Part shown: in pieces, positions 1-41,829 of the stretch
Position numbering within the stretch: position 1 is the stretch's first letter
How the letters are laid out: every line of letters starts with the position of its first letter
DNA from: Candidatus Nomurabacteria bacterium
GTDB taxonomy: Bacteria > Patescibacteriota > Minisyncoccia > Phycocordibacterales > UBA9973
Direction: 5' to 3'
DNA: 41,829 nt
Assembly (NCBI GenBank): GCA_029288725.1
Contig: JARIGS010000016.1
Span: 1 to 41,829 of the forward strand
The notes under the pieces: model-generated
Database searches by the model: none
The model's input: only the letters and a program-made list of their open reading frames with translations
Told to the model about the DNA's origin: nothing
Made by a program: the position numbers and the translations under genes

Positions 1-19
1 AGATGTGTATAAGAGACAG
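1..19 (+). other. Tn5/Nextera mosaic-end adapter remnant (technical)
   Basis: Exact AGATGTGTATAAGAGACAG at the contig start. Confidence 0.95.
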
Positions 20-41
20 ACCTACGGTGGCGCCGTTTCTA

Positions 42-69
42 TTGATTTTATATGTAAAAATTGTATAAT
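42..69 (+). promoter_or_regulatory. sigma70-like promoter of ORF 92
   Basis: TTGATT-16bp-TATAAT followed by an A-rich leader. Confidence 0.55.
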
Positions 70-91
70 ATAAAAAAAGAAAGGAATAGAG

Positions 92-952
92 ATGACAAAT
101 GTAAATGAAAGGGCATGGTTTAAGGGCCTTGATGTAGGAGCTATATTTCAAAAAGTTTTCTTAATGATGGGGTTTCGAAAGAAATCCATGACGGAAATAA
201 TTGATAGTATACAGTTGATACCGAAAGAATGTCGGGAACATTATAAAAATTTTTTTGAAGGCGTAGAAGATACATGGACATACGATGAGCCGAAGCATGT
301 TTATCCAGAAGGTGAATTAGAGATTGAGATTATAACTCTCTCTTATACAAGCTGGGTAGAACAAACAAAGCGTTTTAAGGTGCATGACCGAGCGTGGGAC
401 ATATTTATCCACCGTGCGCATCCAATGACCCCGCTTTTCCCTCCACCAATATTGCGTACAGAAAATTTTACTACTAATTTTTCTGAATATGCCAGAGTGT
501 GCAAGGAGGCAACGATACACTTTCCGCGATGTTCAAGGTGTAAAAGACAGCTAATGTGGAGAATTATTAGCACCAAGAACTTTGAAGAAATGTATATCCA
601 GTATGATAACAGAGAATTATACTGTGCTAACAAAACGTGCAGTAATTATCTTGTGCATACCGGTCTTCGGGTGACGGATATAGTGCTGCCAAGCGAAAGA
701 GACACCAAAATTTTTCTTGCGCCATTTGTACGGTCTATAGCGCGTCGTAAAAGGAACATCATTGTTCGTGGTGAAAATCCTCCCATTCCTAAAAGATGGA
801 TACGTTTTTGGACCAAAAGAGGGCACGTATTTCCTCGCACTGCAGGCGTGTATGCCAATGATACGGCGGTAGAAAAACAGTCTAAAAAGTTGGGCCTGCC
901 AGATTACACCGACAATCAGTATGAGCACTTACACCCCTTTCCTAACGGCTAA
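92..952 (+). CDS. hypothetical protein with a possible Zn-ribbon
   Basis: 286-aa ORF with CSRC...CANKTC; own promoter and downstream terminator. Confidence 0.65.
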   Translation: MTNVNERAWFKGLDVGAIFQKVFLMMGFRKKSMTEIIDSIQLIPKECREHYKNFFEGVEDTWTYDEPKHVYPEGELEIEIITLSYTSWVEQTKRFKVHDRAWDIFIHRAHPMTPLFPPPILRTENFTTNFSEYARVCKEATIHFPRCSRCKRQLMWRIISTKNFEEMYIQYDNRELYCANKTCSNYLVHTGLRVTDIVLPSERDTKIFLAPFVRSIARRKRNIIVRGENPPIPKRWIRFWTKRGHVFPRTAGVYANDTAVEKQSKKLGLPDYTDNQYEHLHPFPNG

Positions 953-957
953 TCAAT

Positions 958-991
958 GAGCTCTATCACAAATGTGTATAGAGCTTTTTTT
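958..991 (+). terminator. intrinsic terminator
   Basis: GAGCTCTAT...ATAGAGCT stem followed by a T-run. Confidence 0.65.
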
Positions 992-1018
992 ATTGCCAAT
1001 GAGGAGTACAATCGAAAT

Positions 1019-1579
1019 ATGAAGATAGTATATTTGGGCAGTGGCGGGTTTTGGCTTGCTGAGGCCGTATACAAACGCATACGGGGTGTGGAGGAAGTCA
1101 TTCCCGGCTATATGGGCGGGACAGTTGAGAATCCTTCTCATGAGATAGTGGCAACGGGCAGCACCGGTCATGCTGAGGTGGTGAAGGTTATCTATGATGA
1201 GAATCAGATTGGACTTCATGAACTATTGCAGGTGTTTTTTGCCCTCCACGACTCAGTTGCACCGGCTCATGCCATGCACGGTGTGGGATCGCAGTATCGT
1301 TCGGTTATTTTTTATACTGACGATGGGGAAGCGGAGGCGGTTGATGAGCGGAACGGTCAGGCCATTGGCGTAATACCGCAGATGGTGGCGGAAGTGCAGG
1401 CAGGATTGCCCGAGGGAGTATCCGTTGCCACTTCGATAATGACTGCCACGGTATTTTATCCTGCCGATCAGGCTCACTATGACTACTACGGCCAGCATGC
1501 CGATGCGGCGTTTTCGGTGGCCGTCATAGAACCGAAACTGCAGGAACTGCGGGGGAAATTCTCAAGTCTTTTTTCATAA
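1019..1579 (+). CDS. msrA: MsrA-family protein lacking the catalytic Cys
   Basis: GGFW (normally GCFW), GYMGG, TGHAEVV, GSQYRSVIF, FYPA motifs; start set at ATG 1019, 6 nt after TACAAT. Confidence 0.8.
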   Translation: MKIVYLGSGGFWLAEAVYKRIRGVEEVIPGYMGGTVENPSHEIVATGSTGHAEVVKVIYDENQIGLHELLQVFFALHDSVAPAHAMHGVGSQYRSVIFYTDDGEAEAVDERNGQAIGVIPQMVAEVQAGLPEGVSVATSIMTATVFYPADQAHYDYYGQHADAAFSVAVIEPKLQELRGKFSSLFS

Positions 1580-1643
1580 TTTCTTCAGATAAAATTGATA
1601 CCCAATTGTTTATGATGCACTCATGGTCTGCTATACTTATAGT

Positions 1644-3512
1644 ATGACCGTACCCTACGATCCTGAGCACATTACGTACATTGCGGAAACTGACTATCGT
1701 AACCAGCGAACACGGTTTGGTATAAAGAGCCGTGATCGTACCCGTCACATGTATGTCATCGGTAAGTCCGGTGTTGGTAAGTCAACGCTTTTGGAAAACA
1801 TGGCCATTCAGGACATTGTCCGTGGCGAGGGCTTGGCAGTGCTTGATCCGCACGGTAGTTTTGCCGAGAAAATGCTCGACTATATTCCTGAGCACCGTAT
1901 CAAGGATGTCATTTATTTTGCACCGTTTGATACCGAAAACCCAATTTCATTCAACGTTCTGGAAGACGTTGGAGCGGACAAGCGTCACTTCGTGGCATCC
2001 GGCTTGATGAGTACCTTCAAGAAGATCTGGGTTGATGCCTGGAGTGCCCGCATGGAATACATCCTCAATAACATATTGCTGGCATTGCTGGAGTCTCCTG
2101 ATGCGACCTTGCTCGGAGTAAACCGTATGCTTTCTGACAAGGCCTTTCGCGACAAAACCGTAGCCGGCGTTACGGATCCGGGAGTGAAAGCCTTTTGGAC
2201 CGACGAGTTCGCAAAGTACGGTGACCGTTACATGCAGGAAGCCGGTGCTGCCATTCAGAACAAGATTGGTCAGTTTACCGCCAGTCCGCTTATTCGTAAC
2301 CTCATTGGTCAGCCCAAATCAAGTTTCGATATTCGTGCCGCGATGGACAATCAGAAGATACTAATTGTGAACCTGTCCAAAGGCCGTATCGGCGAACAGA
2401 ATACGAGTCTGCTTGGTAGTATGATTATCACCAAAATTTACCTGGCTGCCATGAGTCGTGCCGACGCTAGCCCTACTCGCCTGGCTGAATTGCCGAACTT
2501 CTACTTCTACGTCGACGAATTCCAGTCATTTGCCAATGAATCATTCGCAAACATTCTATCCGAAGCCCGTAAGTACAAACTCGCGCTTGTCATTGCCCAT
2601 CAGTATGTGGCGCAAATGGAAGAATCCGTTCGCGATGCCGTCTTTGGCAACGTAGGAACCAGTATCAGTTTCCGTGTCGGGCCATTGGATGGGGAATTAC
2701 TGGAAAAGGTATTCTCACCGCAATTTACTGCTAACGATCTCGTCAATCTTGGTATGGCCCAGATTTACCTTTCCCTGCTTATCAATGATATGGGATCAGC
2801 ACCGTTTTCCGCTCGTACGTTGCCGCCAGTACCGCGCCCAACCATAACGTATCGCAATGATGTCATTGAATCTTCCCGTATGCATTACACTCAACCTCGT
2901 GATGTTGTAGAAAAGAATATCAATGATTGGTTTAGTAAGGACACGCGCCCCAATGACCTTGCGGGTCAGCCTACTCCAGCAGCGGCGTCCGATAAGCCGA
3001 AACCACGATTTGAACAAGCACCTCGTCCACAATTCCAAAAACCCGCCGCTACACATACCCCTTTCAAAAAAGTCTTTACCGCTACGCCACCAGCTGCCCC
3101 TTCGGCAGAAAACACCAACCCTGCTCCTCGGGTATTTCAGTCTGTTGCAAAAACAACAGTGGTAGGATCAAAACCAAAACCAGCCGCTGCACCGCTTAGT
3201 CCCGCACTGTCAGAACTGCTTGCCTCGCTTGATGGTGCTCCGGCACCAAAAACTGAGACCCCGGTTGCTCAGGCTGCACCCTTTACTGACGAAAAGCCTC
3301 TAAAGGAAAGCATTCCACCAGTGAAATTAACCGAACGCGGTCCAACCGACAAAAACCGTGACTTATTGAAAGCAGCATTGCAGAAAGTAGTACCAGTTAC
3401 CGCTACACCTAAAGCTCCCGTCCCAGCTCCTCAACCAGCTCCCGCACCTCAGGTTATCGCATCACAGCCAGAAGAAATCTCTTATCAGGCACTCCGTAAC
3501 GTCTTAGAATAA
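1644..3512 (+). CDS. TraD/TrwB/HerA-like P-loop ATPase with a Pro/Ala-rich C-terminal tail
   Basis: Walker A GKSGVGKS, DPHG, Walker B YVDEFQ, LSEARKY; start 6 nt after TATACT. Confidence 0.85.
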   Translation: MTVPYDPEHITYIAETDYRNQRTRFGIKSRDRTRHMYVIGKSGVGKSTLLENMAIQDIVRGEGLAVLDPHGSFAEKMLDYIPEHRIKDVIYFAPFDTENPISFNVLEDVGADKRHFVASGLMSTFKKIWVDAWSARMEYILNNILLALLESPDATLLGVNRMLSDKAFRDKTVAGVTDPGVKAFWTDEFAKYGDRYMQEAGAAIQNKIGQFTASPLIRNLIGQPKSSFDIRAAMDNQKILIVNLSKGRIGEQNTSLLGSMIITKIYLAAMSRADASPTRLAELPNFYFYVDEFQSFANESFANILSEARKYKLALVIAHQYVAQMEESVRDAVFGNVGTSISFRVGPLDGELLEKVFSPQFTANDLVNLGMAQIYLSLLINDMGSAPFSARTLPPVPRPTITYRNDVIESSRMHYTQPRDVVEKNINDWFSKDTRPNDLAGQPTPAAASDKPKPRFEQAPRPQFQKPAATHTPFKKVFTATPPAAPSAENTNPAPRVFQSVAKTTVVGSKPKPAAAPLSPALSELLASLDGAPAPKTETPVAQAAPFTDEKPLKESIPPVKLTERGPTDKNRDLLKAALQKVVPVTATPKAPVPAPQPAPAPQVIASQPEEISYQALRNVLE

Positions 3513-3523
3513 CTCCTCTCAAT

Positions 3524-4693
3524 ATGAAATACTTTTTACCGCTCCTGTTCGGCGCGTGGCTTTTGCCGCTTGTTGCCTCTGCTGCCGTGAAGATTAATGA
3601 AGTGGCCTGGATGGGTACTGCCAAGAGTCAGTACAGTGAATGGATTGAATTATATAATGACGGTGACCAAGCAGTGTCACTGGCCGGCTGGAAACTGTAT
3701 GTTACTGGTAGCGAGGTACTGTTTACCCTTAGCAAAACCATTGCCGCCCATGGATATCTCCTCGTTGAGCGCACCACCGCCAGTGCTCCTGATGCAGTTC
3801 CTGGCATTAATGATGAATCAGGAACATTTGGAGGTGGGGGATTAAATAATGCCGGAGACAACCTTTCGTTAAAGGATAGCAAGGGTACCACTATTGATAC
3901 CTTGTCCTACAGCGGTGGTTGGCCTGCTGGTGACGCCCAAACCAAAGATACGATGCAATGGAATGGACAGAAATGGATTACGGCACCCGGTACTCCCGAT
4001 GCGGCCAATGCCACGGTTGCTGATGCACTGCCCGCTAGTACCAGTAACAGTGGTACTAGCTCCTCAAGCAGCACCTCCTCTGGTGCGTCTTCTTCCGGAG
4101 CAAGTTCGTCTACCAGTAGTCAAAAAACAACTGCTACAACAAGAACCAAGACCAGTACTACCACTTCCAAGCTTACTGTCACTGTCCCCAAAAGTCTTTT
4201 TCAGGGGGTGCGCAATGAATTTGATCCGACCTTCGATTTGCCACTTACCTTGAAAACTCCGCAAGGATATTTTTATTGGAATATGGGGGATGGCACGACG
4301 TTTATGCAGTCAACACTGACCCCAATTGCTTATACCTATCATTATGCGGGCGCCTATACGGTTAGTCTTTCCTACTTTTCTTCACCGGCCGCTTCGCTTC
4401 CGTTTTTGCAGACTACGGCAAATGCCGTAGTAACGGCACCGATCGCAACCCTTACTGTGCTCAACAATGGCGCAGCGTTGCAGATTGCCAATGATGGTAC
4501 AAAAATGATGGACATTGGTCAGTGGCCTATTACTACAACCTATGGCATGCGCGCCATGCCGCCAATGACAATTATCGCGGCAAAATCACACATCATTGTG
4601 ACCGCTGCATCACTGGGATTACCCTCAATACAAAATCCAAGATTGAGTACGCCGGATGGAACGGTGGTCCAGGGAAAGACGGTCAAAAAATAA
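3524..4693 (+). CDS. secreted lamin-tail-domain protein with Ser/Thr linker and PKD-like domain
   Basis: Signal peptide; INEVAW...EWIELYN...LNNAGD...PGTP; WNMGDG...Y.YAGAYTV. Confidence 0.8.
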   Translation: MKYFLPLLFGAWLLPLVASAAVKINEVAWMGTAKSQYSEWIELYNDGDQAVSLAGWKLYVTGSEVLFTLSKTIAAHGYLLVERTTASAPDAVPGINDESGTFGGGGLNNAGDNLSLKDSKGTTIDTLSYSGGWPAGDAQTKDTMQWNGQKWITAPGTPDAANATVADALPASTSNSGTSSSSSTSSGASSSGASSSTSSQKTTATTRTKTSTTTSKLTVTVPKSLFQGVRNEFDPTFDLPLTLKTPQGYFYWNMGDGTTFMQSTLTPIAYTYHYAGAYTVSLSYFSSPAASLPFLQTTANAVVTAPIATLTVLNNGAALQIANDGTKMMDIGQWPITTTYGMRAMPPMTIIAAKSHIIVTAASLGLPSIQNPRLSTPDGTVVQGKTVKK

Positions 4694-4735
4694 TCAAAAA
4701 TACTACCCGCACATTGTGCGGGTAGTATTTTTGAT
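4693..4735. terminator. bidirectional terminator, 21-bp perfect inverted repeat
   Basis: ATCAAAAATACTACCCGCACA-T-TGTGCGGGTAGTATTTTTGAT between convergent genes. Confidence 0.8.
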
Positions 4736-4763
4736 ATTGGGCCTTGTTTTACTCCACCACCTT

Positions 4764-5531
4764 TTAAGGGGTAGTAGGAGTAACTGGTTGGACAGAAGGA
4801 GTTTGAGTGGTGGCCTGTAGGGCTGCACTTGCAGTACTTGGTACGGTGTTCACGGCAGTATTCAAATTATCAATTTCCTTTGAAATGATCTGGACTTCCT
4901 GATTTGAGACTTTTTGAAGGGTTGCGTCAACGGTCTTGATAGCATCAACCTTACCAGTGTCATTGGCAGTTGTTGCGTTGGCAGTATTCTGAAGCGATAC
5001 TTTATTTGCCTTGAGGGTTTGTTCCAATGAGGCGGTAACCGTGAGGGCGGTATCAGGAGCCTGGGCACTGAGGGTAGTGAGGTCTGCTGAAAGCGCGGCA
5101 ACGTGGTCATTAATAGCATTTTCGGCAGTCTGCTGTTTTGCAGGAGTAAGGGCATTGCTGTTAGCCAATGTTTGGATTTCATTCACGCGAGTCTCAATGC
5201 GATTTTTCTGCCACAAGACCTTTTCCTCAGGAGTTTTCAAAAATAGCCCTTTCACTTCCTCGTTGACATTGATCTTGAATGAGTAGAGCGGATCACCAGG
5301 GAGGGCATTGTTTGCAACCGCAGAAACACTACCGGCAATAAATACCACAAAAAGCATACTGGAGAGAGCGATGCGAAGACCATGCTGTACGCCGCGCTTG
5401 AAAAATGAGTCAGTGACCAAGACCGGAGAGGCGATAACGATGCGAGCAGCATGAGCGCGCATCAAGTTACGCTCCTCGGTAGTCAGCGTGATGTCCTTTA
5501 GGTTTTTCAGTTTTGCTAATTTGGTTTCCAT
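4764..5531 (-). CDS. DUF5667-type membrane protein, probable anti-sigma factor
   Basis: TM helix followed by ALPGDPLYSFK..E; overlaps the 3' end of the ECF sigma gene. Confidence 0.75.
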   Translation of the reverse strand: METKLAKLKNLKDITLTTEERNLMRAHAARIVIASPVLVTDSFFKRGVQHGLRIALSSMLFVVFIAGSVSAVANNALPGDPLYSFKINVNEEVKGLFLKTPEEKVLWQKNRIETRVNEIQTLANSNALTPAKQQTAENAINDHVAALSADLTTLSAQAPDTALTVTASLEQTLKANKVSLQNTANATTANDTGKVDAIKTVDATLQKVSNQEVQIISKEIDNLNTAVNTVPSTASAALQATTQTPSVQPVTPTTP

Positions 5532-6070
5532 GAGTGTTCTTGTTGGATGCGTTCCTTTTCATCGAAATGACCGCGCATTTTTTTGAGGATACGGTGGATT
5601 TTGACGGTCATGGCATTGACCGTCTTGCCATACATTTCGGCAATAGCCTCAATGGGCTTTTCCTCGGTGTAGCGCAAATAAATGATTTGCTGATCTTCCT
5701 CACTGAGCAGTTCGAGTATCCCTCGTACGGTCTCAATGTCATCTGCCCTAAATACCTCGTCGACAGTCCTGCTCGTCCCGGGATCAAATCCCGCCTCCAT
5801 GAGGCTATCGAGCGAAGCCGACTTCGACTTTTTGAAAAAATCGATAACGGCGTTGCGGGCAGTGCGGTAGAGAAAGGCTTCTGGATTATCAATCGTTTTG
5901 CCGGATGCTAGATAGAGCCAGGTCTTGGTAAAGGTGTCCTGGGTAATATCAAGAGCGACCGGTCGATTGGTGACCCTGAAATAGATAAAACGGAAGATTG
6001 CGTCTTGGTAGGTTTCCACCATGTCAAAAAAGTGCTGTTCCTTGTCCTTAGACGATTCATCGGGGTGCAT
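5516..6070 (-). CDS. ECF RNA polymerase sigma factor
   Basis: Region 2 DITQDTF..W, FLYRTARNAVID; region 4 HTH; start 6 nt after TATACT. Confidence 0.9.
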   Translation of the reverse strand: MHPDESSKDKEQHFFDMVETYQDAIFRFIYFRVTNRPVALDITQDTFTKTWLYLASGKTIDNPEAFLYRTARNAVIDFFKKSKSASLDSLMEAGFDPGTSRTVDEVFRADDIETVRGILELLSEEDQQIIYLRYTEEKPIEAIAEMYGKTVNAMTVKIHRILKKMRGHFDEKERIQQEHSWKPN

Positions 6071-6137
6071 ATTACAAGTATACACAACACAACGAACTTT
6101 AATAGGGCTTTAGGGCACTTTTTGCTATACTTTTGCC

Positions 6138-7355
6138 ATGAATGAACAGCCAAAACGGACCAGCATAGTAATTATCGGAGGAGGATTTGCCGGTATTGCG
6201 GCTGTTCGAAAGCTCCAAAAAAGTGGCCAGCCGATCGATATTACCATGGTCTCAAAAAGCCCAAATTTTCAGTATTATCCGAGCCTCTACCGTATGGTAG
6301 TGGGCGCATCAGTGAACCAGGTCTCAATCCCGCTCACCAAGATTGTTTCTCGGAACGTCCGTCTGGTGATCGATACGTATACGGGTGTCGATACACAACG
6401 TAAGGCCATAACCCTGCAAAGCGGTACGGAAATCTCATACGACTATCTCGTGATGGCATTGGGCAGTGAGCCGAATTATTTCGGCATCGATGGCATGGAA
6501 ACACATTCGAAAAGTTTCCTCTCAGTTGATAAGGCACGCGGACTCAATCAGTACTACAAATCATTGATTGGCAGTGCGAAGACGCTTCCTCGCGATGAAG
6601 CATTGATGAAATTGCGCACGATTATCGTTGGTGCCGGACCATCCGGTGTTGAGTTGGCAGGAGTGCTACGAGGCTACTTGGTGCAGGAGGCGAGACGGCA
6701 GAAGGTAGATCCTACGCTGATCAAGATTGATCTATTGGATTCTGGTCCGCGTGTCTTAGCTGCTATTCCAGAACGAGCATCTGCATTGGTTCGTGATCAG
6801 TTGCAGCGAAAGGGCGTGACTGTCTATTCGAACTACGGCGTTAATGCCTGCGATGAGAACTGTGTCATTGTGGCTGATAAGAACAATCCTGCGGCGCCTG
6901 TTGAAAACATCCACATGGAAGCTGGCACCGTTATATGGACGGCTGGTACAAAAATCAGTACTGCATTTGCTGCCATCCCCGGTGTTACTATGACTGATCG
7001 CAAGCGCGTAGTGGTTACGCCAACGCTAACCCTACCGACTGATGACACTCTCTACGTTGCGGGAGATGGATCGGGCACACCATATAGTGGCTTGGCCCAA
7101 ACCGCCATCGATCAAGGAGACTATGTCGCTGAGACATTGCTTCGCCGCATTGCAGGCAAGTCAGTGGCGCCTTACGAACCGAAGCAGGGTGTCTTTGTCA
7201 TTCCCGTGGGTAAGCATTGGGCTATCCTGAATTATAAGGATATCGTACTGTACGGATTTTTCCCATGGATATTGCGTATCATGATTGATGCACGATACTT
7301 CCTCAGTATTACCAGTCTGTGGAATGTCCTTGGGATGCTAAGAAATGAGTCATAG
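6138..7355 (+). CDS. NDH-2-family FAD-dependent oxidoreductase
   Basis: GGGFAG and GAGPSGVELAG Rossmann motifs, YVAGD, AQTAIDQG. Confidence 0.85.
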   Translation: MNEQPKRTSIVIIGGGFAGIAAVRKLQKSGQPIDITMVSKSPNFQYYPSLYRMVVGASVNQVSIPLTKIVSRNVRLVIDTYTGVDTQRKAITLQSGTEISYDYLVMALGSEPNYFGIDGMETHSKSFLSVDKARGLNQYYKSLIGSAKTLPRDEALMKLRTIIVGAGPSGVELAGVLRGYLVQEARRQKVDPTLIKIDLLDSGPRVLAAIPERASALVRDQLQRKGVTVYSNYGVNACDENCVIVADKNNPAAPVENIHMEAGTVIWTAGTKISTAFAAIPGVTMTDRKRVVVTPTLTLPTDDTLYVAGDGSGTPYSGLAQTAIDQGDYVAETLLRRIAGKSVAPYEPKQGVFVIPVGKHWAILNYKDIVLYGFFPWILRIMIDARYFLSITSLWNVLGMLRNES

Positions 7356-7356
7356 T

Positions 7357-8121
7357 ATGAGTACGGATTGGAACAATGTTGCCCAGTGGTATGACCAGTA
7401 TCTAGTCGGGGAGGATACCTACCAGGCTCAGGTAATAGCGCCGAACCTTGTGCGATTGCTTGCTCCTCGTGCCGGACAGCGTATCTTGGACGTTGCGTGT
7501 GGTCAGGGATACTTCGCACGAATGTGCGCTGACAAAGGAGCACAGATTGTTGGCGTGGATCAGTCGACAACATTGATCGAAAAGGCCAAGGCTCAGGCTG
7601 GAGCAAACGAACTGTACATTACCGGTAATGCTGAAACGTTGGATGCCTATAAGATTGAACCGTGCGATACGGTCTTCTCAGTGCTTGCTTTGGAAAATAT
7701 TAAAAATATTGCTGGGGTAATGAGCGGCATACAGCAGGTGATGAAGCCTGATGGCAAGGTTGTCTTTGTACTTCTGCATCCTGCTTTTCGCATCCCCCAG
7801 CACAGTGACTGGGGCTATGACACCAAGCGGACAGTGCAGTATCGTCGGATAGATAAATATCTTTCGGAAGTAAATATTCAGATTGAGCTTGCGCCATTCA
7901 AGGGAAGTAAGGATGTGAAGAAAGTAACGACAACCACCTTCCATCGTTCACTGCAGTGGTATATGAAGGCATTTCGCAATGCCGGTTTTGCTATTACTAA
8001 CATTGAAGAATGGATTTCGCACAAGACCTCTCAGCCAGGACCTCGTCAGCATGCTGAGGACACTGCCCGCAAGGAAATCCCGATGTTTATGGCGATAGAG
8101 CTCAAGAAGATAGGCCAATAG
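7357..8121 (+). CDS. class I SAM-dependent methyltransferase
   Basis: ILDVACGQG, GVDQS, HPAF, FHRSL; alternative start at 7345. Confidence 0.85.
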   Translation: MSTDWNNVAQWYDQYLVGEDTYQAQVIAPNLVRLLAPRAGQRILDVACGQGYFARMCADKGAQIVGVDQSTTLIEKAKAQAGANELYITGNAETLDAYKIEPCDTVFSVLALENIKNIAGVMSGIQQVMKPDGKVVFVLLHPAFRIPQHSDWGYDTKRTVQYRRIDKYLSEVNIQIELAPFKGSKDVKKVTTTTFHRSLQWYMKAFRNAGFAITNIEEWISHKTSQPGPRQHAEDTARKEIPMFMAIELKKIGQ

Positions 8122-8135
8122 ATAGGGCTGACTTT

Positions 8136-8306
8136 GGAAGATATGCAAAAATACGCCCTCCAACCCGACGGGCTTGTTCGGATCGTATTTTTGCATATCT
8201 TCCTCCGTCAGAACTATTTTAAATTTACAGTCTGGCGAAAAGCGCGCAGTGAAAATGTTTGCTGAACAAGCCCGTCGGGTTGGAAGAAACATTTTCACTG
8301 CGCGCT
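8136..8306. repeat. two 20-bp hairpins with mutually complementary 21-nt loop segments
   Basis: Stems 8136-8155/8184-8203 and 8241-8260/8287-8306; 8159-8179 is the exact reverse complement of 8264-8284. Confidence 0.85.
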
Positions 8307-8316
8307 GAGAGTCACT

Positions 8317-8886
8317 CTACTCTTTAATTTTTTTCAGGGCCAAAGGAATCTTTTTAAAATCACTAAGCAATTCTTCGCGTAAGCCCCCGTTGTATAGCGC
8401 AGCAGCAGGGTGGTAGAGCGGAAGGAAGTAATTTGTTGGCATGCCGGCAATATTCTTTTTCAATAATTTCCCATGGACGACCGAAATTTTTTCGTCAGGA
8501 AAAAAGTTACTCATCGCAATGCGTCCGAGAAAGACGATGAGCTTCGGCTTGATCGCTACCAATTCTTCATGCAGCCATTCCTTGCACGCTTCCTTTTCTT
8601 CCGGCAGAGGATCGCGATTGTTCGGTGGGCGATACTTCACCATGTTAGTGATGTAAATATCCTCCCGCTGCATATTGATGCTTGCGAGCATTTCCGCTAG
8701 AAACTTTCCCGCTGCACCGACGAAAGGTCGTCCTTCGAGGTCTTCATTCTTGCCCGGCGCCTCACCGATAAATACTACCTCAGCATGAGGATTGCCATCA
8801 CCCGGTACTGCCTGTGTGGCCGTAGCTTTAAGCTCACAGGTACAATGCACTTTCCAGTATTCGTGTATTTCCGGTAGTGTTTTCAT
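8317..8886 (-). CDS. family-4 uracil-DNA glycosylase
   Basis: GEAPG..ED..GRPFVGAAG, YITN.VKYRPP.NRDP, YHPAA. Confidence 0.9.
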   Translation of the reverse strand: MKTLPEIHEYWKVHCTCELKATATQAVPGDGNPHAEVVFIGEAPGKNEDLEGRPFVGAAGKFLAEMLASINMQREDIYITNMVKYRPPNNRDPLPEEKEACKEWLHEELVAIKPKLIVFLGRIAMSNFFPDEKISVVHGKLLKKNIAGMPTNYFLPLYHPAAALYNGGLREELLSDFKKIPLALKKIKE

Positions 8887-8909
8887 ACTACTTATGATAG
8901 CATGGGACT
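8887..8909. promoter_or_regulatory. bidirectional promoter with overlapping -10 boxes
   Basis: 23-bp divergent gap; TATCAT (- strand, 8894-8899) and TAGCAT (+ strand, 8898-8903), 7 and 6 nt from their ATGs. Confidence 0.55.
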
Positions 8910-9218
8910 ATGGGAATGAAATCATTTTTACTTAAAAAGACCTTACAAATGAAGGGTGTTTCGAGTGACCAAGCAGAACAAATTGCCAAGGCACTTGATG
9001 AAAATCCTGACATGGCCAAAAGCCTCAAAGCGTTGGAAGAAAACAAGGAGGTGAAGGCTTTGTTGGAAAAAATCCAAAAGGAAATTGAGGAAAAGAAAAA
9101 GGCTGGCATGCCCGAGCAATATGCCGCTGTCCAGGTCATGGGCAAATACAAATCCGAAATTGCCAAATACCGTAACGAACTCGCTCCCTTGATGCAATTG
9201 ATGGGAATGGGAAAATAA
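8910..9218 (+). CDS. hypothetical helical protein
   Basis: 102-aa K/E-rich ORF followed by a terminator. Confidence 0.75.
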   Translation: MGMKSFLLKKTLQMKGVSSDQAEQIAKALDENPDMAKSLKALEENKEVKALLEKIQKEIEEKKKAGMPEQYAAVQVMGKYKSEIAKYRNELAPLMQLMGMGK

Positions 9219-9221
9219 GCT

Positions 9222-9246
9222 AAAAAGCCCGTAACAGGGCTTTTTT
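9222..9246 (+). terminator. intrinsic terminator
   Basis: AAAAAGCCC-GTAACA-GGGCTTTTTT. Confidence 0.7.
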
Positions 9247-9298
9247 ATTTACTTTTTAAATATGCATGTTATAATGTGAAAAACAAACAATAACATAT

Positions 9299-9589
9299 AT
9301 GCACACTAACAATTATTCTGCTCGTTTTTCTTCCAACGATACGTTCATTATCGTATTACTACTGATTACCAGTCTTTCCTTTCTTGTCTGGGCATGCGTG
9401 GATCACCCTGCGTGGGGAACTACCGCAATAAGCATTTTTGCTTTCCTTGCAATGTGGTTCGGTGCGGTGATGACAAAAAAGCAGGAAGATATATTCGTCC
9501 GATATTCGGGCTGGGCCATTATTTGGATAAATGTTTTCAATATAATAATATTGATTTCTCAAATTAATTCGCCCATGCCAGGAATGTAA
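9299..9589 (+). CDS. hypothetical 3-TM membrane protein
   Basis: Three hydrophobic stretches; TTTACT-16bp-TATAAT upstream; hairpin at 9598-9631. Confidence 0.65.
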   Translation: MHTNNYSARFSSNDTFIIVLLLITSLSFLVWACVDHPAWGTTAISIFAFLAMWFGAVMTKKQEDIFVRYSGWAIIWINVFNIIILISQINSPMPGM

Positions 9590-9629
9590 CAAAATGTAAA
9601 AAGCCTCCCATTTTCGGGAGGCATTTTTT

Positions 9630-10310
9630 TTATTCGAGTTCAATTGAGCCATAGATGGCTATTTCCTGGCGAGAATACACTGCCCACATTCGGTCTCCGT
9701 AACAGTAGTGCCACCATTCATTTGGATACCATACAAAATCTTCTTGTTCCATCGCTTCACGCAGTACCGCGCGGTTACTCTCTTGTTCTCTCGTTATCAG
9801 TTTTGAAAGCAGAGAATTTGGAAACATGGGGAATTTTTTCTTGACCTCAATACTGAAAGCTTCAGAAGGATAGGGACTTCCCATATCAAGTAATGTTCCA
9901 TCAGTATATGCCAATGCAACATCAACTGCTCCACCGCAATGATGGTTAGCTAGAGGGTGAGGAGGAGCAATCACCAAACGAATGGTTGCGGTAATTTGCT
10001 CGTCAGACCATGTAGGCTGCTCCTCTTTTAGCTTTAAAAAATTTCTATCCCAGGATTCTTTTTGATGCTCCATTGAACGATAGCCCTCAATAAGAACTAA
10101 TGTAATTCCAGTAGGAAGAGAGTTTGCAACTCGTATCAGTTTTTCTGCCACTGTTTTTCGTACCATGAATGATGCTTGGTATTGTTTAGCTTCAAGTCCG
10201 AGAATTATCTTTTTAGAAGGCTGGACTTCCACGAGGGGCTCGCCACTCTCGTAGATTGTAACGGCATCCCATGCAGAACGGGGAAGTGTCTTTTCTATTT
10301 GATTTTTCAT
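9630..10310 (-). CDS. D-Ala-D-Ala dipeptidase (M15D/VanX-like)
   Basis: EGYRS, HHCGGAVD, DMGS, EWWHY; start uncertain (10310 or 10337). Confidence 0.85.
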   Translation of the reverse strand: MKNQIEKTLPRSAWDAVTIYESGEPLVEVQPSKKIILGLEAKQYQASFMVRKTVAEKLIRVANSLPTGITLVLIEGYRSMEHQKESWDRNFLKLKEEQPTWSDEQITATIRLVIAPPHPLANHHCGGAVDVALAYTDGTLLDMGSPYPSEAFSIEVKKKFPMFPNSLLSKLITREQESNRAVLREAMEQEDFVWYPNEWWHYCYGDRMWAVYSRQEIAIYGSIELE

Positions 10311-10424
10311 ACTAATGCTTTTCCTGGACACTATCATACCTGAGTTTTATTGCCAACTCGATGTGCGTTACCGAATAACGCACACCTTTTTGTTTTCTCG
10401 ATATTTCTGCTAGTATAAAGGCCT

Positions 10425-11564
10425 ATGGGACTATCAATTGGAATTGTCGGGCTACCGAACGTGGGGAAGTCGACACTATTTAATGCATTAACGAAAAAGG
10501 GGGTACCGGCAGAGAACTACCCGTTTTGTACGATCGATCCGTCGGTCGGGATTGTGGCAGTGCCGGATGCACGTCTGCAGCAGCTTAGTGACTTTTCGAA
10601 GTCAGCAAAAACTATTCCCGGGGCGATTGAATTCGTGGATATTGCCGGACTAGTAGAAGGCGCATCGAAGGGTGAGGGATTGGGCAATAAGTTTCTTGCC
10701 AATATTCGTGAGACTGATGCGATTCTCGAAATGGTTCGCTTGTTTCCCATTGTCGGTGGCGGTACGGAAATCGCCCATGTCTATGGCAGTGTTGACCCAT
10801 TGCGTGACATTAGTGTCATCAATCTCGAGCTAATCCTGGCTGATTTTGAAACCGTAACAAAACGTCGTGGCAATCTCGCTCGCGATGTGAAGCGTGGTGA
10901 CAAGCCGGCAGTCCTAGAGGACGGCGCACTCGCACGTATCGAAGCGGCATTGGAAGGAGGAAAGCTTGCGAACACCGTTGATCTCACCGAAGAGGAATCA
11001 AAAGTGGTGCGACAGATGAATCTGCTCACGATGAAGAAGTTTCTCTACGGTCTTAACAAGCGCAGTGGCGCCGCTAACCTTGATGAAAGTGATCCGGTGA
11101 AATTTGCTGAATTGCTCACGGCAATTAGTGACAGCGGTGCACAATACGTCCTGCTTGATGCAAAAATCGAAGATGACTTGAAAGATTTTGAAGGTGCCGA
11201 GCGCCAAGAAATGCGCGAAGCGCTTACTGGCGAGGCATCCCGAGCGGAGCAAGGCGAAGTCGAGGGAGACGGAATAAATAACTTAATCACCAAGGCCTAC
11301 GAATTGCTCGGCCTCGAAACATTCTTTACGACCGGTGAGGACGAAACGCGTGCTTGGACTATTGCCAAACATTCTACTGCACCGATTGCCGGCACTGCCA
11401 TTCATACTGACTTCAAGGATAAGTTCATTCGTGCCGAAGTGGTGTACTGGAAAGACCTCCTCGACAGTGGTTCCTATGCCAATGCCCGTTCCAAAGGCCT
11501 CGTTCGCACTGAAGGGAAGGAATACATCGTGAAGGATGGGGATGTGATTGAATTCAAAATTTAA
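10425..11564 (+). CDS. ychF: ribosome-associated ATPase YchF
   Basis: GIVGLPNVGKST, NYPFCTIDP, DIAGLV, GEGLGNKFL, FIRAEV, EGKEYIVKDGD. Confidence 0.97.
   Translation: MGLSIGIVGLPNVGKSTLFNALTKKGVPAENYPFCTIDPSVGIVAVPDARLQQLSDFSKSAKTIPGAIEFVDIAGLVEGASKGEGLGNKFLANIRETDAILEMVRLFPIVGGGTEIAHVYGSVDPLRDISVINLELILADFETVTKRRGNLARDVKRGDKPAVLEDGALARIEAALEGGKLANTVDLTEEESKVVRQMNLLTMKKFLYGLNKRSGAANLDESDPVKFAELLTAISDSGAQYVLLDAKIEDDLKDFEGAERQEMREALTGEASRAEQGEVEGDGINNLITKAYELLGLETFFTTGEDETRAWTIAKHSTAPIAGTAIHTDFKDKFIRAEVVYWKDLLDSGSYANARSKGLVRTEGKEYIVKDGDVIEFKI
11238..11267 (+). repeat. in-frame palindromic insertion in ychF (SRAEQGEVEG)
   Basis: TCCCGAGCGGAGCAAGGCGAAGTCGAGGGA, 30 bp, related to the miaA element. 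Confidence 0.65.
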
Positions 11565-11566
11565 CC

Positions 11567-12136
11567 ATGAACGAATTTCTCATTACCACGCTTGCTCATA
11601 ACGGTCTCGCAATCATTGCTACCGACACGCTCTACGGCATCGTAGGGAAGGCAACTGAGAAGGAAGTAGTAGAGCATATCTATGAAGTTAAGGGGCGTGA
11701 CGAGAACAAGCCATTTATTATTCTTGTTCCTTCAATTGCAACTCTCGAAACATTCGGTGTATTGCTCACTGATAACGATAGAGAAAAAATCTCGCAATGG
11801 TGGCCAGGACCAGTGACCGTTATTTTGCCTGTTGCGCCAGCTTATCAGGAAGCATTGTCATACCTGCATCGTGGTACCAACGAACTAGCATTTCGCATGC
11901 CAGGCAAACCATCGTTGATCGAACTTTTGCAGCACACTGGTCCATTGGTGGCACCAAGCGCCAACCCACAGGGAAAGGAGCCGGCTCATACCATGGCGGA
12001 AGCAAAGGAATACTTTGGGGATGCTATTGCATACTATGAAGACGAAGGGGAAGTGCATGGGTTGCCTTCTACCATTGTTCGTTTACAAAACGGTGAAATA
12101 ACCGTTATTCGACAAGGAGCGATAAGTGTGGTGTAA
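11567..12136 (+). CDS. tsaC: L-threonylcarbamoyladenylate synthase (YrdC/Sua5)
   Basis: TDTLYG, KGR...KP, WPGP, APSAN, PSTI, RQG. Confidence 0.92.
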   Translation: MNEFLITTLAHNGLAIIATDTLYGIVGKATEKEVVEHIYEVKGRDENKPFIILVPSIATLETFGVLLTDNDREKISQWWPGPVTVILPVAPAYQEALSYLHRGTNELAFRMPGKPSLIELLQHTGPLVAPSANPQGKEPAHTMAEAKEYFGDAIAYYEDEGEVHGLPSTIVRLQNGEITVIRQGAISVV

Positions 12137-12137
12137 C

Positions 12138-12166
12138 TTGACTTTTATAAAAAGATTTGCTATAAT
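12138..12166 (+). promoter_or_regulatory. consensus sigma70 promoter
   Basis: TTGACT-17bp-TATAAT with TGn extension. Confidence 0.7.
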
Positions 12167-12209
12167 ATTTTTTAAGAAACTGTTGGTTTTACAATAAAAA
12201 ACGAAACGA

Positions 12210-12557
12210 ATGATAACAAATGCACTCCCTGTTGATTGTTTTGATTCAGAAAATCAGGCACAACTAAAATCACGCCGCATCGCGGTGAGCGTCTTATCCG
12301 TTATTCATATTGTTATGCTCTTAGGCGCCCTCCTTCTTGCTGCTCTACCTTCTGTTACTGCTCTTACGTCGCTTAAATTTGCGACATTCTGGTTCATATT
12401 TTTTTGGCCAGTGCATTACATGCGAAGGTTAGTTGGCATGAATAAGAAATCGGTTATAGCAATCGCTTTCGAATATGCCGAAATTATTTGGTTTGTCGCA
12501 ATATTTATTCTCGTCCTTCAGGTATTTTTTCCGATTCCTCACCTACCGGCTGAATAA
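12210..12557 (+). CDS. hypothetical 3-TM membrane protein
   Basis: Hydrophobic ORF between a promoter and the hairpin at 12571-12601. Confidence 0.65.
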   Translation: MITNALPVDCFDSENQAQLKSRRIAVSVLSVIHIVMLLGALLLAALPSVTALTSLKFATFWFIFFWPVHYMRRLVGMNKKSVIAIAFEYAEIIWFVAIFILVLQVFFPIPHLPAE

Positions 12558-12608
12558 AAGACAATGCCTATAAAAAAGTCCCGTCATCAAACGGGGCTTT
12601 TCTTGTGC

Positions 12609-13166
12609 TTATTTCTTCTTCAATTCCTCAATTTCTTTTTGCAGCGTCATCAGCGTGGATTGGATGGCGGTGAGCGTTTCCAACTCCTTTTTTTCATGCT
12701 CCGCTTCGGCTTCATCACCCACAATATCCTCCTGGATCTCGTCGACATCCTTTTGAATCTCATCCACGTCCTTCTCAATGCCTTCGACGTCTTCCTGAAT
12801 CTCATCCACGTCTTTTTGGATTTCATCGACATCCTCACCGATTTCCTCGATATCCTCCTGGATCTCGTCGACGTCTTCTTGAATTTCCTCAATGTCAGCA
12901 GTGTTCTTGTTCACGGCCATCTGAATAAAGATATTCATATAGATTGCTTCAAGTGACACTGCGGTAGTGACCACGAGCAATACGACATCAAATGGAATAT
13001 GAAAAAAGGGAAGCAGTGCTGCCACGATAAAAAGAATGGTGTGCACCACCAATGATGTCGTTGATCCAAGCCACGTTGTCGCCGACTCCGCGCTCTGCTC
13101 AAGCCATGTTTTCTGAGATTCCTTCTTTGCTACTTTCTTCTTTTTCTTCTTTTGAGCAGCAACCAT
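12609..13166 (-). CDS. DUF1003-like membrane protein with an acidic coiled-coil tail
   Basis: WLGS...HT..F and TTAVSLEAIYM.IFIQM TM hairpin; heptad repeats. Confidence 0.8.
   Translation of the reverse strand: MVAAQKKKKKKVAKKESQKTWLEQSAESATTWLGSTTSLVVHTILFIVAALLPFFHIPFDVVLLVVTTAVSLEAIYMNIFIQMAVNKNTADIEEIQEDVDEIQEDIEEIGEDVDEIQKDVDEIQEDVEGIEKDVDEIQKDVDEIQEDIVGDEAEAEHEKKELETLTAIQSTLMTLQKEIEELKKK
12729..12896 (-). repeat. 8 x 21-bp coding tandem repeat (consensus DVDEIQE/K)
   Basis: DIEEIQE DVDEIQE DIEEIGE DVDEIQK DVDEIQE DVEGIEK DVDEIQK DVDEIQE. Confidence 0.9.
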
Positions 13167-13210
13167 ACCCTATGGTGTACCATATTTACATGAAGAAAGG
13201 CAAACAAAAA

Positions 13211-13240
13211 AAGGGGAAACATTAAATAATGTTTCCCCTT
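13211..13240 (-). terminator. intrinsic terminator
   Basis: AAGGGGAAACATT-AAAT-AATGTTTCCCCTT with a T-run on the - strand. Confidence 0.75.
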
Positions 13241-13252
13241 GAGGTTAGTGTA

Positions 13253-14581
13253 TCAATGAACTGAATGTTCATGCATAACAATCTTTTTTAGCTGTTCGGC
13301 TAATGGACCCTGTGCGCCCTTTGAGCGGGCTTCGTGGCAGCGAGGTAATCCATAGTTGTACAATGGACAACGGCCTTTCACACAGTCATTTTTTCTGCAT
13401 TGCTTTTCGAATCGAGGCTCAAAGTAATCAGTGTCAAATGCAATCAGTATGGCGTCAGTGACGTCTTCTACTGAAAGAAATGTTCCGATCAATCCCTCAA
13501 CGTCCGGGTCAACTTTTGACCCGTTTGAAATGACGCCGGTTGCTTCGTCAAAGTATATTTCCGGCACCAGATCCAGCATCTCGCCCTTTCCCAGTTCTTT
13601 GAACTGAATAGGCTGCTTGCCAGCGGCCCGCATTACCATTTGGCGAAGAATCTTCACTACTGGTCTCATTTCCTCAGCTTTGATGTATTGCTGATTTGGC
13701 ATGAGCACGAATTGGCCATTTGGTTTGTGAAGAAACAATACACCAAGCTTTTTGGTTCTGTTGTCTCTCCATTTGCTTTGTACCACTTTGTTCATTACTG
13801 GTATGCCACTCTTTATTTCAAGAATGACAAACGGTATGTTTTTTTGTGGTGTCACCAGGTCAATTTCGTGTTTCGGTGCAGTTTCGTACGCGTGTTCGGC
13901 ATCCAGAAATAGCTTACTTTGGGCAATCTCGTTGTCATAAAACTTAAATGCCATTTCAAATTCTTTTTTCTGGAGTTCCGGATCAGAGCCCGCTGCCTCA
14001 AAGCCCTTTTTAAGGTTTTGAGCAAAGGCACCAATCTGTAACTTTTGTAGCATTTCTACTTCCTCGCGGTATAACTTACGGTCACCATCTCCACGAAGAC
14101 GGTTGAGGCATTGCATAACGTTATCGCCATTACTATCCTCAAAGTTTACATAATCGATAAGTTTTCCGTACATTTTGCGGTCGTTCTTATCTCTCTGTAG
14201 GTCAAGTAGGGTTACTACTAGTTCTGTGCAGGAAGAGGCTTTTGTACGACTCCCATGTTCATCTAGGGGGCCATTGCCTAATCCTAACAAAAGTAAGCCT
14301 TTTTGCAGAGCTTTGAAGAATCCCTGTTTTCCCAACATATCTTCTTTGCGCAATGTGGTTGTACTGATACAACCAAATGATGCATGTTCGATCTCCGGGA
14401 ATAGGTGTCTTCCTTGTGGAGTATGTGACAGAAGATAGCCGGCGCATAACTCATCATTGTGCGGACCATAATGGGTGCCAACGGTGGTAATGCCGGAGAT
14501 AGGGGTGCGATCGTAGTAAGCCTTTTTAATCTCTTCGATACTCGCAGTCAAACAGTTAACAGATTTCTGATTCTGATCCAT
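13253..14581 (-). CDS. hypothetical protein, possibly a divergent MYG1/DHH-like phosphoesterase with a C-terminal Cys cluster
   Basis: THYGPHNDE and LDEH motifs; C-x4-C-x4-C-x9-C tail; TTGACT-17bp-TATTGT promoter at 14649-14677. Confidence 0.55.
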   Translation of the reverse strand: MDQNQKSVNCLTASIEEIKKAYYDRTPISGITTVGTHYGPHNDELCAGYLLSHTPQGRHLFPEIEHASFGCISTTTLRKEDMLGKQGFFKALQKGLLLLGLGNGPLDEHGSRTKASSCTELVVTLLDLQRDKNDRKMYGKLIDYVNFEDSNGDNVMQCLNRLRGDGDRKLYREEVEMLQKLQIGAFAQNLKKGFEAAGSDPELQKKEFEMAFKFYDNEIAQSKLFLDAEHAYETAPKHEIDLVTPQKNIPFVILEIKSGIPVMNKVVQSKWRDNRTKKLGVLFLHKPNGQFVLMPNQQYIKAEEMRPVVKILRQMVMRAAGKQPIQFKELGKGEMLDLVPEIYFDEATGVISNGSKVDPDVEGLIGTFLSVEDVTDAILIAFDTDYFEPRFEKQCRKNDCVKGRCPLYNYGLPRCHEARSKGAQGPLAEQLKKIVMHEHSVH

Positions 14582-14727
14582 TTTTTTAGGTTTTTATTTT
14601 GTTTTCAATCTGTCACATTATGCCGGACAGGTTCGGCGATTTGTTTATACAATAACATATATTGGCTAAAAAGTCAATATACCGGTAATTTGCTCCAATA
14701 GGGGAGTTATGCTATAGTTTTGCCACT

Positions 14728-14886
14728 ATGGCACAGCAAAACCTCGTAAAATTGGTAAATAAGGAATCCGGCGAAACCTACTGGACAAGCAAAAATAAGA
14801 AAAAGCTTGCAGGTATTAAGTTGGAATTTAAGAAATACAGTAAGAAACTCCGTAAGGTAATTACCTTTAAGGAAGCGAAGAAATAA
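14728..14886 (+). CDS. rpmG: 50S ribosomal protein L33, Cys-free form (not in the ORF track)
   Basis: MAQQNLVKLVNKESGETYWTSKNKKKLAGIKLEFKKYSKKLRKVITFKEAKK; hairpin at 14889-14917. Confidence 0.92.
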   Translation: MAQQNLVKLVNKESGETYWTSKNKKKLAGIKLEFKKYSKKLRKVITFKEAKK

Positions 14887-14948
14887 GCAAAAAAAGTGGC
14901 TCAAAGCCACTTTTTTTGTTATAGTTTCCAGGCACTTACGCAATCAAA

Positions 14949-15019
14949 GGGCGATTAGTTTAGTGGTAGAACGAAGGTCTCCAAAACCTTTGGTGGGGGT
15001 CCGATTCCCTCATCGCCCG
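14949..15019 (+). tRNA. trnW: tRNA-Trp(CCA)
   Basis: Acceptor GGGCGAT/ATCGCCC; anticodon arm AAGGT-CTCCAAA-ACCTT; T-loop TCCGATT. Confidence 0.92.
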
Positions 15020-15058
15020 CCTTCGCCTCGCTGAAGCTTCGGCTACGGCGAGGCAAAG
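15016..15058 (+). repeat. REP-like palindrome fused to the tRNA-Trp 3' end
   Basis: CCCGCCTTCGCCTCGCTGAAGCTTCGGCTACGGCGAGGCAAAG, related to the mpg and dprA inserts. Confidence 0.65.
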
Positions 15059-15156
15059 CCCGCAAAGTAGCTGGTGCGAAAGCGGGTTTTCCTTAATGAA
15101 TTTTATTTTATTATTCCTTAATTAAAAATTGATAGTCATTTTGCTATTGTTTTCAA

Positions 15157-15468
15157 ATGCATTATGTCTATCAATTAAAACTTAAAGATGGTTATTATGT
15201 TGGTTGTACAAATAACTTAAAAGATAGAATTCATCGACATGCGAATGGACAAATTGAAGCGACAAAAAATAGATTGCCTCTGATATTGCAAACTTACACT
15301 GCTTTTGCGAATAGATATGCGGCCTATGGATTTGAAAAATATTTAAAATCTGGATCAGGAAGAGCTTTTGCCAATAAGCATTTTTATCAGAATTTAAACA
15401 GTAAGTTTATACCCAATATAAATTCCGACGAAGCCACCGATGGCGGTGAGGAAGATAGAGGCAAGTGA
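15157..15468 (+). CDS. stand-alone GIY-YIG nuclease
   Basis: YVY...YYVGCTNNLKDRI..H, EKYLKSGSGR; AT-rich. Confidence 0.88.
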   Translation: MHYVYQLKLKDGYYVGCTNNLKDRIHRHANGQIEATKNRLPLILQTYTAFANRYAAYGFEKYLKSGSGRAFANKHFYQNLNSKFIPNINSDEATDGGEEDRGK

Positions 15469-15558
15469 CAGAAAATTATCACCCCATACCAAAGGAACAA
15501 AACTTCCAATCGTGGAGCCAATGACGGTGAATGTCATGATCGTTTGTTTCTGATTCAT
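15394..15558 (-). CDS. small 2-TM Gly-rich membrane protein, 54 aa (not in the ORF track)
   Basis: MNQKQTIMTFTVIGSTIGSFVPLVWGDNFLSLASIFLTAIGGFVGIYIGYKLTV; ATGA overlap with the mpg stop. Confidence 0.75.
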   Translation of the reverse strand: MNQKQTIMTFTVIGSTIGSFVPLVWGDNFLSLASIFLTAIGGFVGIYIGYKLTV

Positions 15559-16136
15559 GATTTTAGTACAAACCGATATTCCTTATTTGCCCAAATCGGG
15601 CCGGCATAGTCCACACCAATACGAGCAGTGCGGACAATTTTTCTCCCTTGTCTCGCCATAGCTTTAGCGGAGGCCGGATTGTTTTTATCATTGGGGATTT
15701 CCACCCAAAGACCGGTGTCCGTGCCGAGTACTTTGCCATTGAGCATTCGAGTGATGCCCAATCGCTTTGCAACCCTGCCAGGACCAACGATTGGCTCGAC
15801 AGCATCCTTGGTTACTTTTTCAACTCCGCGAATGAGGACAGCTGCCGGATACTCCTTTTCACCCGTTACGATATTGAGCATGTTATGCATGCCATAGATA
15901 AGGAAGACATAGATCGTGCCGGCTTGCTGATACATCACTTCGGTTCGGGCAGTGCGGCCTTTGGAAGAATGGCTGGCAAGATCGTGTGGACCAACATACG
16001 CTTCAGTTTCGGTAATCATATAGCGCGTGATGCCATCGGCATCACGCCTGACCAAATAACAGCCCAGCAATTCCTTTGCCACAACCAATGCTGATCTATT
16101 GAAAAATGAAAGGGGAGCCTTTTTATTACTTTGCAT
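15555..16136 (-). CDS. mpg: 3-methyladenine DNA glycosylase (AAG/Mpg family)
   Basis: ITETEAY, DLASH, YVFLIYGMH, AVLIR, GPGR, RIGV. Confidence 0.92.
   Translation of the reverse strand: MQSNKKAPLSFFNRSALVVAKELLGCYLVRRDADGITRYMITETEAYVGPHDLASHSSKGRTARTEVMYQQAGTIYVFLIYGMHNMLNIVTGEKEYPAAVLIRGVEKVTKDAVEPIVGPGRVAKRLGITRMLNGKVLGTDTGLWVEIPNDKNNPASAKAMARQGRKIVRTARIGVDYAGPIWANKEYRFVLKS
15645..15677 (-). repeat. in-frame palindromic insertion in mpg (PASAKAMARQG)
   Basis: CCGGCCTCCGCTAAAGCTATGGCGAGACAAGGG, 33 bp. Confidence 0.65.
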
Positions 16137-16986
16137 ATTTTTTAAACCATGTTCGCTGACGCTTGGCGTACTGCCAGATGGCGGCTTCAAGTTGTGTAAG
16201 CATACTTGCCCTGAGCGAAGTCGAAGGGTCTGGTTCAGATAGTTTTTCTTGGAGCATTAGCGCGACATATCGGTACTCCAATCCCAGGGCTTCCAGTCTT
16301 TTCCATGACAATCCTTCAGCGTGCAATGTGGCGACTTCCTGCACCATGCCTTCCTTCATTCTTTTAATAAGGCGAGTGTGAATGCGGCCCTTTAGTATTT
16401 CATCAGGAAAATCCAGGTATATCCATTCAACAGCGTACTTAGTAGAACGGACTACCGGCGGTACCTTGCCCAATGCATCAGCAATTTCAATGGCGCGGAT
16501 CATTCTTACTTTGTTGTGAATATCGATCGACTCATAGCGATCAATATCAAGTGTTTGCAATTTTTGACGTAATGCATCAAGTGAAAGGAGCTCCAAACTT
16601 TTTCGCAATTCTTTGTTCGGTGCTACGGCCGGAAATTGCTGACCAAAGACTACGGCATCGATATAGAAGCCGGTGCCGCCGACTATGATAGGGACATGGT
16701 TGCGCTTGATGATCTGTTGTATGGTCTTGTCCGCCAATTTTTTATATTGAGCAACGCTGAAGGTGCGCTTAGGGCTGGCGACATCAAGGAGGTGGTGAGG
16801 GATACCCTGCATCTCCTTCACCGTGATTTTGCCACTGCCAATATCCAACCCTTTGTAGACTTGGCGCGAATCAGCCGAGATAATTTCCGCCCCAATGCCT
16901 TGTTTGGCCAGGTCTTTTGCAAGATTGACTGCATAGTCTGATTTGCCAGTGGCCGTCGGGCCACAGATGACGATAAGCTTGTGCAT
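16126..16986 (-). CDS. miaA: tRNA dimethylallyltransferase
   Basis: GPTATGKS, ISADSRQVY, VGGTGFY, YAKRQRTWF. Confidence 0.96.
   Translation of the reverse strand: MHKLIVICGPTATGKSDYAVNLAKDLAKQGIGAEIISADSRQVYKGLDIGSGKITVKEMQGIPHHLLDVASPKRTFSVAQYKKLADKTIQQIIKRNHVPIIVGGTGFYIDAVVFGQQFPAVAPNKELRKSLELLSLDALRQKLQTLDIDRYESIDIHNKVRMIRAIEIADALGKVPPVVRSTKYAVEWIYLDFPDEILKGRIHTRLIKRMKEGMVQEVATLHAEGLSWKRLEALGLEYRYVALMLQEKLSEPDPSTSLRASMLTQLEAAIWQYAKRQRTWFKKYAK
16204..16228 (-). repeat. in-frame palindromic insertion in miaA (PSTSLRAS)
   Basis: CCCTTCGACTTCGCTCAGGGCAAGT. Confidence 0.7.
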
Positions 16987-17051
16987 ACTGCGATTCTATC
17001 ATAGAATTACGGGCACGGGTCGCCGTCGCTTTCGGGCTTTGGCGTACCAAT

Positions 17052-17134
17052 GCCGATGTGGCGGAATGGTAGACGCGATCGACTCAAAATCGATTACTCG
17101 CAAGGGTGTGGAGGTTCGAGTCCTCTCTTCGGCA
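17052..17134 (+). tRNA. trnL: tRNA-Leu(CAA)
   Basis: Anticodon arm ATCGA-CTCAAAA-TCGAT, long variable arm, GGAGG-TTCGAGT-CCTCT; terminator at 17141-17166. Confidence 0.93.
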
Positions 17135-17184
17135 CAAGAAAGAAAAAGCCCCTCGGGGCTTTTTCTTTATGCTACACTATTCCC

Positions 17185-18180
17185 ATGTCCAATTTGTATA
17201 GCAACTCAATTTTCTTTATCGAGGTCGAAAAGATTGTTCCCAATCCCTATCAGCCCCGTCGTGAGTTCGAGCCAGGTCCACTGAAAGACCTCTCGGATTC
17301 CATTCGTCAGTATGGCATTCTCCAGCCGCTGACCGTCTCACGCGTTGAACGCGAGACCCCTGATGGTGGACTGATCACCGAATACGAATTAATTGCCGGT
17401 GAGCGTCGCTTGCGCGCCTCCAAACTTGCTGGATTGCGTGAAGTGCCTGCGATCATTCGTGTTGGTGATGATTCAATGATGAAATTGGAATTGGCAATCA
17501 TCGAAAACCTCCAGCGTGAGGACCTCAATGCTGTTGAGCGCGCTCGCGCCTTTGCGCGATTGGTGGAGGAATTCAAATTCACTCATACCCAGATCGGTCA
17601 GAAGGTAGGGAAGAGTCGTGAATACGTTTCCAACACTGTTCGCTTACTTGCATTGCCTCAGGATATTCTTGACGCGCTTTCAAATGGCAAAATCAATGAA
17701 GGTCACACCCGTCCGTTGCTGATGCTTTCCAACCGTCCTGAAGAACAGGCAACGCTGTTCAAGGAAATTCAATTCCGTAAAATCACCGTTCGTGAGGCGG
17801 AGCGCATTGCTCGCCGTATCGCCGTTGAAAAGGTGCGCAAGCAAAATCTCATCCCTAATGCCGAACTGATGCAGATTGAACATCAGCTTCAGGAAAGCCT
17901 CGGCACTCGCGTTCATATCGAGCCAAAGGAAGCGGGCGGCAAGATTACCATCGACTATTTCTCCAATGAGGACCTCGACCTTATTTTGGGTGTGCTTAGC
18001 AAGACGAAGGAAGTTGCTGCGCCTGTAGCGGTCTCAGTACAAGAAGAAACAATCTTCGAGCCATCTCCAGAATCAGAAAAAGAAGCTATTACAGAGCTAG
18101 ATGATCGAAATATCGAAGAAGTGCAAAAGAGTGAAGAAGAAGTGGACGATCTCTACAACCTCAAGAATTTTTCCTTGTAG
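17185..18180 (+). CDS. parB: chromosome partitioning protein ParB/Spo0J
   Basis: PNPYQPR, GILQP, IAGERRLRA, IIENLQREDL, HTH; start 6 nt after TACACT. Confidence 0.93.
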   Translation: MSNLYSNSIFFIEVEKIVPNPYQPRREFEPGPLKDLSDSIRQYGILQPLTVSRVERETPDGGLITEYELIAGERRLRASKLAGLREVPAIIRVGDDSMMKLELAIIENLQREDLNAVERARAFARLVEEFKFTHTQIGQKVGKSREYVSNTVRLLALPQDILDALSNGKINEGHTRPLLMLSNRPEEQATLFKEIQFRKITVREAERIARRIAVEKVRKQNLIPNAELMQIEHQLQESLGTRVHIEPKEAGGKITIDYFSNEDLDLILGVLSKTKEVAAPVAVSVQEETIFEPSPESEKEAITELDDRNIEEVQKSEEEVDDLYNLKNFSL

Positions 18181-19635
18181 TTATTCCTTAACTAGGAATT
18201 TCTGGAGCAATCCTCCGTGCTCAGTGACATAGGCGCGGATTTTGCGGCGGGCCATGGTGGTCTTGGCATAGTCCAGCCATTTGTTGGAAGGCTTGGCATT
18301 CTTACTGGTGATGATTTCGACGATGTCGCCATTTTGAAGCTTGGCACCAAGCGGTACCATCTTGCCGTTCACGCGGGCAGAGCTGGTACTGTTGCCGACA
18401 ACGGAGTGAATGGCATATGAGAAATCAATCGGACTGGCATCTTCCGGTAGGTCGATCACGTCACCCTTTGGCGTGAAGACGAAGATGCGGTTCTTGAACA
18501 GGTCATGATTGAGCTGTTCTAGGAAACGACTGGGGTTTTTTACGACGCCTTGCAATTCACGCAATTCATCCAGCCATCCTAGTTTTTTGCTTGCTGGCAC
18601 AGCGTTCTTATTTTCTTTGTACAAAAAGTGCGATGCCACACCCATTTCCGCCTCATTGTTCATTGCATAGGTACGGATTTGGATTTCCACAATACCGTAT
18701 TCCGTTACGACCGTAGTGTGAATGGACTGATAACCGTTTGGCTTCGGCAATGCGATGTAGTCCTTGATACGGCCAGGAATCGGCTTCCATAGCATGTGCA
18801 CCAAGCCCAAGACCTGATAGCAGTCTGCAACCGTTTCCACCTGCACGCGCAATGCCACGATGTCATAGATGCGATCAATATCCATTTGGTATTTCAATAA
18901 TTTGCGATACAGACTGAAGAGATGCTTCACACGGGAATCGACGGCCGGATTTTTGATTGAAAATTCCGTGAGGGTTTTTTGGATACTAGTATGAACTTCC
19001 TGAATGGTCTTCTGGGCTTCCGGCATGCGGCGATCATAGAGCTGTTTGGTCTGGGCGTATTCCTTTGGATAGGCAAACGGGAAGGCATAGTCCTCAAGCA
19101 TGCCCTTGAGCTTTCCCATACCGAGACGACCGGCCAATGCTGCATGAACGGCAATAGTTTCAACGGCAATGCGAACCTGTTTGTCAGGACGGACGTGTTT
19201 CAAGGTCTGAATATTGTGCAGGCGGTCGGCAAGCTTGATGATGAGCACGCGCAGGTCCTCTGACATCGCCACGAAGAACTTGCGCATACTTTCGACATGG
19301 CGTTCCTGGCCCTGGTATTTCAGTTTGCCGAGCTTGGTCACGCCTTTGACCAAGAATAGAATATTTTCACCAAACTGCTCGCGGATTTCTTCCTCGGTGG
19401 CATCCGTGTCTTCCAGGGTGTCATGCAACAGTCCACCAACGATAGTTTCAACATCCATACCCAGTGAGGCACAGTTTTTACCGACTGCAAAAACGTGCAC
19501 GAAATACGGTTCACCGCTATTGCGTTTCTGAGTCTCGTGCTTTGATCGGGCAAAGTCATACGCCCGCTGGATAAGCCCGCGTTGTTCTTCGCTCAGTGGA
19601 TAAGTTATAAGTGCAAACAATTCATCGATTTCCAT
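18181..19635 (-). CDS. rel: RelA/SpoT homologue (HD-SYNTH-TGS, no ACT domain)
   Basis: HDTLED, KLADRLHN, RVKH..S, DIVALR, KPNGYQSIH, EIQIRT, VFTPKGD. Confidence 0.93.
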   Translation of the reverse strand: MEIDELFALITYPLSEEQRGLIQRAYDFARSKHETQKRNSGEPYFVHVFAVGKNCASLGMDVETIVGGLLHDTLEDTDATEEEIREQFGENILFLVKGVTKLGKLKYQGQERHVESMRKFFVAMSEDLRVLIIKLADRLHNIQTLKHVRPDKQVRIAVETIAVHAALAGRLGMGKLKGMLEDYAFPFAYPKEYAQTKQLYDRRMPEAQKTIQEVHTSIQKTLTEFSIKNPAVDSRVKHLFSLYRKLLKYQMDIDRIYDIVALRVQVETVADCYQVLGLVHMLWKPIPGRIKDYIALPKPNGYQSIHTTVVTEYGIVEIQIRTYAMNNEAEMGVASHFLYKENKNAVPASKKLGWLDELRELQGVVKNPSRFLEQLNHDLFKNRIFVFTPKGDVIDLPEDASPIDFSYAIHSVVGNSTSSARVNGKMVPLGAKLQNGDIVEIITSKNAKPSNKWLDYAKTTMARRKIRAYVTEHGGLLQKFLVKE

Positions 19636-19660
19636 AGTGTTCTATTACTATAGCGCACGA

Positions 19661-19691
19661 TAAAAAAACCGCCAATGATGGCGGGCTTTTT
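19661..19691 (-). terminator. terminator after topA
   Basis: CCGCCA-ATGA-TGGCGG flanked by A and T runs. Confidence 0.6.
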
Positions 19692-21900
19692 ATTTTGTAT
19701 CAACCTTCACTTTCTTTTGAAATCCTCGCGGTTTCTTTTCCTGTGCCAGAAGTTCTTGAGCCTGTGCAAGGGTAATGTCATAGACATTCAATGGTGGTTT
19801 GATGGAACGGAAGTTGCCGTCACACGCAACGTAGGGACCGAAGCGGCCGTTGTTTGCGGTGATGTCAGCACCGGTCTTTGGATCCTGTCCAAGAGTGCGG
19901 GGAATGGAAAGGTATTTCGTTGCCATAGCGACGGTGACGGTCGTTGGATCAACTTCTTTGGGGATGCTTGCCATGCGGGGCTTCACCTGTTTCTTGCCCT
20001 TGATCTTTGGCGGCATTTCACCAAGCTGGACATACGGGCCGAAGCGTCCAATCATGGTGAATATTGGTAGGCCGCTTTCGGGATCGATACCGATCGGTTC
20101 ATCCTTCTTGATTTCCAATCCATCGATCGTTAATGCGCCGTCACATTCAGGATAGCGATCGCAGGAGAGGAACTTGCCGCCACGGCCCAGCTTCACAATC
20201 ATGCCACTGCCGCACTTTGGACATTTGTACTTGTCATCAGCTTTTTCAAGAATAGTAGCCTTATCAAGCTTTTGCTTTTCTTTCACCTCCTTGAGAAATG
20301 GGGTGTAAAATTCGGATAATACTTTCTTGTATTTTAATTCGCCATTGGCAATCTCATCCAGTTTGTCTTCCATTTCGGCGGTGAAAGTATCGCTGATATA
20401 GTGCATAAAGTTCTGTTCGAGGAAACTTGAAACCACCTCGCCGGTATCAGTCGGCTTCAATGAGCGTCCAACTTTTTCTACATAGCCACGGTCTTCAATG
20501 GTTTTCATGATGGAGGCATAGGTAGAAGGACGGCCAATACCACGGGCTTCCAATTCCTTCACCAATCCAGCTTCGGAATAGCGATTTGGTGGTTCGGTCT
20601 GCTTGGCAATGTCTTCGAGCGAAAGCAGTGTCAGCGGCTCGCCTTTGGTGAGAGCAGGCAGCTCAACGTCCTCACCGCGCGCAGCTTCATCAACGGTGAG
20701 CCAGCCAGGGAAAAGTACTTGACTACCAGTCACGGTGAAATCAGGAATACTGTCAGAAGCAACGTTGCCGACAACGCGAGTCTTCAGTACTTTTGCATCA
20801 GCCATTTGAGAGGCAACGGTGCGTTCCCAGATGAGACGATAGAGCTTTTTTTGTTCCTCGGTCATGCCGAGTGATTCCTTTTCAACATGGGTAGGACGAA
20901 TAGCTTCATGGGCTTCTTGGGCATTTTTTGCCTTAGTTTTGTAAGTCCGTGTTTCCAAATAGTCCTTGCCGAATTTTTTCAGCACTAATGCACTGATACC
21001 TTGGACTGCGATGTCAGACAGGGTGGTTGAGTCGGTACGCATATACGTGATATGGCCGGCTTCATAGAGCTTCTGAGCAACCTGCATGGTGCGGGCCGGA
21101 GAAAATGACAAGCGGGAACTGGCAGCCTGCTGCAAGGTAGAAGTAGTGAACGGTGCCTTAGGAGAGCGTTTCTGCTCGGTTTCCTTGATGTCCTTTACCA
21201 GCCATGCTTCCTTGTTGGCAATGCCGATAATGCGATCAACTTCCTTTTTGTCACGAGGCTCCTCAACACAAGTAAGCACTAGCTCCGCCTTAGAAGCGGT
21301 TTTCACTTTTGCCTGAAGCACCCAGTAATCTTCAGGAATAAATGCCCGGATTTCTCGCTCACGCTCTACTAAGATACGGAGGGCAGGAGACTGGACGCGA
21401 CCAGCAGACAGGCCATAGCGAACCTTTTGCCAGATGATGCCGGAAAGGTCATAGCCAACGAGACGGTCAAGAACGCGGCGGGCTTCCTGGGCCTGGCGAA
21501 GATCAGTATCAATCTTACGAGGATGGTGCAATGCCTCAGTCACGGCTTCCTTGGTGATCTCGTTAAAGGTCACGCGGCTAATTGGCGCCTTGACCTTCTT
21601 GTCTTCCTTCAGCAATGACTCAATGTGCCAGGCAATAGCTTCTCCTTCGCGGTCCGGGTCGGGTGCGAGAATAATCTCCTTGGCTTTTTCTGCCAGGGCC
21701 TGCAGTTCACTTACGACCCTCTCTTTTCCTTTGCTAATTTCATAGTGAGGAATAAAACCGCCCTCGATGTCGATGGCTTTTTTATTTGACTTCGGCAAGT
21801 CGCGAACATGTCCAACGGAAGCGCGTACGGTGTACGCGCCTTCAAGATATTTCTCGATCGTTTTTGCTTTTGATGGTGATTCGACAATTAATAATTTCAT
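19690..21900 (-). CDS. topA: DNA topoisomerase I
   Basis: IVESPSK, DPDREGE, SAGRVQS, ITYMRTD, AHEAIRP, GIGRPST; one Zn ribbon plus two GRFGPYV repeats. Confidence 0.97.
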   Translation of the reverse strand: MKLLIVESPSKAKTIEKYLEGAYTVRASVGHVRDLPKSNKKAIDIEGGFIPHYEISKGKERVVSELQALAEKAKEIILAPDPDREGEAIAWHIESLLKEDKKVKAPISRVTFNEITKEAVTEALHHPRKIDTDLRQAQEARRVLDRLVGYDLSGIIWQKVRYGLSAGRVQSPALRILVEREREIRAFIPEDYWVLQAKVKTASKAELVLTCVEEPRDKKEVDRIIGIANKEAWLVKDIKETEQKRSPKAPFTTSTLQQAASSRLSFSPARTMQVAQKLYEAGHITYMRTDSTTLSDIAVQGISALVLKKFGKDYLETRTYKTKAKNAQEAHEAIRPTHVEKESLGMTEEQKKLYRLIWERTVASQMADAKVLKTRVVGNVASDSIPDFTVTGSQVLFPGWLTVDEAARGEDVELPALTKGEPLTLLSLEDIAKQTEPPNRYSEAGLVKELEARGIGRPSTYASIMKTIEDRGYVEKVGRSLKPTDTGEVVSSFLEQNFMHYISDTFTAEMEDKLDEIANGELKYKKVLSEFYTPFLKEVKEKQKLDKATILEKADDKYKCPKCGSGMIVKLGRGGKFLSCDRYPECDGALTIDGLEIKKDEPIGIDPESGLPIFTMIGRFGPYVQLGEMPPKIKGKKQVKPRMASIPKEVDPTTVTVAMATKYLSIPRTLGQDPKTGADITANNGRFGPYVACDGNFRSIKPPLNVYDITLAQAQELLAQEKKPRGFQKKVKVDTK

Positions 21901-21962
21901 AATGAGTGTATGCAGTAGTACCATGCATGCAATTATTTAGCAAATAATCGCTATGCTTCATT

Positions 21963-22859
21963 CTATATAATGCGTTCAATTAATCCGTATGTTTCTCGGA
22001 TTGCTCCTTTTATTTCCAGTGTTGAAAAAGCAATGCTGGCGGCAACAATATCAAGCGATAAGGTTTCAACCAATGTTTCCTTGGATTGAGGCATTCGTAG
22101 GGCATTGATGATCAGTTGTTCAGTCTCATTCAATATAATAGAGCCGCCTTCGCTCTGCTGAGCTTCGGCGCCCCAAAGGGGGAGTGTGCCAGGAAGAGTA
22201 AAATGTAATTCCTCAATAATATCGGTGGGGTTGGTAATAGGAATGGCGCCAAGCTTGAGCAGCCAGTTGGCCCCGACCGAAGTGGGGGAAGTGACGGGGC
22301 CGGGGACTGCACCGACGCTCTTATTGTATTCGGTGGCCAGACGGGCAGTGATCAGCGTACCAGATTTTTCCTCCGCCTCTATAATAATAGTCATGCTGGC
22401 AATGCCTGCCTCAAGACGGTTGCGTTGGGGAAACATCCAGGTCATACCACGAATGTCGTGATCGAACTCACTGAGCAATGCGCCGCCGCTTTCCAGAATT
22501 CTTTTGGCTAAGGTGCGATGCTGGCCGGGATAGATCGCGTCTTCGGCTAGGCCTGATCCGGGAAAGGCAATGGTTGGTAGCCCCGCTTCAAGTGCCGCTT
22601 GGTGAGCGATGGCATCAATGCCGATTGCCAAACCGGAAACAATCGTGACGGGGTAGTCCCGCAGTCCCTTGATCAGCATCTCGCAGACTTGCTTGCCGTA
22701 ACTGGAATAGTTTCGTGATCCGACCACCGTGATCAGGGTCGTGCCCACAATGCGATCAAGTGAGCCGCGCATATGCAAGGTCATCGGGGGCTGAGGAATC
22801 TCCTGCAATTGCGGAAAGTGCTCAGCCACTGTAATTGTCTTGATCGGAAAATCTTCCAT
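21963..22859 (-). CDS. dprA: DNA-processing protein DprA
   Basis: VVGSR, VSGLAIGID, FPQRNR, SGTLITA, AVPG. Confidence 0.95.
   Translation of the reverse strand: MEDFPIKTITVAEHFPQLQEIPQPPMTLHMRGSLDRIVGTTLITVVGSRNYSSYGKQVCEMLIKGLRDYPVTIVSGLAIGIDAIAHQAALEAGLPTIAFPGSGLAEDAIYPGQHRTLAKRILESGGALLSEFDHDIRGMTWMFPQRNRLEAGIASMTIIIEAEEKSGTLITARLATEYNKSVGAVPGPVTSPTSVGANWLLKLGAIPITNPTDIIEELHFTLPGTLPLWGAEAQQSEGGSIILNETEQLIINALRMPQSKETLVETLSLDIVAASIAFSTLEIKGAIRETYGLIERII
22144..22176 (+). repeat. in-frame palindromic insertion in dprA (WGAEAQQSEGG on the coding strand)
   Basis: CCGCCTTCGCTCTGCTGAGCTTCGGCGCCCCAA. Confidence 0.65.
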
Positions 22860-22945
22860 GACCACAGTATTGCATAATGGGTATCAAGAATATTTAAAGT
22901 TCACCTTAAGATTTTCTTTATCACCAAATTGCTACACTGCTGCCT

Positions 22946-23290
22946 ATGCCAGAAAAAGAAGATTTTGAAGAGATAAAACTGAATGCAGAAAATAATTACA
23001 AGAGTGTTGTTGAAGTATATTGTCCCTATTTTAAGGAAAAAATAGTTTTTAATTCAGAAGGTTTGGAACATTTAAAATTTAAACGTCATGAAAAGCCACG
23101 ATCGGAACAAGAACAACACATGCGATTCAAATTACTCGGCTTAGCTCCCGAGGTAATACGATCATCGCACACATTGCAGGGCTTGCGAGAAATAAGAAAA
23201 TTTGAACGCATGCGTAATATTCCGTTTTGGAGAATTAGTAAAAAAACTGGTACACGGTTATTTTTTGAAGGAAATCCTGATGAAGATTAG
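22946..23290 (+). CDS. putative BECR/RelE-like nuclease-fold protein, possibly internally deleted
   Basis: VYCPYF.E.I.FNSEGLEHL, R.KLL..A; AT-rich; family call from motif resemblance only. Confidence 0.5.
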   Translation: MPEKEDFEEIKLNAENNYKSVVEVYCPYFKEKIVFNSEGLEHLKFKRHEKPRSEQEQHMRFKLLGLAPEVIRSSHTLQGLREIRKFERMRNIPFWRISKKTGTRLFFEGNPDED

Positions 23291-23293
23291 GAT

Positions 23294-23325
23294 ATAAAAA
23301 ATCCCTCGTACGAGGGATTTTTTAT
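23294..23325. terminator. bidirectional terminator (perfect 32-bp palindrome)
   Basis: ATAAAAAATCCCTCGTACGAGGGATTTTTTAT. Confidence 0.8.
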
Positions 23326-23379
23326 TAGGTGTTTGGCTACAGTATATAAACCGTGAGGGAGCGAACTCCCCAAACACCT
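23296..23379 (-). ncRNA. candidate ~84-nt structured small RNA
   Basis: TTGAGG-17bp-TAGTAT promoter (23386-23414); three-way junction with a UUCG hairpin; ends in the terminator. Confidence 0.6.
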
Positions 23380-23436
23380 TGGTACATACTAGCATAAGTT
23401 TAAAAAATCCTCAAAATACGCTATAGTAGAGCTACT

Positions 23437-24705
23437 ATGCTCGATATTAAATTCATTAAGGAAAATCCGGACATTATCAAGGAAGCAGTGCAGAAGAAAA
23501 ACGTGTCGCTGGATGTTGACTTGCTGTTGGCAGTAGAAGAAAAGCGCCGTGAGGCATTGGCGACATTTGAATCATTGCGCACCGAACAGCATGCATTGTC
23601 CGACAAGATTCCTCAGACCGCTGACGCGACTGAGCGTGCCCAGCTGATCGAAAGCCTGAAGCCGTTGAAGGAAAAAGTCCAGGAGGCCGAAGAGCATGTC
23701 CGCACGGTCATGAAGGAATGGCAGGGGCTGATGATTCAGGTGCCGAACATTCCCGACATGTCTGCGCCGATTGGCCCTGACGAAACGTTCAGCGTTGTGC
23801 AAAAGACCTGGGGAGAGAAGCCGGTCTTCTCATTTGAACCAAAGGATCACATCGACATCATGCTTGGACTCGACATCGTCGACTTCGAGCGCGGCGTGAA
23901 AGTTCATGGTTTTCGTGGATATTATTTGAAAGGTGATGGCGTGAAGCTGTGCTTTGCCATTTGGAATTACGCTATGGATTTCTGGACCAAGCGGGGATTC
24001 AATCCGGTCATGCCACCGATGATTACCAAGCGCGAGCCATTGATGGGCTGTGGCTTCATTCCTCAGGGCGAGGCTGACATTTACAAGAATCAGGACGATA
24101 CCTATCTCGTCGGTACTTCCGAAGTGGGGCTGATGGGCATGTACATGGATGAAGTCCTTCCAAAGGAACAATTGCCGATCAAGATGCTTGGCTTTTCACC
24201 GTGCTATCGCTTGGAAGCGGGCAGCTATAACAAGGATGTGAAAGGGCTTATTCGTGTCCATGAATTTTACAAGCTTGAGCAGGTAGTGTTGTGTGAAGCC
24301 TCTCACGAGGAAAGCGTGCAATGGCATGAGACCATGAACGAAAGCACGGAACAGTTCATCGAATCACTGGGTATTCCGTATCACACCCTCAATGCCTCAA
24401 CGGGTGACATGGGACTGGGCAAGGTCAAGATGTATGACATCGAGCTGTGGGTACCAAAGGAAGAAACCTATCGCGAGATTTCCTCAGCATCATATTTCCA
24501 TGATTTCCAAACCCGCCGTCTCGGTATTCGCTACAAGGACGCTGAAGGGAAGTTACGCTATGCTCACTCACTGAACTGTACTGCTATTCCGACACCGCGT
24601 ATTCTGGTCTCATTGGTAGAAAACTTCCAGGAAGCCGATGGCACTATCCGCATTCCCGAAGTGTTGCGTCCTTACATGAACAATCAGGAATACATCGGCA
24701 AGTAG
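23437..24705 (+). CDS. serS: serine--tRNA ligase
   Basis: MLDIKFI, VPNIP, GTSE, GLIRVHEF, EISSAS, HSLN.T. Confidence 0.97.
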   Translation: MLDIKFIKENPDIIKEAVQKKNVSLDVDLLLAVEEKRREALATFESLRTEQHALSDKIPQTADATERAQLIESLKPLKEKVQEAEEHVRTVMKEWQGLMIQVPNIPDMSAPIGPDETFSVVQKTWGEKPVFSFEPKDHIDIMLGLDIVDFERGVKVHGFRGYYLKGDGVKLCFAIWNYAMDFWTKRGFNPVMPPMITKREPLMGCGFIPQGEADIYKNQDDTYLVGTSEVGLMGMYMDEVLPKEQLPIKMLGFSPCYRLEAGSYNKDVKGLIRVHEFYKLEQVVLCEASHEESVQWHETMNESTEQFIESLGIPYHTLNASTGDMGLGKVKMYDIELWVPKEETYREISSASYFHDFQTRRLGIRYKDAEGKLRYAHSLNCTAIPTPRILVSLVENFQEADGTIRIPEVLRPYMNNQEYIGK

Positions 24706-24706
24706 T

Positions 24707-25564
24707 ATGTATGAACGGACCTATCACAAAACGGTTTTAAAACAGGAAGAAAAAGACGTCGACAAAAAAAACAGTCGGGGCAAAGCAGGCGCCCTACGCG
24801 AATGGAATTGGAAACTGATCATTGGCATTGTTAGTGCGGTGATCCTTCTTGTCGGAAGCGTGCTGCTCATTCGTGCGCCGCGTCTGCAGGTCCGGACTAT
24901 TGAAGTGAATGGTGCACATGTTGCTGATCCAGGGGATATTACAGAATTTGTGAACAGTCAGTTACAGGGAAATAAGCTCTTCATCTTACCCCGTAGCAGT
25001 ATTTTTCTTGCTCCTGAGCATGCTATAGAAAAAGCCCTTAAGGCGCAGTTTCCACGTTTGCAAACAGTGGAAGTTGATCGCAAGAATTTCTCCACCCTCA
25101 GCATCAATGTCACAGAATTCCAGGGCATGTACTTGTGGTGCACCGCTGATGCTGATTGTTACTTTATGGATCAGAATGGTATTGCCTTTGCCACTGCACC
25201 GTATTTCTCGGGTACTGCCTATCCGAAGATTTTTAATGGTACCGCTAGCACATTGCCATTTCAGGCGGTAACTGCTGATCAGCTCACGATGGTATCGCTG
25301 TTGCTGTCTCGTTTGCCAAGCCTTGGCATTGATCCAGCGGAATTTCACTTTGTTAGCGATCATGAGCTTGATGTCGATTTCAATCACGACGGTCATCAAG
25401 CCCAGCTCATATTTGATCCGACCAGCAATACTGCTGATGCACTGCAGGTGCTCTTTACCGGTTTGCGCACCAATCCGTTGGCGGGAAAGTTTCGTGATGC
25501 ATCACAAGTCCTGCAATATATCGATTTGCGTTTTTCTAACAGGATAGTATATAAGTTCCAATAG
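24707..25564 (+). CDS. FtsQ/DivIB-like cell division protein
   Basis: Single N-terminal TM, POTRA-like region, C-terminal YIDLRF. Confidence 0.75.
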   Translation: MYERTYHKTVLKQEEKDVDKKNSRGKAGALREWNWKLIIGIVSAVILLVGSVLLIRAPRLQVRTIEVNGAHVADPGDITEFVNSQLQGNKLFILPRSSIFLAPEHAIEKALKAQFPRLQTVEVDRKNFSTLSINVTEFQGMYLWCTADADCYFMDQNGIAFATAPYFSGTAYPKIFNGTASTLPFQAVTADQLTMVSLLLSRLPSLGIDPAEFHFVSDHELDVDFNHDGHQAQLIFDPTSNTADALQVLFTGLRTNPLAGKFRDASQVLQYIDLRFSNRIVYKFQ

Positions 25565-25565
25565 T

Positions 25566-26690
25566 ATGCATTTCTGGCAGACCCTACGGGAAAAAAGGAA
25601 AGTAAATGGTGCGCCATTCTTTTGTGTGGCACCGATGGCTGACGTGACTGATCCGGCATTTCGTCGGCTCATTGCCACGTATGGCAAACCCGCCTCGACT
25701 CGGGGCGACTCGTCGACGCGAGGCGGGCCGGACGTAATGTGGACCGAGTTCGTCTCGGCCAATGGTCTAATGAGTGCGGGCAGGGAAGTGTTGCAGCGTG
25801 ATTTGGTCTATGCCGAAATGGAACGACCGATTGTGGCGCAGCTCTTTTCTTCTGATCCGGAAAAAATGGAACAGGCTGCGCGATTGTGTGCAGAGCTTGG
25901 CTTCGACGGTATTGATATCAATATGGGCTGTCCTGATAAGACGATTGAAAAGCAGGGAGCAGGAGCGGGCATGATTAAGACACCAGAGGTTGCAGTAGCA
26001 ATCATTGCAGCGGCAAAGCGTGGGGCAGGAACTATCCCGGTATCGGTAAAGACCCGTGTTGGCTACAATGTTGCTGATATTGATAATTGGATTGCATTAC
26101 TCTTGCAACAGGATATTGCGGCTCTGACGGTCCACGCCCGTACACGCAAGGAATTATCAAAAGTGCCGGCTCATTGGGGCTACATCAAGCAAGTGGTGGC
26201 ATTGCGTGACAAGCTTGCACCGCAGACAGTCATTATTGGAAACGGTGACGTAACCAGTCTGGCAGACGGTGCTGCAAAAGCAGCGGCAAGTGGCTGTGAT
26301 GGCGTGATGGTAGGTCGTGCACTGTTTGGTAACCCCTGGTTCTTTGATGCGTCACGTCAAATTACTGCAACACTACCGAAAAAATCATTGCTGCAAAAAG
26401 TTCCCTTCATTGGAAAGTATATTGAGACCAAGCGTTCTGCTGCCCAGTCCGTATCGCGACCGATTACAGTGCAGGAACGATTGCAGGTCATGGTGGAGCA
26501 TACGAAACTGTTTGAGCAATTGCTCGGTGACGTCAAAAGTTTTTCCATTATGAAGAAGCACTATAAGGCCTACTGTACCGGCTTTGCCGGCGCCAAGGAA
26601 TTGCGCATGCAGCTGATGGACGAGGCAAAAAATGCCGCTGATGTGGAACAGATAACGAGGCAGTTTTTAGATAATTTTCTGCTACAATAG
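25566..26690 (+). CDS. dus: tRNA-dihydrouridine synthase
   Basis: APMADVTD, TEFVS, DINMGCP, VKTR, VHART, GNGDV, GVMVGR. Confidence 0.95.
   Translation: MHFWQTLREKRKVNGAPFFCVAPMADVTDPAFRRLIATYGKPASTRGDSSTRGGPDVMWTEFVSANGLMSAGREVLQRDLVYAEMERPIVAQLFSSDPEKMEQAARLCAELGFDGIDINMGCPDKTIEKQGAGAGMIKTPEVAVAIIAAAKRGAGTIPVSVKTRVGYNVADIDNWIALLLQQDIAALTVHARTRKELSKVPAHWGYIKQVVALRDKLAPQTVIIGNGDVTSLADGAAKAAASGCDGVMVGRALFGNPWFFDASRQITATLPKKSLLQKVPFIGKYIETKRSAAQSVSRPITVQERLQVMVEHTKLFEQLLGDVKSFSIMKKHYKAYCTGFAGAKELRMQLMDEAKNAADVEQITRQFLDNFLLQ
25689..25727 (+). repeat. in-frame palindromic insertion in dus (PASTRGDSSTRGG)
   Basis: CCCGCCTCG...CGAGGCGGG, 9-bp terminal inverted repeat, 39 bp. Confidence 0.8.
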
Positions 26691-26694
26691 AGCC

Positions 26695-27738
26695 ATGCAT
26701 GATCAGGTGTTGTATCGTAAATATCGTCCGGGAAGCTGGGAAGAAGTAGTGGGGCAGGAGCACATTGTTTCTGTGTTATCGCAGTCAATTGAAAGTGGTA
26801 ATTTCTCGCACGCGTATTTGTTTACTGGCAGTCGCGGTACGGGCAAGACCTCCGTTGCTCGTATTTTTGCCAAGGCCCTTGGGACAAATCCTGAGGACAT
26901 TACTGAGATAGATGCTGCCTCCAATCGCGGCATTGATGATATCCGGGCATTGCGCGAAGCAGTGCGCGTGTTGCCATTCTCCTCACGCTTCAAGGTCTAC
27001 ATCATTGATGAAGTCCATATGCTTTCGCGCGATGCATTCAATGCATTGCTCAAGACATTGGAGGAGCCACCAGCCCACTGTATTTTCATACTAGCAACAA
27101 CGGAGCTCGATAAGGTGCCAGAAACCATTCTTTCTCGCTGTCAGACATTTTCATTCCGCAAGCCGACTGAGCGCACCTTGGTTAAGGAAGTGGAGCGCAT
27201 TGCGGCTGAGGAAAAGGTAGTCATTGATGCCGACAGCGCGGCATTGGTAGCGTTTCTGGGTGACGGTTCATTCCGCGATACCTTGAGTATCTTGCAGAAA
27301 GTCTTTTCTGCCAGCAAGAATCGCGTCATTACCCGTGAGCTGACTGAGTCTGTCACTGGCGCACCGTCGCTCACTGTTATTCACGAGCTCTATGCGGCAC
27401 TGATTGCTCGAGACATTGATGCGTTATATAAAACCTTGGCAAGAGCGGAGGAGCATCACACTGATATGATGCTCTTGGCTCAGCTTTTGCTTGATACGAT
27501 GCGTTTGTCATTGAAATATCGCTATGCTCCAAGCAGCCGTGAGGAAATCGAGGCCAACTACTCTGAGCACTATGCCGAAGTGATCAAAAAGGGGGCGGTG
27601 GAAAATGCCGATGCTATTTCCTCCCGCGGTATTGTTGCTCTTATCACTGCCATCGAACGCATTGCCTATGCCTCTATTCCAACGCTGCCACTCGAACTGG
27701 CATTTATTGAAATGACCGGAGTAGAGCAGTCTTCGTAA
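26695..27738 (+). CDS. dnaX: DNA polymerase III subunit gamma/tau (short, no Zn module)
   Basis: LYRKYRP, GSRGTGKT, EIDAAS, IIDEVHM, LKTLEEPP, SRC. Confidence 0.95.
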   Translation: MHDQVLYRKYRPGSWEEVVGQEHIVSVLSQSIESGNFSHAYLFTGSRGTGKTSVARIFAKALGTNPEDITEIDAASNRGIDDIRALREAVRVLPFSSRFKVYIIDEVHMLSRDAFNALLKTLEEPPAHCIFILATTELDKVPETILSRCQTFSFRKPTERTLVKEVERIAAEEKVVIDADSAALVAFLGDGSFRDTLSILQKVFSASKNRVITRELTESVTGAPSLTVIHELYAALIARDIDALYKTLARAEEHHTDMMLLAQLLLDTMRLSLKYRYAPSSREEIEANYSEHYAEVIKKGAVENADAISSRGIVALITAIERIAYASIPTLPLELAFIEMTGVEQSS

Positions 27739-27746
27739 AAAAGAAA

Positions 27747-27777
27747 AAGGGTGTGTTCGCTTTGCGAACACACCCTT
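27747..27777. terminator. terminator hairpin
   Basis: AAGGGTGTGTTCGC-TTT-GCGAACACACCCTT. Confidence 0.75.
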
Positions 27778-27779
27778 AC

Positions 27780-27971
27780 TTAGCTACTCCAATTGTTTTT
27801 AATTTTCTTCTTCATCCAAAACTTCGCTGTACGAAATCCGCTTTTCCAACGAAATGGATTAGTCAAAAATAAGATTCCTTTACTGATACCTATTGTCGTT
27901 GAAGGAAAGGTAATTAAAATCATAAAAATCACAACAGGAATAGACCACCAATTCCAAACACTATTTTTCAT
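27780..27971 (-). CDS. small hypothetical membrane protein
   Basis: 63 aa; TTGACC-16bp-TATAGT promoter, AGAAAAC leader, downstream hairpin. Confidence 0.55.
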   Translation of the reverse strand: MKNSVWNWWSIPVVIFMILITFPSTTIGISKGILFLTNPFRWKSGFRTAKFWMKKKIKNNWSS

Positions 27972-28071
27972 TGTGATATGTTTTCTAAACTATAGCATTC
28001 ATACCATCAGGGTCAATTATTCCACCCTTTGAGTTAGACCTATTTTTATGGTATAAAACACACGTTCTTAT

Positions 28072-28142
28072 TGCGGGTTCGTCTAATGGTAGGACTACGG
28101 TTTTTGGTGCCGTCTATTGGGGTTCGAGTCCCTGACCCGCAG
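28072..28142 (+). tRNA. trnQ: tRNA-Gln(TTG), integration target
   Basis: Acceptor TGCGGGT/ACCCGCA; anticodon arm ACGGT-TTTTGGT-GCCGT; TTCGAGT T-loop. Confidence 0.92.
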
Positions 28143-29741
28143 CACTCGTGGACTGTTTGCACACATTTGTTCAAACTGTTCTTGTTTTTCAACAGTATTT
28201 ATTGGTTCTAACCGTTCTTTTATCGCTTTTACTTCTCCTGAGACTTTTGTAAGTGGGAACAGGCACTTTTCTATATCAATGCTAATCATTTTATCTTTTA
28301 CTAGCAGGTTCGAACCTAATGCTGAAAGTATTGCGCGTCGTTCATGAATGGTGCCGTTCTTAAACTTTGCCACTGCTTGGTCAATGAATGTGAACATTTC
28401 ATCACCAGTGTTCATCCAAGCATCCACACGCTTCGCCGTTGTTGCAAATAGGTCTTCCAGTCGTTTCTTCTCGGCAAGGAGTGGTGTACGTCTCCTGGTG
28501 AACTCCTCACCGTCAATTTCTCCACTAGCACGCATGTCGGAGAAGCCGTCTATTTTCGCTAGGCAGGCCTTATACGCTTTCTGCTGGCTTTCTACAACCG
28601 CATTACGGCTGCTGATTTCTTTTTCGTTTTCTTTTTCCCACCATTTCATGGCGAACGAATGAAATTCTGGTGGTATATCAACAGTATTTATCTCTGCAAT
28701 AACCTGCTTTTCCAATTCTTTTTGTTCAACGGAACGCTGTGTACAGTTTGGATTAACCCGTTTCGTGCAGTGGTAGTAGACATAGAGATTCACGCTCCCG
28801 TCTCTCAGTTTTTTTGATTTGGTCTCCGCCGTGATTGCTGCACCACACTCTGCACAACGCATCATGCCAGTGAAGTCAAAAACATGTGTCTTTGGTCGTG
28901 GGCGGCCTTTTCTTCCGAGTAGCACCTGAATTTTGTCGTATTCCTCCTCAGTCATGATTGCTTCATGTGTGCCTTGATACCATTTACCACTTCCAATAGG
29001 GTATTCATACATGCCGTAGTAAAACGTGTTTCCAAACATGCGGTAGATTGTGCTTCTTCCGAGCTTCTTGCCCTTTGGTGTTCGAAAGCCCCATTCATTG
29101 TTGGCAATGTCTCTAATCTCAAGGGGCTGATAAGTTCCTGTTAGCATTAGGTCAATCATCTTACGGATAAGCGGCAGGAGTTTCTCGTCAGATACGATAG
29201 TTTTATTTCCTTTTTCGGCATACTTATCATTCAAATAGCCAAGTGGTGCAGGGGCTGGGTAGATACCGAGCTTGGCTTTCTTCTCAAGTCCTCTGGTAAC
29301 ATCGATGCCTTTCTTGTCGTTCTCCATTTTTGCCTGGGTGCAGGCAAGCATGAACATAAACTTGTCCATTGGGGTATTACGGTACGTCTGACCTGGGGTA
29401 ATGATTTCATGCAACCTGCCTCTGTCCATCAGGTCAATAAGTAAAGCACTGTCAATCGCATTACGAGAAAGACGGTCAGCGTGCCACACGATGATGGAAT
29501 TGATAGCTCCGCTTTCAATACGTTCATACATTTCCTTGAACATGGGACGATTGTTTGTAGTCTTGGCGGATTTTGCTTCAACCAGGATGTTCTCCTCAGG
29601 AACCCGTACACCTATATTTCTAGCAATGTCATGGGCTGTGTCTATCTGTGCATCAATGGAGAGCACTTGACGGTCTTCACTTTCACTGCTTTTTCTTCCG
29701 TAAATTGCAGGCTTCAGTTTTATTTCTGCTTCGTTCTTCAT
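28095..29741 (-). CDS. large serine recombinase whose C-terminus is encoded antisense to tRNA-Gln
   Basis: YGRKSS catalytic Ser, DRLSR, recombinase domain, CAEC...YYHC...C Zn ribbon, coiled coil. Confidence 0.93.
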   Translation of the reverse strand: MKNEAEIKLKPAIYGRKSSESEDRQVLSIDAQIDTAHDIARNIGVRVPEENILVEAKSAKTTNNRPMFKEMYERIESGAINSIIVWHADRLSRNAIDSALLIDLMDRGRLHEIITPGQTYRNTPMDKFMFMLACTQAKMENDKKGIDVTRGLEKKAKLGIYPAPAPLGYLNDKYAEKGNKTIVSDEKLLPLIRKMIDLMLTGTYQPLEIRDIANNEWGFRTPKGKKLGRSTIYRMFGNTFYYGMYEYPIGSGKWYQGTHEAIMTEEEYDKIQVLLGRKGRPRPKTHVFDFTGMMRCAECGAAITAETKSKKLRDGSVNLYVYYHCTKRVNPNCTQRSVEQKELEKQVIAEINTVDIPPEFHSFAMKWWEKENEKEISSRNAVVESQQKAYKACLAKIDGFSDMRASGEIDGEEFTRRRTPLLAEKKRLEDLFATTAKRVDAWMNTGDEMFTFIDQAVAKFKNGTIHERRAILSALGSNLLVKDKMISIDIEKCLFPLTKVSGEVKAIKERLEPINTVEKQEQFEQMCANSPRVLRVRDSNPNRRHQKP

Positions 29742-29744
29742 AGG

Positions 29745-29930
29745 CTACTTTATCTTGCTCTTTTCGAGAAAGTTGTGGAACTCCTTTTGCTCAATGCGAA
29801 AGTCCTTGCCGATTTTGTAAGCGGTCAACTTCTTTGCGGCAATAGCGCGGTAAATCGTCATGATGTTTACCCGTAGCTTGTCGGCCAATTCCTTTGCGGT
29901 GTAGTATTCATGCTCTTTCATATTGTCCAT
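29745..29930 (-). CDS. excisionase-like (HTH_17) DNA-binding protein
   Basis: YYTAKELADKLRVNIMTIYR...LTAYKIGKDFRI; 3 bp upstream of the recombinase. Confidence 0.88.
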   Translation of the reverse strand: MDNMKEHEYYTAKELADKLRVNIMTIYRAIAAKKLTAYKIGKDFRIEQKEFHNFLEKSKIK

Positions 29931-29967
29931 ATTAGTATACTTTACTATTCTTTACACAGCAATTCTG

Positions 29968-31089
29968 CTAACTTCTGTTCATCAGCTTCTCGATAATCAT
30001 TTTTTCCTCGTCTGTGAGAATGGATTGGTCTTTGTTCTCACTAGAATTGTTGGTCAACTTTTGAACAATTTTTACAGCATCCTCGTTGCTCATGCTACCG
30101 TAGCCATAAGCACCAAATGTGGTAGCAACATTCTCATGACCAAGGTTCAGGCTGATGGCTCTCTTTTCTTCCTCGGTCAGTCTTCGCTTACTGAGAATAC
30201 TTACAACCAGATGGCGAAATGAGTGCGGGTGGAAATACGGCACACCAGCGTTAATGCATCGCTTCTCATAAATTTTGCGTGCTGCCCCTGTGCCCACCCA
30301 GAAGTCCTTGCTGATAGCCTCTTTGCTGTAGTTGTTTTTGTCTGCCGTGAATGAGCTAAGTGTCGCAGGGAAAATGGGGTCGTCCCCGTTAAAGCCTTTT
30401 GATTCGAGATACTCATACCATTCAACAAAGCACTGCTTTGGTACATCCCAGCCAATAGGGAAAAATGTGCTCAGTATTCGCTTAGAGTTCTTTGTACGGA
30501 CTCCATCACCAGGATTCTGGTCTATTTCCATACTGTTCTTGTCGAAGCTCTTCATTTTCAGGGAGATAATGGCAGAGATGCGAGCTCCAGTGGCAAATGC
30601 AAAGCAAATCATTGCCTTGTCACGCATCGCTATCTCTGTCTTGTCATCAATGGATTCAATGATTTTCTTGATGTCCTCAAACGCTGGCAGCTTCTTTGTC
30701 GTGCCAGAGCGGGCGATGCGTGCATCTTTCTTTGACAGCCGCAGGAAGTCAATATCGCTTTTCACTATCTTGCTTTTGTAAGTCGGCTGCTCGGACAACC
30801 ATTCAAAGAACTTCTTTATTCGCCTTAGATAGTTGTACTGCGTAGTGAGGGAGACTTTCCCTGAATCGGTTTTTGATGCCCGACTGCTCAGCCACTCAGT
30901 AAAGGCGACAGCCTTTGACTTGTTGTAGGTGGAAAAATCCTCATTATCGGTGAATGTTTGCCATTGTGAAATGGCTTCGGCGAACACTCGTACCGAGCTT
31001 TTTGCGAATCCTTGGCCGCCTTTCAGATGGTCAAAGAACTCTCGCTTTATTCGTTCGTTTTCGTAGCTTGTTTTTGTCATAGAAGTCAT
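29968..31089 (-). CDS. tyrosine recombinase
   Basis: TGARISA, RTKN, HSFRH, LGH, YG catalytic set; SAM-like N-terminus. Confidence 0.9.
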   Translation of the reverse strand: MTSMTKTSYENERIKREFFDHLKGGQGFAKSSVRVFAEAISQWQTFTDNEDFSTYNKSKAVAFTEWLSSRASKTDSGKVSLTTQYNYLRRIKKFFEWLSEQPTYKSKIVKSDIDFLRLSKKDARIARSGTTKKLPAFEDIKKIIESIDDKTEIAMRDKAMICFAFATGARISAIISLKMKSFDKNSMEIDQNPGDGVRTKNSKRILSTFFPIGWDVPKQCFVEWYEYLESKGFNGDDPIFPATLSSFTADKNNYSKEAISKDFWVGTGAARKIYEKRCINAGVPYFHPHSFRHLVVSILSKRRLTEEEKRAISLNLGHENVATTFGAYGYGSMSNEDAVKIVQKLTNNSSENKDQSILTDEEKMIIEKLMNRS

Positions 31090-31159
31090 ACAAGTTGTTA
31101 TTGTTAATAATGGACATTTAAGTGGGAGAAGAGAGTATCATTTAGTCCTTTCGGTAGGG

Positions 31160-31504
31160 TTATATTGTCCTGCATATTTTCCCGTTGCAGACACGGCATG
31201 TGCCTAATTTTCTGCCACCCAGCTCCCTGATTGAGCCTCGTCTTGCGTACCGTGCCGCCTTACAGGTAAGGCAGTAAAACTGGTTGCGATTCAGGATAAC
31301 TTTCTTCTTCGCGTCCTTTTTCCTTAGAAAGTCCTTTATGTCGCTGCCCATCATCAGTATGGGTTTCTTGCCCCCAGGTATTGTTTTCAAACCATTGGCA
31401 ATCCATCGGGAGCAAGTCTTTTCATCAACACCAAGTTCGGCTGATAGCTCCTTGACGGTATAGCTCATATGGCCGTAGACTTTTTGACTATTGATTCTAG
31501 TCAT
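31160..31504 (-). CDS. HTH protein with a C-terminal Zn ribbon
   Basis: SYTVKELSAELGVDEKTCSRWI; CLTC...CRVC. Confidence 0.75.
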   Translation of the reverse strand: MTRINSQKVYGHMSYTVKELSAELGVDEKTCSRWIANGLKTIPGGKKPILMMGSDIKDFLRKKDAKKKVILNRNQFYCLTCKAARYARRGSIRELGGRKLGTCRVCNGKICRTI

Positions 31505-31677
31505 ATGCTGCCAGCCGCACTGCTAGTATTTGCGGACTTGGTATCCGCTGCCAAAACAGCCCTGTATAGAGCAAGGAGCTTGTTGGCACGAAACGATGCC
31601 TCCTCGTCGCTTAATACCACGCCGAAACGCTTTTCGTACAAATCCTTATATTCGTCTATGGCCTGCTTCGGTAACAT
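31501..31677 (-). CDS. small hypothetical protein (58 aa)
   Basis: MLPKQAIDEYKDLYEKRFGVVLSDEEA...; ATGA coupling to the next gene; an upstream hairpin argues for a start at 31677. Confidence 0.65.
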   Translation of the reverse strand: MLPKQAIDEYKDLYEKRFGVVLSDEEASFRANKLLALYRAVLAADTKSANTSSAAGSI

Positions 31678-31819
31678 GGCAAGCCGAGTGTATACACATA
31701 AAAAAGCCCTGAAAATTGGGCTTTTTAGGGACGATATGAGTGGTTCTATTAAGAATGCTTTAATTAATAAATATGCAGGCAGCCAATCCACCTATGGACA
31801 CTCCTATTGATTTCATGTT

Positions 31820-33103
31820 CTATTGATATTTGATGACCATTTGGTATTTTCCTGTTCCAATACTATCTATCGTGGCTGGAAAGTTGCCCTTCTTGAGCTT
31901 CGCTCTCAAGCGTTTTAATCCATCTCGAAAGGCTGAATCATCCCTATAGCCCCCAACCTTTTGCAGTGTTTCAATATCAGCATCTTTACCGCTATTTGAA
32001 AGGGTATCATTACGTTCTATTCTAGCGTTCGCAAGCAGTAATTGTATCATCGCCTTTTGTCCTCGTTCGATTGGAACTTTTGTTGTGCCGAAACAGAGAC
32101 TTTCATTCTCAATGAAAATATCCTTCCGAGTTTTGCTTCTTGGAACCGTCAACTGTTGCTCACCAGCACTATCATTTTCCAGTGCTTGTAGAAATGTATT
32201 GTGGACTATTTGAAGAGCTGCCTTGAAGGTAGGCATACTAAGCCTATCGAGCTCGGGGGAGAAAGCCCCCTTAAACTTTCTTGGGCTATCTGGCCGAGTT
32301 TGACCCATCAGATGTTGCAGGTCTTCTGCCATAAATGCTATTTCCATAATATCCTCAGCACGGAACGCATGCCCAAACGCACTTTCTTCGTCTGAAATCT
32401 CCCAGAAGCTCATGTTTTCTAGTACAGCATCGTAAGAGCTCTTAAATTGAAACAGTAGTTCAAATGAACCCCAGGGCTTAAGCGAGCGTTCTCTTTCAAG
32501 TATTATCTCTTGTTCAAAACGCTCAGGCCATTTTTTTGAAAAAATGAAACTACCGCTATCATTTCCCGCGAACCAGTAACCACTGGTACCCTTGATACGC
32601 TGGTAATAGTCTGTATATGCATTCTGCGAAACATGGAAGTCCTTTAGCTCTCCACCATAGCCCATTTTTTGCAAATTTGTAGCGATGTCAAAAAGATACA
32701 CTTGCATGTTATCAGAATAAAAACCACTTCTACGCATTTCCTTGTTCTCATATGCTTCAAGTTCCGCTATTAAATCGTTATAGGGAGGCTTAGGAAAAGT
32801 AGAATGCCGTTCAAACAGGCTTGAATCTATAGAGCTGGTTCTGATAATATCCATGATTTTGTTCTTTGCTGCACGCATTTCTTCTTCTGCCGCTTTCTCA
32901 ATCTCCTCAATTTTTTCATAACGGATGTTACGCTCCCTTATTTGCTTATCAAAAATCCCTTTGAGAAGGGGCGTTTCAAGGGCATATTTTACATATAGCT
33001 CCAATGCCCTGAAAAATGCTAACGCATCTTCTTGTCCAGCAGCGATGGCGTGCAAGCGCTCAAGAGCTTTTTCAGTTTTATCGCTTGAATCCTTAGCAAT
33101 CAT
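31820..33103 (-). CDS. hypothetical protein with a probable C-terminal OmpR-like winged HTH
   Basis: 427 aa; C-terminal AFRDGLKRLRAKL...IDSIGTGKY. Confidence 0.6.
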   Translation of the reverse strand: MIAKDSSDKTEKALERLHAIAAGQEDALAFFRALELYVKYALETPLLKGIFDKQIRERNIRYEKIEEIEKAAEEEMRAAKNKIMDIIRTSSIDSSLFERHSTFPKPPYNDLIAELEAYENKEMRRSGFYSDNMQVYLFDIATNLQKMGYGGELKDFHVSQNAYTDYYQRIKGTSGYWFAGNDSGSFIFSKKWPERFEQEIILERERSLKPWGSFELLFQFKSSYDAVLENMSFWEISDEESAFGHAFRAEDIMEIAFMAEDLQHLMGQTRPDSPRKFKGAFSPELDRLSMPTFKAALQIVHNTFLQALENDSAGEQQLTVPRSKTRKDIFIENESLCFGTTKVPIERGQKAMIQLLLANARIERNDTLSNSGKDADIETLQKVGGYRDDSAFRDGLKRLRAKLKKGNFPATIDSIGTGKYQMVIKYQ

Positions 33104-33184
33104 TTATTTACTTTACTTTACATTTGGCCTGAAAACAACAATGCTTTTTATTTACATTGAACGGGTAAATGGTATAGTACAAGC

Positions 33185-33335
33185 ATAACTGAATAGTAGC
33201 CTAAACCAGCGAATAATCGCTGGCATGGCGAAGAAACCGCACGATACTAAAAACCCCATCAGTAGGGCGTATCGTGCGTCGCGTCTGGAAACGGACGTGT
33301 GGAGCTTCACGGCTTCTCCTAGTGATGGGCTTTTT
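33185..33335 (+). ncRNA. candidate structured RNA or leader in the island
   Basis: TTTACA-16bp-TATAGT promoter; several helices, a GAAA tetraloop, possible pseudoknot, T-run at the end. Confidence 0.5.
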
Positions 33336-33373
33336 CGTGCCTTTTCACTGGGATTATCAGCTAAATAATTTCC

Positions 33374-34546
33374 ATGAAAAACTATTACGAGACACTCGGC
33401 ATTTCCCAGAATGCTACCCAAGAAGAGGTAAAGAACGCTTTTAATAAGGAATCGAAGCTTAACAATTCTGAAGATTTTTCAATACGAGACAAACGTTTCA
33501 GTGAAATCAGTGAGGCATATTTCACCCTTTCAAAGCCAGTAGAACGGGCAAAATATGATTTCAAACTTAGCGGTAAAACCGCTGAAGCATTAAAAAAGCC
33601 AGAAAAAGTAGAGAGTAAGCAAGTGATAAAAAAGAGAAACCCACTTCTCACTGGCTTATATACTGTCCTAGCCGTTATAGGTGCCGTTGGTATCTTCAGT
33701 TCACTGTTCCCTCAAAGCTATACAGTGTATCCTGTCGGCTGTGCAATTTCGGATTCTGCCAACCTAACGGTCAACTCTTCTGGCGAGCTTGATTTTACTC
33801 ACTGCCAAAACCCTCAAGCTGGCGAGCGAGAAACATTCAAGGTTGATGCTGGTAAGAACCAAGTTATAGAAACATCCCCAGATAGTTCTGATGTTGTAGC
33901 ACTGAAGGATTGTACCGTTCAGGATGATGAGCACTGGAGTTGTGGTGATTATTCGAATTGGTCTGGTGGCATATTCGGAGCAATAGTAACAAGTAGAAGT
34001 GGCGACAACTTTAGCGAATCAGGTCTATCAGGGATTTATTTTGTAACTGAAAGCCAGTGGAACTCTATCAATAACGGCAAGCCTGGTTCTTGCAGCACTG
34101 ATGCTTGTAGTGGTAAAAATCCTGGCTCATCAACAGACAGCGATACAACACAAAGCACGGTAACGATTGGGAATGACCCAGTAACTCAGGGGAATATAAA
34201 ATACACTTTTGACTTAAACAATTTAGGAAACACTATTCCAAATGATAGTGGTAATTTTTCAGGAATGACCACAAATGGAGCGTGGGAAGCGGTTACGTTG
34301 CATATGACCAACACCTCTGATTCCAATGTTGTGATTACTCCTACACAATTTCAGCTGACAGACCAGACTGGGCGGCAGTATCAGCCTACAGCCTGGTACC
34401 TATGCAATGACACGGTTGAACATGAGGGTACGGACTACGGCAGCAGCATAACGCTGAAGCCAGGAATAGACTGTGATACGAAGGTACTATTTGAAACAGC
34501 GAAGGATTCAAACGCCTTCACAATATCGGTCAACTACAATAGCTAG
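33374..34546 (+). CDS. J-like domain (no HPD) + TM + Cys-rich and DUF4352-like extracellular domains
   Basis: NYYETLG...ISEAY.TL....R..YD; one TM; FQLTD..GRQY, LKPG, VLFE. Confidence 0.7.
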   Translation: MKNYYETLGISQNATQEEVKNAFNKESKLNNSEDFSIRDKRFSEISEAYFTLSKPVERAKYDFKLSGKTAEALKKPEKVESKQVIKKRNPLLTGLYTVLAVIGAVGIFSSLFPQSYTVYPVGCAISDSANLTVNSSGELDFTHCQNPQAGERETFKVDAGKNQVIETSPDSSDVVALKDCTVQDDEHWSCGDYSNWSGGIFGAIVTSRSGDNFSESGLSGIYFVTESQWNSINNGKPGSCSTDACSGKNPGSSTDSDTTQSTVTIGNDPVTQGNIKYTFDLNNLGNTIPNDSGNFSGMTTNGAWEAVTLHMTNTSDSNVVITPTQFQLTDQTGRQYQPTAWYLCNDTVEHEGTDYGSSITLKPGIDCDTKVLFETAKDSNAFTISVNYNS

Positions 34547-35325
34547 GAACTCATTAAGTCGGGATATTTTTCCGTAATAGCTTTCCTTGCCAGGTTCGCC
34601 AGAGGTACCAAGTACTGCTCCAGTTTTTGGAACGGGAAGCTCTTTCCGCCGTTAGGATGCATGTTGTCACGCAAATGCGTGTAAATGGATACTCTTGTTA
34701 CGCCTTTGCCTCTTCGAGTGGAAGGCTCTGTCTCTACTGATGGCTCACTCGCAATAATGTACTTCTCAACGTCTATTCCCAGCAGGTATTTTGCAACGTG
34801 CTCCAAAACTCGGTAGTAGAGGATGAACTGAAGTTGTTTTGAAGTCTCCGAAACAGCTTCTCTCCACATCATCAGGACGTTTTCACGCTCGGTATCCACC
34901 TCTTCCTCAAAGACCCTCTTCAGCCTATCCAGGCTTTCTCTGCCGAGCCCTAGGGTCATAGACACCCTGTCAGCCGTCATTGCAAAGTCCATGACATCAA
35001 CACTTATTCTTCGGCTGCCGCTGCCGTCTCGCTCTTCCTGGGTTCTGCTTAACGAAACGACCTTGTAGCTCCCAGTCGAGACGTTGTACCTCCAGCTAAG
35101 AACGTTTGACAGTTTCAGCAGCTCTGATTCTGCCAGGAACATAGCCTGGGGGTTGTCTTGAGCCTGTAGCTCAAACCTGATGTCTATGAGGTCATTGTCA
35201 TTGGGATTGCTACTGACGATGCCTTTCAACCCTGAGGAAGTATTGTATTCTAAGGGCTCGTTTAGGCTGATTCCATTCCCTCCGTCCCCGATTTTTATTG
35301 CGGCTGCTACATTAAATTTGTTCAT
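34543..35325 (-). CDS. hypothetical protein, MauJ/HEPN-like
   Basis: QFILYYRVLE...LRDNMH helical C-terminus. Confidence 0.45.
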   Translation of the reverse strand: MNKFNVAAAIKIGDGGNGISLNEPLEYNTSSGLKGIVSSNPNDNDLIDIRFELQAQDNPQAMFLAESELLKLSNVLSWRYNVSTGSYKVVSLSRTQEERDGSGSRRISVDVMDFAMTADRVSMTLGLGRESLDRLKRVFEEEVDTERENVLMMWREAVSETSKQLQFILYYRVLEHVAKYLLGIDVEKYIIASEPSVETEPSTRRGKGVTRVSIYTHLRDNMHPNGGKSFPFQKLEQYLVPLANLARKAITEKYPDLMSS

Positions 35326-35401
35326 TGCCTACATATTACGATAAATAGACATATCTTGCCCATGGCTGGCATATGGCCTGCTTTTCCTATAAGCTATTCA
35401 C

Positions 35402-36109
35402 ATGAATCTCGAAGAATTTGCTGTTACATTTGCGTCAGACCTTGCTACAAACAGCACAGAGCTACTGATATGGTCGCAGCTGCCCATTCATGTGCAGGTA
35501 ATGTACGTTTTATGCAAAACGCTATATGGTGGCATCGTCTCTCTTCGAAAGAAGCGTTCGAACGACTTCTTTGCCGCTATTGCTGAACATGCTGACAAGT
35601 TTACAAGTGTGATTTTGAACAATGAGCAGGTGCAAGATGCTTTCATGCTGGTGTTTCAGCAGTACATTACGGAACGAAATGAACAGAAGCGAAAGGCCAT
35701 CTTCAATATCTTGCTAGGCTTCATAAGTGAGGAAGACAAAGAAAATTTCGAGCTTGAAAAGATGGCGAGCGTGTTGAGGTTGGTATCAGTAGAAGACATA
35801 GAAGTCGTTAGAATCTGGGTCGATGGAGGTGTTGAGGATTGGCTTCGTAGCCAGGGCATATATCAAGAAAATCAAATTGAGGCGCAGGCAAAACGTGGCT
35901 TGAATCCGATGCAGTATGGAGACCTTATACTGTCGCAGATGAGGGGAATGGTTCAGTTCAGTGATAAGCAGTATACGTTTGAGAAATTGAACTACCTTGT
36001 AGGCATTGGATTATTATCAGAAGACATTGGCACTTCGTTTGAGGGTAATGGTGATTTTGCAATATCTACCTTTGGTAAAAAGTTCCTTAGGTATATTCAA
36101 GAACTATAG
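35402..36109 (+). CDS. hypothetical protein, DUF4393/Abi-alpha-like
   Basis: EQKR...NIL, L..L...GLL, ISTFGKKFLRYI winged-helix-like end. Confidence 0.5.
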   Translation: MNLEEFAVTFASDLATNSTELLIWSQLPIHVQVMYVLCKTLYGGIVSLRKKRSNDFFAAIAEHADKFTSVILNNEQVQDAFMLVFQQYITERNEQKRKAIFNILLGFISEEDKENFELEKMASVLRLVSVEDIEVVRIWVDGGVEDWLRSQGIYQENQIEAQAKRGLNPMQYGDLILSQMRGMVQFSDKQYTFEKLNYLVGIGLLSEDIGTSFEGNGDFAISTFGKKFLRYIQEL

Positions 36110-36145
36110 AATGACTTTTCAGTTCCAAACTGATACAGTTTCAGC

Positions 36146-36616
36146 ATGGACATACACATTCGAAAGGCAACCGAAAGCGACACCAGTGCTATTACCGAAC
36201 TGAATTTGCTGATAGCAGACCACCATGCCGACATAGATGGCTTCTACGCTCGTGGGGAGGAGGTGAACAAAACGTTCCCAGCCTTCCTTAGCGAGGACTT
36301 GGCAAAGGAGACGTCTTTGAACCTTGTTGCTGAAACTGACGGTAAAATCGTCGGCTGGTTCTCTGGCTCTATCAAGCGTGACGTGCCCCACCTGTCGGAA
36401 AAGGTCTTTGCCCATATTGGTAGTGCCATCATTCTCCCAGAATACCGAGGCAGGGGCATCGCAAGACTGATGTTCCAGGAAATGGTTGCCTGGTTCAAGG
36501 AAAAGGGTGCCAAGGTCGTAGACCTGTCGGTCGATGCCCGCAACCCAGAGGGTCTGCGTGCCTGGGAGGGTCTTGGCTTCAAGGAATATGCCAAGAAGAT
36601 GAAGATGGAGATTTAA
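36146..36616 (+). CDS. GNAT acetyltransferase
   Basis: PEYRGRGIA, N...W..LGF. Confidence 0.9.
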   Translation: MDIHIRKATESDTSAITELNLLIADHHADIDGFYARGEEVNKTFPAFLSEDLAKETSLNLVAETDGKIVGWFSGSIKRDVPHLSEKVFAHIGSAIILPEYRGRGIARLMFQEMVAWFKEKGAKVVDLSVDARNPEGLRAWEGLGFKEYAKKMKMEI

Positions 36617-36637
36617 GCATAGAAAATAGTTAGTATT

Positions 36638-37090
36638 ATGACCGACTACCAAATCATAGAAATCAGTGATAGCAATATCGACAATCTACAGCCGCTTGCA
36701 GACGAGGCTTTAGCCGATGGGGACAAGTTCATTCAGAAGACCATTGACGAATGGAAGGGCGGGGCAAACACCTTTTCAAAAAATGGGGAGAAGTTCTGGG
36801 CACTGGTTATTGGCGATGAGTACATTGCCTGCGGTGGTCTTAACCAAGACCCGTATACTGAGGACAAGACAGTGGGACGTGTCCGACACGTTTATGTACT
36901 CAAAAAATACAGGGGGCAAGGCTATTCAAAAGTCATTCTCAACCTGATTATGGAGCAGGCTAAGAAGTATTTTCACTCATTGCGGCTTTCCACATACAAT
37001 CCAGTTGCCGCTTCGCTATACCAGTCGCTCGGCTTTGAGAAGGTTGATGAGTACAAGGCAAATTACATAATCAGGAACCTAAATAACTAA
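36638..37090 (+). CDS. GNAT acetyltransferase
   Basis: RHVYV..KYRGQG, LYQSLGF. Confidence 0.9.
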   Translation: MTDYQIIEISDSNIDNLQPLADEALADGDKFIQKTIDEWKGGANTFSKNGEKFWALVIGDEYIACGGLNQDPYTEDKTVGRVRHVYVLKKYRGQGYSKVILNLIMEQAKKYFHSLRLSTYNPVAASLYQSLGFEKVDEYKANYIIRNLNN

Positions 37091-37100
37091 AGAAGCAGTA

Positions 37101-37183
37101 TTACCAGCTTCTCACAAATGCGAACTTTTGTAGGTCAGAAATGGTCATTAAGTTGGTTCTAACTTCGTCCAGTGCCCACAGCA
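37101..37183 (-). other. detached 3' end of the serine recombinase gene (tail of the excised form)
   Basis: In frame after the core: WALDEVRTNLMTISDLQKFAFVRSW-stop. Confidence 0.75.
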
Positions 37184-37192
37184 AATAAAAAA

Positions 37193-37211
37193 GACTGTTT
37201 ATTAAACAGTC
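37193..37211. terminator. terminator hairpin just outside the island
   Basis: GACTGTTT-ATT-AAACAGTC with a T-run on the - strand. Confidence 0.6.
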
Positions 37212-37238
37212 CTTGATAGAGAAAATAAATTATTCATC

Positions 37239-37622
37239 CTAAGAGTTTGCGAATGGATCAGTGAAGGTATGTTCAGGAAAATGGAATACCAGACACTTGA
37301 TGTTTAACTCTTTGAGCATGTCTTTGATTTTGAAAAACGTAACATCGTCTACTATAACTAATTCAAGATTGCTCTTGTCGAAAGAAAAGATCTTTTGAGT
37401 TTGAGCATTTATAGAAGTTCTAGTACTAAATGCAATTGTTTTGTACTTTGATAGGTCATAGTCATTTCGTGAATAAAGATTTTCTTCATGCTTGAACGGT
37501 ACTCCATCTGATTCAAAAATAAATTCCATCGCAAGTTCAAATTGCTCCATGTGTGTTCCGTTGCAAATTGCAACAGGGTATTTGATCCTTTCGAAAAAGT
37601 CTCCTAGCCAGGTTGTCTGCAT
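37239..37622 (-). CDS. hypothetical protein
   Basis: 127 aa; TTGACA-16bp-TAGTAT promoter; AGAAAAAC leader. Confidence 0.65.
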   Translation of the reverse strand: MQTTWLGDFFERIKYPVAICNGTHMEQFELAMEFIFESDGVPFKHEENLYSRNDYDLSKYKTIAFSTRTSINAQTQKIFSFDKSNLELVIVDDVTFFKIKDMLKELNIKCLVFHFPEHTFTDPFANS

Positions 37623-37708
37623 ATTGTAAGTTTTTCTGAATACTACGTATTAATGACTGTTTGTCAATATTAAAGTTCCAACATCGACCCAAACTGCCAA
37701 CAAATGAA

Positions 37709-37736
37709 AAAGGGCGTTCGCATGCGAACGCCCTTT
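37709..37736. terminator. palindromic terminator
   Basis: AAAGGGCGTTCGCATGCGAACGCCCTTT. Confidence 0.75.
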
Positions 37737-37742
37737 GGTTTT

Positions 37743-38051
37743 TTAGCCCATCTCGGGAAATAAAATATTCTTAATAGTAAAAAATTTTCCCTTGTACAAA
37801 GAATGCAACAATCCGGCAACGCATGCCAAGAGGTAGATACCAATTATCCAATGGCCCAAGTAAAATAAAGGCAAAGGTAGGGCTACTAGCAAAAGCAGGA
37901 GCGCTATTCTCAAACAGACAATAATTAGATACAAAACTGCACAGAGAGCAAGAATAATTGCTACGGGATACAGTATGAAGAGAGCTAATAGTGTTGCTCC
38001 CGCTATTAGGCCAGCGCCTAAGAGGTTGTTTCTTGAAAATATCCTTTTCAT
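37743..38051 (-). CDS. hypothetical membrane protein
   Basis: Very hydrophobic 102 aa; TTGACA-16bp-TATTGT promoter; AGAAAAAC leader. Confidence 0.65.
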   Translation of the reverse strand: MKRIFSRNNLLGAGLIAGATLLALFILYPVAIILALCAVLYLIIVCLRIALLLLLVALPLPLFYLGHWIIGIYLLACVAGLLHSLYKGKFFTIKNILFPEMG

Positions 38052-38162
38052 GTTTTAAGGTTTTTCTTTACAATACTTTATTATCGGATTCTGTCAATAT
38101 ATTTCTAGCTGTAATCTCCGTCATTCTTTCGAGTATCTTATTTCCGCGGTATACTAGGCTTG

Positions 38163-38675
38163 ATGAAGAAAACCATTACTCCAAAGGAATACGTGCACAA
38201 GACCATGAAATCTCCGGTAGGGATGCTGACATTGGTGGCAAGCGACAAGGGGTTGGCGGCTATTTTGTGGGAGAAGGAAAAACCAGGACGGGTGAAGATT
38301 GTCATAGGGAAAGAAAATAAGAAGCACCCAATACTGATGGAGGCGGAAAAACAATTGAAGGAATATTTTGCGAAGCAGCGTCAGAAGTTTGATCTGCCGT
38401 TGGATTTCAACGGAACAGATTTTCAGAAGAAGGTCTGGAAGGCATTGCTTAACATTCCGTTTGGGCAGACCGTCAGCTATGGAGCAATTGCAAAGAAAAT
38501 CGGTACCCCTACGGCAGTTCGTGCCGTTGGTGCCGCCAATGGCAAGAACCCCATTTCAATCATTGCAGCCTGTCATCGCGTCATCGGTTCCTCCGGCAAG
38601 CTCACCGGCTATGCTGGTGGCATGGAAAACAAAGTTCTCTTGTTGGAGTTGGAAGGAGGAAGCTTCAATAAATAG
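38163..38675 (+). CDS. ogt: methylated-DNA--protein-cysteine methyltransferase
   Basis: GTDFQ.KVW, SYG.IA, RAVGAANG.NP, ACHRV, GYAGG. Confidence 0.93.
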   Translation: MKKTITPKEYVHKTMKSPVGMLTLVASDKGLAAILWEKEKPGRVKIVIGKENKKHPILMEAEKQLKEYFAKQRQKFDLPLDFNGTDFQKKVWKALLNIPFGQTVSYGAIAKKIGTPTAVRAVGAANGKNPISIIAACHRVIGSSGKLTGYAGGMENKVLLLELEGGSFNK

Positions 38676-38703
38676 AAAGGCCCCACCGTAGGTGGGGCCT
38701 TTC
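38676..38703. terminator. bidirectional terminator
   Basis: AAAGGCCCCACC-GTA-GGTGGGGCCTTT. Confidence 0.8.
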
Positions 38704-38706
38704 TTA

Positions 38707-38817
38707 TTACTTCTTCTTTGCGGCAAGCATTTCACGCTTGATCGCTAGACGCTTTGCGGTCTTGTGCGACTTGTTTGATTTTGGGTGAACACCCAGGGTT
38801 TTGTCTCGTTTTGCCAT
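38707..38817 (-). CDS. small basic protein, 36 aa (not in the ORF track)
   Basis: MAKRDKTLGVHPKSNKSHKTAKRLAIKREMLAAKKK; TATACT upstream, terminator downstream. Confidence 0.65.
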   Translation of the reverse strand: MAKRDKTLGVHPKSNKSHKTAKRLAIKREMLAAKKK

Positions 38818-38949
38818 GGAAATAGGTTATCTTAATAAGATAGGGACAGTATACAGTAAAAGCTTAAAAAATCCACCAGAGAAATAGCAAAGAAATAATA
38901 GAGCAAACAAAAACCATCCCGTCGGGATGGTTTCCAGTAGCGCCATTCA

Positions 38950-39447
38950 TCATGCAACTGCCTTTGAAGTTTCTTCAATAACGGCAGTATCAAATGGAAA
39001 TTTTTGATGAATAATCTGCAATAACGCCTGATGAGCTTTTTCGTGGTTAGTGAACAAATTCATGTAATTGGCCAATCCTGCCGTATCAAGTTTTAAGTCA
39101 CCAATTTCATGGAACTCTTTTACCCAGGGATTGGTTTCATTGGCTGACAGAGGATATTTGTACACTAAAATGGAAATTATTTTTTTAGGGTTTTTATCCC
39201 TTATATTTCCAACGTGTAAGATAAGGCAGGATTTGTAATATCCGCCGTCGCCATCCCTGCTGTATCCAGACAGAGTGTGACTCAATTCGATACTGCTCCC
39301 AGGGGCATCTTTATCAGCCATGGCGATATCAAAAAATTTCTCCAGCATGTCTTCGTTTCGTGTAAAGATGTTCGATAATACTTTATCCGACAATGTTTGC
39401 CTTTCCAAGTATTCAAAAACTTCGATTGCTTGTTGTTCCGGGCTCAT
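38950..39447 (-). CDS. hypothetical protein
   Basis: 165 aa; TTGACG-16bp-TAGGAT promoter; AGAAAAAC leader; hairpin at 38911-38933. Confidence 0.65.
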   Translation of the reverse strand: MSPEQQAIEVFEYLERQTLSDKVLSNIFTRNEDMLEKFFDIAMADKDAPGSSIELSHTLSGYSRDGDGGYYKSCLILHVGNIRDKNPKKIISILVYKYPLSANETNPWVKEFHEIGDLKLDTAGLANYMNLFTNHEKAHQALLQIIHQKFPFDTAVIEETSKAVA

Positions 39448-39520
39448 AGTTTTTTAATTTAGAGGTTTTTCTTAATCCTACTCCTCCCAAAAAATTCGTC
39501 AAATAGGCTATACTGACCGC

Positions 39521-39835
39521 ATGACATTTAGTGAGCGAGTGGTACGGCTGGCATTGATGGTGCCTCCAGGCAAGGTCACGACCTATGGGCGCATTGCCAT
39601 AGCGGCTGGCGGGGGAGCGATGGCATCGCAGAGCGTGACTGCCATCCTTGGTAAGGCTTATCTAGCCGGACAAAGAGATATTCCTTTCCATCGGATTGTC
39701 TATGCCGACGGCCGGGTGTGGATCGACGATGCCCATCGTGCCAAACGATTGAAGCTGTACAAGGAAGAGGGTATTGTACTTGATGCAAAGGGATTCATTG
39801 TTGATTTTCGTGACAAGCTCTTTGAATTCATCTAG
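39521..39835 (+). CDS. alkyltransferase-like (ATL/MGMT-family) protein
   Basis: VPPGKVTTYG.IA, PFHRIV (no catalytic Cys), L..EG. Confidence 0.85.
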   Translation: MTFSERVVRLALMVPPGKVTTYGRIAIAAGGGAMASQSVTAILGKAYLAGQRDIPFHRIVYADGRVWIDDAHRAKRLKLYKEEGIVLDAKGFIVDFRDKLFEFI

Positions 39836-39906
39836 CTATTGCAAAACGGTTCAGACAGGTATAGAGTTTGAGGAAACCAATTCGTTCACTCTAAATTGTA
39901 GATCGT

Positions 39907-40119
39907 ATGAACATACTTAAGGTTACTACTCTGCTGGTCATATTGGCCATATCGTGGGCATTTTCCCTTGTGCTCGTATTATTGTTCACCGGCTCACTTT
40001 CTTCATTTTTACCCTATTACTTAAAAGGCCTTGCATGCATTGCAACAATGGTGCTTATGATAGCCCTGTATTGCATGGATCAGCCCATGCTCAAAAATTA
40101 TAAAAGGAAGGAAGCATAA
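39907..40119 (+). CDS. small 2-TM hypothetical protein
   Basis: 70-aa hydrophobic ORF followed by the palindrome at 40138-40167. Confidence 0.6.
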   Translation: MNILKVTTLLVILAISWAFSLVLVLLFTGSLSSFLPYYLKGLACIATMVLMIALYCMDQPMLKNYKRKEA

Positions 40120-40137
40120 GTCTGCATCTTTTTTAAT

Positions 40138-40167
40138 AAAGGTCATTCATCATGATGAATGACCTTT
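40138..40167. terminator. perfect 30-bp palindromic terminator
   Basis: AAAGGTCATTCATCATGATGAATGACCTTT followed by T-runs. Confidence 0.75.
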
Positions 40168-40209
40168 TTATTTTTTGTTCATCATTCTGAAGAGTGGTAT
40201 CATATCACT

Positions 40210-41577
40210 ATGAGCGAAAGCGATCTTGAGAACATTGTCGCGATGCCAGCCGAACTGTTAGAGGCCGGTGTTGAAAAGGCGACACTCCTGGAAAAGGAAA
40301 TTATCAATAAGAAACCATTCACGGTCGCAAAAGAATACTGGAACAATCTTGGTCCTGGTCTTACTACCGGTGCTTCTGATGATGACCCTTCCGGTATTGC
40401 AACTTATTCACAGACCGGTGCCCAGTACGGCACCCAGCTACTCTGGCTGTCACTGTTCACGTTTCCATTAATGGCCGTAGTCCAGGAAATGTGTGCTCGC
40501 ATCGGCATGGTCAGCGGTCGGGGATTGGCAGCGAATATCCGCCTGCATTATTCCAAGACGATACTGTATATCGCTACCTTTTTTCTTGTTGCAGCAAACG
40601 TCTTTAATATCGGCGCCGACTTGGGAGCGATGGCCCAGGGTGCCCGATTGCTGTCACCGCAGCTGAGCTTCGGATTACTCGTCATTGGCTTCGGTGTGCT
40701 CAGCTTGTTACTGCAGATTTTCACGACCTATGCCCGCTATGCTAAGTACCTCAAATACCTGGCATTAGTATTGTTGTCATACGTCTTCTCATCACTCTTC
40801 ATCAACCTGCACTGGCATGTCGTGCTCTTTCATACCTTTGTACCGTCACTCAATTTCTCCCGCCAGCAGCTCTTCCTGATCTGTGCCATTCTCGGTACAA
40901 CCATTTCGCCGTACCTTTTCTTCTGGCAGACTTCCCAGGAAGTGGAAGAGGAAATCCTAAAAGGCGAGCAGACTATCAGTGAGCGACAGCACGCTGTTCG
41001 TTCTCGCGATATCAAAAGCATGCGGGCCGATGTCTGGACCGGCATGTTCGTATCAAATGTTGTGATGTTCTTCATCATTGCCGTTTGCGGAGCGACGCTG
41101 TACACCCACGGTATCACTAACATCACCAGCGCTGCTGATGCTGCTACGGCACTGAAGCCATTTGCAGGAAACCTTGCCTACGTACTGTTTGCAATCGGCA
41201 TCATGGGCACTGGTATGCTTGCTATTCCGGTCCTGGCTGGCGCATCATCGTATGCCGTGTCTGAAAGCATGGGCTGGAAGTTCGGTCTGTACCGCAAGTT
41301 AAAAAATGCCTACGCATTCTATGGCGTTATTATCCTAGCCATGATTGTCGGTATCGGTCTGAACTTTATTGGTCTTGATCCGATCAAGGCATTGATCTAT
41401 TCTGCCGTGGGAAATGGCCTTGTGGCGCCAATCATTCTCTTCTTTGTCGTCCAGCTTAGTAGCAACAAGGACATCATGGGCAAATACGTAAACAAGCGGC
41501 ACATTACCTGGCTCGGCTGGCTCATCACTGCGGTAATGGCAGTAGCAGGGATAGCGGTGATTGTATCGTTGTTCTAG
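40210..41577 (+). CDS. NRAMP-family divalent cation transporter
   Basis: GPGL...DDDPSGIATYSQ.GA, QEMCARIG, GTTISPY; about 11 TM; start 6 nt after TATCAT. Confidence 0.9.
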   Translation: MSESDLENIVAMPAELLEAGVEKATLLEKEIINKKPFTVAKEYWNNLGPGLTTGASDDDPSGIATYSQTGAQYGTQLLWLSLFTFPLMAVVQEMCARIGMVSGRGLAANIRLHYSKTILYIATFFLVAANVFNIGADLGAMAQGARLLSPQLSFGLLVIGFGVLSLLLQIFTTYARYAKYLKYLALVLLSYVFSSLFINLHWHVVLFHTFVPSLNFSRQQLFLICAILGTTISPYLFFWQTSQEVEEEILKGEQTISERQHAVRSRDIKSMRADVWTGMFVSNVVMFFIIAVCGATLYTHGITNITSAADAATALKPFAGNLAYVLFAIGIMGTGMLAIPVLAGASSYAVSESMGWKFGLYRKLKNAYAFYGVIILAMIVGIGLNFIGLDPIKALIYSAVGNGLVAPIILFFVVQLSSNKDIMGKYVNKRHITWLGWLITAVMAVAGIAVIVSLF

Positions 41578-41638
41578 GGCGTTGCAAAAATAAATCCTTA
41601 TAGTAGAATGGTCTTACTTCTTTTGAAGTAGCCCACAT

Positions 41639-41711
41639 GGGCCCTTAGCTCAGCTGGTAGAGCAGTGCTTTTGCAAAGCAAAGGTCAGGAGTTCGAATCT
41701 CCTAGGGTCCA
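41639..41711 (+). tRNA. trnA: tRNA-Ala(TGC)
   Basis: GGGCCCT/AGGGTCC with G3:U70; TTTGCAA anticodon loop; TTCGAAT T-loop. Confidence 0.93.
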
Positions 41712-41753
41712 CAAAGAAAAAACCATTATCAGGAGATAATGGTTTTTTCTTTG

Positions 41754-41826
41754 TGGACCCTAGGAGATTCGAACTCCTGACCTTTGCTTTGCAAAAGCAC
41801 TGCTCTACCAGCTGAGCTAAGGGCCC
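41754..41826 (-). tRNA. inverted copy of tRNA-Ala(TGC), probably a fold-back artefact
   Basis: Identical mirror of 41639-41711. Confidence 0.3.
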
Positions 41827-41829
41827 ATG

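What the first reader, a model, noticed from the sequence alone, without database searches (positions are those of the whole stretch)
11238..25727. GC-rich palindromic repeats inserted in frame in five conserved genes
Seen: short self-complementary segments, about 24-39 bp and frame-preserving, in ychF (11238-11267, SRAEQGEVEG), mpg (15645-15677, PASAKAMARQG), miaA (16204-16227, PSTSLRAS), dprA (22144-22176, WGAEAQQSEGG) and dus (25689-25727, PASTRGDSSTRGG). Family A (CCGCCTTCGC...AGCT(TC/AT)GGC...CAA) covers mpg, dprA and the copy at tRNA-Trp. Family B (CCC(T)GAGCG...AAGTCGA(A)GGG) covers miaA and ychF. Related copies are read in different strands and frames, which points to DNA-level insertion rather than protein selection. 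Established analogue: Rickettsia palindromic elements. Five in about 15 kb suggests an active repeat system remodelling protein loops.
Basis: partly seen in the sequence, partly recalled or inferred. Interest (0 to 1): 0.78.

Follow-up and report, generated by a model that had tools for sequence, protein, structure and literature searches.

The report
Tiny hairpin repeats inserted inside genes
Five housekeeping genes of this ultra-small (CPR-type) bacterium each carry a 24-39 base hairpin repeat inserted in frame, copies of repeat families that are scattered through this genome and its relatives, much like known REP and Rickettsia palindromic elements but smaller.

Summary
All five segments are in-frame insertions of 8-13 codons that same-genus orthologues lack.

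They belong to three DNA repeat families.
- Family A (mpg, dprA, the tRNA-Trp copy): 35 copies in the 725-kb genome. They sit in RecA, RpoD, LigA, FtsK, four aminoacyl-tRNA synthetase sites and others.
- Family B (miaA, ychF): about 12 copies.
- Family C (dus): one copy here, with relatives in 7 other class genomes.

Copies occur on both strands, in several frames and between genes. The encoded peptide always uses the element's own codons, so these are DNA-level insertions, not a selected peptide.

Copy number among 51 congeners runs from 0 to 24. The same cores recur across the class and, for A, in many phyla, with compensatory stem changes.

My reading is a REP/RPE-like hairpin element kept where a protein loop tolerates it. 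What moves it is unknown. The three RAYT-like genes here are flanked by other hairpins, not by A.

This scan had already noted the same repeat on other pieces of this genome and similar ones in other CPR genomes. Verdict: a new variant of a known kind, of moderate interest.

The parts
11238..11267 (+). Family B element with a long loop, read in frame as SRAEQGEVEG in ychF (gene 10425-11564 +)
   Evidence: Sequence. It is a 10-11 aa insertion relative to 8 same-genus orthologues. G001 shares a diverged copy, and G033 carries a family B element in the opposite orientation at the same site. The family B frame is recognised.
15017..15058 (-). Family A copy with an expanded loop, between genes and abutting the 3' end of tRNA-Trp (14949-15021)
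   Evidence: nhmmer E = 0.0022 genome-wide and 17.6 bits. tRNA called. DNA fold z = -1.33.
15646..15676 (+). Family A element. Its model strand is +, and it is read on the - strand as PASAKAMARQG in mpg (gene 15555-16190 -)
   Evidence: nhmmer E = 9e-8. It is an 11-aa gap in 5 of 6 orthologues; G006 has a diverged copy at the same site.
16209..16228 (+). Family B element, read on the - strand as PSTSLRAS in miaA (gene 16126-16986 -)
   Evidence: An exact second copy lies at C22:62800-62819. It is an 8-aa (24-bp) gap in 4 of 5 congeners; G044 shares it.
22144..22178 (-). Family A-like element with a 4-nt loop insert, read in the sense frame as WGAEAQQSEGG in dprA (gene 21963-22865 -)
   Evidence: Full-length but weak match to the family A profile, 9.9 bits. 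The orthologues are 5-10 aa shorter here. DNA fold z = -0.91.
25689..25727 (+). Family C element with a 9-bp outer stem and a SalI-site core, read as PASTRGDSSTRGG in dus (gene 25566-26690 +)
   Evidence: A clean 39-bp insertion, absent from 5 of 5 congeners. DNA fold z = -2.24. Relatives with the same arms occur in 7 of 250 other class genomes, with 0 control hits.

Best explanation
The five segments are copies of three families of very short (24-39 bp) GC-rich hairpin repeats of the REP / Rickettsia-palindromic-element kind.

Shown:
- They entered the genes as DNA.
- They are multiples of three bases without stop codons.
- They sit at positions where close orthologues have nothing.

Inferred:
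- They are translated as short Ala/Ser/Gly/Lys-rich loop extensions.
- The copies we see are the survivors of selection: those in frame, in a benign reading frame, and in loops or termini that tolerate extra residues.
- Because the genome is tightly packed, most landing places are genes.

The family A unit is a 5' tag (CTTSG) followed by a hairpin, YCCGCC-GWA-GC-YTYR-GC-GRA-GGCGGR. The outer stem and the inner GC-Y..R-GC stem are kept by compensatory changes. The internal loops are G.A-type mismatches.

I infer that the elements spread as single-stranded hairpins handled in trans by an HUH/Y1 (RAYT-like) enzyme or another, still unknown, activity. Only copies that keep the recognised sequence keep multiplying, which would explain why young copies match a consensus shared across genomes while old orthologous copies decay.
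For: - Clean in-frame gaps in congeners at all 5 window sites and at further sites: MsrB 27 bp, PheT 33 bp, TsaD, three LeuRS sites and others.
- 35 family A copies at E <= 1e-3. Of these, 22 lie in 20 Pfam-recognised proteins.
- Copies lie on both strands and in several frames, and 9 of 35 are outside long ORFs.
- 18 of 27 coding copies use one of the four open frames (binomial 6e-6). That fits selection on the encoded peptide.
- The peptide motif is encoded by the element's codons in 11 of 12 cases.
- Copy number among 51 congeners ranges from 0 to 24, with 25 of 51 genomes positive.
- Orthologous copies have diverged about as much as their surroundings. mpg in G000 against G006 is 19 of 26 bases identical (my count on the sequences), while non-orthologous copies match the consensus.
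- Stem covariation in 129 cross-phylum copies: at the outer pair, C-G 50 and T-A 48 against 31 other combinations; at the inner pair, C-G 75 and T-A 50 against 4.
- Family B shows the variants TCCT..AGGA, CCCC..GGGG and CACT..AGTG.
- At the PheT junction the 5' tag lies inside the inserted 33 nt and nothing is duplicated.
- Three RAYT-like Y1 genes are present in the genome.
- Intragenic REPs, notably in DNA repair and tRNA-modification genes, are described by Di Nocera et al. 2013 (PMC3733652, section read).
Against: - No enzyme is linked to these families. The three RAYT-like genes are each flanked by a different hairpin.
- The family A profile finds nothing convincing in 31 RAYT loci of the genus (one hit at E 0.18).
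- G034 has four Y1 genes and no family A copy, while G007 (9 copies) and G010 (8 copies) show no Y1 match.
- No homologue of the three proteins lies within 888 kb around 120 cross-phylum copies, and no neighbouring gene recurs.
- Near-identical 23-mers in many phyla are unusual for a lineage-bound selfish repeat. Part of the count in GC-rich genomes could be chance.
- Translation of the inserts is not shown.
- Three of the five window copies do not fold better than shuffles.
- Four of 19 loci examined gave no clean gap.
Confidence: 0.6

Rival explanations
1. The hairpins are functional nucleic-acid signals kept by selection in the host, for example a binding site for a conserved protein, or a structure acting in replication, transcription, mRNA stability or DNA uptake. 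On this view they are placed in genes because there is little intergenic space.
For: - The same 20-23-mer recurs in 175 of 301 class genomes and in many phyla, with hardly any hits to the reversed control.
- Both stems show compensatory changes.
- A conserved one-sided 5' tag is present.
- No linked transposase was found.
- The same protein site carries different families in different species: ychF, amidase and TsaD.
Against: - Copy number varies from 0 to 24 among congeners, and 26 of 51 have none.
- The positions are mostly private to one or two species.
- Orthologous copies decay at about the background rate.
- No strand-specific G.T excess appears at the covarying pairs: C.A 16 against T.G 8.
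- No Rfam family matches.
Confidence: 0.2
2. The repeated unit is a peptide motif (P-A-S-A-K-A-T-A-G-like linker) selected at the protein level, and the DNA similarity is a by-product.
For: 18 of 27 coding copies are read in one frame as [PST][AS][SF]A[KEQ]A[TSM]A... Several lie in linkers or at N-termini.
Against: - 11 of 12 such peptides use the same rare codon combination.
- Other copies are read in three other frames and on the other strand.
- 9 of 35 are outside long ORFs.
- The same DNA occurs in short-ORF or intergenic settings in other phyla.
Confidence: 0.03
3. The inserts are not translated. They are removed from the mRNA or bypassed by the ribosome, as with the GC-rich 'byp' elements of a yeast mitochondrion (recalled, not checked here).
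For: They are short GC-rich hairpins inside essential genes. No expression data exist for this organism.
Against: Every insert examined is a multiple of three and free of stops in the host frame. The strong bias to benign reading frames is expected only if the inserts are translated.
Confidence: 0.03

Closest known systems
REP elements, including intragenic REPs (GTAG- and CGTC-tagged super-families; Di Nocera et al. 2013, PMC3733652; abstract and sections 5, 6, 8, 15, 16 read)
   Same: - 20-40 bp GC-rich hairpins with an unpaired tag at one end.
- Short loops flanked by GC pairs, with non-complementary tri-nucleotides between stem and loop.
- Sub-families with compensatory stem changes.
- Large differences in copy number between related genomes.
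- Inverted dimers in some hosts.
- Copies inside ORFs, often in DNA repair, tRNA synthetase and pseudouridine synthase genes.
   Different: - The tag here is CTTSG, not GTAG or CGTC.
- The G[T/A]AG word lies inside the hairpin and has T in only about half of the copies.
- The stems lack the A/T first pairs and the CCA tail described for CGTC repeats.
- Most copies here are intragenic rather than extragenic.
- No RAYT gene is flanked by these repeats.
- Figures and additional files of the paper were not visible, so identity with one of its 28 families cannot be excluded.
Rickettsia palindromic elements (RPE)
   Same: Palindromic repeats inserted in frame into conserved genes and translated as extra loop residues, with no transposase identified. 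Di Nocera et al. equate RPE-4 and RPE-6 with CGTC REPs.
   Different: RPE-1 is about 100-150 bp, encoding 30-50 aa (recalled). These elements are 24-39 bp, encoding 8-13 aa. The host lineage and the sequence are different, and these families are not confined to one genus.
REPIN-RAYT systems (Bertels and Rainey 2011, PMC3116915; search listing only)
   Same: A hairpin repeat population together with HUH/Y1 transposase-like genes in the same genome. In this genome three RAYT-like genes are each bracketed by their own hairpin repeat.
   Different: Families A, B and C are not the repeats that bracket the RAYT-like genes. Presence of Y1 genes tracks family A only loosely: 15 of 25 genomes with A against 6 of 26 without, and the genomes are not independent.

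Membership tests
REP, GTAG super-family | Small (20-40 bp) hairpin repeat in many dispersed copies | tested here: met
   35 family A copies, 24 pattern matches against 0 in shuffles, and stem covariation.
REP, GTAG super-family | Unpaired GTAG (or a close variant) at one end of the hairpin | tested here: not met
   G[T/A]AG lies between the outer and inner stems, and position 6 is T in 63 and A in 66 of 129 copies. The terminal conserved tag is C-T-T/G-G.
REP, GTAG super-family (REPtron) | A RAYT gene flanked by the same repeat | tested here: not met
   The three RAYT-like genes of G000 are flanked by other hairpins. The family A profile gave one hit at E 0.18 in 31 RAYT loci of the genus.
REP, CGTC super-family | Terminal CGTC/TGTC/CCTC tag, an 8-9 bp stem beginning with A/T pairs, and a CCA tail (text of section 6) | tested here: not met
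   The stem YCCGCC/GGCGGR has no A/T first pairs, and no conserved 3' tail exists. Some copies read TGTC at the 5' side, but the last two bases pair with the 3' arm.
Rickettsia palindromic elements | In-frame insertion into conserved ORFs, absent from orthologues | tested here: met
Rickettsia palindromic elements | Length of about 100-150 bp and sequence relatedness to RPE families (recalled) | tested here: not met
   The inserts are 24-39 bp. No RPE sequence was compared.
MITE | Terminal inverted repeats with a target-site duplication | tested here: not met
   No duplication is seen at the PheT junction. At the dus junction a one- to two-base CC ambiguity cannot be excluded.
IS200/IS605-type hairpin elements (PATE-like) | Insertion 3' of a fixed tetranucleotide that is not part of the element, with no duplication | tested here: inconclusive
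   CAAG stands at the empty miaA site in 3 of 4 congeners. In PheT, however, the tag lies within the inserted 33 nt, and the mpg, ychF and dus sites show no such word.

The most novel reading that the evidence does not exclude
Families A and B represent a third, domain-wide super-family of tagged hairpin repeats. It would be defined by a CTTSG tag, GC stems and tandem G.A internal loops, and would be distinct from GTAG and CGTC REPs. A widely shared but still unidentified single-strand DNA activity would maintain it. In CPR bacteria it would live mainly inside genes and repeatedly reuse or replace copies at the same few codon positions: ychF, TsaD and the amidase carry different families or orientations in different species.
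Probability: 0.25. Interest if true: 0.75.

Novelty: new variant of a known kind. Interest (0 to 1): 0.55.

Why it matters
It shows that essential proteins of a minimal-genome bacterium (RecA, sigma-70, DNA ligase, FtsK, several aminoacyl-tRNA synthetases, tRNA-modification enzymes) are being lengthened by a tiny DNA repeat. This is a cheap source of loop variation, and also a trap for annotation and for alignment-based phylogeny of CPR proteins.

The cross-phylum conservation of a roughly 30-nt hairpin with no linked enzyme poses a concrete and testable question: what recognises it? The recurrence of different elements at the same codon gives a handle on target choice versus tolerance.

Tried and rejected
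- **Self-BLAST for de novo repeat families.** It found only terminator-like palindromes and sequencing adapters and missed the degenerate families.
- **Rfam at gathering score on the window and at E <= 10 around two copies.** No family matches the element.
- **Target-site idea, that the CTTG tag is the pre-existing target.** The miaA and dprA flanks support it. The PheT junction contradicts it. I left it open.
- **RAYT linkage.** Tested in the genome, the genus and 120 cross-phylum loci, and not found.
- **Sequencing runs.** Only three DNA runs hold 4-5% of the sampled words, and no RNA holder is listed. No reads were laid, so there is nothing on polymorphism or expression.
- **Dus structure model from a 6-sequence alignment.** Mean pLDDT is only 66.3. 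It places the insert between a helix (30-39) and a strand (57-62) with pLDDT < 50 at 47-53. I treat this as weak support only.
- **Matches to solved structures.** They show the Dus alignment starting after the insert and a gap in MiaA near the insert. I know the secondary structure at those points only from recall.
- **First family C pattern.** It had one N too many and did not even match the window. It is void and was repeated correctly.
- **Literature.** No paper joins 'candidate phyla radiation' with RAYT, REPIN or repetitive extragenic among the 15 listed of 54 hits. Patescibacteria + palindromic + in-frame + repeat and RPE + in-frame + Parcubacteria gave nothing on such elements in CPR. 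Four 10-mers of the element found only 16S and primer sequences among the 25 listed of 228. Supplementary files and figures of PMC3733652 could not be seen and may list a matching family.
Full report
**Setting.** The window is a whole contig (C2) of a 725-kb, 29-contig genome with 46% G+C, 97% complete by marker genes. Its class-level relatives have genomes of 0.4-1.9 Mb. Earlier notes of this scan call it a CPR (Paceibacteria) bacterium; I did not verify the name. Pfam identifies the five host genes as YchF, methylpurine-DNA glycosylase, MiaA, DprA and Dus.

**Are the five segments insertions?** Yes.
- In mpg, G000 reads NDKNNPASAKAMARQGRK where five of six orthologues have an 11-residue gap. 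G006 has a diverged copy at the same place.
- In ychF, eight of the 13 full-length same-genus orthologues aligned read LAG-----------EDDGI. G001 shares a diverged copy. G033 carries a family B element in the opposite orientation at the same codon.
- In miaA, four of five congeners lack 8 codons and G044 shares the element.
- In dprA, the five congeners are 5-10 residues shorter.
- In dus, all five congeners join GGCAAR directly to CCYGAT where G000 has 39 extra bases.

**Are they repeats?**
- *Family A.* A profile grown from the mpg copy finds 35 copies at E <= 1e-3 and 47 at E < 0.5. The 20-mer CGCCRWAGCYTYRGCGRAGG with up to two mismatches occurs 24 times against 0 in shuffled genomes. The tRNA-Trp copy matches at 17.6 bits. 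The dprA copy matches at only 9.9 bits, over the full length with a 4-nt loop insert.
- *Family B.* There is an exact second copy of the miaA element and about 12 B-like copies against 1-3 in shuffles. The ychF copy is a long-loop version.
- *Family C.* The dus element is single in this genome. Elements with the same arms occur in 7 of 250 other class genomes, with no control hits.

**Where do the copies sit?**
- Of the 35 family A copies, 26 lie in open frames of at least 140 codons and 9 do not.
- 22 copies lie in 20 proteins with Pfam domains: sigma-70, an M23 peptidase, a PaaX-like protein, TruB, an amidase, FtsK, an RluA-type synthase, TsaD, MsrB, IleRS, LigA, an FKBP, a DUF1861 protein (two copies), RecJ, LeuRS (two copies), DoxX, RecA, PheT, DnaJ and MPG.
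- Three ORFs were not searched, and one pilin-like ORF had no family.
- Several copies lie just after the start codon, and three lie in prepilin-like leaders.

**DNA or peptide?**
- The copies are read on both strands and in four frames. Eighteen of 27 coding copies use one frame, giving [PST][AS][SF]A[KEQ]A[TSM]A.. (binomial 6e-6 for four equally open frames).
- That bias could suggest a selected peptide. But all but one of the 12 occurrences of [SF]A[KE]A[TSM]A in ORFs of 100 codons or more use GCT and GCG at the last two alanines. Genome usage predicts 3.5%.
- I read the bias as a filter. The other open frames encode Arg- and Leu-rich strings.

**Hairpin.**
- With standard parameters only dus (z -2.24) clearly beats shuffles. 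The 35 family A copies average z -1.05 against mononucleotide shuffles.
- Comparative data are stronger. In 129 copies from many phyla, the base before CCGCC and the base after GGCGG are C-G in 50, T-A in 48 and something else in 31. The inner pair is C-G in 75, T-A in 50 and something else in 4.
- Family B shows TCCT..AGGA, CCCC..GGGG, CACT..AGTG and GCCT..AGGC.
- Both families have G.A-type mismatches between the stems. That these are poorly modelled by the folding parameters is my inference.
- Non-Watson-Crick intermediates do not favour one strand: C.A 16 against T.G 8.
- A one-sided 5' tag, C-T-T/G-G, is conserved.

**Distribution.**
- In the genus, 25 of 51 genomes have the family A 20-mer. 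Counts are 24, 21, 21 and 19 in four genomes and 0 in 26, with three hits to the reversed control.
- In the class, 175 of 301 genomes (138 of 221 genera) have it at one mismatch or fewer; I saw two control hits in the table.
- Family B is in 101 of 301 genomes, with no control hits.
They came from Acidobacteriota, Verrucomicrobiota, Alphaproteobacteria, Planctomycetota, Bacteroidota, Patescibacteria and others.
- Flank conservation and covariation show these are the same element and not chance, although some chance matches in GC-rich genomes are expected. This is my estimate; no shuffle control exists for that scan.
- In Vicinamibacteria the copies often form inverted dimers. In lower-GC loci the copies lie both in short and in long open frames.

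**Turnover.** I examined 19 loci against five congeners.
- *Private to G000:* dus, dprA, MsrB, PheT and the 784-codon ORF on C28.
- *Shared with one congener:* miaA, mpg, the three LeuRS sites and C19:7041.
- *No clean call* (variable linkers): RecA, FtsK, FKBP and TruB.
- *Same codon, another family or orientation in another species:* ychF (B forward in G000, B reverse in G033), TsaD (A in G000, B in G001) and the amidase (A in G000, B-like in G044).
- This may reflect very few tolerant sites, a target preference, or replacement of one element by another. I cannot tell which.
- Orthologous copies have diverged roughly as much as the surrounding DNA, which is 65-83% identical across aligned segments. 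By my count on the printed sequences, mpg is 19 of 26 identical and miaA 17 of 21. The LeuRS N-terminal copy, at 31 of 36, is somewhat better kept.

**What moves them?**
- The genome has three Y1/HUH genes whose best NCBIfam match is the REP-associated tyrosine transposase, below its cut-off at 60, 20 and 28 bits against 80.
- Each is bracketed by its own hairpin: GGGGTCTGACCCC, which fits the GGGGWSAS motif Di Nocera et al. give for 'TIRYT' genes; TTAGAGGCTSAGCCTCTAA; and the 9-copy CTCTTGAGGTCGGTCCTCAAGAG. None of these is family A, B or C.
- The family A profile finds nothing convincing in 31 such loci of the genus.
- Y1 genes are present in 15 of 25 genomes with family A and in 6 of 26 without. 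There are clear exceptions, and the genomes are not independent.
- Around 120 cross-phylum copies there is no homologue of the three proteins and no recurrent neighbour gene.
- At the PheT junction the tag is part of the inserted 33 nt and nothing is duplicated.
- The mechanism therefore remains inferred.

**Comparison with what is known.**
- Di Nocera et al. 2013 describe tagged REP hairpins with GC-flanked short loops, compensatory sub-families and intragenic copies in repair, synthetase and pseudouridine-synthase genes. They equate some RPEs with CGTC REPs.
- Families A and B behave like these. They fail the defining tags, and family A fails the REPtron arrangement.
- I found no paper on such elements in CPR bacteria in the searches named under Tried and rejected.
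- This scan had already reported the same repeat on other pieces of this genome (e1-989747, e1-989746) and similar ones in other CPR genomes. The present window adds five more host genes, a third family, the codon test, the site-reuse observation and the negative RAYT tests.

**Verdict.** It is a new variant of a known kind, and the open question is how the elements are mobilised.

Noticed in passing
window 33198-33316 (+): Full-length match to the Rfam family LOOT RNA (RF03000), 80 bits against a gathering score of 46.
   Followed up: no
window 41639-41712 (+) and 41753-41826 (-): Two tRNA-Ala(UGC) genes in inverted orientation at the very end of the contig, with identical Rfam scores. This could be a real inverted pair or an assembly fold-back.
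   Followed up: no
G000 contig ends, e.g. C7:1204-1230, C12:18657-18684, C17:1-22, C22:91681-91708, C28:86105-86132: Nextera-type adapter sequence (CTGTCTCTTATACACATCT, identified from recall) is left at several contig ends. This is an assembly artefact.
   Followed up: no
G000 C1:27685-28332 (L074:1315-1962), C1:12190-12873 (L073:1270-1953), C24:32643-33242 (L072:1291-1890): Three RAYT-like Y1 transposase genes, each bracketed on both sides by its own hairpin repeat. One of these is a 9-copy palindrome that also looks like a bidirectional terminator. Another fits the GGGGWSAS motif of 'TIRYT' genes.
   Followed up: partly
family A 3' half, e.g. window 15017-15030: The variant ...TGGCGAAGGCGG is identical over 12 nt to a conserved stretch of 16S rRNA. 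The string search returned mainly 16S sequences, and the identity itself is recalled. I roughly estimate the chance probability at about 0.01. It may be coincidence.
   Followed up: no
L182:7661-7759 (a Deltaproteobacteria MAG contig): Three head-to-tail copies of the family A element at a 38-bp period.
   Followed up: no
G000 C28:79365-81295: Three neighbouring prepilin-like genes each carry a family A-like copy in the leader peptide, before the G/F-T-L-V-E-L motif.
   Followed up: no

What the first reader, a model, noticed from the sequence alone, without database searches (positions are those of the whole stretch)
28072..37183. Serine integrase whose C-terminal tail is swapped by integration (tRNA-antisense tail versus a tail parked 9 kb away)
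Seen: the recombinase ORF (- strand) runs through the core CAGCA (28140-28144) into tRNA-Gln, so ...SPRVL is followed by RVRDSNPNRRHQKP-stop read off the tRNA antisense strand (548 aa). CAGCA recurs at 37179-37183 (CCCGCAGCA vs CCCACAGCA). Joining the two ends gives a 9039-bp circle in which the same frame reads ...SPRVL-WALDEVRTNLMTISDLQKFAFVRSW-stop (559 aa), ending just short of the convergent GNAT stop. The rebuilt attP has dyad symmetry (AGTGC-CCACA-GCACT, plus outer GTCCA/TGGAC), and the tRNA stays intact without a long duplication. Established: att sites inside integrase genes are known for tyrosine integrases (myxophage Mx8, SSV1). Inference: here a large serine recombinase uses the same logic, producing two isoforms that could act as a built-in directionality or stability switch. 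I recall DxVRT-like tails in CPR recombinases but have not verified this.
Basis: partly seen in the sequence, partly recalled or inferred. Interest (0 to 1): 0.9.

Follow-up and report, generated by a model that had tools for sequence, protein, structure and literature searches.

The report
Serine integrase carrying its own attP
A 9-kb mobile element sits at the end of a glutamine tRNA gene, inserted by a serine integrase whose attachment site lies inside the end of its own gene, so insertion swaps the enzyme's last 25 residues; many relatives share this design, which shows how the family reads tRNA genes.

Summary
The 548-aa large serine recombinase (LSR) reads into tRNA-Gln(UUG) on the antisense strand. 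Joining the ends at CAGCA gives a 9039-bp circle and a 559-aa ORF. The parked tail matches a profile built from other homologues' tails (E 2.5e-10). Three same-genus genomes have the empty site, and in the nearest one (G021) the tRNA is followed by the same 12 bases as the window's right junction.

- In 92 of 160 related loci the LSR gene ends inside an antisense tRNA.
- In 21 of 78 testable loci an in-frame VRT-type tail is parked upstream, against 2 of 78 in a control.

New reading: the conserved "DEVRT" is mostly a DNA footprint. Its codons spell T(A/C)GAAC(C/T), a copy of the tRNA T-arm sequence TCGAACC. It lies exactly 5 bp further from the crossover in 21 of 24 cases and its synonymous sites are restricted. 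This is the published attP/attB zinc-ribbon-motif offset.

Only the distal tail (F-x-I-V-x-x-W) looks selected as protein. The proposed isoform "switch" is untested. I found no description of this design in the texts I searched.

The parts
28072..28143 (+). tRNA-Gln(UUG), intact. Its 3' part forms the B' arm of attL. The T-arm sequence GGTTCGA lies at 28121-28127 (TCGAACC on the integrase strand).
   Evidence: ARAGORN; sequence; motif position
28140..28144 (.). attL core CAGCA, shared with attR. The crossover lies within these 5 bp.
   Evidence: The base to the left of each core and the sixth base to the right differ between the two junctions.
28095..29741 (-). Large serine recombinase, integrated isoform, 548 aa. 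The last 14 residues are read from the tRNA antisense strand.
   Evidence: Pfam PF00239 (E 2.1e-19), PF07508 (E 2.3e-8), PF13408 (E 1.5e-11)
29745..29930 (-). HTH_17 protein (61 aa), excisionase-like, directly upstream of the recombinase gene. Candidate directionality factor or regulator.
   Evidence: Pfam PF12728 E 1.9e-10; PHROG 66; same adjacency in 11 related loci
29968..31089 (-). Tyrosine recombinase (373 aa). Part of the conserved backbone, not a nested second element.
   Evidence: Pfam PF00589; found in the same order and orientation upstream of the serine recombinase in 15 related loci (tally; 12 were listed)
31160..31791 (-). Second HTH_17 protein (31160-31504) and a 96-aa ORF (31501-31791), both backbone genes.
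   Evidence: 11 and 34 related loci
31820..37090 (.). Cargo: ORFs of unknown function (427, 89, 260 and 235 aa), a DnaJ-DUF4352 protein and two GNAT acetyltransferases. None of these is shared with related elements, apart from one weak match to the 235-aa ORF.
37101..37178 (-). Parked C-terminal tail (25 codons plus stop), read only in the circular form. The first 9 codons coincide with the P' half-site. The T-arm mimic GGTTCTA lies at 37155-37161.
37179..37183 (.). attR core CAGCA
   Evidence: homology of G022 to the flank ends at 37179
37184..37215 (.). B arm of the former attB: an A-run plus hairpin (terminator of the 127-aa ORF at 37239-37622 on the - strand). In G021 the same AATAAAAAAGAC follows the tRNA directly.

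Best explanation
Window positions 28145-37183 are a 9039-bp integrative element. Its own large serine recombinase inserted it at the 3' end of tRNA-Gln(UUG).

The element's attP, about 50 bp long, lies wholly inside the last codons of the recombinase gene.
- The P arm is the coding sequence for ...NSPRVL.
- The crossover lies in the 5-bp core.
- The P' arm is the first 9 codons of a 25-codon tail.

Integration therefore cuts the gene. The tail is left 9 kb away at attR, and the ORF runs on into the tRNA antisense strand. The tRNA stays whole because only its last 1-5 bases are exchanged for identical ones.

Site recognition follows the published model for serine integrases. The zinc-ribbon domain reads the T-arm sequence TCGAACC in the tRNA arm (B'). 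It reads a mimic, T(A/C)GAAC(C/T), placed 5 bp further from the centre in P'. That mimic, read in frame, is the 'VRT' of the conserved tail.

Because every tRNA has a T-arm, relatives have moved between at least 12 tRNA species.

Shown: the anatomy, the empty sites, the recurrence across the family, the +5 offset, and the DNA-level constraint. I take the tail swap to be mainly a by-product of where attP sits. I put about 0.3 on it also changing the enzyme's behaviour.
For: - Anatomy.
- Domains.
- Invariant R16/S18 and other catalytic-domain residues in 42- and 82-sequence alignments.
- The parked tail matches an HMM built from other homologues' tails at E 2.5e-10. All 4 significant hits lie on the recombinase strand, upstream of the gene.
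- Empty site: G021, G017 and G006 have holB - tRNA-Gln - 1.5-3.3 kb - homologues of window 39466-41574 - tRNA-Ala. The window has 11.3 kb in that interval, or 2.3 kb without the island. In G021 the tRNA is followed by AATAAAAAAGAC, as at 37184. None of these three genomes holds a full-length close (>=62% identity) homologue: G021 and G017 gave no match at E<=1e-30, and G006 gave only distant ones (34 and 41% identity).
- Close homologues (at least 62% identity) occur in 4 of 51 genomes of the genus, at tRNA-Gln(UUG), tRNA-Gln(CUG), tRNA-Ser and tRNA-Arg.
- Across the family, the ORF end overlaps an antisense tRNA in 92 of 160 loci: Asn 27, His 18, Gln 17, Ser 8, Trp 7, and 7 other species with 1-3 each.
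- In 21 of 78 loci an in-frame tail with the strict motif follows a shared core of at least 4 nt, 2.2-11.5 kb upstream. The control with the upstream region reverse-complemented gave 2 of 78.
- The +5 offset holds in 21 of 24 parked tails.
- Synonymous sites of the motif are restricted against the same genes' codon usage: Arg NGA 42/47 vs 608/1504 (p 1e-11), Thr ACY 43/46 vs 577/1068 (p 2e-8), Val/Ile NTY 45/47 vs 1626/2403 (p 5e-6).
- Published model: the ZD motif lies at positions 16-24 of the attP half-site and is shifted 5 bp toward the centre in attB (PMC3783163, passages read; restated in PMC11722253).
Against: - There is no direct evidence of excision. No sequencing run was listed, and 0 of 160 loci showed terminal repeats that would mark a circular contig.
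- 57 of 78 integrated loci gave no parked tail within the flank of up to 10 kb. The closest same-genus relative, G063, gave none in 13 kb.
- 26 loci hold an uninterrupted VRT-type gene, many on long chromosomal contigs. Only L048 is explained, as the inner junction of a tandem array.
- The P and B arms show no T-arm-like motif. Dyad symmetry of the rebuilt attP is weak: the best centre falls inside the core in 9 of 22.
- The sequences counted are related to each other, so the p-values overstate the case.
Confidence: 0.85

Rival explanations
1. One reading: the tail swap is a functional switch. The 559-aa form made from the circle and the 548-aa form made from the prophage differ in activity, direction or stability, as with IntP and IntX of myxophage Mx8. 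This adds to the best explanation rather than excluding it.
For: - The distal tail is conserved as protein in the window's subfamily. F-x-(I/L/F)-V-x-x-W-stop is kept in 5 DNA sequences with synonymous changes: F TTC/TTT, A GCA/GCT/GCG, V GTG/GTA, R AGA/CGA/CGG, stop TAA/TAG. It is also kept in 7 further proteins 52-77% identical in the body.
- Other subfamilies share a hydrophobic-I-P-x-L motif about 15 residues after VRT, in 11 of 48 tails, with all four Pro codons in use.
- This part lies beyond a 25-27-bp half-site.
- Integrated tails are arbitrary: 0-25 tRNA-antisense residues.
- Mx8 precedent: integration creates a new 3' end of int and changes the enzyme's specificity (PMC6070905, passage read).
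Against: - The universal part of the tail is explained by DNA.
- Tails after the motif range from 8 to 56 residues, and many have no shared distal motif.
- AlphaFold2 of a full-tail homologue gives pLDDT about 51 for helix 535-546 and below 50 for residues 547-558.
- An excisionase-like HTH_17 gene lies next to the recombinase, so the usual control by a separate factor is available.
- The tail-less form must still excise, or the element would be trapped.
Confidence: 0.3
2. The tyrosine recombinase at 29968-31089 inserted the island, as is usual for tRNA-borne islands. The serine recombinase merely happens to lie at the border.
For: - A tyrosine recombinase with its own HTH_17 neighbour lies in the island and is conserved in related elements.
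Against: - Only 5 bp are shared between the ends, and there is no displaced tRNA fragment.
- The serine recombinase is fused to a tRNA in 92 of 160 loci, while the tyrosine recombinase was found in only 15 of them.
- The parked tails restore the serine recombinase's frame and carry its half-site at +5.
Confidence: 0.04
3. Chance, or a dead remnant: the ORF overlap with the tRNA and the second CAGCA are coincidental, or the element is fixed and no longer mobile.
For: - CAGCA is common: 129 copies in the window.
- No circle or empty-site reads could be examined.
Against: - HMM match of the tail at E 2.5e-10.
- Empty sites in three relatives.
- Patchy distribution in the genus.
- An intact recombinase ORF and an intact parked tail.
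- The same pattern recurs in independent loci.

Present-day activity remains unshown.
Confidence: 0.03

Closest known systems
Canonical large serine integrases (Listeria A118/LI, SPbeta SprA, Bxb1, phiC31)
   Same: - Domain order Resolvase-Recombinase-zinc ribbon.
- Long coiled-coil helices inside the ribbon domain, predicted for a homologue.
- Nearest solved chains are SPbeta integrase (E 9.5e-13) and A118 integrase.
- Short att sites with a tiny shared core.
- A distal motif 5 bp closer to the centre in attB than in attP (PMC3783163).
   Different: - The target is the 3' end of tRNA genes rather than protein-coding or intergenic sites.
- attP lies inside the integrase's own coding end rather than beside the gene.
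- Integration changes the protein.
Myxophage Mx8 IntP/IntX
   Same: attP lies within the integrase coding sequence. Integration makes a new 3' end, and so a different C-terminus (PMC6070905; PMC4383910).
   Different: Mx8 Int is a tyrosine recombinase with a long, multi-arm attP. Here the enzyme is a serine recombinase with a site of about 50 bp, and the swapped part is only 25 residues.
Fusellovirus SSV1 integrase
   Same: The integrase gene extends across attP and is cut by integration into a tRNA gene. That SSV integrases extend across attP is stated in PMC4383910; the rest is recalled.
   Different: SSV1 Int is an archaeal tyrosine recombinase. Its gene is split into two large parts, not trimmed at the tail.
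tRNA-borne genomic islands (Islander type) and tycheposons
   Same: An island next to an intact tRNA gene, with an integrase gene at the tRNA-proximal border. 27 of 937 Prochlorococcus elements carry a large serine recombinase (bioRxiv 10.1101/2020.12.28.424599, passages read).
   Different: There is no displaced tRNA fragment at the far end. The responsible enzyme is the serine recombinase. The passages I read say nothing about where the att sites of those 27 elements lie.

Membership tests
Large serine recombinase (serine integrase) | N-terminal resolvase-type catalytic domain with the conserved Arg/Ser catalytic residues | tested here: met
   PF00239 E 2.1e-19, residues 12-159. Y14, R16, S18, R65, R90 and R93 are invariant in 42 sequences. 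That S18 is the nucleophile is an inference.
Large serine recombinase (serine integrase) | Recombinase domain followed by a zinc-ribbon domain | tested here: met
   PF07508 E 2.3e-8 (residues 190-275); PF13408 E 1.5e-11 (residues 290-352). Cys296, 299, 325 and 333 are invariant.
Large serine recombinase (serine integrase) | Coiled-coil motif inserted in the zinc-ribbon domain | tested here: met
   AlphaFold2 model of homologue P0013: helices 360-405 and 411-462, pLDDT 84-94. This is a prediction for a homologue, not for the window's protein.
Large serine recombinase (serine integrase) | Short attP and attB with only a few identical central bases | tested here: met
   5-bp core and no longer repeat. 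Cores are 4-13 bp in 21 related loci.
Large serine recombinase (serine integrase) | Distal (zinc-ribbon) motif 5 bp closer to the centre in attB than in attP | tested here: met
   21 of 24 parked tails give +5. The exceptions are L049 (+8), L188 (+8, or +5 with the alternative alignment) and L206 (-10). The test covers the B'/P' arms only.
Large serine recombinase (serine integrase) | Catalyses attP x attB without host factors; needs a directionality factor for attL x attR | not testable with these tools
   Needs a recombination assay.
Integrases whose gene spans attP (Mx8 IntP, SSV1 Int) | attP inside the integrase ORF, so that integration alters or splits the protein | tested here: met
Integrases whose gene spans attP (Mx8 IntP, SSV1 Int) | The enzyme is a tyrosine recombinase | tested here: not met
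   The gene that spans the site has serine-recombinase domains. It works like this group but is not a member.
Integrases whose gene spans attP (Mx8 IntP, SSV1 Int) | The integrated isoform has altered activity | not testable with these tools
   Needs an assay of both isoforms.
Classic tRNA-gene islands (Islander type) | A displaced tRNA fragment (direct repeat of the tRNA 3' part) marks the far end | tested here: not met
   No repeat of the tRNA beyond 5 bp (8 of 9).
Classic tRNA-gene islands (Islander type) | Integration by a tyrosine integrase | tested here: inconclusive
   A tyrosine recombinase is aboard, but the junction anatomy fits the serine enzyme.

The most novel reading that the evidence does not exclude
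A whole clade of large serine integrases in small-genome (candidate-phyla-radiation type) bacteria has turned the universal tRNA T-arm into its zinc-ribbon landing motif and has folded its entire attP into its own stop-proximal codons. Each integration then also edits the enzyme: the free element makes a full-length form with a conserved C-terminal peptide, and the prophage makes a tail-less form. The peptide tunes direction or stability, so the recombinase senses its own integration state without a separate regulator.
Probability: 0.27. Interest if true: 0.85.

Novelty: new variant of a known kind. Interest (0 to 1): 0.72.

Why it matters
- It contradicts a stated rule. [quoted passage not shown] Here 92 of 160 sampled loci of one clade are fused to 12 tRNA species.
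- It gives a natural test, repeated many times over, of the structural model in which attP and attB differ by a 5-bp shift of the zinc-ribbon motif. That model was derived from a few phages.
- It extends the attP-inside-int design, known for tyrosine enzymes of Mx8 and SSV1, to the other recombinase superfamily.
- It offers a possible tool. The enzymes need only about 50 bp, and one of their half-sites is a sequence present in nearly every tRNA gene. The family is therefore a ready-made set of orthogonal integrases with predictable landing sites, which could help in organisms that are hard to engineer.
- It carries a warning for annotation. The odd DSN...SYH ends of many database recombinases are tRNA antisense read-through, not protein features.

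Tried and rejected
- **Reads for the circle or the empty site.** The look-up of sequencing runs listed no run, so none was listed.
- **Circular contigs.** No terminal repeat of at least 15 nt in any of 160 loci. Many loci are only parts of contigs, so this is weak.
- **Viral contigs.** 67 loci were found, all distant, matching only about the first 350 residues. They were included in the six-frame tail-HMM fragment search (a few weak hits at E 4.4 or above, e.g. L126, L155, L171) but not analysed further.
- **Dyad symmetry of the rebuilt attP, to fix the central dinucleotide.** The best centre lay inside the shared core in 9 of 22. I therefore dropped a hand-made argument for CA at 28140-28141 that rested on TGGAC at positions 9-13 of both arms.
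- **Tail docking on the body.** The AlphaFold2 monomer gives the tail low confidence. This does not decide the matter.
- **Complex prediction.** Recombinase residues 285-505 with the HTH_17 protein gave no verdict.
- **The 427-aa ORF.** No Pfam or PHROG family. The Atlas gave only unnamed clusters, with recognition below the mark.
- **Literature.** Eight full-text searches and passages of seven papers gave no description of an attP inside a serine integrase gene, or of a tRNA-targeting serine integrase clade. In Durrant et al. 2022, 'tRNA' occurs 0 times in the main text. Supplements were closed and may hold such cases. Subscription journals are not covered.
I did not search public collections with the circle-junction and empty-site strings, because they are joined sequences.

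Full report
**What is in the window**

ARAGORN finds tRNA-Gln(UUG) at 28072-28143 on the + strand. On the opposite strand an ORF runs from 29741 to 28095 (548 aa). [quoted passage not shown] Its last 14 residues are read from the tRNA antisense strand.

CAGCA lies at 28140-28144 and again at 37179-37183. Joining the two ends by coordinates gives a 9039-bp circle. In it the LSR frame continues for 25 codons (window 37178 down to 37104, stop at 37101-37103), making 559 aa. The 5-mer itself is common: 129 copies against 106 expected. The case has to rest on other evidence.

**Is the boundary real?**

The genome is small (725 kb in 29 contigs). It has many same-genus relatives.

- In G021, G017 and G006 the order is holB, tRNA-Gln, 1.5-3.3 kb, homologues of window 39466-41574, then tRNA-Ala. 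In the window the same interval is 11.3 kb, which is 2.3 kb once the island is taken out.
- In G021 the tRNA is followed directly by AATAAAAAAGAC and a hairpin, as at window 37184. In G017 the tRNA is 100% identical and is followed by a similar A-rich stretch and hairpin.
- The nucleotide homology of G022 to the right flank ends exactly at 37179.
- G021, G017 and G022 gave no LSR match at E<=1e-30; G006 gave only distant matches (34 and 41% identity). Full-length close homologues (at least 62% identity) occur in 4 of 51 genomes of the genus.

The base left of each core and the sixth base to its right differ between the two junctions. The exchange must therefore lie within the 5 bp.

**Is the parked tail real?**

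I built a profile HMM from the tails of 7 homologues, without the window. I searched 82,290 six-frame fragments of the window and of loci L034-L180. The window's parked tail scored E 2.5e-10. The other significant hits were L037 (1.6e-13), L047 (2.1e-7) and L042 (5.3e-6). All lie on the LSR strand, upstream of the LSR gene, as the model requires.

**The family**

The protein search gave 3788 relatives at E<=1e-3 among 8000 scored candidates. The tails of the best 120 were classed after the invariant LEP motif:

| Tail class | Count |
|---|---|
| tRNA-like (DSN/ESN...) | 51 |
| Stops within a few residues of the crossover | 43 |
| (D/N)(E/D)VRT-type | 14 |
| Other | 10 |
| Truncated | 2 |

VRT-type proteins have fused or short nearest neighbours at 65-92% identity over the first 520 residues. 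Tail type is therefore a state, not a lineage.

In 160 loci fetched from genome and metagenome contigs, ORF ends were classed as follows:

| ORF end | Loci |
|---|---|
| Overlaps an antisense tRNA | 92 |
| VRT-type by a loose pattern | 23 |
| Other | 26 |
| Cut by a contig end | 19 |

- The 92 tRNA-overlapping ends are Asn 27, His 18, Gln 17, Ser 8, Trp 7, Glu 3, Tyr 3, Lys 2, Ile 2, Asp 2, Arg 2 and Gly 1.
- Several of the 26 "other" ends are VRT- or tRNA-like on inspection.

Seventy-eight integrated loci, counting the window, have at least 1500 nt upstream. In 21 of them an in-frame tail with the strict motif [DNEK][EDANKV][VI]R[TI] follows a shared core of at least 4 nt, 2.2-11.5 kb upstream. 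With the upstream region reverse-complemented, 2 of 78 do. The other 57 gave nothing within the flank of up to 10 kb.

**What the conserved motif is**

I collected the DNA of 47 motif instances, 23 in genes and 24 parked. The codons are nearly fixed at synonymous sites:

| Residue | Codons used |
|---|---|
| Val/Ile | GTT 26, GTC 7, ATT 7, ATC 5, ATA 2 |
| Arg | AGA 25, CGA 17, CGC 3, AGG 2 |
| Thr | ACT 22, ACC 21, ACG 2, ACA 1 (one Ile, ATT) |

Against codon usage in the first 500 codons of the same genes, these restrictions are strong. The sequences are related, so the p-values are upper bounds on the significance.

| Restriction | In the motif | Background | p |
|---|---|---|---|
| Arg NGA | 42/47 | 608/1504 | 1e-11 |
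| Thr ACY | 43/46 | 577/1068 | 2e-8 |
| Val/Ile NTY | 45/47 | 1626/2403 | 5e-6 |

The DNA reads T(A/C)GAAC(C/T). The tRNA arm of the same junctions carries TCGAACC, the antisense of the T-arm. I measured both from the same aligned core. The motif in the tail lies exactly 5 bp further out than the one in the tRNA in 21 of 24 parked tails. The exceptions are L049 (+8), L206 (-10) and L188 (+8). L049 and L206 are weak candidates. L188 gives +5 with its other alignment. In the window the motifs are GGTTCGA at 28121-28127 and GGTTCTA at 37155-37161, which lie 13 and 18 nt from the cores.

This is the geometry reported for Listeria phage integrase. There a 9-bp zinc-ribbon-domain motif lies at positions 16-24 of the attP half-site, and the same motif is shifted 5 bp toward the centre in attB (PMC3783163, passages read; restated in PMC11722253). 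The conserved L-D-E-V-R-T is therefore first of all the P' half-site of attP. TGGA(C), at the same offset in both arms, accounts for the L-D codons.

**What may still be protein**

Beyond a half-site of about 27 bp, the window's subfamily keeps F-x-(I/L/F)-V-x-x-W-stop. Five DNA sequences show synonymous variation at F, A, V, R and the stop codon. Seven more proteins share the ending. Other subfamilies share a hydrophobic-I-P-x-L motif in 11 of 48 tails, with all four Pro codons in use.

Against this, tails range from 8 to 56 residues after the motif, and many have no common end. AlphaFold2 of the full-tail homologue P0013 (82-row alignment, mean pLDDT 78) gives about 51 for helix 535-546 and below 50 for residues 547-558. 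A functional difference between the isoforms is possible but not shown.

**The element**

The backbone is 96-aa ORF, HTH_17, tyrosine recombinase, HTH_17, LSR. It recurs in the same order in the closest relatives: 34, 11, 15 and 15 loci for the first four genes. The proximal HTH_17 abuts or overlaps the LSR start in 11 loci. The cargo (unknown ORFs, a DnaJ-DUF4352 protein, two GNATs) is not shared. There are no virion genes. It looks like a small integrative element of unknown transfer route.

The tyrosine recombinase is unlikely to be the inserting enzyme, for three reasons.
- The ends share only 5 bp.
- No tRNA fragment is displaced.
- The tRNA fusion follows the LSR across loci that lack the tyrosine enzyme.

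**What does not fit yet**

- Twenty-six loci have an uninterrupted VRT-type gene, many on long contigs. L048 is a tandem array: a second LSR fused to tRNA-Asn lies 6.9 kb downstream. L198 has an intact tRNA, with a sequence resembling the LSR's own crossover region, only 90 nt past the full-length stop. The others are unexplained.
- The P and B arms show no T-arm-like motif, and dyad symmetry is weak.
- No read-level or circular-contig evidence of excision could be obtained.

**Comparison with what is known, and verdict**

The enzyme meets every LSR feature that I could test. The design (attP inside int, with integration altering the C-terminus) works like Mx8 IntP/IntX and SSV1 Int, which are tyrosine recombinases (PMC6070905; PMC4383910). 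[quoted passage not shown] A Prochlorococcus study notes LSRs on 27 of 937 tRNA-associated elements, without att detail in the passages I read. Durrant et al. 2022 do not mention tRNA in the main text. Eight searches found no description of this design. Supplements and subscription journals were not covered.

I rate it a new variant of a known kind. The architecture and the site-reading rule are well supported (0.85). The isoform switch is open (about 0.3).

Noticed in passing
window 41639-41826: The window ends in a perfect fold-back: tRNA-Ala(UGC) on the + strand, a hairpin, then the same tRNA-Ala inverted. It looks like a palindromic contig-end assembly artefact.
   Followed up: partly
window 29968-31791: A tyrosine recombinase with its own HTH_17 and a 96-aa ORF forms a conserved module with the serine recombinase in related elements. 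Its role (dimer resolution, or a second integration route) is unknown.
   Followed up: partly
L007 (G022) 800-1380: Between tRNA-Gln and the homologue of the window's right flank lies a 575-bp insert with a small ORF. It ends in a second ...CAGCAAATAAAAAAGAC, possibly the scar of an older element at the same site.
   Followed up: partly
L181 (G001) 1816-2043: In G001 a homologue of the island's second HTH_17 gene lies about 0.7 kb downstream of holB, and no tRNA-Gln was called there. A related element may occupy or have disrupted the same site.
   Followed up: no
L048 10001-20281: Tandem array: a serine recombinase with an uninterrupted VRT tail is followed 6.9 kb downstream by a second one fused to tRNA-Asn. 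L061, L229 and L255 each show two parked tails upstream of one fused gene.
   Followed up: partly
L198 11590-11850: A full-length recombinase with its tail intact lies 90 nt from an antisense tRNA. The 3' end of that tRNA resembles the recombinase's own crossover region, so an intact attP and a candidate attB sit side by side.
   Followed up: partly
L037 5840-9730: A parked LDEVRT...NTW tail lies 2.2 kb upstream of a recombinase that has its own, different intact tail (…NEVRMYFELNPDDQ). The contig ends 82 nt later. This suggests a co-integrate of two elements.
   Followed up: partly
G000 C4:22410-23456, C4:36346-37389, C22:4770-6023: The same genome holds three further, more distant serine-recombinase genes, 28-37% identical, with open frames of about 450-547 aa.
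   Followed up: no
L002 (G000 C25) 1502-1573: tRNA-Gln(CUG) is 97% identical to the targeted tRNA-Gln(UUG), has the same 3' end, and is unoccupied in this genome. In same-genus G063 the 74%-identical recombinase is fused to tRNA-Gln(CUG).
   Followed up: partly
L059: A record labelled as a Pacearchaeota archaeon carries a family member fused to tRNA-His. This is either a binning or labelling error or a cross-domain occurrence.
   Followed up: no
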